Part shown: piece after piece, positions 1 through 64,000 of the stretch
Layout: the number at the start of each line of letters is the position of its first letter
Numbering within the stretch: the stretch's first letter is position 1
Assembly: GCF_039654945.1 (NCBI RefSeq)
Contig: NW_027361898.1
Span: 5,394,001 to 5,458,000, forward strand
Length of the DNA stretch: 64,000 nt
Source of the DNA: Dendrobates tinctorius
Taxonomy: Eukaryota
Direction: 5' to 3'
Made by a program: the position numbers and the translations under genes
Notes under the pieces: model-generated
Database searches by the model: none
What the model saw: only the letters and a program-made list of their open reading frames with translations
What the model was told of the DNA's origin: nothing

Positions 1-617
1 AGCACAGCGCCGCACAGTGTGGAGCAAAGGATGACACCGCACAGTGTAGAGAGGAGCATGGCGCCATACAGTGTAGAGAGAATGACCACACTGTACAGTG
101 TGGAGCATAAGACGACACTGCACAGTGTAGAGAGGAGCACGGCGCCGCACAGGGTAGGGAGGAGCATGGCTCCGCACAGTGTAGAGAGAAGGACAACGCC
201 GTACAGTGTGGAGCGTAGGACGACACCACACAGTGTAGAGAGGAGCAGGGCGCCACACAGTGTAGAGAGAAGGACAACGCCGTACAGTGTGGAGCATAGG
301 ATGACACCACATAGTGTAGAGAGGAGTACAGCGCCGCACAGTGTAGAGCATAGGATGACACCGCACAGTGTAGAGAGAAGGACAACGCCGTACAGTGTGG
401 AGAGTAAGATGACACCGCACAGTGTAGGGAGGAGCATGGCATTGCACAGTGTAGAGAGAAGCACAGCGCCGCACAGTGTAGAGAGAAGCACAGCGCCGCA
501 CAGTGTAGAGAGGAGCACGCCGCCGAACAGTGTGGAGCATAAGATGACACCGCACAGTGTTGAGAGAAGGACAACGCTGTACAGTGTGGAGCGTAGGCTG
601 ACACTGCACAGTGTAGA
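1..617. repeat. Degenerate minisatellite (core CACAGTGTAGAGAGGAG, about 30-33 bp units), intronic to COQ4
   Basis: Repeated CACAGTGT(A/G)GAG cores; periodic PHSVERS-type ORF; continues at 2785-4690 after an insertion. Confidence 0.9.
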
Positions 618-1146
618 CTGGGTAGTTAGCGTGCACTCTAGTCAAATATAGACGAGGTGCAGGTGCAACGGACCAGTAGGTCCTAATTACAAGTTAATTA
701 AATTCACCGCACACTCAAACAGACTTTATGCAAATAGGTGTTCATTTTATTACATGTGGGAGCCAAACAGGAATATAGCACACAGTGGAAGCGATATAAA
801 TAAAAGACGTTTCGGCTCAGCCCGAGCCTTTATCATATTATCGCTTATTCCAATATTGGAGGTTTGTAAAGGGTGCAGAAGGAGAGGAGAATCTCTCAAG
901 AAGAAATACCGAGATAAATGGCTGATGTGTGCTGAGAGAAGGAAGCGCTCCCGCGCCTGTCAGAGGTGGGAGCGCTTCCTTCTCTCAGCACACATCAGCC
1001 ATTTATCTCGGTATTTCTTCTTGAGAGATTCTCCTCTCCTTCTGCACCCTTTACAAACCTCCAATATTGGAATAAGCGATAATATGATAAAGGCTCGGGC
1101 TGAGCCGAAACGTCTTTTATTTATATCGCTTCCACTGTGTGCTATA

Positions 1147-2701
1147 CACTGTGTTCCAAATTATTATGCAAAAAGAGTTTAGGATTGATAAGGTTAGAAT
1201 TTTTTTGTTTGTCATTTAAACTCATTGATGGTGATGTGTGTCAGGGCTCTTTGTATCACTGAAAGCAATTGCAGATACCTGTGCTAATTAGTTTGGCAGG
1301 TGTGTCCAAATAAAGGCAAGACTACTTAAGAAGGCTGTTCCACATTATTAAGCAGCTTACATTTTTTGCCAAAATAGGAAAGAAAAAGGATGTGTCGGCT
1401 GTTGAGAAGCAACAAATTGTGGAGTATTTAGGTCAAGGCATGACTACAATCAACATTGCCAAGACACTTCATCGTGATCATCGCACAATCAAGAAGTATG
1501 TAGCTGATTCCCAGCACACACGTGTGCGTGCTGAAAAGGAAAAATTGAGGACTCTTTCCAACAGGCAATTGCGTCAGGTTAAAAGAGCAGCTGCAAAAAT
1601 GCCTTGTCATAGTAGCAGACAAGTTTTTAAAGCTGCTGGTGCCTCCAACGTCCCCCGAACAACAAGATGCAGGGTCCTTCAGAGGTTTGCAGCTGTGCGT
1701 AAGCCATCCTGTCGACCACCTCTATCCACTGCACACAAGCAGAAACGGCTCCAGTGGGCCAAACGATACATGAAGACTGACTTCCAAACTGTTTTGTTCA
1801 CCGATGAGTGCCGTGCAACGCTCGATGGTCCAGATGGATGGAGTGGAGGATGGCTGGTTGATGGACACCCCATGAAAACACGGCTAAGGCGCCAAGGAGG
1901 AGGTGGAGTAATGTTTTGGGCTGGAATCATGGGGAGAGAGATTGTCGGCCCCTTTAGGATCCCTGCAGGGGTAAAGATGAACTCCATAATCTATGTGGAG
2001 TTTCTAAAACAGCACTTCCTGCCATGGTTCAAGAGGAAGAACCGTGCTTTCCGCAGCAAGATCATTTTCATGCATGATAATGCACCTTCTCATGCTGCAA
2101 ATAACACATCTGCATCTCTGGCTGCTATGGGCATAAAAGAGGACAAACTTATGGTGTGGCCACCATCTCCCCCTGACCTCAACCCCATTGAGAACCTCTG
2201 GAGCATCATCACAAGGAGTGTCTATGATGGCGGGAGGCAGTTCACATCTAAGCAACAGCTCTGGGAGGGGATTCTGTCCACATGCAAAACAATTGAAGCA
2301 CAAACCATCCAAAAACTGACAAAATGGACGAGAGAGTTCAGAAGCTTCTTTCGAACAAGGGGTCCTATGTGCAAATGTAACATCACCTAGAATAAAGTTT
2401 TGACGTGAAAACTGTTTGATTTCATTTTGTAATAAGCTGATAATGCTTATAATTTCACAATTGACCGTTTTTTGGTTCAAAATAAAAAGGTTGAAAACTC
2501 TGCTGTGCATAATAATTTGGAACATGCATTTTGAGTGTTTCTTATTTTTAAAAATATACTGCTCTCATAGGCAGTTTGTTCAAAAACATTGCAATTATAC
2601 TAGAATATTAGATGACCGGAAAATAACTGACTGCAATTCATATAGGTAATTTAGAGAAAATATGAGGAAATATTTTTTGCATAATAATTTGGAACACAGT
2701 G
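1147..2701 (+). mobile_element. Tc1/mariner DNA transposon, DD37E (TRT-like)
   Basis: TIRs CACTGTGTTCCAAATTATTATGCAAAA, TA duplication on both sides, transposase with FTDE...HDNA-(37 aa)-E. Confidence 0.95.
1374..2390 (+). pseudogene. DD37E Tc1-family transposase, start codon lost and C-terminal frameshift
   Basis: In-frame ATA GGA AAG AAA AAG at 1374 where ATG is expected; after QKLT the expected end (MDERVQKLLSNKGSYVQM*) is in another frame; WPPSPPDLNPIE motif. Confidence 0.85.
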
Positions 2702-2784
2702 TATTCCTGTTTGGCTCCCACATGTAATAAAATGAACACCTATTTGCATAAAGTCTGTTTGAGTGTTCGGTGAATTGAATTAAC

Positions 2785-4690
2785 TGCACAGTGTAGAGAG
2801 GAGCACGGCGCCGCACAGTGTAGGGAGAACGACAACACTGTACAGTGTGGAGCATAGGACGACACTGCACAGTGTAGAGAGGAGCATGGCGCCGCACAGG
2901 GTAGGGAGGAGCATGGCTCCTCACAGTGTAGAGAGAAGGACAACGCCGTATAGTGTGGAGCATAGGACGACGACGCACAGTGTAGAGAGAAGGACAACGC
3001 CGTACAGTGTGGAGTGTAGGACAACGCCGCACAGTGTAAAGATGAGTACGGTGACGCACAGTGTAGAGAGCAGAGTGGCACAGGAAAAACAGTGTAGAGA
3101 GGAGTATAGTGACGCAAAGTGTAGAGAGGAGCACAGTGTGGAGAGGAGTACGGCACTGCACAGTGTAGAGAGGACAACGCCATACAGTGTGGAGAGTAGG
3201 ACAACATGTAGAGATGAGTAAGGTGACGCACAGTGTAGAGAGCAGAGTGGCGAAGGAAAAGCAGTGTAGAGAGGAAGAGAGGAGTACGGCACCGCACAGT
3301 GTAGAGATGAGTATAGTGACGCAAAGTGTAGAGAGGAGTACAGTGACGCACAGTGAAGAGAGAAGCACAGCGCCACACACTGTACAAAGGAGCACGGCGC
3401 CGCACAGTGTAGAGAGGAGCACGGCATCGCACAGTGTAGAGAAGAGCACAGCGCCGAACAGTGTGGAGCATAGGATGACACCGCACGGTGTAGAGAGGAG
3501 CACGGCGCCGTCCAGTGTAGAGAGGAGCACAGTGCCACAGTGTAGAGAGAACGACAACACTGTACAGTGTGGGGCACAGGACGACACTGCACAGTGTAGA
3601 GGGGAGCACGGCACCGCGCAGTGTAGAGAGAAGGACGACGACGTACAGTGTGGAGTGTAGGAAAACATCGCACAGTATAGAGATGAATACAGTGACGCAC
3701 AGTGTAGAGAGCAGAGTGGCGCAGGAAAAACAGTGTAGAGTGGAAGAGAGAAGTATAGTGACGCAAAGTGTAGAGAGGAGCACAGTGTAGAGAGGAGTAC
3801 GGCACTGCACAGTGTAGAGAGGAGCATGGCGTGGCACAGTATAGAGAGAAGGACAACGCCGAACAGTGTGGAGCATAGGATGACACCGCACAGTGTAGAG
3901 AGGAGCACGGCGCCGCACAGTGTGGAGCATAGGATGACACCGCACAGTGTAGAGAGGAGCACAGTGCCACAGTGTAGAGAGAACGACAACTCTGTACAGT
4001 GTGGAGCACAGGACGACACTGCACAGTGTAGAGAGGAGCACAGCACCGCAGAGTGTAGAGGGGAGCACGGCACCGCGCAGTGTAGAGAGGACGACGACGC
4101 ACAGTGTAGAGCGTAGGACGACACCGTACAGTGTGGAGTGTAGGAAAGCATCGCACAGTGTAGAGAGCAGAGTGGCGCAGGAAAAACAGTGTAGAGAGAA
4201 AGAGAGGAGTATAGTGACGCAAAGTGTAGAGAGGAGCACAGTGTAGAGAGCAGAGTGGCGCCGCACATTGAAGAGAGGAGCACAGCGAGGCACAGTGTAG
4301 AGAGAAGGACAACGCCGTACAGTGTGGAGCGTAGGACAACACCACACAGTGTAAAGATGAGTACGGTGACGCACAGTGTAGAGAGCAGAGTGGCGCAGGA
4401 AAAGCAGTGTAGAAATGAGTATAGTGACGCAAAGTGTAGAGAGGAGTACAGTGATGCACAGTGTAGAGAGCAGAGTGGCGCCGCACAGTGTAGAGATGAG
4501 TATAGTGACGCACAGTGTAGAGATGAGTATTGTGACGCAAAGTGTAGAGAGGAGTACGGCACCGCACATTGTAGAGAGCAGAGTGGCGTCACACAGTGAA
4601 GAGAGGAGTAGGGCACTGCACAGTGTAGAGAGGAGTACAGTGATGCAGAGTGGCGCCATACAGTGTAGAGAGGAGCACGGCATTCCACAG
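2785..4690. repeat. Continuation of the CACAGTGTAGAGAG minisatellite
   Basis: Same repeat core as 1-617; produces periodic ORFs in several frames. Confidence 0.9.
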
Positions 4691-4792
4691 TATATAGCGG
4701 CGTTCAACGCCGTTTGATCCGAACTTGCTGCTTCACTTTTGCTTTCACACATCATTGGCAATAATTCTTACAGTTCTCTCTGAAATCTGCAG

Positions 4793-7700
4793 ATATGATC
4801 GCCGTTCTCGGGGAAACCACCGGCACCCTGGCTCTGCAGAACCTGTACGAAAAAATGAGCAAAGACCCAGAGGGGATGCAGATCTTACAGTGCGTTATCC
4901 CATTGTATATAAGACGTCTGATGATGTGTCACATTTCATCTTGTGCTCCAATTACATCCAGAGCTGCGTGCAAAGTTCTGCTCTGCTGCTTGTTCACTAA
5001 GAGTTGTTCAGTAGCCAGTTTGACTGTCAGCAGCATTGTGATTGCAGCTCTGGATGTGACGGGAGAATTATAAATCAGCTGGCTGGATTCTTCATCTGCT
5101 GACTCTACCTTTTCCCCTCAGGGAGCGCCCTCGCATCCGCATGTCTAACCTGGATATGGAGCGGTTCAGAGCGCTGCCTGATGGGACGTTCGGCAGAGAG
5201 TACACCAGGTTCCTGGATGTCAATGTAAGTGCGCTGTCACTTTAACAACGTGATGTAGGTGATGATGACTATCGACTTGTCTACTCCAGTCATATCCACA
5301 GTGTGCGGTCTGCAGATCCGTTTATTTGTGTCGCTTCTAATGAATAACTGTCTCGTCTCGCTGTAGCGCGTCACCCCTGACACTCGCATGCCAGTGAAGT
5401 TTGTGGATGACGAGGAGCTGGCGTATGTGGCTCAGCGATACCGAGAAGTCCACGACCTCCTGCACACCCTGCTGGGGATGCCCACCAACATGCTAGGTGA
5501 GATCCGGGGGGCATCCTGAGCCGTCCCGGGGGCGGATAAGACGCTGTGGTGTTGCTGATCACGTTCTCTTCTCCCTTCAGGGGAAGTCGTAGTGAAGTGG
5601 TTTGAAGCCGTGCAGACTCGGCTGCCCATGTGCATGCTGGGAGCTGTGTTTGGACCTCTACGCCTCAGCACCAGGTAGGGGCACAGTGGCATGTCGCCCA
5701 CTGCAGATGGCATGGGCACAGCTCTTGTTGGGTACCAGAGCTGTGCCAATGCCATCTGCAGTGGGCGACATGGCATGGGCACAGCTCTTGTACCCACACC
5801 CTCCCGAAACTTGGTCCTTATCACGATGCACAGTCAGGATGGGCGGTTTTGGGGCTAATGATGAAGAAAAGTTTTGCGTTGGATGGGAATAGTCTTGATT
5901 CCATATAGAAGATCATCAGGCAGTGGGCACCTTCACTCAAGGGAAAGAAGTGTCATCAGTGGGGGTCTTGGTGTTCGGACCCGCACTCATCTAGTAGTTA
6001 TCAGCTGCCCTGTAAAAGGTTAATGACTTCTTACTAGAGTCCTCTATATAGGCACAGACTGCGCTGATACAGTGGGGAAAAAAAGTATTTAGTCAGTCAG
6101 CAATAGTGCAAGTTCCACCACTTAAAAAGATGAGAGGCGTCTGTAATTTACATCATAGGTAGACCTCAACTATGGGAGACAAACTGAGAAAAAAAAAATC
6201 CAGAAAATCACATTGTCTGTTTTTTTTCATTTTATTTGCATATTATGGTGGAAAATAAGTATTTGGTCAGAAACAAGCAATCAAGATTTCTGGCTCTCAC
6301 AGACCTGTAACTCCTTCTTTAAGAGTCTCCTCTTTCCTCCACTCATTACCTGTAGTAATGGCACCTGTTTAAACTTGTTATCAGTATAAAGAGACACCTG
6401 TGCACACCCTCAAACAGTCTGACTCCAAACTCCACTATGGTGAAGACCAAAGAGCTGTCAAAGGACACCAGAAACAAAATTGTAGCCCTGCACCAGGCTG
6501 GGAAGACTGAATCTGCAATAGCCAACCAGCTTGGAGTGAAGAAATCAACTGTGGGAGCAATAATTAGAAAATGGAAGACATACAAGACCACTGATAATCT
6601 CCCTCGATCTGGTGCTCCACGCAAAATCCCACCCCGTGGGGTCAGAATGATCACAAGAACGGTGAACAAAAATCCCAGAACCACGCGGGGGGACCTAGTG
6701 AATGAACTGCAGAGAGCTGGGACCAATGTAACAAGGCCTACCATAAGTAACACACTACGCCACCATGGACTCAGATCCTGCAGTGCCAGACGTGTCCCAC
6801 TGCTTAAGCCTGTACATGTCCGGGCCCGTCTGAAGTTTGCTAGAGAGCATTTGGATGATCCAGAGGAGTTTTGGGAGAATGTCCTATGGTCTGATGAAAC
6901 CAAACTGGAACTGTTTGGTAGAAACACAACTTGTCGTGTTTGGAGGAAAAAGAATACTGAGTTGCATCCATCAAACACCATACCTACTGTAAAGCATGGT
7001 GGTGGAAACATCATGCTTTGGGGCTGTTTCACTGCAAAGGGGCCAGGACGACTGATCCGGGTACATGAAAGAATGAATGGGGCCATGTATCGTGAGATTT
7101 TGAGTGAAAACCTCCTTCCATCAGCAAGGGCATTGAAGATGAAACGTGGCTGGGTCTTTCAACATGACAATGATCCAAAGCACACCGCCAGGGCAACGAA
7201 GGAGTGGCTTCGTAAGAAGCATTTCAAGGTCCTGGAGTGGCCTAGCCAGTCTCCAGATCTCAACCCTATAGAAAACCTTTGGAGGGAGTTGAAAGTCCGT
7301 GTTGCCAAGCGAAAAGCCAAAAACATCACTGCTCTAGAGGAGATCTGCATGGAGGAATGGGCCAACATACCAACAACAGTGTGTGGCAACCTTGTGAAGA
7401 CTTACAGAAAACGTTTGACCTCTGTCATTGCCAACAAAGGATATATCACAAAGTATTGAGATGAAATTTTGTTTCTGACCAAATACTTATTTTCCACCAT
7501 AATATGCAAATAAAATGAAAAAAAACAGACAATGTGATTTTCTGGATTTTTTTTTCTCAGTTTGTCTCCCATAGTTGAGGTCTACCTATGATGTAAATTA
7601 CAGACGCCTCTCATCTTTTTAAGTGGTGGAACTTGCACTATTGCTGACTGACTAAATACTTTTTTTCCCCACTGTACATAGTAGCTGCCGGACAGGGAAG

Positions 7701-8070
7701 ATTGTCTAGACAGGCTGCAACTGTAGCAAACCTTCAGCTGTGAGCAGCAGGAGGTCTGTACCATCACTTAGACAATGAATGGGGTTATGGGATCCCAGAC
7801 CCCCCCCACAATCGTACATATGTGGATTGGGCCTTATTCACACCCATAGTGGTCAGCTCTAATGATATCTGTTGCTCCTTCCGTATGACTTTTTTTTTCT
7901 TTCTTTTCAGGAGGAAGAAGAAATTGCTTGAGCTGGTCCCATGGGCTGTGCAGAGTGGGCGCGACGCTCGCTGCGTTCTTTGTTTTTACTATGAGAATCG
8001 ATGGGAGCAGACTGTGGTGTCCCTGAGAGAAGAGATCGGGATCCTGCCCCCTCCAGCTATCAGGGTCTGA
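4793..8070 (+). CDS. COQ4: Ubiquinone biosynthesis protein COQ4, last five coding exons (5' exons lie upstream of the window)
   Basis: Exons 4793-4889, 5122-5224, 5367-5496, 5581-5674, 7911-8070, all AG/GT with matching phase; translation [11 protein letters not shown]...[34 protein letters not shown]...YYENRWEQ contains the HDxxH-(x)11-E metal motif. Confidence 0.96.
5690..5772. repeat. Intronic inverted repeat (about 36-bp stem)
   Basis: CATGTCGCCCACTGCAGATGGCATGGGCACAGCTCT pairs with AGAGCTGTGCCAATGCCATCTGCAGTGGGCGACATG with one mismatch. Confidence 0.85.
6070..7674 (+). mobile_element. Full-length Tc1 DNA transposon (DD34E, IR/DR type) in the last COQ4 intron
   Basis: About 200-bp near-perfect TIRs starting CAGTGGGGAAAAAAAGTATTT, TA duplication, intact transposase. 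Confidence 0.97.
6437..7459 (+). CDS. Tc1 transposase, 340 aa, intact DD34E
   Basis: ATG to stop without lesions; paired-like HTH, GAPRK linker, WSDE, HDND-(34 aa)-[13 protein letters not shown]. Confidence 0.96.
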
Positions 8071-8241
8071 CCATGCCCATCGCTGAGGCTTGTCCTCGCC
8101 TAGATATCCTATCAAGAATTTGCAGTGAAAAATGATGAGAGCAAAGATGTCGTCCACACGCTGCCAAGAATTAACGCAGATTGAGCTGCGGAGGTCTACT
8201 GATTTTTTTCACTGCAGATTTCTCTCAATGTAGTGCCTATA

Positions 8242-9781
<1,540 letters not shown>

Positions 9782-9988
9782 TATAATTGGGGGGGGTCCT
9801 ATTGCTGCATAGGATGATTGTATGGTGGTCCGATTGCTGCAACCCCCAGAGTAATCTGTGTGACCACCACTCCTAAACACCGTGGTCACACATGCTCACT
9901 ACCTCTCCATTGACACAGCGGACTCGGAGACCCCCAGTCTCCTGATAACGAGAGGGGGTCCTCTACTGTTTATAGATTATCTGCGATT

Positions 9989-10020
9989 TTTATTGAAGTT
10001 TCTACATTAAAGAAAATAAA
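9989..10020. terminator. Opposed candidate polyadenylation signals for COQ4 (+, AATAAA 10015-10020) and the ARM-FN3 gene (-, AATAAA 9994-9989)
   Basis: Hexamers present in an AT-rich patch between two convergent genes; use is not demonstrated. Confidence 0.45.
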
Positions 10021-10694
10021 TATTTTTGTTATTAAAGTTCCTTTTAGTTTAGGTGCATTTGTAATATAATCATCTCCAAAGCCGGAAACGTCCATTGTGA
10101 TCGTAATGAAGCCGCATACGGATAGGAGGCCGTTATTGGGGAATTGTGCCTCCACAGCGTCATCTGGTGGCAGCACCAGAGCACAGAATCTTCTGTCTTT
10201 TCAGCCGGAGGTCAAAGTCGCTGTGGTGTAATCCTGGGCACCTCACACAAATGTCCCATTGTCCTTCCACCTTGACAAGTGTTCAGGTGCTGGACGGGGG
10301 AACCCTATATTCTGTCAGGCTGTGCGGATGCCATATTATGGTAATGCAGGGTGCCCGGAATTATTTAGAAGAGGTATTCATTTATGTAAATATTTCAGGA
10401 GCCTGGATGTTCGGTGACATCCATGTTGTTACCCAGGATTTATTCTGGGGTTGCAGAGGGACGTTTAGTTGTGCAGGTTCCTATAGAAGCCCCTTCTTGC
10501 TTTTGGCATAGCTCTAGCTCTGGTTCATGCTATTGCAGCCGCCACCTGGTGCCTGCGAGTCACTTTGTTACTGTAATGACAGGTTACAGCAGCTGGTAAC
10601 AGTGGAGCACATGGATCCCTGATCATGGGAGATATAGGTGTTGCGTTACCGTGAAATTAAAGGGGTGGTGAATGACGTCGATGCTGCAGTCCAG

Positions 10695-13600
10695 TCAGTG
10701 GTGGGGAAGGACCCTCTGAGGCAGGTGGATGGGGGCAGGTGGTAGGCGGAAGGTCACTCCTGAGTCTGCAATTAGGACGTGAACATCTTTTTGGAAAGTT
10801 CTGGATACAGATGGATTGCTCCTAAGAAACAAAATTTTTTTTTTTTTTTTTATTGAGGGTCTTGTGTGCTTGGCAACTTTTTGGCAGGTGCCAGTGGAGC
10901 TCATCTCTCCTACCTTGGGCCTCGCAGTGATTCCACTGATTTTGCTTCAGTGCTCTTCAGACCGCGGACAGATGACAGTTCTGAACGGAGATGAGACCAG
11001 GAATGACGTCTGCCGTCACTGTGACCTGGAGAGGAAAAGATGGAGTGATTCATAATAGGTCCCCTACTGATCTTGGTCGGGTGTGCACGAAGACTGTTAA
11101 TATGGGGTCTCAATGACAGCACCATAGTGGACGGAAAGGCAAAATGGTATCAGAATCCGCCAGTAGTGCAGCCTCAGGCCTATAACATTATGTGATCGGA
11201 CCTCCACAAAAGTTTGGCACACGGCGGGAAGAACTCCGGACATACACCTCCTGACCAACATATGGAAAACAATTTCTGCTGTGCGCACAGAACAAACATG
11301 ACGTCTCACCAACACCGCGTGATAAGAGGCTGCCTCTGCGCACCAGGCCCTTGGACACGTTGGATGGGTTGGATAAGGCTTCATCGGTAGGAGTCAAGGG
11401 ATATGTGGCAGAAAACTTGCACAGTTTTTTCTCTCCATTGGTTAAAGCGTCCGTGAAGTCCCAAGCATTGACTTTCAGGCTCCGATGTCTGTACCGCATG
11501 ATGGGATCTGCCGAGAATTGAAGCCAGAGAGACAACTATTAATTGAACCAATTTCGCTGAATATTTTGGACAGATTTTAGGGGGTTACGTGCGAAGGCCT
11601 CACCTCGCACCGCCTGCAGCGCTTTCTTCTGAGTGATGCATCTGTCTTTATCCGACACCCTGGAACAATCCTGGAACAGGCTGGAATAGGAAAAAAATAG
11701 CACTACTATTAGGACTATAACTCTCATCTGTGCATGCTGGGTGCTCGATGAAGCCCACTCCAGGGTCGCACACAGAGGAGTAGTCCCCCCTCCTGACCTT
11801 GGAGTGGATACACATTATATATGTCTGCTGCAAACCCACTTAGGTGGTGCGGGCCTGTCCTGGTGGTCCAGCCTGATCAGATCATTCTCTGTCTTGGCCC
11901 TGCTGCTCAGTAAATATTCGGACTCCAGGCTACAGAGAGATGCAATAGGCGTCAGTCTAATCCCAAACGCGCTTTGTGGCTTTTTGGTGTCGGCTGTGGT
12001 GTTTTGCACTGGGGTGATATCTGTGGTCTTCGGCTTTGAAGGCTGCAAAACAATAAAAATTGTAACGGTGATGACCAAAATCCAGCAATGTCCACTTCCA
12101 AAATACGTGTGCATCCTGTCCGCGTTTTATTCCAGTCCTAAAATTGCAAATATCCGGTTCTAATCTACATATCCCCTTCTAGAAATGTACTTATTTTATA
12201 TAATAAAAGGTTTTCTCCTCCAATCACATCCAAAGCTGCATCCAAAACAGCTGAGCAAAGTTCCTTTGAAGTATGGCACAGCATTTTGTGAGATGTCATT
12301 GACCGCACCTCCCAGTCCACAGACTGTGTGACCATGTGAGCAGAATTTTGAGTGCAGCTCTGGATGTGACTGGAGTAAGTTTTCCGGCGTCTCTCACATA
12401 ATATTCAGATGACAGATGCGTGGTATAAATAATTACGACCTTACGTTGTACCTTTGGGCCGGCGATGGCAGCAGGATTCCTCTCTGACTTGTCGTAGCCG
12501 TTTTCTGTCTGTTCGAGGCTTTTTTGGTTCTCTTTTTTGATGTTTTTGCTCGATCGTCCCGGCGTTATATCGCTGGGTGAAGGGGGCTGGTCCAAGCAAA
12601 GGAAAAAAGGGCAAGAGATGGTAACCCCCTCTGTGCTTCCATATACCCGAATACGGCAGGCATCTACAGCTAGAACAACCCCTTTAAGGCTGAATTCTCC
12701 AGCACTTGTGCTGCAGATTATTGTCTCCCCAATACAAGCAGTACAATTCCACACTTTTACCTTGATCACAAGCGATTGAGCAGTGACGGGGCCGTCGTTG
12801 GGATCTGCCGTCCAGGATACATCTGAGTTTCTCCTAGACAGAGCGGAGAATACGTCAACCCCCAATAGTGTTATCCCCAGCGCTGCACCGTGATGGTCAC
12901 GTACCGTGTTCTGGTGGAGACGGCTTTGTTGTCTCGTTTGGTTCTGCTCGTCTGCTTGCTCGTCAGCGGCCGTACGCCCTGGCTTTTGGTGAGAGAGCTT
13001 CTCCTGGATGGTTTCTCGCTCTGATCGGTCGCCTCTGCAGGAGAAGAACCGGATATGTGGCGAGAGCCCCCCGTTTGGTTTCTATCCAGAAAAAAATATC
13101 ACATCAGATCAGGTCTATTCCTTGCTAAATCTGCCTCTACGGTCACTAAGAAAGCTGCATCTGGCATTAATGTTTTTTTTTTTTTATGTCTTTGTCATGT
13201 TGTGTTTAGTTACTTTATTTTACCTTTGCACTAGAGATAAATGGAACCATCAACAAGTGTGGAAGGACCGAGTATGTGCTCTCTTTTGCAGGTAAGATTT
13301 ATTTATTACTAAATGTGCAGCCATGATTCTGGGGTAGATTCTAATTGTAAGGGTGTGTGGACTCATGACGGGCCTCATTAAGGCGACAAGGGCACATGGA
13401 TTGGCCATGTGGTTGGCGCGCTGTGACAGACAACACAGGAAGATTGTATACAATTTCTTGTACTTAGTAAACTTTCCTAAAACGTCTTTGTTAAAAATCC
13501 TGCTTGCTGATGGTTTCCAGAGCATAATTGATTTTTTGATTTTTATTTTTGCAGGAAACCAGTAAACGCAGCCTGACGTGGAGTGCGGCCCTGTAATAAC

Positions 13601-16600
13601 GTCCATCTGGTACAATCGGGATCATTTTCACAGTCCGAGCCAGATGACGGATTAATCCTCGCCTGCTTTATGGATGGAGGCTTATTCTTAAAGTGGATGT
13701 GAGGGGATTATACGCAATCAGATTTCTTATTGGAAACCACTGCTGGGATTAATGCTAATTGATATGAGAATATGGGGGGGGGGGGGGGGGGATGTGACCA
13801 GGCATTAACCACTTAATGATGGGCTACTATTTTTCTTCTAGTTACGGTTTTGCATTTTCAGCTTTGCGTCCTTTCTTAGGTCCCCACTAGTGTTACCGGG
13901 AGGGAAGGGAAACAATGAATGGGTTAAACGGCAGGGATTGGAAGTTCCACTGATCTCGGCTGCCCCATAGAGCCGAGCACCTGCTCCAGGCGGGCAGGAG
14001 GGGACACCCATGCAGGGATTATTCCAGCAGCATGGTAAAAACAGGGTGCTGTGTAATAAGGTGCCTAAAGGGGTATTCCCAAGGTAGAATGCTATTGTGA
14101 ATGGTCCGACCACAGGGACCCCCTGCAATCCCAAGAACAAGACTCTGAAATGCCCCAATGTAATGGAGTGGTGTTTCATTCATTGCCGTAGAGAGCGGAG
14201 TAAAGCGCTCTTTTTTTTTTTTTTTTCCCCCCCCCCCCCCCCCCCGAGCGTCCCATAGACAACGTGCAAAGAGATTTGCAGCAGACGTGGCCACCCCTTC
14301 ATTCAGATGTGGCATTTCAGAGCCCACCAATCAGCAAATTATCACCTACCCTTTAATGACTGCCATATCAAGGGTTATTGCCAGTCAGGGGACACTGGGT
14401 CTAAAACAAATGTTCTCAAACTTTTTACTCGACTTGCTGTGGGTGAATGGAGAGTTCTGTGGTTTCTTTTCTGTCCATCTAGAGACTGAACATCTTGATT
14501 ATGTCGCTGACATAGCTGTGGAGCCGAGTGTATGAGCCGTGTATGGATCTTACCGGGGGCGGTGGATCGCTACGTACTTGTTTAGGTTGGTGTACTCATC
14601 CCTGGCAGTCCTCTTGGTGACGGGGCGGCTCTCGTGGCGGCCTTCGCTGGTGATGGCGCATACAGTGCAGGTGTACTCAGTGCTGGGTGTCAGGCGCCGG
14701 GCGGTGTACGAGCGCTCCGTCCCTAGATACACAGACTTCCCGTTCAGGCTCAGTTCGTAATTGAAAAACCTGCCAACGGGGTCCTTGGGCCCCTCCCAGG
14801 TGATGAACATTTCACTGCGCCCGACGACGTAGACCGTGAGTCTGTCCGGAGCGTGGTCTCCTCCGTCCATTGTCCGGGTGACCACGGTGACTCTTGGACT
14901 GTTCCCCCTAGAGTTGCAGGAACATACGCTGAAAGTGTACGCGGTGGCGGGGGTCAGGCTGGTCACAATGCAGGTCACATCAGAGGTGGTCTCCACAAGG
15001 AGGTCCTCTCTATACACCACATATTTAATCCCTGGGCCAGAGCCGGCTGGCGGGTTCCAGGATAGCCTCACTCTTGTGGCCGTGCGTCCCACGACTTGGA
15101 AATCTGTGGGGCATCCAGGCAGCGGCTCTTCCACTGTCACCAGGGTGAGGGGGCTGGCCGGACTACGGTCTCCTTCAGTTTCCAGGACAACTTTCAGAGG
15201 ATGGTGGCCAGGGGTGCAGCGAGGTATGACATATGAGAAGGAAGGTCCTCTGTAAAGGAGCCGGTCACCATCATACAGGCTGCAGACAGAAGGGGAACAT
15301 GTAAATTAGCTAAAGAGCAGGGTGTGGGGGACAGGACGGGGGGCTATTCTCTCCCACTTCATTGTTTATGAGCTCAGGAAACTGTAAAAGTTAGGCCCTG
15401 TGCACACGGTGCGGATTCTGCTGCGGACCTGCAGCAGAACTGCAGGTGATGTACAGTACCATTAAAGACTATGAAAAAAAACCCGCTGTGCACATGCTGC
15501 GTTTTTTTCCGCACGGTTTTCGTGCGGAAAAAAAAAGCAGCATGTGACTTCTTTTGTGCGGTTTTCCTGCAGTTTTCCACCTACTCCACTATAGGAATCT
15601 GCAGGTGGAAAACCGCAAGATAACTGCAAAAAAACAGGAAGAAATACACAGGAAAAATGCAAGTCATTTGACCTGCGGATTTCGTGAATTCTGCACAGAA
15701 AATGCAAGCACAGAATACGCACCGTGTGCACATAGCCTTATACTTTCTAATGTTGGAATATACTCAAGTCACACCCAAAGCTACATTCAAACTGAATATC
15801 GAAGCTACAGGCAAATTTAAAGATCTGGGCAGCAGCTGCCCTTACCAAATCTGCAACAGAGGTGTATCTAGGGGGGCAGCCCACGCAGTATGCAGGCTGG
15901 CGAAGTCGGGCTGCCTAATGCGGAGGTCCAAAGTGTCTCCCCTGGCGGCTGCATTTTGGTGCCTCCATAACTGGCAGTCGGCCGTTTCCTGAGCCGGCTC
16001 AGAGAAGCTGCAGCGGGCCGGCTCTCGGTGATCAATTGTACTCGCTTCTTTTACCTCTGGGTCAGAACGACATCAGCAGCATGATCAGGTCATGTGATCA
16101 CGCTGCTGACATCACTCACCGGCACACATTGGTGGTAATTGCTCCACACTAGTGGAGCTGAAGACATCGAAGATTGAATGTAAAGGGAGGAGGGGAAGGT
16201 GATTTAGTGTGGGGGTATTTACTGTACTGTGGATTGTGTAGGGGTATTTACCATGTGTATGGGGGTATTTACTGTATTGTGGATTGTGTGTGGGTGCTTA
16301 CCGTGTGGGGTAGATTTAGTGTAATAGGACTAGTGGAGATTTACTGTGTATGGGGGTATTTACTCTGTATGGGGGTAATTACTGTATAACGAGGCTGGGG
16401 GAGATTTACTGTGTATGGGGAGATTTACTGTGTGGGAGATTTAGTGTAACGGAGCTGGAGGAGACTTACTGTTTGTGTGTATGGGGAATTTAAAATAATG
16501 GGGGGATGATTTGAGGACACATGTTTGGGGAGCAAGGAAGGGACTGGTGCAGACACAATATGGGGAGCGGGAGAAATTTTAAGACAATATGGGGGCATGT

Positions 16601-19600
16601 ATGAGGAATGGGTGCAGACAGTATGAGGAGCAAGAGGAAAATGTATGTGGACACAGTATGGGGAGCGAGGGGGGTGGGATGGCTGCGGACACAGTATGGG
16701 GAGTCGTGTGGATGAATGAGGAGGCAGTGTGGAGAGGAGACTATTGAGGGGAATTTGGCGAGGAGACAGTATGGGAGAAAAAACTGTGAGTGGGCACAGA
16801 ATAAAGATTGAGTAGTTTGGGGGGGGGGGGGGGGGGGAGTAGCATGGAGGAACAGTGTAAGGTCACAGCCAGGAAGAGACAGTAAGCTAAGGAGGGGGAG
16901 TGTGGTGAGGGGGGCATAGTATGGAGACTGGGTAGTATAAGGGGAACACAGTGTGAGAGGACTGTGTGATGTGGGGGGCCCAGTATGGAAAGGAGATTGC
17001 ATGTACCATAAGAGGGACAGTATGGGGGTCATATTATGTGCAGGGAATATAATGAGGAGCGATTATTTATTCAGGGGCTCAGTTTAGGGCAAATATTTTT
17101 GTTCAGGAGCATTATAATGACACTGCTATCTTTTAGGACATTGTGTGGTGATGTGCTGCGCAAGACCGGAGAAGATGGAAGTCTGCAAAGACGAATTGTG
17201 GCCGTGAAAAGTCATCTTTGCATCTGGACAAGATGATGAAGAAAAGAAAGCGAACAACATCATGTATATGGTACCTAGATGTAAATGTTTTTTTGTGTGA
17301 TATTAATTCACATTTTTTTTTATGTTGGGAGCATTAAAGGGGACTTCTGCAGACTTCTGTATTCTAACAGCAGGCGCACTGCTGTGCTGTCAGGATTCTC
17401 TCGTGTCGGCGATTTACATATATGCGGTCATATGCTGACTAGACGCGTGGCCTCACTCAATGAAAATGAATTGAGCAAGGCCAGACACGTCTTGACAGAA
17501 GATGACCAAAAGTATACAAATCACATACTTGTGCAAGGGAGAATCCTAAAAGTGTGCAGTGCATGCGCCTTGAGTATTCAGAAGCCTGCAGCCACCTATA
17601 GTTACTGCAGGCTTTCACCTCAAACCTGGATGCACCCTTTAATTATAAAATAAAGCCCTGTAGCCAACCCTAATAGCGTGTGATATACTCACTGTCAGGA
17701 TTCAGCTCTGCTTGCAGGTTCCAGCAGACATCACATGTACACTTCAGTTATATGTGACTTTCATACTTGCAGCTACCTGACAACGATCTTCTCTTCCTAA
17801 TTCTCTCAGTTTTTCACTGAACATCAAGAGAATTAGGAAGAGCAGCTCGTCAGTGTGTAAATCGCATATGTGCTTGGGGGAGCCGGGGCGCCAAATTGAA
17901 TTCTTGCCCTGGGCGCCAGAAAACCTCTGGTCTGCAGTGGGTCTGGACTCTGTATCTTGGTTTTAACCCATGACTGTCCACAATGTGAAAAAAACGGGAA
18001 ATGTGAATGCAGCTTTGGATGTGATTGGAGCATAACGTTTCAAGATAAGAAAAGCAAAATGTTTCCAATGTTTCTCAAGATGTAGCACTAATGAGTTTCT
18101 TGCTGACCTGTAAGTAACGGTCAGGCAGCTGTGGGGTCTATATTCCTTCCAGGCCACCACAACGGAGCCGGACTCCAGGATCTTTGCTGTAGGAGGCCCA
18201 GGCTGGGGGAGACGCTGGAGGTTCCTTAATGTGACCTCCACCTCTTGTAGCAGCTCCTCTCCGGCCACATGCAATGCTGCAATTTTCTATTGGAGATAAG
18301 AAAATAAAACAGATGGAAGTAACATAAATGTGAGATGTGTGAATGAACATTAACCTGCTGAAAGGGCAGAAGGAGGACCATATAATGTTAGGTAGATGGT
18401 GCGTGGCATATCCACATGATGCCCCATCACAATGCATACTGGGAACACACCACAAGACCCGCCGTGTACCGGGATCACCCCGCAAGGCCTGACGTGTAAC
18501 AAAACCACCCGACAAGACCCGCTGTGTACCATGAACACCACGTAAGATCCGCTGTGTACCTGGATCATCCGGCAAGACCCGCCGTGTATCGGGAACACCC
18601 TGCAAGACCTGATGTGTAACAAAATCAACCCCCAAGACCCTCTATGTACCACGAACACCATGTAAGACCCACGGTGTACTGGAATCACCCCGCAAGACCC
18701 ATTGTGTACCGGATTCATCCCACAAGACCTGGTATGTACAGAAATCACCCCGCAAGACCCGCCTTGTACCGGGATCATTCCGGAAGACCCACTGTGTACC
18801 GGATTCACCCCACAAAACCTGCTATGTACCGGGATCACCCCGCAAGGCCTGACGTGTAACAAAACCACCCGACAAGACCCGCTGTTTACCATGAACACCA
18901 CGTAAGATCCGCTGTGTACCTGGATATTCCGGCAAGACCCGCCGTGTACCGGGAACACCCTGCAAGACCTGATGTGTAACAAAATCAACCCCCAAGACCC
19001 TCTATGTACCACGAACACCATGTAAGACCCACGGTGTACCGGAATCACCCCGCAAGACCCATTGTGTACCGGATTCATCCCAAAAGACCTGCTATGTACA
19101 GAAATCACCCCGCAAGACCCGCCTTGTACCGGGATCACCCCGCAATACCCGCTGTGTACAGTGGGTGTGGAAAGTATTCAGACCCCTTTAAGTTTTTCAC
19201 TTTTTGTTTTATTGCAGCCATTTCGTAAATTTAAAAAAGTTCATTTTTTTCTCATTAATGTACACTCTGCACCCCATCTTGACTGAAAAAAAAAAGTAGA
19301 TTTTTTTGCAAATTTATTAAAAAAGAAAAACTGAAATCACATGGTCATAAGTATTCAGACCCTTTGCTCAGTATTGAGTAGAAGCACCCTTATGAGCTGG
19401 TACAGCCATGAGTCTTCTTGGGAATGATGCAACAAGTTTTTCACACCTGGATTTGGGGATCCTCTGCCATTTTTCCTTGCAGATCCTCTCCAGTTCCGTC
19501 AGGTTGGATGGTGAACGTTAGTGGACAGCCATTTTCAGGTCTCTCCAGAGATGCTCAATTGGGTTTAGGTCAGGGCTCTGGCTGGGCCAGTCAAGAATGG

Positions 19601-22600
19601 TCACAGAGTTGTTCTGAAGCCACTCCTTTGTTATTTTAGCTGTGTGCTTAGGGTCATTGTCTTGTTGGAAGGTGAACCTTCAGCCAAGTATGAGGTTCAG
19701 AGCACTCTGGAAGAGATTTTCATCCATGATATCTCTGTACTTGGCCGCATTCATGTTTCCTTCAATTACAATCAGTAGTCCTGTCCCAGCAGCTGAAAAA
19801 CAACCCCATAGCATGATGCTGCCACCACCATGTTTCACTGTTGGGATTATATTGGGCAGGTGATGAGCAGTGCCTGGTTTTCTCCACACATACTGCTTAG
19901 AATTATCATCAAAAAGTTCTATCTTCGTCTCATCAGACTAGCGAATCTAATTTCTCATAGTCTGGGAGTCCTTCATATGTTTTTAAGCAAACTCTATGTG
20001 GGGTTTCATATGTCTTGCAGAGGAGAGGCTTCCATTGGGCCACTCTGCCATAAAGGCCCGACTGGTGGAGGGCTCCAGAGACTTTGTGGAACTTTCTCCC
20101 ATTTCCCTACTGCATCTGTGGAGCTAAGCCACAGTGATCTTGGAGTTCTTCTTGTGGACATGTGGACCCCAAGACCCCCATACTGCCTCGCTGCCGATTT
20201 ATTAGGCATATGCAAAATTTTTACTATAGTTACAAAATCCTCCTTGAAATAACCAAGGTACGATGTGTGCAGGATTCATCCTCGGCATTATCAGCGGCCT
20301 TCTGCGTCCTCCGACAATATTATTGTCTTTTCTCCTGAAATATCCATGACAATGGTCTCCATGGTAACTAGTTCACCATTAAACCCATTGCTGACAGCAC
20401 CATTACCAGTAAAGTATTTATGGGGGGGTTTCCATAGAGATGACAGATACAGAGACTCTCCGGAGAGACAGTAGTGAGAGGGGGCAGGGGCATCGGTCTC
20501 TGTCAGATGTGCTAGATTAATGGTGAGACCTCGTTAGTTCCCATATGACATAATGAAGATCTCAGGATGTGGTCTTGCACTTTTTTCCATTGCCATGATC
20601 TCCACTACACCCATATTTCTCAACCCTAAATGTGCGTCTGGATGTTGGGGCTCAGTCTGGCGTCAAAGTATTCCGGCACCACACACTGGAAACCTTCAGA
20701 AAGCGCCAATTTACAGAAGGCTTCTGTGGTGTCCAGGAGCATCCTCCTCTACCCAGGAGCCTCCTGGAGATTCCCCAGGGAGCTGGCGAGTGTTGCAATA
20801 AATGGACAGGTGTGGTGCCGCCATGTTTCTCCGATCCCAGACATCCCCTAACCACAGGTCTGGGACACTTACTTTTAGGATCACTTCGAGCGTTGGGTGC
20901 TGTCGCAGTCTCACAACTCCTGAAGGAAACTTAGATAATCCCTTCACAGTTCTAGAAAGAAAAAGTTGTGTGTAAGCATCCTCACTAAGATGAGAATATG
21001 GCACTGATACCGAGGGTGCGCCATTGTAAATGTGGCACTGATACTGAGGGTGCGCTATTATAAAAAGTGGCATTGCAACCATCTAAGAATCCGATCTGAC
21101 GGAAACCTTAGAGGGTCAGCAATTATAAGTTTCAACATTTGCAGAATGGTGGTGTGACTTTGGCGGTAGCGCTGGTGCCAGGGCCATGTCTGGGAGTCAG
21201 TGTCTTTGTGAAGTGAAACTCGAGTGCCGTTGGCAAAACAAAGGGAAACTGAAGAACTTACATGGCAGCGAACCAGCAGGAGTCCTGCTCGCTGGACTGC
21301 AGGAGGTGGCAGAGTGTCTCCAAGACCTGTGGGAAGTGCGGGCTCTTCAGGACATGCTGGTGGCCGGCTGGGCTAGTCACAAGGCACGTAAGGGCAAAGC
21401 AAGCGTTTCTGCTTCCGCCAGCATCTCCTCCGGACATCATCGCCTCCAGCTTGCAAATCTAGACTTATCAGGGGAAGACATGATTTTACCTGAGGCGACA
21501 GCGGACAATCTACTCCTGAGGTGGCAGAGAGCATGCAGGCCTCCGGGAGTGGCGCCCTGACACTTTGGGGCCTGTTGGGAAGCAGCATCCTTCCACTCGG
21601 GAGCTGGTCGGGGAGCGGCGTCCTGACACTCGGGGGTCGGCTGGGGAGCGTCAAACTGACACTCGAGGGTCGGCCAGGGAGCGGCGCCCTTTCACTTGAG
21701 GGCCAATCGAAGTAAATGCAATTTTGGGGATATGTGCTTATTGCACTCACCATGTTGTCGGCCTCCTGCAGAGCCAGCACCCGTCTCCTGCCTTGGTCTG
21801 TGTCGCACAGACGTCCGAGTGTAAAAGCCGCATTCAGACCACAGCCTAAGAGAGAGGAGATGCATTAACCTGGAAGCCACTACAGATTGCCGACACAACG
21901 TGGTACCAGAGGTGGCCCAATGTGACAGCTTCAGCAAGTCCTACAGAAGTCTATGGAAATCATACAAGAGCCCAAGCAACAGAGTCACAGCATTTCCATT
22001 GTGTTCAGCAGACTCACAGTATTTCCATTATCTTCAGTATTATTTTGTGAGTATACAGTGCCACTAAGTTGGTATTTTGGGGCACAGCAGTGCCTCTGAT
22101 GTAGGTAGTATTAATGCTTGGACTCTTTCTTTTGTTTACCTGCCTCATCCACATGGAGGGATGTCATTATTTTCTGTAATATCATGTCAGATTTCGGATG
22201 TTCTAGGAGCCGTATGCACCCCTCCTGGCACATTGAGATGCGGGCAAGCACCAGGGCACAGTTGCTGGCCGTCCAGTCATTTGGAGAATCCAGGAGTTTT
22301 GTGATGTTCTCGATGATGAAATCGAAATCTACAGAGGAGAGGAGCCAATGTCTGCCATGGCTGTTCTCCGCCTGTAGGAAGAAATGTCAGCAGCTCAGTC
22401 ATCAATGTCCGATCTCCGTGCCACATCCACTACACGGCTAATGATTGGATCTGTATTCCCACACACATATGGAGGAAAGTCATCTAAGAAGCCGCAACAT
22501 ATCACTGACTGATCGGAGTTATCTGCCATACAATGCACCGGTAACCGGATCTTTCTGATGTGACATTGGCAAAACTACAACCTGCCAAAGTCACTGCAGC

Positions 22601-25600
22601 AAAGAGGCACTGGCGCTGTTCTACAGGGTGCCAGCTTAGAAACTGCAGAATAGTGAGTGCAGCTCTGGAGTATAATATAGGATGTAACTCAGGATCAGTA
22701 ATGTAATGTATGCACACAGTGACTGCACCAGCAGAATAGTGAGTGCAGCTCTGGAGTATAATACAGGATGTAACTCAGGATCAGCACAGGATAAGTAATG
22801 TATGTACACAATGACTGCACCAGCAGAATAGTGAGTGCAGCTCTGTGGTATAATACAGGATGTAACTCAGGATCAGTAATGTAATGTATGTACACAGTGA
22901 CTGCACCAGCAGAATAGTGAGTGCAGCTCTGGAGAATAATACAGGGTGTAACTCAGGATCAGTAATGTAATGTATGTACACTGTGATTGCACCAGCAGAA
23001 TAGTGAGTGCAGCTCTGGAGAATAATACAGGGTGTAACTCAGGATCAGTAATGTAATGTATGTACACTGTGATTGCACCAGCAGAATAGTGAGTGCAGCT
23101 CTGAAGAATAATACAGGGTGTAACTCAGGATCAGTAATATATTGTATGTACACAGTGACTGCACCAGCAGAATAGTGAGTGCAGCTCTGGAGTATAATAC
23201 AGAATATAACTCGGGATCAGTACAGGATAAGTAATACATTGTATGTACACTGTGACTCCACCAGCAGAATAGTGAGTGCAGCTCTGGAGTATATTACAGG
23301 ATGTAACTCAGGATCAGTACAGGATGCAATACAGTATATGTACACAGTGACTGCACCAGCAGAATAGTGAGTGCAGCTCTGGAGTATAATACAGGATGTA
23401 ACTCAGGATCAGTACAGGATAAGTAATGTAATGTATGTACATAGTGACTGCACCAGCAGAATAGTGAGTGCAGCTCTGGAGTATAATACAGGATGTAACT
23501 CAGGATCAGTACAGGATAAGTAATGTAATGTATGTACACAGTGACTGCACCAGCAGAATAGTGAGTGCAGCTCTGGAGTATATTAAAGGATGTAACTCAG
23601 GATCAGTACAGGATGCAATACATTATATGTACACAGTGACTGCACCAGCAGAATAGTGAGTGCAGCTCTGGAGTATAATACAGGAGGTAACTCAGGATCA
23701 GCACAGGATGTAATGTAATGTATGTACACAGTGACCAGACCAGCAGAATAGTGAGTGCAGCTCTGGAGTGTAATATCGGAAGCCCCATATATAATGATAC
23801 TTTATGGGCCCACACTTCTATGGCACAGTCTGGACACCCATTCTAAGCGGACCAGCTGATCTCTCACCAGTGTTCCCAGGGCACCAGCTGCATTCATTAC
23901 AGATTCTGCATCATCCCATAGCAGCATCGCTCCCAGTCCCCCCAGCAAGTCCCAGTCTGTCGCTATTCCTGCCAGGTTCACCAACATGACTGCAACTCCA
24001 GGATCTTCTGCCACCATGCCAAGAATGTAGGCAACATTACTGCAGAGGCTGCAACAACAGGAGTCATATAATATCAGAATCTCCAATACTAAATAGAAAT
24101 CCCATACAGTATGGTACAATGCCTGTATAATACTGCCAAACAGTGAGAACATAGCAGATCGTACACTGGAGCTGTTTCTGTGGTGGAATTTTGGGATGGA
24201 CACAGAGGTACTTGTGTGAATTGATCACTCAGCCCTGGGGTACCGGCATCACCCTCCTTATATCACCTCATTGTCAGTGCAGGGGTGCCAGTACTATTAG
24301 GGCATGTGGATGGCCTCTTTCACCTCTCCACGGCGCAGGGAGGAGAGACTCTTCGTAAACAACATGAAGCCAGCTCTGCTCGCCAGTTACTGGGGTAACA
24401 CTTTGTAAGCAAGCGGAGACGTGTGGAGCCAGGAATGGAAAGGTGCCAACAGATCTGAAAAGCACGAGGATTACACGCAGGCGGCCGCGGGGCTGGGCAT
24501 GTAAACAAGCAGACCAGGAGGATTTTCCAGCACAATCACTGGGAACGTAGAGAGAGCCCTCACTAATCTCTGACTAGTCACACAGGATAAGACTGAGACA
24601 GGGTAACCCTGATTATAATGAGGGTGCAAACTGCAAATCACCATCCCAGATGTTATACACCGGAGAGGGGGCGATGGGGCCGGTCGTTCTACACCGGAGA
24701 GGGGGCGATGGGGCCGGTCGTTCTACACCGGAGAGGGGGCGATGGGGCCGGTCGTTCTACACCGGAGAGGGGGCGATGGGGCCGGTCGTTCTACACCGGA
24801 GAGGGGGCGATGGGGCCGGTCGTTCTACACCGGAGAGGGGGCGATGGGGCCGGTCGTTCTACACCGGAGAGGGGGCGATGGGGCCGGTCGTTCTACACCG
24901 GAGAGGGGGCGATGGGGCCGGTCGTTCTACACCGGAGAGGGGGCGATGGGGCCGGTCGTTCTACACCGGAGAGGGGGCGATGGGGCCGGTCGTTCTACAC
25001 CGGAGAGGGGGCGATGGGGCCGGTCGTTCTACACCGGAGAGGGGGCGATGGGGCCGGTCGTTCTACACCGGAGAGGGGGCGATGGGGCCGGTCGTTCTAC
25101 ACCGGAGAGGGGGCGATGGGGCCGGTCGTTCTACACCGGAGAGGGGGCGATGGGGCCGGTCGTTCTACACCGGAGAGGGGGCGATGGGGCCGGTCGTTCT
25201 ACACCGGAGAGGGGGCGATGGGGCCGGTCGTTCTACACCGGAGAGGGGGCGATGGGGCCGGTCGTTCTACACCGGAGAGGGGGCGATGGGGCCGGTCGTT
25301 CTACACCGGAGAGGGGGCGATGGGGCCGGTCGTTCTACACCGGAGAGGGGGCGATGGGGCCGGTCGTTCTACACCGGAGAGGGGGCGATGGGGCCGGTCG
25401 TTCTACACCGGAGAGGGGGCGATGGGGCCGGTCGTTCTACACCGGAGAGGGGGCGATGGGGCCAGACGTTCTACACCGGAGAGGGGGCGATGGGGCCAGA
25501 CATTCTACACCGGAGAGGGGGCGATGGGGGTCGGACGTTATACACTAGGGAGTGATAAGAAAGATGGAGAAACTAGAGTTCGGATTTTCTTCCAATTTGC

Positions 25601-28600
25601 TATTAAATTCTGCTATTGTAGTTTTTCACAGTAATGGAAGGATAGAGATGAACCGTCCTGTCTCCTAACAATAAGGGCAGCAGTTAGCAGCGGGTGAACA
25701 CGACCTCGTTGACATTTTCCCCATTGGTCGCACGTGTTTGCTAGACCGCGATTGTTATTTAATCTACAATGTATTTTAGGCTCGGTTGCCGAGGATCTGT
25801 CATGCTTCTTAAGGGATGTGTTTACCCTGCGGATATATTATGTTCAGCCTCGCTATTATGCTATGATCCCCAACGAAAGGTCCAGGCCGCAGCAGAGTCA
25901 CCCCCACCCTGAGTACACTTCATCCGCAGCTTGTTTGATGTTTGTATCTGGAGGACAATCTGTGTTAAAGCCACTAATGTCCTCTCTATGACTTGTCTAA
26001 TGGGGCCAAGTGTACAGGATTGAGTGCTGTCACGTTACCTTCACCCTGGAATAATACATAAATGTATGTGCTGCTGCTCTTTCATACGGGGGACTACACT
26101 TTTCTCATACCCCAAGATCAGACAATAGAGCAGGTGGAGGCGTTGGTCTGCTCCTATCATCAAAATGTACCTTTCAGGTTATCCCTCAAGTACCCTCACT
26201 TGTCTTTCCTTCTTTTGAGGTCCATGCCGTCAGACTCTACACCCCCTTCTCCATGCAAGTGGTGGTGGTATATCGTCCTCCCGGCCCCTGCCATCAGTTC
26301 CTGGATCATTTTGCCACTTGGCTTCCACATTTTCTCTCCTGTGACATCCCTACCCTCATCATGGGCGACTTCAACATCCCCATTGCTCTTCCCCTCTCCC
26401 CATCTGCTACTCATCTTTAATCTATAACCTCCTCATTTGGCCTTTTGCAGCTTACTAATTCTCCAATGCATGAAGATGGAAACTCCCTCGACTTGGTCTT
26501 CTCTCGGCTTTGTGCAGTGGATGATTTTGCAAACTCCCCTCTCCCGCTCTCTGACCACAAACTTCTTTCATTCTCTATCAAGAACTGACAGGCTGCTCAG
26601 GTCACCCCCACTGTCCATACTTATAGAAACATACAGGCCATTAACACCCAGAAACTTATGAAGAACTTGCAGTCTTCATTGGCCCCTATCTCCTCCCTTT
26701 CATGTCCTGATCCTGCATTGAAGCATTACAATGAAACACTTCAAAGTGCCCTGGATGAATTTGCTCCTCCTATACATAGAACACCACAACACAAACGGCG
26801 ACAACCCTGGCACACCCTGCAAACACGTTTCCTGCAGCGGTGCTCCAGGTGCGCCGAACGTCTGTGGAGAAAATCCGACTTACCCGAAGATTTCATCCAT
26901 TATAAGTTTATGCTTCGAACATACAACACTGCCCTTCACCTCTCAAAACAAACCTATTTCAACACACTCATCACCTCACTGTCCAATAACTCTAAACGTC
27001 TCTTTGACACTTTTCATTCTCTACTCAACCCAAGAGTACAGGCCCCTACCACGGAGCTTCGAGCTGACGATCTGGCCAATTACTTCAAAGAAAAATTGAC
27101 CAGATCCGACAGGAAATTATCTCCCAATCACCTCATACCATGCACTGTCCTCCCTCCCCCACTGCATCTAGCTCACTCTCTGACTTTGAACCAGTCACAG
27201 AAGAAGAAGTAAGCAGGCTCCTTGCATCTTCTCGCCCAACCACTTGCACCAGTGACCCATTTCCGTCACATCTACTCCAGACCCTTTCCCCTGCTGTCAC
27301 CCCTCACCTAACTAAAATATTTAACCTCTCTCTCTCTTCTGGTATCTTTCCCTCCTCATTTAAGCATGCCATCATACATCCACTACTTAAAAAAACCATC
27401 CCTCGACCAAAACTGTGCCGCTAACTATAGACCTGTTTCTAATCTTCCCTTCATCTCTAAACTCCTGGAACGCCTGGTCCACTCCCGTTTTATCCGCTAT
27501 CTCTCAGAAAACTCTCTTCTCGACCCTCTCCAATCCGGTTTCCGCTCTTTACATTCTACTGAAACTGCCCCTCACTAAAGTCTCTAATGATCTACTAACA
27601 GCTAAATCAAATGGTCATTACTCCATGCTAATTCTCTTGGATCTCTCTGCAGCATTCGACACGGTGGATCAACAGCTCCTCCTCACTATGCTCCGTTCCA
27701 TTGGCCTCAAGGACACCGTTCTCTCCTGGTTCTCCTCCCATCTCTCTGACCGCTCCTTTACTGTATCTTTTGCTGGCTCCTCCTCCTCTCATCTTCCCCT
27801 TACTGTTGGTGTTCCTCAAGGATCAGTCCTAGGCCCCTTCCTCTTCTCTTTGTATACTGCCCCTATTGGTCAAACAATCAGTAGATTTGGTTTCCAGTAC
27901 CATCTCTATGCTGACGACACCCAATTATACGCTTCTTCTCCTGACATCACGTCAGCCTTTCTAGAAAACACCGGCGATTGTCTAAACGCTGTGTCTAACA
28001 TCATGTCCTCACCTCACTATATCTGAAACTGAACCTGTCAAAGACTGAACTCCTTGTGTTTCCCTCCCGCTACTAATGTACCTATACCCGACATTGCCAT
28101 TTCCGTGTGTGGTTCTACTATTACTCCCAAGCAACATGCCCGCTGTCTTTGGGTCTTACTTGACTCTGAGCTTTCATTTGTCCCCCACATCCGATCACTG
28201 GCTCGCTCTTGTTATCTGCACCTCAAAAACATTTCTAGAATTCGACCTTTTCTTACCTTTGACTCTGCAAAAACTCTTACTGTTTCTCTTATTCATTCTC
28301 GTCTCGACTATTGTAACTCCCTTCTAATCGGTCTCCCGCTTGCCAAACTCTCCCCCCTCCAATCTGTCTTGAATGCAGCTGCCAGGATCATATTCCTCGC
28401 CAATCGTTACACCGATGCCTCTAGCTTGTGCCTGTCATTACACTGGCTACCCATCCACTCCAGAATCCAGTACAAACTTATTACCCTCACCCACAAAGCC
28501 CTCCATGGCTCACCACCACCCTACATCTCCTCCCTTGTTTCAGTATACCATCCTACCCGCGCCCTCCGTTCTGCTGATGACCTGAGGTTAGCATCCTCAA

Positions 28601-31600
28601 TAATCAGAACCTCCCACTCCCGTCTTCAAGACTATACACGTGCTGCGCCAATTCTTTGGAATGCACTTCCCAGGTCAATACGATTAGTCCCCAATCCCCA
28701 CAATTTTCAGCGTGCCCTGAAAACGCATTTATTCAGACTGGCCTATCGCCTCAACACATTAATCTAATCTATCCCTGTGTGGCACAGCCAAAAGTTTTTT
28801 ACCATAACCAGGTTCCCCGCATCATGTTCCCACATGCTTTATGCATCTATTAGCCCTCTGCATGACTGTTACACACTTAACATTATGGCTGGTCCAAACA
28901 ATCAGGGCAATTGTTACCACCCACCTTTCGTGTCTCCCCTTTTTTCCTCATAGATTGTAAGCTTGCGAGCAGGGCCCTCATTCCTCTTGGTATTTGTTAT
29001 GATCTATGTGATTATTGTTATGCTGTAATGTCTATTATCTGTACAAGTCCCCTCTGAAATGTAAAGTGCTGCGGAATATATCAGCGCTATAGAAATAACA
29101 TTTATTATTATTATTATTATGTGCTGGAAGGCAGCTGACTGACACTGAGCGATAGACAATTCTAGAAAAAGTCTAATAGTACTGTCCTGTTATGATCGCA
29201 CTATAGAAGGAGATCGCCTTCACTTATCCTGGCATGACCCAATGGTGTAGTATACAAGGGGGTGGTTATGCAAGAGGGCATTCTGGTAGGAAGATGTTAT
29301 CTCTTATTGTTCCCGCTCCACCCACTGGGAACCCCTCATTGATCTAAGAAACCCTGGACAGGTTACTCCAAAACTATAAATTTACTTTGGTCCAGCTCCA
29401 TACCACTCATTAATATCACTGTATGGTCCATTCATGTCAGCACCACATGGTGGTATTATTGGTGCACGTTATGTATGTTGGCATTACTAAGCTCCACCCT
29501 GTAATATATGGATTGAATAAAACTTACCGAATATTAGCGGTGTGCAGGAATCGACACAGGGCAGCCAGGTACTGATCACACTGAGGATCCTTTATTAAAG
29601 CCTCCACCAATTCTTCACATTGACTCTGAACTTCGCCCATCAACAGGGCGACGCATTCCTGCACCTCGTCTGGCAACGGGGAGAGGAGCCGGGGCAAGAG
29701 CCTGTCCATGACTAGTGTCTTAATCGCTAGCTCTTCTGTCACCATTAGGGGCCTGCCAGAACAAGCAGACGATATGTTTGGATTTTAAAGAGTAACTCCA
29801 CTCAGAATATATAATCTCCCTGTTTTTTTCCATAATAAGGGGCGGCAACCTCATGTAAAATCATCTAGGTTGGTTATAGCTCTATAGACTTTGATGGGCA
29901 ATATATTATAAGTCGGAGGTTGAAACAGCTGGAGAACTTTGCCCACTTAAGGTGCCAGGTTCACATCTCATTGAAGACTTTCCCTCTTAGTTTCCATTGA
30001 CAGGGAAAAAAAGTACTGCAAGAAGTGCAATTTATTTCATGAAGATGGTGTTCTGCCATGGCAGAGCCAGATAGACCCCAATATGAGTCAGTGGAGTCTG
30101 ACAGGTGCTGCTGTTTTGCATAGAGCAAGGATCCGGCCCCGGGTTGCGATATCTGCGCAGAAAATCCACAGCGTAAAACAATACCAGCTAAGGAGATAAG
30201 GCTTCAATGCACATTGTGGACATTTTTTCCACGTAATTTGTGTGGTCCGGAATCATCCAATCCCCATGTTAAAAAAATAAACAATATATATATATATAAA
30301 AATATATATATTTGCAAATATGAACATTCAATTTCTGCATTGGTGTCAGTCTTGTGTGGAGAGATAATGAGGTGTGACAGCAGAAATTTAAGAAAATTTG
30401 GGGGGCATGTGGGCACCCCCATTATCCAGCACCTTTGGGGGCCCCCTCATCCAGCGCCTTTGGGCGCCCCCATTATCCAGCGCCTTTGGGTGCCCCCATC
30501 ATCCAGCACCTTTGGGCACCCCATCATCCAGCACCATTGGGGGCCCCCATTATCCAGCACCTTTGGGCACCCCCTCATCCAGCGTCTTTGGGCGCCCCCA
30601 TTATCCAGCACCTTTGGGGGGGGCATTATCCAGCACCTTTGGGCACTCCCATTATCCAGCGTCTTTGGGCACTCCCATTATCCAGCACCTTTGGGCACCC
30701 CCATTATCCAGCACCTCTGGGCACCCCCTCATCCAGCGTCTTTGGGCGCCCCCATTATCCAGCACCTTTGGGCACCCCCTCATCCAGCACCTTTGGGCAC
30801 CCCCATTATCCAGCACCTTTGGGCGCCCCCATTATCCAGCACCTTTGGGCGCCCCCATTATCCAGCACCTTTGGGCGCCCCCATTATCCAGCACCTTTGG
30901 GGGGGGGCATTATCCAGCACCTTTGGGCACTCCCATTATCCAGCACCTTTGGGCACCCCCATTATCCAGCACCTCTGGGCACCCCCTCATCCAGCGTCTT
31001 TGGGCGCCCCCATTATCCAGCACCTTTGGGCACCCCCTCATCCAGCACCTTTGGGCACCCCCATTATCCAGCACCTTTGTGCACCCCCATTATCCAGCAC
31101 CTCTGGGCACCCCCTCATCCAGCGTCTTTGGGCGCCCCCATTATCCAGCACCTTTGGGCACCCCCATTATCCAGCACCTTTGGGCGCCCCCTCATTAGTT
31201 GCAATTTTAGCAGTGAACTAAAATGTCGATGGGACAAATTTGCTGCCTACTCCTAGATAAACTGGGAGTGAGAATGGCAACTGTACGGGTTGTCAGCCAG
31301 CTTTCCTAGACTTCTGAATGGCAAACCTGCAAAATTAGGCAGGATAGCTGTTCAGTAATCTAGGAACGCTCAATGACAACCCTTAGAGGAGCAACAATGG
31401 AGATTATACTTGTTGTCAGAAATAAAAAATATAGAGATAAAGAAGCAAAAGATGAATCAGAGCAAAACAAGGAAGAATGGCCGTTCAGGAAGCTAGAAAA
31501 GCTCACTGACAACACTTATAGAAACAATAATGGAGGTCTAACTGGTTGTCACACAGCTTTCTCAGACTCCTGAATGGTACATTTACCTGCTACCGGTAGT

Positions 31601-32078
31601 TAAGAAATCAATTTCCTACAGGAACAGTTGGAGTCCTCACTACCATGCTATCATATATCTAAAGCAATACTTCCGAAATTCCCGTAATCTGACATTAATG
31701 GTAATAGATTACCAGATATTCCAGATTATGGGGGTAGAGGGATGTCTTTATTTTCTTCCTGGTTTTTCAGTTTGGTGAAATCCGCAATATGGCAGATTAG
31801 TAGAATTCCCTCTATTTGCCGTATAGCTGGGGCAGGTGTAATAAGCGGCACAGTATGGGCTGATGTGATGGGACTTCTTACCTGTGTCCTCCGTGCCCCC
31901 GGGCTGATGAGACGTTTTGTGGCTCTGCTGCACTTTTCCTTCCAAGATCAATGAGTTTTCCTTGAGCTTCTCCAATCAGCGGTGAGGACCGTCCTCCAGG
32001 AGGCAGGGAGCAGCCACCGGTTACTGCGTTCTCCACACACCCCAAATAGTGGGGCTGCCCTCCTCGTACCACCTCCAT
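10695..32078 (-). CDS. Uncharacterised protein of about 1062 aa: ARM/HEAT-like repeats, three fibronectin type III domains, Ser/Arg/Lys-rich tail
   Basis: 17 exons with AG/GT and continuous phase: 32078-31882, 29752-29528, 24048-23868, 22371-22140, 21845-21751, 21458-21262, 20951-20873, 18286-18108, 15279-14578, 13081-12905, 12833-12761, 12586-12452, 12042-11840, 11680-11604, 11507-11310, 11025-10914, 10821-10695 (3189 nt). ARM-like helix motifs [48 protein letters not shown]; FN3 motifs RLSWNPP...[11 protein letters not shown] and FITWEGP...[11 protein letters not shown]. First and tail exons are less certain than exons 2-9. Confidence 0.85.
15394..15737. mobile_element. MITE, PIF/Harbinger (Tourist)-like
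   Basis: TIRs GGCCCTGTGCACACGGTGCG / CGCACCGTGTGCACATAGCC, TTA duplication. Confidence 0.85.
17338..17638. mobile_element. TTAA-flanked hairpin MITE (T2/Kolobok-like)
   Basis: TTAA-AGGGG...ACCCT-TTAA ends with internal inverted symmetry. Confidence 0.65.
18437..19158. repeat. 30-bp minisatellite with a 360-bp higher-order duplication
   Basis: CAAGACCC...TGTACC units every 30 bp; the same variant unit occurs at 18481 and 18841. Confidence 0.9.
19159..20152 (-). mobile_element. Truncated Tc1 element (one TIR plus transposase C-terminal fragments)
   Basis: TA-CAGTGGGTGTGGAAAGTATTCAGACCC terminus; [16 protein letters not shown] on the minus strand. Confidence 0.88.
22645..23775. repeat. Tandem repeat, about 86-99 bp unit (CAGCAGAATAGTGAGTGCAGCTCTGGAGTATAATACAGGATGTAACTCAGGATCAG...)
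   Basis: About 12 direct copies with two length variants. Confidence 0.93.
24657..25530. repeat. 34-bp GC-rich near-perfect minisatellite, about 25 copies
   Basis: Unit ACACCGGAGAGGGGGCGATGGGGCCGGTCGTTCT. Confidence 0.97.
26070..29119 (+). mobile_element. L2-clade LINE, 5'-truncated, frameshifted ORF2 (APE fragment plus RT)
   Basis: [40 protein letters not shown] motifs; (TTA)n 3' tail. Confidence 0.93.
30410..31195. repeat. Minisatellite, about 23-25 bp (CCCCATTATCCAGCACCTTTGGGC)
   Basis: More than 30 direct copies. Confidence 0.93.
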
Positions 32079-33480
32079 CTACTACCACAGGTGTCAATCA
32101 TTATGGCTCCTAGACAGGTTGTCACCCAGCTTTCCCAGACTCCTGATTGACAAATATAAAAAAAAAGAGCAATACGCTTTAGGAAATTGTAAGATTGCTA
32201 AGTCGTGGTCTCATGAGAATCTAAAATCCGAACAGGCTGGATATTAACGCATCCACACTCACTATGCCCAGCTGCAAGTTTAGAAAATATTGCAGCAACA
32301 AAATTCTAATGCTAGGGATCTAGAAAAGCTGGGTGACCATCCTATGGGAAGAATATTACAATTTTATACCAGTTGTCATCCAGCTTTCCCAGACTCTTGC
32401 CTAGTTATACAGAGATATAACACCAAGGGATGCATCAGAGCAAAACTAGGCAGGATAGCCATGCTGGCTGGAATCTAGGAAAGCTCACTGACAACCCTAA
32501 TGGGAGCAATAATGGATTATACTGGTTTTCAGCCAGCTTTCCCAGACTCCTGAATGGTAAACCTGTCTAATTAAACAGTGGGACAGAAAAAAAAGAGATA
32601 TATCAGAGCAATACTAAGCAGGATAGCCATGCTGGGAATATAGGAAAGCTCAATGACAACCCTTATGGGAGCAATAACAAATTATACTGGTTGTCAGCCA
32701 GCTTTCCTAGTCTCCCGAATGGTAAGCCTGTCTTGTTAAACAGTGGTACAGCAAAAAAAGATATATCAGAACAAAACTAAGGAGGATAGCCATGCTAGAA
32801 TCTAAGGCTGAGTGCACACATACATTTTTGCCCTGCGGATTTTTCCGCGCAGAATTGAAGAAATCCGCAGGTTTTTGTGCGGTTTCCCCCCTGCGGATTT
32901 GGAGAATGGAGCAGGTGGAAAACCGCACAAAAGAAGTAACATGCTGCGGATTTTGCACCGCAGGAAAACCGCGCGGAAAAATCTGCAGCGTCTGCACAGC
33001 GGTTTTTTTCATTGATTTTAAGGCTACTGTACATCACAATGCGGATATGCAACGTTTCTGCTCGGTAAAATCCGCTGCAAATCTGCATCGTGTGCACACA
33101 GCCTAAGAAAGCTCAATGACAACCCTTATGGGAGCAAAATTTGAAGTTATTCTAGTTGTCAGACAGCTTTTCCAGACTCCTGAATGACAAACCTGCTAAG
33201 GTACAGGAAAAATATAAATATGAGCTATTATCAGAGCAAAACTAGGCAGGATACCCTCTCCAAAAATCCAGGAAATCTCAATTACACTAATGGTGGTTAT
33301 TCTGGTTGTCAGACAGCTTTTCTAGACTCCTGAATGGTAAACCTATCTAGTTTAGAGATATAAAAGCAAGGAAACTAGGCAGGATAGCTGTGCAGGAATC
33401 CAGGAAAGCTCAATAACATCCTTCTGGTATCAATTATGGTGGCTGTACTAGTTGTCACCCAGCTTTCCCAGATTCCTGAA
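31285..33480. repeat. Degenerate tandem array of hairpin-forming units surrounding the first coding exon of the ARM-FN3 gene
   Basis: Recurrent GGTTGTCAGCCAGCTTTCC(C/T)AGA paired with inverted TAGGAAAGCT...TGACAACC. Confidence 0.75.
32806..33103. mobile_element. MITE, PIF/Harbinger-like, related to 15394-15737
   Basis: GGCTGAGTGCACAC / GTGTGCACACAGCC termini, TAA duplication, shared internal GCAGGTGGAAAACCGCA. Confidence 0.85.
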
Positions 33481-33599
33481 TGTGACATCCGCCTACTCAT
33501 AGGGAAAAAATGTGTAATTTTACTACAGAACATGAGGGGGATAAGCATGGATGTGATATGGCGTTTAGCAGGCATCGCGCCCCTGTCCTACTAATTACA

Positions 33600-34064
33600 T
33601 GGGGACGATTACATGATATCAGCCAGGTGATAATTGACGGTCGGCTGATGTACAAGGAGGATCATCTGTGCCTGCCCCATCATCAGAAAAAAGCTTACAG
33701 AAATGCCAGCTCCTGCTGCAGGGATAACCCCACATAGATGATTGGGACTGATTAAAAGCTGCACAATTTTTTTACAAAAAAGTTTGGCAGATGTGAATGC
33801 AACCCTAGAGTATGAAAAGTCGCATGGCAAATGTGTGCGGGAAGGAGGGAAATAGACAGAAACCTCACCATCTGATCCATCACTGACCACAACCCCCATT
33901 CTCTAGAGACGGCCAGGGTCCCCCGCGATACAAAAGCTCCGCTGCCTTCCTAGTGTAATTACATCTCGTGACTAAAGGGTTAATCCTGCAGTCTCCTCCC
34001 AGGGCTGATCACTCCCATCATGGCCTCCCTCCTGCTGCAGGAAGTGATCCTGTAGTCAGTCACC
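33600..34064. promoter_or_regulatory. Candidate bidirectional promoter for PAXX and the ARM-FN3 gene
   Basis: Unique sequence between divergent start codons; ETS-like CAGGAAGTG at 34038-34046; possible minus-strand donor GTAAGC at 33698. Confidence 0.45.
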
Positions 34065-34506
34065 ATGGCCGCAGAGGCCTGGTCCTCCCTGTGCGGTGTG
34101 AGCCATGCTGGCCAGCGGTACCTGTGCCTGAGCAAGATCCAGCCTGGCACCAGCACCAGGATCCAGTGAGTGACCTCCACACAGGGGGGCGGCCAGAAGA
34201 GGGAGGAAGGGGTACAGATGGTTAACTATTGCTGCCCCAAGTCCTTGCCGAAAAAAAAGCACAAAGAGTTAAGTCGGGGATATCCCTGGCACCCACATAC
34301 AATGTATAGAAGTTCTAGTGTAGGTGACTTTTACCGCACAACAAAAACAACAACAAAGAATAGGAAGAACTAAAAAAATTATGGCTCACCGAAGAAAAGG
34401 AGGAATAAAGCGAAAGAACAAAAAATGAAGTGGATATTATGGGGTTAAAAATCGACTGCATAAGGGCACCCCAGCTCCTTATCATGTCAGTGTTTGTGTG
34501 TATGTA

Positions 34507-34542
<36 letters not shown>

Positions 34543-37500
34543 CTGTACGTATTGATAGGTAACTGGATCGAGGGGTCTCAATCAAAGGGTTAGACAGCCA
34601 GGAGTTGATGGTGTAGGAGTAGTACGGTACGACCTAGGCTGTCCCATGCCCTGCCGCTGGCATTAGTCACCTGTGATGTGACGGTCTGTAGTATAGCGCA
34701 GATTGCAAGGCGTCTGTAGGGCAGTGCTGCCTGAGGAGAAAATATAGAAAAGAGCAAGGTGCAACCTCTGCCCAGTGTTTGGGCACCCTCCTGTGTGAGG
34801 TATAGTTATCCCCACACTATATGGCCATATGACGGTGCTGGGCACCACCAGGTGCCTCTGTCCTGTGTGCGGCCATTAAATGTATAGTGTATATCTGCAG
34901 ACGTTATGTAATCTTCTCCTCTCTGCACAGCGTGACTAACGCCAATGAAGTGTGGAGGACGGACCCCCTAGAGGAGGCTCTGGAGGACTGGGTAAGGTGG
35001 ACGTATTTCACCCATTCTATTACCCCATGTTGGTCACGTGGCACAGGTGACATCCCTGTCCTCCAGTAATGAAGTCATCGTGGAACACTCGAGTGGTATC
35101 CCACTTTTCTTCACATGTGACTTCTGTATTCCAGGACGTGGTCCGTAATGTAACATCTCACGATCTGGTGGAGAACTTGAGGTAAGTTCTTATTAACCAT
35201 TAGCTAAAGCACCTGAGAAGACAATGGGGTACAGTGGTGGTATTTCTTGAGTGGGTGGTTGGCACAGTCTTGGTGGTAGTACTTTATTGAGGTTTGTTAG
35301 TTACCACAGTCTTGGTGATAGTACGGCATTTGGGTTTGTTGTCACGGTCTTGGTGGTAATGCTATATGGGGGCATGGTATTTAGCACAGTCTTGGTGGCA
35401 GTTCTGTATTAGGGCTCAGCAGTTGCCACAGCAGTCTGGATGGTAGTACATTACTAAGGTTTAGTGGTTGGCACAGTCTTGGAAGTAGTACAGTACTGAA
35501 ATTTGGTGGTTGGCACAGTCTTGATGGTAGGGCACTGTAATTCGGTGATTGGCATGGTCTTGGTGATAGTACTGTTTTGGGGCTCTGTAGTTGGCACAGT
35601 TTTAATAGTACTGTATTGGGGTTTGGTGGTTGGCACAGTCTTGGTAATAGTGCTGTATTGGGGCATTGGTGGTTGGTACAGTTTGTAGTATGGTAGTGGA
35701 ATTTGATGATTAGTGGTAGAACTGTATTGGGGTTTGGTAGTTGGCCCAAATTTGGTGGTAGTACTGTATTGATGCTTGGTAGTTGGCACAGATTTGGTGG
35801 TAGTGCTGTATTGATGCTTGGTAGTTGGCACAGATTTGGTGGTAGTACTGTATTGATGCTTGGTAGTTGGCCCAAATTTGGTGGTAGTACTGTATTGATG
35901 CTTGGTAGTTGGCACAGATTTGGTGGTAGTACTGTATTGATGCTTGGTAGTTGGCACAGATTTGGTGGTAGTACTGTATTGATGCTTGGTAGTTGGCACA
36001 GATTTGGTGGTAGTACTGTATTGATGCTTGGTAGTTGGCACAGATTTGGTGGTAGTACTGTATTGATGCTTGGTAGTTGGCACAGATTTGGTGGTAGTAC
36101 TGTATTGATGCTTGGCAGTTGGCACAGATTTGGTGGTAGTACTGAATTGATGCTTGGCAGTTGGCACAGATTTGGTGGTAGTACTGTATTGATGCTTGGT
36201 AGTTGGCACAGATTTGGTGGTAGTACTGTATTGATGCTTGGTAGTTGGCACAGATTTGGTGGTAGTACTGAATTGATGCTTGGTAGTTGGCACAGATTTG
36301 GTGGTAGTACTGTATTGATGCTTGGTAGTTGGCACAGATTTGGTGGTAGTACTGTATTGATGCTTGGTAGTTGGCACAGATTTGGTGGTAGTACTGTATT
36401 GATGCTTGGTAGTTGGCACAGATTTGGTGGTAGTACTGTATTGATGCTTGGTAGTTGGCACAGATTTGGTGGTAGTACTGAATTGATGCTTGGTAGTTGG
36501 CACAGATTTGGTGGTAGTACTGTATTGATGCTTGGTAGTTGGCACAGATTTGGTGGTAGTACTGAATTGATGCTTGGTAGTTGGCACAGATTTGGTGGTA
36601 GTACTGTATTGATGCTTGGTAGTTGGCACAGATTTGGTGGTAGTACTGTATTGATGCTTGGTAGTTGGCACAGATTTGGTGGTAGTACTGTATTGATGCT
36701 TGGTGGTTGACCGTGTTTTGGCCAGTTGGTAGGAACTTTTTCTCTTGGGTCTCTGTGACTGGCACAGTATTTCTGTGAGCCGAACTTCATGGGTTTCGGA
36801 CCTCTTGTTTTGTGGATTTGGAGTCTGAAACAGCTGTAAAACACTGAGAATAATTTAATATGGAAGGAATTCAGGCATCCATGTAGTTTTCTTATCTATG
36901 ACAATTTTTGTATTATGGGTCCCCAACTTATGGCCCTAAATATGAAATTGCCAGAGGTGTAATTGTGCCCTGTGAAAAATGATATATTTCCCCCATATTT
37001 TATGTCTTCATGCAGGGAGAAGTTCCAGAGGAGCGCTCCGGTTCTGGACCTTCAGGGCAGCATTGCAAACATGTCCTTCCAGGTGGATTCTGAGAAGGTT
37101 TCTCTGGACCTCTTAAAGGCTCCGGTCTCTGAGGCGCGAGCCCTGGTGCAGGAGGTGTTATTTGACTTGTCAGATCGTGTGACAAGTTTGGAGGGGCTTC
37201 TTAAAGGTATAGATAGATCTGTCTACTACACTCATAGCCGGAGCTGCATTCCTCATTCTGCTAGGTTCTTATTTACCTTCCAGCTGAGGTATGTCAGAGT
37301 GCGCCCCCTGCTGATCCAGAGTCCATATAGAGACTGATTTGATGGTGTGTTCTCTAAAAGGTGCACTATTTACACCAGAAGTATGAATGCTGCTCTGGAG
37401 TAAAAGCTGTGATGTCATTTAGTATTTGTAAACTCCATTTTTTTTTTTTTTTAGAGCAAGTGGACAGCGCTGCTACAGCAGTCAGCCCAGTTAAGCAATC

Positions 37501-37847
37501 TCAGAAGAACAATCAGCTCCTTATTCCAGGTGGGTGAATATCTGGTAAAATGTATATATTTTTGGATAAATGCCAGACAAGTTTTTTTTTAATTATTTTA
37601 TTTGTGTTCACAGATCTTAATGCTCGAAAGAAAGGTTATGGGGGGTCCTCATCACAGGTGAAGAAGAGGCGTCCTGGGGAGTCGCTCATCAATCCTGGCT
37701 GTAAAAGGTACCCCCCCATTCTTTAAACTGCAGGCTGTATTCAGTGAAAACAGATTTGGACTTCACCTTATATTGAATAATAATACTATTGTGATATCTC
37801 TTTGTAGGAAAAAGGCAGCCAAGGGGGTCGACTTTGATGAATCCTGA
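34065..37847 (+). CDS. PAXX: PAXX, non-homologous end joining factor (paralog of XRCC4 and XLF), 202 aa
   Basis: Exons 34065-34165, 34931-34991, 35135-35181, 37016-37206, 37455-37529, 37614-37707, 37808-37847 (609 nt); VTNANEVW in the head domain; C-terminal RRPGESLINPGCKRKKAAKGVDFDES matches the PAXX Ku-binding tail; tail-to-tail with CLIC3 as in human. Confidence 0.94.
35230..36710. repeat. 42-bp minisatellite in PAXX intron 3
   Basis: Unit TGGTGGTAGTACTGTATTGATGCTTGGTAGTTGGCACAGATT; degenerate on the left, homogeneous from about 35740. Confidence 0.95.
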
Positions 37848-39596
37848 GGACTTCATAGAGGAGGATGACACCATGTTAGGCTGACGGCAACCATTTTGTG
37901 AACGCCTGCAGAATGTGGCCTCTCTATGCGAAAAAAACCCCCTGTTATTCGAAGAAATGAAAATGTGGCATGGCGATGTATGATTGCTGGCGGCTCACAG
38001 GAAAATTGTGGTATTGCTGCAACCTGCGTGTTTTATTAGAGAAGATACAAGTCAAATGCAAGAACTTCAATATGGACGTCCCTGACACGTGAAGCATTAA
38101 CGTTGTTATATTGCCTCATTTTTCCTTTATATGCTACAAAAAAATCACCATGGAGGTTTTGTATGAACACTTAAGTTAGCCATTGTAAATGTGCTGGTCA
38201 TAACATTGAGCGGGTGTCACATAATTGTCATGACATACAGGTAAATGTGAAGAAGTTACTATGGCTGCCGCAATGAAAAGGCTTTATGTCTTTTTCCAAA
38301 TTGTGTGTAAAAATATGGCAAAATTGGAACAAGTGACATCATATTGTTAGATGCTGTTTTAGCCTACAAAATGGCCACTGTCCTTCTTGTGAGGAAACTC
38401 CACTACTGCAGTCACGAAATGGAGCTGTCCAGGGCAGCTAGTCACATTGCTTCTTTCATTTTATATGTTGTGCTAAAAAATGCTAGGTGCACTGTCATTG
38501 GTTACTATGGGTAGTCGCAGCAACTACATTTACTGGGGCCTAGTTTGTACTGGTATAGTCTGAATCACAATCAACAGCACCACCTACAGGTGGGTCCGTC
38601 ATACTGCAATATTGGAAAATCGGAATTTACTCTTGGTCATTTTACGACTCAATCATGTGACTTTTTTTTAACTGTTTATTTACAATGATACATTTATCAA
38701 GCATAAAGTTTAAATAAATTCCATTAACATCAATACACAATTTTATTTTTTTGATGATTTTAGGGATATAGTTCAGTTGCAGCAGAGAAGCGTTTGAACA
38801 ATTTTGCCCACCTTGGGATTCGTGACTCCTCTAAACTACCCTGAAATCTTACTCTCTTATATTGGGCTGCCATTAAATAACTTATACCTTCAGAAAGTAA
38901 CGGCGGGGGCTGTGGTTTAGTGATGTCGGACATTTTGTAATTAGGGCCATCAGATTGCAGCCATTCATATTTTAGCCTCTTGTTGTTTCACTTCAACATA
39001 ACAAGGCCACTGTGCATAAGCCACAAATTCAAGATGGCCCCTCGACGCGCGAGTAGGCCCCTCGACACACGAGTAGGTCGCCATTTTGACAAATTGGAAT
39101 CTAACAACAAGAGAACTAAAATGGCTGCCAGTAATATTGTGCAGAAATACAACCTTAAAATATGTATTTTATGATCGATTTTATTAAAAAAAAAAAAAAA
39201 ATTGCAATAATATGTCTTAGACACCTTTGTCTGAGCTATGCAGTTTGCTGTTCCTCTGTTTTTCCACCTGGAAGCGTAAGAATAAATGTAGAACTGGGAA
39301 TTACCATTTCTCACGTGTCAGTGCTTGTTAGACAACATCTGACGGTATGGGGATCCGTTACACTGAAGAGGAGAATAATAGCGCTCAATTGTCAGACATT
39401 TTCAGGAGGAGTAACAGAGGAATGACACGATGGTGAACCTGGGAACACCTGTAATGGCCTCGGGCGACGTCAGCGTCCTGTAGGGTGTCGTAATGTCCTC
39501 ACACATAATGATGGCTTAATGGCTGTTCAGTTCTACTTGGCGCAGATTAAGCAGCAGGGAAATTTTTTGTGTGTGGAAAGTGAAGTCCGTCCAGGT

Positions 39597-54446
<14,850 letters not shown>

Positions 54447-55059
54447 TGTGGAGAATGTGTCGCTGACGCCGTGGAGGGTCCCCTGGTGTCTGCCGCAGTC
54501 TTCCACGTCCTGATCGTCACTCAGACTATGCAGGTGTGATCTTCGCCTCTGGTTTTCTCTGCGATTGAAGCGACACTCCCTTTCCAATAAAGCTGCACAA
54601 ACTGCATTCCTCCATGACACACGTCAGGCAGAGATGCTTTTCCTGACACTTCATGTCCTAATACACATATGACCCTCCTAAATCATTCATTACAGTCATA
54701 CATTATCTCCTGACCACCCAAATACTGGTCATCCCGGCGCACATTCCCGCCCCGTGTGCTCTGAAACCTGCTTGTGTCCGTGCTAAGTGGTGGATCCACA
54801 AAACTAGAATTGGTGTGTACAGTGTGTGTCAACTGTGAGCAATGCAGAACAATCCATGTCATGACGACGGGAGGCATGTAGAAATGGGAAGGAAAGAGCA
54901 CGATCTTCTGATCTGCATGTGCACTGAGCGTGCTAAACACAGCACCCTTGGCCTGATACCAGAAAGGTCCCACATAGCACTGAATTCTCGGTACAGAGCA
55001 GGCAGCCAGACATCCAAAACCTCCTGCCCAGACATAAAATAATTATCAAAATTCTGGCT

Positions 55060-55995
55060 TCCTGTAGCCACCACTAGAGGGAGCGCCCTATATACAGAGA
55101 TACGTAAGATAAGATCCTGTCTGCAGTCACCACTAGGGGGAGCTCCCTGTACACAGAGATACATAAGATAAGATCCTGTCTGCAGTCACCACTAGGGGGA
55201 GCTCCCTTTATACAGATATATATGATAATATCCTGTTTGCAGTCACCACTAGGGAGGTCACTGTACACAGAGATATATGATAAAATTCTGTCTGCAGCTA
55301 CCGCTAGGGAGAGCTCCCTGTACACAGAGATGCATGATAAGATTCTGTCTACAGCCACCACTAGAGGGAGCTCCCTGTATACAGAGATACATGACAAGAT
55401 TCTGTCTACAGCCACCACTATGGGGAGGTCACTGTATACAGAGATACATGATAAGATTCTGTCAGCAGCCACCACTAGGGGGAGCTCCCTGTATACAGAG
55501 ATACATAAGATCCTGTCTGCAGCCACCGCTAGAGGGAGCTCTGTTTATACAGATATATATGATAATATCCTGTTTGCAGCCACCACTAGGGGGAGCTCAC
55601 TGTACACAGAGATATATAAGATTCTGTCTGCAGCTACCACTAGGGAGAGCTCCCTGTATACAGAGATACATGATAAGATTCTGTCAGCAGCCACCACTAG
55701 GGGGAGCTCCCTGTATACAGAGATAAATGATAAGATTCTGTCAGCAGCCACCACTAGGGGGAGCTCACTGTATACAGAGATAAATGATAAGATTGTCAGC
55801 AGCCACCACTAGGGGGAGCTCCCTGTATACAGAAATACATGATAAGATCCTGTCTGCAGTCACCGCTAGAGGGAGCTCCCTGTATACAGAAATACATGAA
55901 AAGATCCTGTCAGCAGCCACCACTAGGGGGAGCTGCCTGTACACCTAATACCAGTATGCATCAAGTTCTCTGAACTCCCCCTAGTGATGGCTACA
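55060..55995. repeat. Second CTCF-like-motif tandem array (about 14 copies) plus one inverted copy near 55975-55995
   Basis: Same unit family as 42685-43965, more diverged. Confidence 0.9.
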
Positions 55996-57119
55996 GGCAT
56001 ACACGTTCTATATAAACTTTACTTCTAAAGAACATGTTTGAAGCTCTGTTACAGAACAACAGACATAAAGTCACAAGATGTGAGAAATTAATAGGATGGG
56101 AATTTATTTGAAGCCATAACGATCTGCACTGGATTTAGCTCCACAGAATCTAGGAATGAGACGTAACTTTGCATATCGTGTTAGACTACGTAACCCATTA
56201 CCTCTACTGTCCATTATATAATGTCACATATATTAAGGTTGGAATTACAGTATTGTGATAATAATTAACACTGTAGGAGAGAAAAGTGTCAATAGAGTCT
56301 TATCCAATGGAAATATTAAAGAATACAATCAGACTGCACTCACCTGATGTATTTTAGACAAGAGCATTATCCGAGAAGTATCATTTCTAAGGAGAAATGT
56401 ATTCAGGATTGAGAGTCCTCAGTAGTTGATACCTTTTAATGGCTAACTGAAAAGATGGTAACACATTGCAAGCTTTCGAGACTACTCAGGTCTCTTCATC
56501 AGGCTAGACTAATACAAAATCTGAAGTCACATATTTATGCACAATACAGCCTAGAAAAAATGCAATAGATAAGACAAGTGACGTGAAGCAGAACTATCAA
56601 TATGGGAGAGGGAAAAACATAAATATAAACATTGGACCAGTTCATAGATAAGGAGTCCGGATGTTTTATGGTCCTCTGATTGGGGTCTAGTTTTAAAAGG
56701 AAATTCCTTAATTGATGTAAAAAGACATAAATCCATGCGACACATTCATTCCAGCACTGAGAGTGTCAAAGTTCGTCATAAATTTGTACTTCCAAACTCG
56801 TCTCTCTCTCTGAGAATTGAAGTTACCTTTCAATACCAGTAATTTCATATCCACGCTGCTGTGATCAGGGATACAGAAATGTTTTGCCACAGGTAGATCC
56901 ATTCTTTTTTCTCTTATTGTGTGACGATGAGCATTCATCCTTGTTCTAAGCTTTTGCCCAGTCTCCCCCACATACAGACCCCCAGTTGGACATTTAGTAC
57001 AAATAATTAAGTACACCACATTAGATGTAATGCAGGTGAAAGTACCTGGGATCTTGTAGTCCTGATGTGAGTTGGGGATCTTTATCTTGTCCGTGGTCAT
57101 TATAAATGGACAGGTTTTG

Positions 57120-58652
57120 GAAATCCAGGAAGACCAATTATTTCATGTGTGGGCACCCTCACTGAGTAGGTATCTGGATGGGTAGAGGGTATTCTTAAAC
57201 CACTGGTGAAGGATACATCCAGCTACATTCAGGACACAACTGACCTATTGAATAAACTAGCAGCAATAGGTCCTCTACCAGAAGGAACCATCCTGGCCAC
57301 CATGGATGTGGAATCTTTGTACACTAATATCCCACACCAAGATGGTTTAAATGCCTGCAAATTCTTCATGGAAAACACAGGGACTGATGCTGATGCTGTG
57401 GTGAGACTTATAAAATTCATCCTCACCCACAATTACTTTGAATTTGACAACAGGATCTATCTACAGGAGACTGGCACAGCTATGGGAAGTAAAATGGCTC
57501 CACAGTATGCAAATCTTTTCATGGCAAAGCTTGAAAGCGACTTTTTGTCCTCATGCCCCATCAGGCCCCTGGCCTACTACCGCTTCATTGATGATATTTT
57601 AATCATCTGAGCAACAGCTAAAGACGTTCCACGAACAGTTTAATCAATTTCATCCCACCATCAATTTAACACTCAACTACTCCAGCACTGAGATTAATTT
57701 TTTGGACACCATCATTAAGCTAAAAAACAATGAAATAGAGACATCCCTGTATCAGAAGCCAATCGACCGTCCAACATACCTTAAATGGGACACTTTCCAT
57801 CCAAAACACATAAAGAACTCTATTATCTATAGCCAAGCCATCAGATACAATCGTATATGTTCCAACCCCATGGATAGAGACAAACACCTTGGTCGCCTCA
57901 AAAAGACCTTTTTAAATCAGGGTTACCATCCAAGAACAATTGAAAACCAAATTACAAGAGCCACCAGAATGTCAAGGAATCACCTGCTAAATTACAAAGC
58001 TAAAGAAGAAAATAACCGAGTGCCTCTAGTGGTCACCTACAATCCAAATCTGGAGGAGCTAAGGGGAGCTGCACGGAAATTACAACCTTTACTACAAAAA
58101 GATGCCCGATTAAAATCCATTTTTCCAGACCCCCCACTGCTGTGTTTTAGGCAGCCCCCAAATTTAAGAAGCATCATTGTCAGAAGCTCCCTGTCCTCTC
58201 CAACAGCTGCAGGAACCTTTCCTTGCAACCAGAAAAAATGTAAAACCTGTCCATTTATAATGACCACGGACAAGATAAAGATCCCCAACTCACATCAGGA
58301 CTACAAGATCCCAGGTACTTTCACCTGCATTACATCTAATGTGGTGTACTTAATTATTTGTACTAAATGTCCAACTGGGGGTCTGTATGTGGGGGAGACT
58401 GGGCAAAAGCTTAGAACAAGGATGAATGCTCATCGTCACACAATAAGAGAAAAAAGAATGGATCTACCTGTGCCAAAACATTTCTGTATCCCTGATCACA
58501 GCAGCGTGGATATGAAATTACTGGTATTGAAAGGTAACTTCAATTCTCAGAGAGAGAGACGAGTTTGGGAGTACAAATTTATGACGAACTTTGACACTCT
58601 CAGTGCTGGAATGAATGTGTCGCATGGATTTATGTCTTTTTACATCAATTAA
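57120..58652 (+). pseudogene. Penelope RT-GIY-YIG ORF, disrupted
   Basis: Begins mid-RT at NPGRPIIS; in-frame TAG near 57166; frameshift near 57608 between the ORFs at 57206-57610 and 57702-58652. Confidence 0.9.
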
Positions 58653-58853
58653 GGAATTTCCTTTTAAAACTAGACCCCAATCAGAGGACCATAAAACATC
58701 CGGACTCCTTATCTATGAACTGGTCCAATGTTTATATTTATGTTTTTCCCTCTCCCATATTGATAGTTCTGCTTCACGTCACTTGTCTTATCTATTGCAT
58801 TTTTTCTAGGCTGTATTGTGCATAAATATGTGACTTCAGATTTTGTATTAGTC

Positions 58854-58895
58854 TAGCCTGATGAAGAGACCTGAGTAGTCTCGAAAGCTTCCAAT
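58854..58895 (+). ncRNA. Minimal hammerhead-ribozyme-like motif of the Penelope 3' region (inverse copy at about 56465-56506)
   Basis: CTGATGA-A-GAGAC-ctgagta-GTCTC-GAAAGCTT; palindromic AGCT helix III; helix I is weak. Confidence 0.6.
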
Positions 58896-59061
58896 GTGTT
58901 ACCATCTTTTCAGTTAGCCATTAAAAGGTATCAACTACTGAGGACTCTCAATCCTGAATATTTTTCTATCCACTGGCTAACACGGTACAAAGATATACAT
59001 CTTTCCTGTATCAATAAGGAGAAATGATATTTCTTGGATATCGGTCAGACGCCTCCCACAC

Positions 59062-59145
59062 AGCCAAACCAGATCTCACACTTTGCACTGATGAGGGGCA
59101 GTACCCTGAAACACAGTGTCTGCAAATTGAGATTCTGGATTGGCT
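59062..59145 (+). ncRNA. Type I hammerhead ribozyme
   Basis: Stem I TTTGCA/TGCAAA extended by AGCCAA-CCAGA-TCTCA pairing; core CTGATGA 59088-59094; stem II GGGG-cagta-CCCT; GAAA; stem III ACAC-A-GTGT; GTC cleavage triplet ending at 59120. Confidence 0.9.
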
Positions 59146-59164
59146 TTTATCCTAAGTCATGTAA

Positions 59165-59511
59165 GGCCTGTTTCACACTTCAGTTTTTTCTTGTCAGTTA
59201 AAATCCGCCAAAATGGGAGAGAGAGTTTTTTGTACCGTCCGCCAGAAATGATTTCAGCGTTAAATTTCCGGCTGAGATTATTCCTCCGAGCATGCGCAGT
59301 ACAAACATGCGGATCCTTCAGCCAAAAAAACCTTACAAGCTCCGTCTGGGCATGTCGGTGGAAGCAAAAAAATTGCCGGATCCGCAAAAAAACGCTAGTA
59401 ATGCAAGTCAATGGGAAAAAAACGGATCCGCCAAACAAAATGGCAGATCCTTTTTTTTTGGAAAACGGCGGATCTTGACTGACGGAAAAAAACTGAAGTG
59501 TGAAATAGGCC
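59165..59511. mobile_element. MITE, PIF/Harbinger-like, nested in the retrozyme-like element
   Basis: TIRs GGCCTGTTTCACACTTCAGTTTTT, TAA duplication. Confidence 0.88.
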
Positions 59512-59698
59512 TAACAAGGCTCGTTAAAGGGTCGACATTGACTTTTAGGATTGCTACTTCCAGTAGGTGGCACTAGAGTTCTGGTCCTCTTCTTCTCTGA
59601 AGAGACAATTTGCATAATTAGACAAGAGATTGTAACCCATCAAAATCGACAGTTGCTGCAGATCCACAGGTCAAACTGGTGACCTAAACGTAGTATAA

Positions 59699-59928
59699 AA
59701 ACTGGGTTATCTGTGGATACTTTCCACGCTACTGTGCAGATTGAAAACCAAACAGGTCGGTAGATGAAAAAAATGGTGATCTAATCTATATAATCACCTG
59801 AAGAAGATGTCCTGTTTGACTTCGAAACATATTGAGATTGTGAATAAATCACCATTTTTTCATCTATTGACCTGTTTGGTTTTCAATCCGCACAGTAGCG
59901 TGGAAAGTATCCACAGATATCCCAGTTT
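59699..59928 (+). mobile_element. Small fold-back element with a decayed hammerhead in its loop (Penelope-like 3' end remnant)
   Basis: About 80-bp inverted arms 59699-59780 and 59848-59928; CTGAAGA-AGATGTC-ctgttt-GACTTC-GAAACATATT-GAGATT; GTAGTAT on both flanks. Confidence 0.65.
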
Positions 59929-60199
59929 CTGTAGTATTGTGATAATGCAGGGAATGATGTAAACTGGGACAAAGAGTAAACATAACAGGAGAGCAGAACA
60001 AACTAAGAATTTTGCCGTGACTGACACCACCCAGAAACAGATGCACATCCAGCTTTTCAGAACAGTGAAACAGCAATGTAAAAATATCAAGACAAACAAA
60101 CAAGGAGACAATGAAGAAAATGCTAAATCAACAATCCCCCCCTCCATTCTCTTACGCATATGTATCCCCAGGCAGGGGCAATATTATAGTAGTAGTTAT

Positions 60200-60455
60200 T
60201 TTATTATGCTTTGCTTATATAGCGCCATTAATTCCACAGCACTTTACATGCATTATCATCTCTGTCCCCGATGGGGCTCACAATCTAGATTCCCTATCAG
60301 TATGTCTTTGGAGTGTGGGAGGAAACTGGAGTACCCGGAGGAAACCCACGCAAACATGGGGAGAACATACAAACTCCTTGCAGATGTTGTCCTTGGTGGG
60401 ATTTGAAGCCCGGGCCCAAACGCTGCAAGGCCGCAGTGCTATCCACTGAGCCACC
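60200..60455 (-). mobile_element. tRNA-derived SINE (V-SINE-like) with an L2-like tail
   Basis: Minus strand: A box TGGCTCAGTGG, B box GCTTCAAATCC, central GTGGGTTTCCTCCGGGTACTCCAGTTTCCTCCCAC, 3' TGTAAAGTGCTGTGGAAT...GCGCTATA. Confidence 0.85.
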
Positions 60456-60456
60456 A

Positions 60457-62312
60457 GTTATATTCTTATACATAGGGGGCAGTATTATAGTAATTATATT
60501 CTTGTACATAGGGGCAGTATTATAGTAGTTATATTCTTGTACATAGGGGACAGTATTATAGTAGTTATATTCTTGTACATAGGGTGCAGTATTATAGTAG
60601 TTATATTCTTGTATATAGGGGGCAGTATTATAGTAGTTATATTCTTGTACATAGGAGGCAGTATTATAGTAGTTATATTCTTGTACATAGGGGGCAGTAT
60701 TATAGTAGTTATATTCTTGTACATAGGGGCAGTATTATAGTAGTTATATTATTGTATATTGGAACAGTATTATAGTAGTTATATTCTTGTACATAGGGTG
60801 CAGTATTATAGTAGTTATATTCTTGTATATAGGGGGCAGTATTATAGTAGTTATATTCTTGTACATAGGAAGCAGTATTATAGCAGTTATATTCTTGTGC
60901 ATAGGGGGCAGTATTATAGTAGTTATATTCTTGTACATAGGGGCAGTATTATAGTAGTTATATTCTTGTACATAGGGGGCAGTATTATAGTAGTTATATT
61001 CTTGTACATAGGGGGCAGTATTATAGTACTTATATTCTTTTACATAGGGGCAGTATTATATTAGCTATATTCTTGTACATAGGGACAGTATTATAGTAGT
61101 TATATTCTTGTACATAGGGAGCAGTATTATAGTAGTTATATTCTTGTACATAGGGAGCAGTATTATAGTAGTTATATTCTTGTACATAGGGGCAGTATTA
61201 TAGTAGTTATATTCTTGTACATAGGGGCAGTATTATAGTAGTTATATTCTTGTACATAGTGGGCAGTATTATAGTAGTTATATTCTTGTACATAGGGACA
61301 GTATTATAGTAGTTATATTCTTGTACATAGGGGGCAGTATTATAGTAGTTATATTCTTGTACATAAGGGCAGTATTATAGTAGTTATATTCTTGTACATA
61401 GGGGACAGTATTATAGTAGTAATATTCCTGTACATAGGGGCAGTATTATAGTAGTTATATTCTTGTACATAGGAGCAGTATTATAGTAGTTATATTCTTG
61501 TACATAGGAGCAGTATTATAGTAGTTATATTCTTGTACATAGGGGGCAGTATTATAGTAGTTATATTCTTGTACATAGGAGCAGTATTATAGTAGTTATA
61601 TCCTTGTACATAGGAGCAGTATTAGGCCGGGGTCACACTTGCGAGAAACTCGCATGAGTCTCGTGTGTCAATACCCGGCACTGCCACTGGCACTCGGGAC
61701 CGGAGTGTGCGGCTGCATGTATTTCTATGCAGTTGAGCACTTCGGTCCGAGTGCCAGCGGCAGTGTCGGGTATTGAGATGCGAGACTTGTACTAGTTTTT
61801 CGCATGTGTGACCCCGGCCTTATAGTAGTTATATTCTTGTACATAGAGGGCGGTATTATAGTAGATATATTCTTGTACATAGAAGCAGTATTATAGTAGT
61901 TATATTCTTGTACATAGGAGCAGTATTATAGTAGTTATATTCTTATACATAGGGGCAGTATTATAGTAGTTATATTCTTATACATAGGGGTCAGTATTAT
62001 AGTAGTAATATTCTTATACATAGGGGGCAGTATTATAGTAACTATATTCTTGTACATAGGACCAGTATTATAATAGTTATATTCTTGTACATAGAGGGCG
62101 GTATAATAGTAGCTATATTCTTGCACATAGGGGGCAGTATTATAGTAGTTCTATTATTTTACATAGGAGCAGTATTATAGTAGCTTTATTCTTGTACATA
62201 GAGGCAGTATTAGTTATATTCTTTTACATAGGTGGCAGTATTATAGTAGTTATATTCTTGTACATAGGGGCAGTATTATAGCAGTTATTGTCCTGTGCAT
62301 AGGGGCAGTATT
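60457..62312. repeat. 36-37 bp AT-rich minisatellite
   Basis: Same unit as 40960-41762; interrupted by a MITE. Confidence 0.95.
61625..61819. mobile_element. Palindromic MITE, PIF/Harbinger-like
   Basis: GGCCGGGGTCACAC / GTGTGACCCCGGCC termini, TTA duplication. Confidence 0.88.
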
Positions 62313-62528
62313 ATGCTGGAGTCACACTAGAGAGGTATACAGACGAGTGCTATGCGATAAAAAAAATCGCATATTATATCGTATTATACATGCCAGTGAA
62401 ATCGCAGCATGCTGTGATTTGCACCGTATATCGACCGAAACTCACCAATAAAAGTCTATGGGTGCGAGAGAAAAAAATTGCACAGCACTTGCACCATGCA
62501 AGTGCTGTCTGATTTTTACGCACTGGTA

Positions 62529-63012
62529 CAGTGCCTTGCGAAAGTTTTCGGCCCCCTGGAACTTTTCAACCTTTTCCCACAAACATGCTTCAAACATAAA
62601 GATACCAAATGTAAATTTTTGGTGAAGAATCAACAACAAGTGGAACATAATTGGGAAGTTGAACAAAATTTATTGGTTATTTAAAATTTTTATGGAAATT
62701 CAAAAACTGAAAAGTGGGGCGTGCAATATTATTCGGCCCCTTTACTTTCAGTGCAGCAAACTCACTCCAGAAGTTCATTGTGGATCTCTGAATGATCCAA
62801 TGTTGTCCTAAATGAGTAATGATGATAAATATAATCCACCTGTGTGTAATTGAGTTTCCGTATAAATGCACCTGCTCTGTGATAGTCTCAGGGTTCTGTT
62901 TGAAGCACAGAGAGCATCATGAAGACCAAGGAACACAACAGGCAGGTCCGTGATACTGTTGTGGAGAAGTTTAAAGCCGGATTTGGATACAAAATGATTT
63001 CCAAAACTTTAA
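62529..63012 (+). mobile_element. 5' part of a Tc1 element (Passport-like N-terminus), itself inserted in a MITE starting near 62314
   Basis: TA-CAGTGCCTTGCGAAAG terminus; ATG at 62919 gives MKTKEHNRQVRDTVVEKFKAGFGYKMISKTL, then interrupted at TTAA. Confidence 0.85.
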
Positions 63013-64000
63013 CCCCTTCACTGCCAAGGGTGGTTTGCACGTTAACTCCCGGGCCAATTTTTACAATTCTGACCACTGTCCCTTTATGAGGTAATAACTC
63101 TGAAACGCTTCCATGGATCCCAGTGATTATGACTTTGTTTTCTCGTGACATATTGTACTTCATGTTAGTGGTAAAATTTCATTCAAATAACTTGCGTTTA
63201 TTTGTGAAAAAAACAGAAATTTGGCGAAAATTTTTAAAATTTTCCAATTTTCCAACTTTGAATTTTTATGCCCTTAAATCACAGAGATATGGCACACAAA
63301 AACTTGATAAGTAACATTTCCCACATGTTTCCTTTACATCAGCACAATTTTGGAACCAAAATTTTTTTTTGTTAGGAAGTTATAAGGGTTAAAAGTTGAC
63401 CAGCGATTTCTCATTTTTGCAACACCATTTTATTTTTACGGACCACATCACATTTGAAGCCACTTTGAGCGGTCTATATGATAGAAAATACCCAAAAGTG
63501 ACACCATTCTAAAAACTGCACCCCTTAAGGTGCTAAAAACCACATTCAAGAAGTTTATTAACCCTTCAGGTGCGTCACAGGAATTTTTTTGAATATTTAA
63601 AAAAAAATGAACATTTAACTTTTTTTCACAAAAAAAATACTTCAAGTTCAATTTTTTTTATTTTACCAAGGGCAACAGGAGAAATTGGACTGCAAAAGTT
63701 ATTATGCAGTTTGTCCTGAGTACGCTGTTATGTGGGGGGAACCACTGTTTCGGCGCATGGCAGAGCTCAGAAGGGAAGGAGCGCCGTTTGACTTTTTCAA
63801 TGCAAAATTGGCTGGAATTCAGATCGGACGCCATGTCACGTTTGGTGAGCCCCTGATGTACCTAAACAGTGGAAACCCCCCACAAGTGACCCCATTTTGG
63901 AAACTAGACCCCCCAAGGAACTTATCTAGATGTGTGGTGAGAACTTTGAACCCACAAGGGTTTCACAGAAGTTTATAACGTACAGCCGTACAATTAAAAA
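63013..64000. mobile_element. TTAA-inserted non-coding DNA element (piggyBac-like terminus), runs off the window
   Basis: TTAA-CCCCTT junction exactly where the Tc1 reading frame is lost; other end not visible. Confidence 0.6.

What the first reader, a model, noticed from the sequence alone, without database searches (positions are those of the whole stretch)
10695..32078. Hidden 17-exon gene for an ARM-repeat plus triple-FN3 intracellular protein
Seen: the ORF track shows only fragments, but 17 exons join in frame through canonical splice sites into about 1062 aa with at least five N-x-x-x-x-L-G/A helix motifs about 45 aa apart, three FN3 domains and a roughly 370-aa basic, Ser-rich tail; no signal peptide or obvious transmembrane segment. 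Knowledge: this Asn spacing is typical of armadillo repeats; I do not recognise a named mammalian gene with this architecture or one at this position beside PAXX. Inference: an uncharacterised scaffold, possibly lost in mammals.
Basis: partly seen in the sequence, partly recalled or inferred. Interest (0 to 1): 0.85.

Follow-up and report, generated by a model that had tools for sequence, protein, structure and literature searches.

The report
Unnamed armadillo-plus-FN3 scaffold gene in a frog
This is a real, expressed, selectively constrained frog gene for a cytoplasmic protein made of armadillo repeats, three fibronectin-III domains and a long disordered tail; it belongs to an ancient animal gene family (corals to crocodiles) that databases list only as "uncharacterized" and that has no visible counterpart in mammals, birds or lizards.

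Summary
On the minus strand, 16 coding exons (29745 to 10695), all flanked by GT-AG, join into an uninterrupted 998-codon frame. A 17th, upstream exon (32078-31882) is probably 5'UTR.

RNA-derived contigs from three studies carry the exact joints 15279/18108 and 18286/20873. One 2731-nt contig links armadillo (ARM) exon 6 to FN3 exons 7 and 8 with no mismatch.

AlphaFold2 gives a canonical seven-to-eight-repeat ARM solenoid (pLDDT 94; Vac8 Z 31) and three FN3 sandwiches. The remaining ~375 residues form a disordered, basic, Ser-rich tail. No signal peptide or membrane segment was found.

dN/dS against Ranitomeya imitator is 0.22 (ARM 0.10). Synteny there is PAXX | gene | COQ4 | EDF1.

Orthologues occur as apparently one gene per species from cnidarians through molluscs, echinoderms, amphioxus, sharks, sturgeon, a moray eel (a teleost), amphibians, turtles and crocodilians. 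All are labelled "uncharacterized LOC" or mislabelled "usherin". None was seen from mammals, birds or squamates, and no paper was found.

Function is inferred, not shown: a phospho-regulated cytoplasmic adaptor. Interest is moderate.

The parts
31882..32078 (-). It is probably 5'UTR. The ORF from ATG 32078 joins exon 1 in frame and would add 68 aa.
   Evidence: It corresponds to the 72-aa N-terminal extension of the Ranitomeya model P0184, and the donor CACAG|GTAAGA is conserved. Against Ranitomeya there is a 32-bp indel that is not a multiple of 3. The Ranitomeya ATG reads GTG here. The 43 shared codons differ by about 5 nonsynonymous and 1 synonymous changes (my hand count) plus a 3-nt indel. 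All other frogs and all distant orthologues start at the MVTEEL-equivalent position. Transcription of this exon in this species was not tested.
29528..29752 (-). Exon 1. The acceptor is CAG|GCCCC at 29752 and the conserved start codon is at 29745. Encodes aa 1-73 (N-terminal cap helices of the ARM domain).
23868..24048 (-). Exon 2, aa 73-133 (ARM; Asn77 and Asn125)
22140..22371 (-). Exon 3, aa 134-211 (ARM; W166-x-x-x-N170, R177)
21751..21845 (-). Exon 4, aa 211-242 (ARM; N215, R222)
21262..21458 (-). Exon 5, aa 243-308 (ARM; N260, W304)
20873..20951 (-). Exon 6, aa 308-334 (last ARM repeat)
   Evidence: The RNA contig joint 18286->20873 appears in runs X15, X16 and X19.
18108..18286 (-). Exon 7, aa 335-394: the final ARM helix, the linker and the first strands of FN3-1
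   Evidence: Joints on both sides are seen in RNA contigs.
14578..15279 (-). Exon 8, aa 394-628: the rest of FN3-1, then FN3-2 and FN3-3
   Evidence: Pfam fn3 E 9e-25. AF2 strands at 367-617. The joint 15279->18108 is present in all four runs.
12905..13081 (-). Exon 9, aa 628-687: start of the disordered tail (SRRSSL)
12761..12833 (-). Exon 10, aa 687-711. Carries the R-R-N-S-D-V-S-W motif, which is conserved across most of the family.
   Evidence: The 3' border is the least certain by score, but it matches the Ranitomeya exon in length (73 nt) and has AG/GT flanks.
12440..12586 (-). Exon 11, aa 712-760 (tail). An alternative in-frame donor lies at 12452.
11840..12042 (-). Exon 12, aa 761-828 (tail)
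11604..11680 (-). Exon 13, aa 828-854 (tail)
11310..11507 (-). Exon 14, aa 854-920 (tail; VRRGSL)
10914..11025 (-). Exon 15, aa 920-957 (tail; GRRHSWSHL)
10695..10821 (-). Exon 16, aa 957-998 plus the stop codon (10695-10697)

Best explanation
Window 10695-32078 (minus strand) holds one intact, transcribed, protein-coding gene. It has 16 coding exons and one upstream exon that is probably untranslated.

Its product of 998 aa (994 with the alternative exon-11 donor) has three parts:
- an N-terminal armadillo-repeat solenoid (about aa 1-356: a two-helix cap plus about seven three-helix repeats);
- three tandem FN3 beta-sandwiches (about aa 365-620), predicted with high confidence through the linker, which suggests but does not show a rigid attachment to the solenoid;
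- a tail of about 375 residues that is intrinsically disordered, basic, Ser/Thr-rich and enriched in R-[RK]-x-S/T sites.

There is no signal peptide or membrane segment, so the protein is cytoplasmic or nuclear. It is the dendrobatid-frog orthologue of an ancient family found in cnidarians and bilaterians, apparently one gene per species, which is catalogued but unnamed and unstudied. That much is shown here.

The following is inferred, at roughly even odds. The protein is an adaptor or scaffold. The strongly conserved H3-helix face of the ARM groove carries Asn at -7, a hydrophobic or aromatic residue at -4, and invariant Arg177 and Arg222 at the canonical Asn position. This face would bind an extended, probably acidic or phosphorylated peptide. 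The FN3 triplet would act as a rigid spacer or second docking surface. The tail would carry short linear motifs, including the conserved R-[RP]-x-S-x-x-S, switched by basophilic kinases.
For: Gene model.

Transcription and splicing: the joints 15279/18108 (4 runs) and 18286/20873 (3 runs) have CT..AC ends, which read GT..AG on the minus strand. A 2731-nt contig covers exons 8, 7 and 6 with 0 mismatches. The runs come from 3 studies.

Selection: dN/dS against Ranitomeya is 0.22 overall (dS 0.158). It is 0.10 for ARM, 0.19 for FN3 and 0.34 for the tail.

Orthology: 91.5% identity to Ranitomeya and 90% to Phyllobates. The loci are colinear and flanked by PAXX and COQ4. The gene tree of 70 orthologues largely mirrors the species tree.

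ARM fold:
- AF2 gives pLDDT 94 and pTM 0.90.
- A PDB profile search hits a designed ARM protein at 2e-9 and beta-catenin at 6e-8.
- Foldseek gives TM 0.72-0.76 to designed ARM proteins.
- VIA gives Vac8 Z 31, importin-alpha Z 26.9 and p120 Z 26.8.
- The Atlas search returns Vac8, ARMC3 and RSPH14.

FN3 domains and disordered tail.

No membrane segment or signal peptide.

Groove conservation: the invariant columns lie mostly in the H3 helices (N125, A127, G128, N170, L173, R177, F218, R222, N260, W304).

Tail motifs: R-[RP]-x-S-x-x-S is present in most sequences from corals to frogs. R[RK]x[ST] sites number 193 observed against 83 expected over 71 tails, and 5 against 1.2 in this protein.
Against: No experiment or expression atlas bears on function, and the tissues of the RNA runs are hidden.

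AF2 places no tail segment in the ARM groove; the whole tail has pLDDT below 50. There is therefore no support for a tail-groove interaction.

The groove reading rests on sequence register alone. No coordinates or electrostatics were examined.

Pfam Arm and HEAT hits are below the gathering threshold.

The motif enrichment counts related sequences, which are not independent.

Alignment in the disordered tail is unreliable outside the few motifs.
Confidence: 0.85

Rival explanations
1. Translation would start in the upstream exon (ATG 32078), giving about 1066 aa with a 68-aa N-terminal extension.
For: The ORF from 32078 is open through the exon-0 donor and joins exon 1 in frame. The Ranitomeya annotation predicts a 72-aa extension from the homologous exon. 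By my own arithmetic, not a tool run, an open 65-codon frame has only about a 4% chance under uniform codon usage.
Against: A 32-bp frame-shifting indel separates the two species upstream of 'CSLPPGG'. The Ranitomeya start codon reads GTG here. By my hand reading of the alignment, an upstream ATG opens a short out-of-frame uORF. The 43 shared codons show about 5 nonsynonymous against 1 synonymous change plus an indel. Phyllobates, Rhinoderma, Bufo, Hyla, Xenopus, turtles, sturgeon and all invertebrate orthologues begin at the MVTEEL-equivalent helix.
Confidence: 0.2
2. It is a secreted or membrane-bound usherin-like or adhesion-type FN3 protein, as several automatic names suggest (Usherin, USH2A, Lar-like, NCAM).
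For: The FN3 pair gives its best scores to giant multi-FN3 proteins, and several database names say 'Usherin'.
Against: Neither this protein nor 17 orthologues has a signal peptide or membrane segment. The N-terminal 356 residues are an ARM solenoid, a fold of cytoplasmic and nuclear proteins. Pfam finds no laminin, EGF, Ig or phosphatase domains.
Confidence: 0.03
3. It is a decaying or lineage-specifically inactivated gene (pseudogene) whose exons merely remain recognisable.
For: The family has apparently been lost in several vertebrate lineages. The introns are full of transposons and minisatellites.
Against: The 998-codon frame is intact and all 30 internal splice sites are canonical. dN/dS is 0.22, and 0.10 in the ARM part. 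Correctly spliced transcripts appear in runs from three studies.
Confidence: 0.02
4. It has a characterised, named orthologue (for instance a mammalian ARMC- or FNDC-type gene) that these searches missed.
For: The word-index search scores only the 8000 best candidates and lists 120. The representative library has no names. The literature library lacks most subscription journals.
Against: The ARM-only profile search finds nothing except fragments of this same family. The ESM Atlas returns only its own 'uncharacterized' cluster. Every family-like hit in the exhaustive HMMER list falls in a non-mammalian lineage. No paper mentions any of 24 locus tags or accessions, or the architecture.
Confidence: 0.06

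Closest known systems
RefSeq/GenBank predicted orthologues, e.g. Ranitomeya imitator 1060-aa 'uncharacterized protein' (P0184), Phyllobates terribilis (P0183), Xenopus tropicalis LOC100485040, Crassostrea gigas LOC105334930 ('Usherin' K1RSU6)
   Same: Same gene. Identity is 91.5% and 90% to the two dendrobatids. The 16 coding exon lengths match except for two 9-nt differences, and the neighbours are the same (PAXX, COQ4)..
   Different: Nothing of substance. The Ranitomeya model starts in the upstream exon and uses the exon-11 donor 12 nt earlier. None of these entries has a name, a function or a paper.
Canonical armadillo-repeat proteins: Vac8, importin-alpha (Kap60), beta-catenin/plakoglobin, p120/plakophilin, and designed consensus ARM proteins
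   Same: Same fold: a right-handed superhelix of about 42-45-residue three-helix repeats. Vac8 Z 31 (304 aligned residues, rmsd 2.8). Designed ARM proteins Z 29-30. Kap60 Z 26.9. Beta-catenin profile E 6e-8.. As in those proteins, conservation is concentrated on H3, which lines the ligand groove there.
   Different: Only 12-18% identity. There is no IBB domain, no W-x-x-x-N array (only one, at W166/N170), and no catenin N- or C-terminal regulatory regions. The canonical H3 Asn is replaced by T, R, R, C and T, and the family's invariant Asn lies 7 residues earlier. Fusion to three FN3 domains is not a feature of any of these families.
Axonemal ARM proteins (SPAG6/PF16, RSPH14/RSP14, ARMC3)
   Same: High structural scores for the ARM domain (Z 27.6-28.5; Atlas TM 0.68-0.81).
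   Different: The scores are no better than for the generic ARM proteins. These proteins have no FN3 domains. The family is absent from mammals, which have cilia, so it is not a core ciliary component.
Intracellular alpha-solenoid + FN3 proteins such as ANKFN1 and FANK1 (from my own knowledge, not tested here)
   Same: The design principle is shared: a helical repeat module joined to FN3 in a protein without a signal peptide.
   Different: Those proteins use ankyrin repeats, not ARM, and have one FN3 domain. No sequence relationship was found or tested.

Membership tests
Armadillo-repeat superfamily | Tandem three-helix repeats of about 42 residues forming a right-handed superhelix | tested here: met
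   AF2 gives pLDDT 94 with 21 helices in an H1-H2-H3 rhythm. Foldseek TM 0.72-0.76. VIA Z 31 to Vac8 and 27-30 to other ARM proteins.
Armadillo-repeat superfamily | Significant sequence-profile match to ARM repeats | tested here: met
   The family profile against PDB sequences hits designed ARM OR497 at 2e-9 and beta-catenin at 6e-8. Pfam PF00514 scores only 15-18 bits against a cut-off of 20.6 for single orthologues, which is sub-threshold there.
Peptide-binding ARM proteins of the importin-alpha type | Ladder of canonical H3 Asn residues with Trp four residues before (W-x-x-x-N), plus an N-terminal IBB domain | tested here: not met
   In the HMM alignment to consensus ARM, the family's Asn aligns with the position 7 residues before the canonical Asn. 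The canonical position holds T132, R177, R222 and C267. Only one W-x-x-x-N is present (W166/N170). There is no IBB domain.
Fibronectin type III domain (PF00041) | Pfam score above the gathering threshold and a seven-strand beta-sandwich | tested here: met
   87 bits against 25, with 2 stretches in exon 8. Invertebrate orthologues have 3 stretches. AF2 shows three sandwiches at 365-620 with pLDDT 85-98.
Usherin (USH2A), as named by some sources | Signal peptide, laminin-type and EGF-Lam domains, a long FN3 array, a membrane segment | tested here: not met
   No such Pfam domains. No signal peptide or membrane segment. Only three FN3 domains.
Orthologous group of the 'uncharacterized LOC' ARM-FN3 proteins (Cnidaria + Bilateria) | Full-length colinear similarity, the same domain order, conserved neighbours, and a gene tree that follows the species tree | tested here: met
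   Identity is 91.5% to Ranitomeya and 31-41% to invertebrates over the whole length. Synteny is PAXX | gene | COQ4. In a moray eel and a second, unidentified assembly it is ZMYND19 | gene | TMEM141. For the tree.

The most novel reading that the evidence does not exclude
The family is an ancestral cnidarian-bilaterian signalling adaptor. Its ARM groove, with its Asn/Arg code, would read a phosphorylated or acidic linear motif, possibly in its own RRxS-rich tail. That would be an importin-alpha/IBB-like auto-inhibition run by basophilic kinases. Independent loss in mammals, birds, squamates, ecdysozoans and tunicates would then mark the disappearance of a whole, still unknown pathway that can be studied in Xenopus.
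Probability: 0.15. Interest if true: 0.65.

Novelty: new variant of a known kind. Interest (0 to 1): 0.4.

Why it matters
Both folds are ordinary, but I found the combination (ARM solenoid + three FN3 + a long phospho-tail in a cytoplasmic protein) described in no paper and assigned to no named family. Yet it has been kept, apparently as one gene per species, at 30-40% identity since before cnidarians and bilaterians split, and it is under clear purifying selection in frogs.

It is one of the conserved animal genes that human-centred biology cannot see, because mammals appear to lack it. Xenopus, axolotl, sturgeon, oysters, sea urchins and corals all have it, so function is directly testable by knock-out and interaction proteomics.

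The practical value here is a checked gene model with RNA-confirmed junctions, a corrected start codon, a defined conserved groove and tail motifs for mutagenesis, and a corrected distribution (present in a teleost). It is a good lead, not a surprise. Related genomes already predict the gene, and no mechanism is demonstrated.

Tried and rejected
- Pfam on single ARM exons gave nothing. The ARM nature emerged only from the family profile and AF2.
- A word-index search with the FN3 exon alone returned three short Logan fragments because of the length filter.
- The exhaustive HMMER search with the FN3 pair is swamped by giant multi-FN3 proteins. Family members had to be picked out by hit position (about residues 435-640) and a count of 1-2 matched stretches.
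- An ARM-only profile search for a shorter mammalian paralogue found only fragments of the same family.
- The ESM Atlas returned only the protein's own cluster.
- Six literature searches, by architecture and by 24 locus tags or accessions, found nothing on the family. One further call failed on term length.
- 'Lost in teleosts' was my working reading, and I rejected it. Five unlabelled representatives form the sister clade of bowfin. One of them lies in GCA_029692085.1, which PMC12492003 identifies as the giant moray Gymnothorax javanicus.
- Tail-in-groove auto-inhibition has no support from AF2, since the whole tail has pLDDT below 50.
- A ciliary role, suggested by the SPAG6 and RSPH14 structural hits, was rejected as non-specific.
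- The scan's own notebook had nothing on this gene.
- P0071 could not be located on any contig.
Full report
**What is there**

The window is vertebrate DNA without N runs. Mechanical ORF lists show only fragments between 10.7 and 32.1 kb. The largest minus-strand open segment (15305-14553) scores as two Pfam fn3 domains, at 87 bits against a cut-off of 25.

An exhaustive HMMER search with that exon found many giant multi-FN3 proteins. It also found a set of proteins of 600-1300 aa that match once, at about residues 435-640. The best of these, from the frog Rhinoderma darwinii (82% identical over the exon), is an 'uncharacterized protein LOC142659041' of 1004-1005 aa.

**Gene model**

I ran tblastn of that orthologue on the window. 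I then enumerated all GT/GC donors and AG acceptors around each hit, scored against the orthologue. This gives 16 coding exons on the minus strand:

| Exon | Coordinates |
|---|---|
| 1 | 29745-29528 |
| 2 | 24048-23868 |
| 3 | 22371-22140 |
| 4 | 21845-21751 |
| 5 | 21458-21262 |
| 6 | 20951-20873 |
| 7 | 18286-18108 |
| 8 | 15279-14578 |
| 9 | 13081-12905 |
| 10 | 12833-12761 |
| 11 | 12586-12440 |
| 12 | 12042-11840 |
| 13 | 11680-11604 |
| 14 | 11507-11310 |
| 15 | 11025-10914 |
| 16 | 10821-10695 |

All borders are AG...GT. The joined CDS is 2997 nt, or 998 codons, with no internal stop. One border is ambiguous. Exon 11 can end at 12440 or at an equally good in-frame donor at 12452, the one used in the Ranitomeya annotation, a difference of 4 aa.

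**The seventeenth exon**

In the window, the ORF from ATG 32078 runs through a conserved donor (CACAG|GTAAGA) and joins exon 1 in frame at the acceptor CAG|GCCCC (29752). This would add 68 residues, for 1066 aa in total.

The two dendrobatid sequences differ there by a 32-bp indel, so they would use different frames and different ATGs upstream of it. The Ranitomeya ATG reads GTG in the window. By my hand count, the 43 shared codons carry about five nonsynonymous changes, one synonymous change and a 3-nt indel. Every other orthologue, including Phyllobates, starts at the MVTEEL-equivalent helix. I therefore read exon 0 as 5'UTR and 29745 as the start, and I leave about a 20% chance that the extension is translated. 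Whether exon 0 is transcribed in this species was not tested.

**Transcription and splicing**

Exon 8 is fully held by six small contig sets of 'organism A' and partly by others. I laid four runs from three studies on 15001-21000. The contigs jump exactly from 15279 to 18108 (all four runs) and from 18286 to 20873 (three runs). The skipped ends are CT..AC, which reads GT..AG on the minus strand.

One 2731-nt contig covers exon 8, exon 7 and exon 6 without a single mismatch and continues on both sides. The intron bins between these exons have no such bridging pieces. The only deep signal there is a multicopy Tc1-like fragment at 19.2-20.2 kb. In addition, Logan contigs of 3.8-4.5 kb from other amphibians and a lungfish-like species encode complete 999-1035-aa orthologues. 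Contigs that short can only be mRNA.

**Selection and orthology**

The closest proteins are from Ranitomeya imitator (91.5%) and Phyllobates terribilis (90%), so the window comes from a dendrobatid frog.

The Ranitomeya locus reads PAXX (-) | this gene (+) | COQ4 (-) | EDF1 (+). It is colinear with the window. The PAXX side corresponds to window coordinates above about 33.1 kb and the COQ4 side to about 8.2-3.0 kb. All 16 exons have counterparts of the same length, apart from two 9-nt differences, with AG/GT flanks.

| Region | dN/dS (Nei-Gojobori) |
|---|---|
| Whole CDS | 0.22 (dS 0.158, dN 0.035) |
| ARM part | 0.10 |
| FN3 part | 0.19 |
| Tail | 0.34 |

The gene is under purifying selection in this lineage, so the 'neutral evolution' refuter fails.

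**Architecture**

AlphaFold2 with 49 orthologues gives the first 345 residues at pLDDT 94 and pTM 0.90. The model is all-helical, with two long cap helices followed by about seven H1-H2-H3 repeats. Its nearest matches are:

- A profile of the region finds a designed consensus ARM protein (2e-9), beta-catenin (6e-8), plakoglobin and importin-alpha among PDB sequences.
- Foldseek gives TM 0.72-0.76 to designed ARM proteins.
- The Foldseek-independent search gives Vac8 Z 31.0, designed ARM 29-30, SPAG6-, RSPH14- and ARMC-type axonemal proteins 27.6-28.5, Kap60 26.9, p120 26.8, plakophilin 25.9 and beta-catenin 25.1.
- The ESM Atlas returns Vac8, ARMC3, RSPH14, PUB-ARM and ARMC8.

The full-length model (70 sequences) keeps the solenoid up to residue 356. 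It adds three beta-sandwiches at 365-620, with pLDDT mostly 85-98, running through the linker without a drop in confidence. Residues 623-1001 stay below pLDDT 50. Pfam finds three fn3 stretches in invertebrate members and nothing else.

The tail is 13.5% Ser with 63 K+R against 36 D+E. No 19-residue window exceeds a Kyte-Doolittle value of 1.7 in this protein or in 17 orthologues, and the N-termini are not signal-like. The protein is therefore intracellular and soluble.

**The Asn motifs**

N-x-x-x-x-L-[GA] occurs at residues 77, 125, 170 and 215, and N-x-x-x-x-L-T at 260. That is 4 matches against 0.31 expected, and 0 of 5000 shuffles reach 4. Asn 125, 170 and 260 are invariant and Asn 77 and 215 nearly so in 70 orthologues. 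The periodicity is that of ARM repeats.

In the HMM alignment to consensus ARM, however, the family Asn aligns with the residue seven positions before the canonical ARM Asn ('...K-E-A-A-R-A-L-A-N-I-A'). The canonical position is occupied by T132, R177, R222 and C267. Positions -7, -4 and 0 lie on one face of H3. From my knowledge of importin-alpha and designed ARM-peptide complexes, this is the ligand groove. In this family those positions hold:

- invariant Asn at -7;
- G128, L173, F218, F263 at -4;
- T, R, R, C at position 0, with R177 and R222 invariant.

The groove is thus the most conserved surface, but it has its own code. The two invariant Arg suggest an acidic or phosphorylated extended ligand. 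This is inference.

**The tail**

Most of the tail aligns poorly, but a few motifs persist.

- R-[RP]-x-S-x-x-S (RRNSDVSW here, aa 687-694) is present in most sequences from coral to frog.
- Invertebrates share F-x-Q-R-x-N-T-F-x-x-S-H-R-P and F-[IV]-P-[MT]-Q-x-R-T-Q-P-x-N-[LM]-P, which vertebrates have largely lost.
- R-[RK]-x-[ST] sites are 2.3 times more frequent than in composition-matched shuffles over 71 tails. This protein has 5 against 1.2 expected: RRSS, RRNS, RKPS, RRGS, RRHS. The sequences are related, so this is indicative only.

**Distribution**

The word-index search with the Rhinoderma protein gives 127 hits at E up to 1e-5, of which 120 are listed. The taxa are:

- about 30 frog genera, plus salamanders and caecilians;
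- turtles and crocodilians;
- lungfish and coelacanth;
- sharks, rays and a chimaera;
- bichir, sturgeon, paddlefish and bowfin;
- amphioxus, hemichordates and all echinoderm classes;
- molluscs, annelids, nemerteans, a brachiopod and bryozoans;
- corals.

Further hits are anthozoans and jellyfish. All are 'uncharacterized', 'hypothetical', or misnamed after FN3 similarity or a neighbouring gene: Usherin, USH2A, Lar-like, SAPC2, TMEM141.

A FastTree of the ARM+FN3 core largely reproduces the species tree, with one sequence per species sampled. This fits vertical descent of what appears to be a single gene per species.

No mammal, bird, squamate, arthropod, nematode, flatworm or tunicate appears in any search. 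Teleosts were also missing. However, five unlabelled representatives from the exhaustive search form the sister clade of bowfin. One of them lies on a chromosome of assembly GCA_029692085.1 between ZMYND19 and TMEM141. PMC12492003 names that assembly as the giant moray Gymnothorax javanicus. A second representative has the same neighbours in another assembly. The gene therefore survives in at least some teleosts. The absences in mammals, birds and squamates rest on protein databases only.

**Known or new**

Six literature searches, by architecture and by 24 locus tags or accessions from Xenopus, alligator, amphioxus, sea urchins, oysters, scallop, starfish, Lottia, Capitella, Saccoglossus, Callorhinchus and corals, found no paper on the family. 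The ESM Atlas has only its own 'uncharacterized' cluster of 326 members. The ARM-only profile finds no shorter paralogue.

The gene is therefore catalogued by annotation pipelines but uncharacterised. It fails the defining tests of importin-alpha, the catenins and usherin. I class it as a new variant (an undescribed architecture) of the ARM-repeat scaffold kind.

**Verdict**

There are four corrections: the start codon, the register of the Asn, 'hidden' (the gene is already predicted in related frogs), and the wider distribution that includes a teleost.

The mechanism, a cytoplasmic adaptor with a peptide-binding ARM groove, an FN3 spacer and a kinase-regulated disordered tail, is inferred at roughly even odds. 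Nothing here shows what it binds or where it acts. Interest is moderate (0.4).

Noticed in passing
window 26658-28767 (+), inside intron 1; a similar ORF at 51271-52041 (+): Fragment of a non-LTR retrotransposon. The ORF at 27415-28026 hits Pfam RVT_1 (E 6e-20). A near-identical C-terminal ORF recurs at 51271-52041.
   Followed up: partly
window 6437-7459 (+), 1392-2390 (+), 19371-19937 (-): Tc1/mariner elements. The ORF at 6437-7459 is an uninterrupted 340 aa with the Sleeping-Beauty-type HTH, HTH_Tnp_Tc3_2 and DDE_3 domains, so the transposase may be intact. The ORF at 1392-2390 is a second DDE_3 transposase. The remnant in intron 6 attracts very deep RNA contigs (word depth up to about 3000), presumably from many copies elsewhere in the genome.
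   Followed up: partly
window 24652-25545, 30410-31195, 22645-23775, 18442-19161: Four large minisatellites inside introns of the gene: 34 bp x 26 (98% matches), 26 bp x 30, 86/97 bp x 12, and 60/120/360 bp x 6-12. Most are also present in the Ranitomeya introns.
   Followed up: partly
window about 32024-32101 (-): In the 5' exon an upstream ATG (about 32101) opens a short ORF that ends at a TAA near 32024 and overlaps the ATG at 32078 in another frame. It may be a regulatory uORF. In Ranitomeya the same ATG is in frame with the annotated start. The positions come from my hand reading of the alignment.
   Followed up: partly
window about 3000-8241 (-) and 33100-37725 (+): By colinearity with the Ranitomeya locus, these stretches are the COQ4 side and the PAXX side. 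PAXX lies head-to-head with this gene, about 1 kb apart in Ranitomeya and roughly 1.7-2 kb here after insertion of a 165-bp tandem repeat at 32434-32796. This suggests a shared bidirectional promoter. Both flanks contain long tandem arrays (2595-4761 and 35254-36721).
   Followed up: partly
L002 (Gymnothorax javanicus) and L003: In the moray eel and in a second, unidentified assembly the orthologue lies between ZMYND19 and TMEM141. In dendrobatids it lies between PAXX and COQ4. From my own knowledge, most of these neighbours are human 9q34.3 genes (COQ4 is at 9q34.11), so the gene belongs to that ancient linkage block, and the block has been rearranged around it.
   Followed up: no
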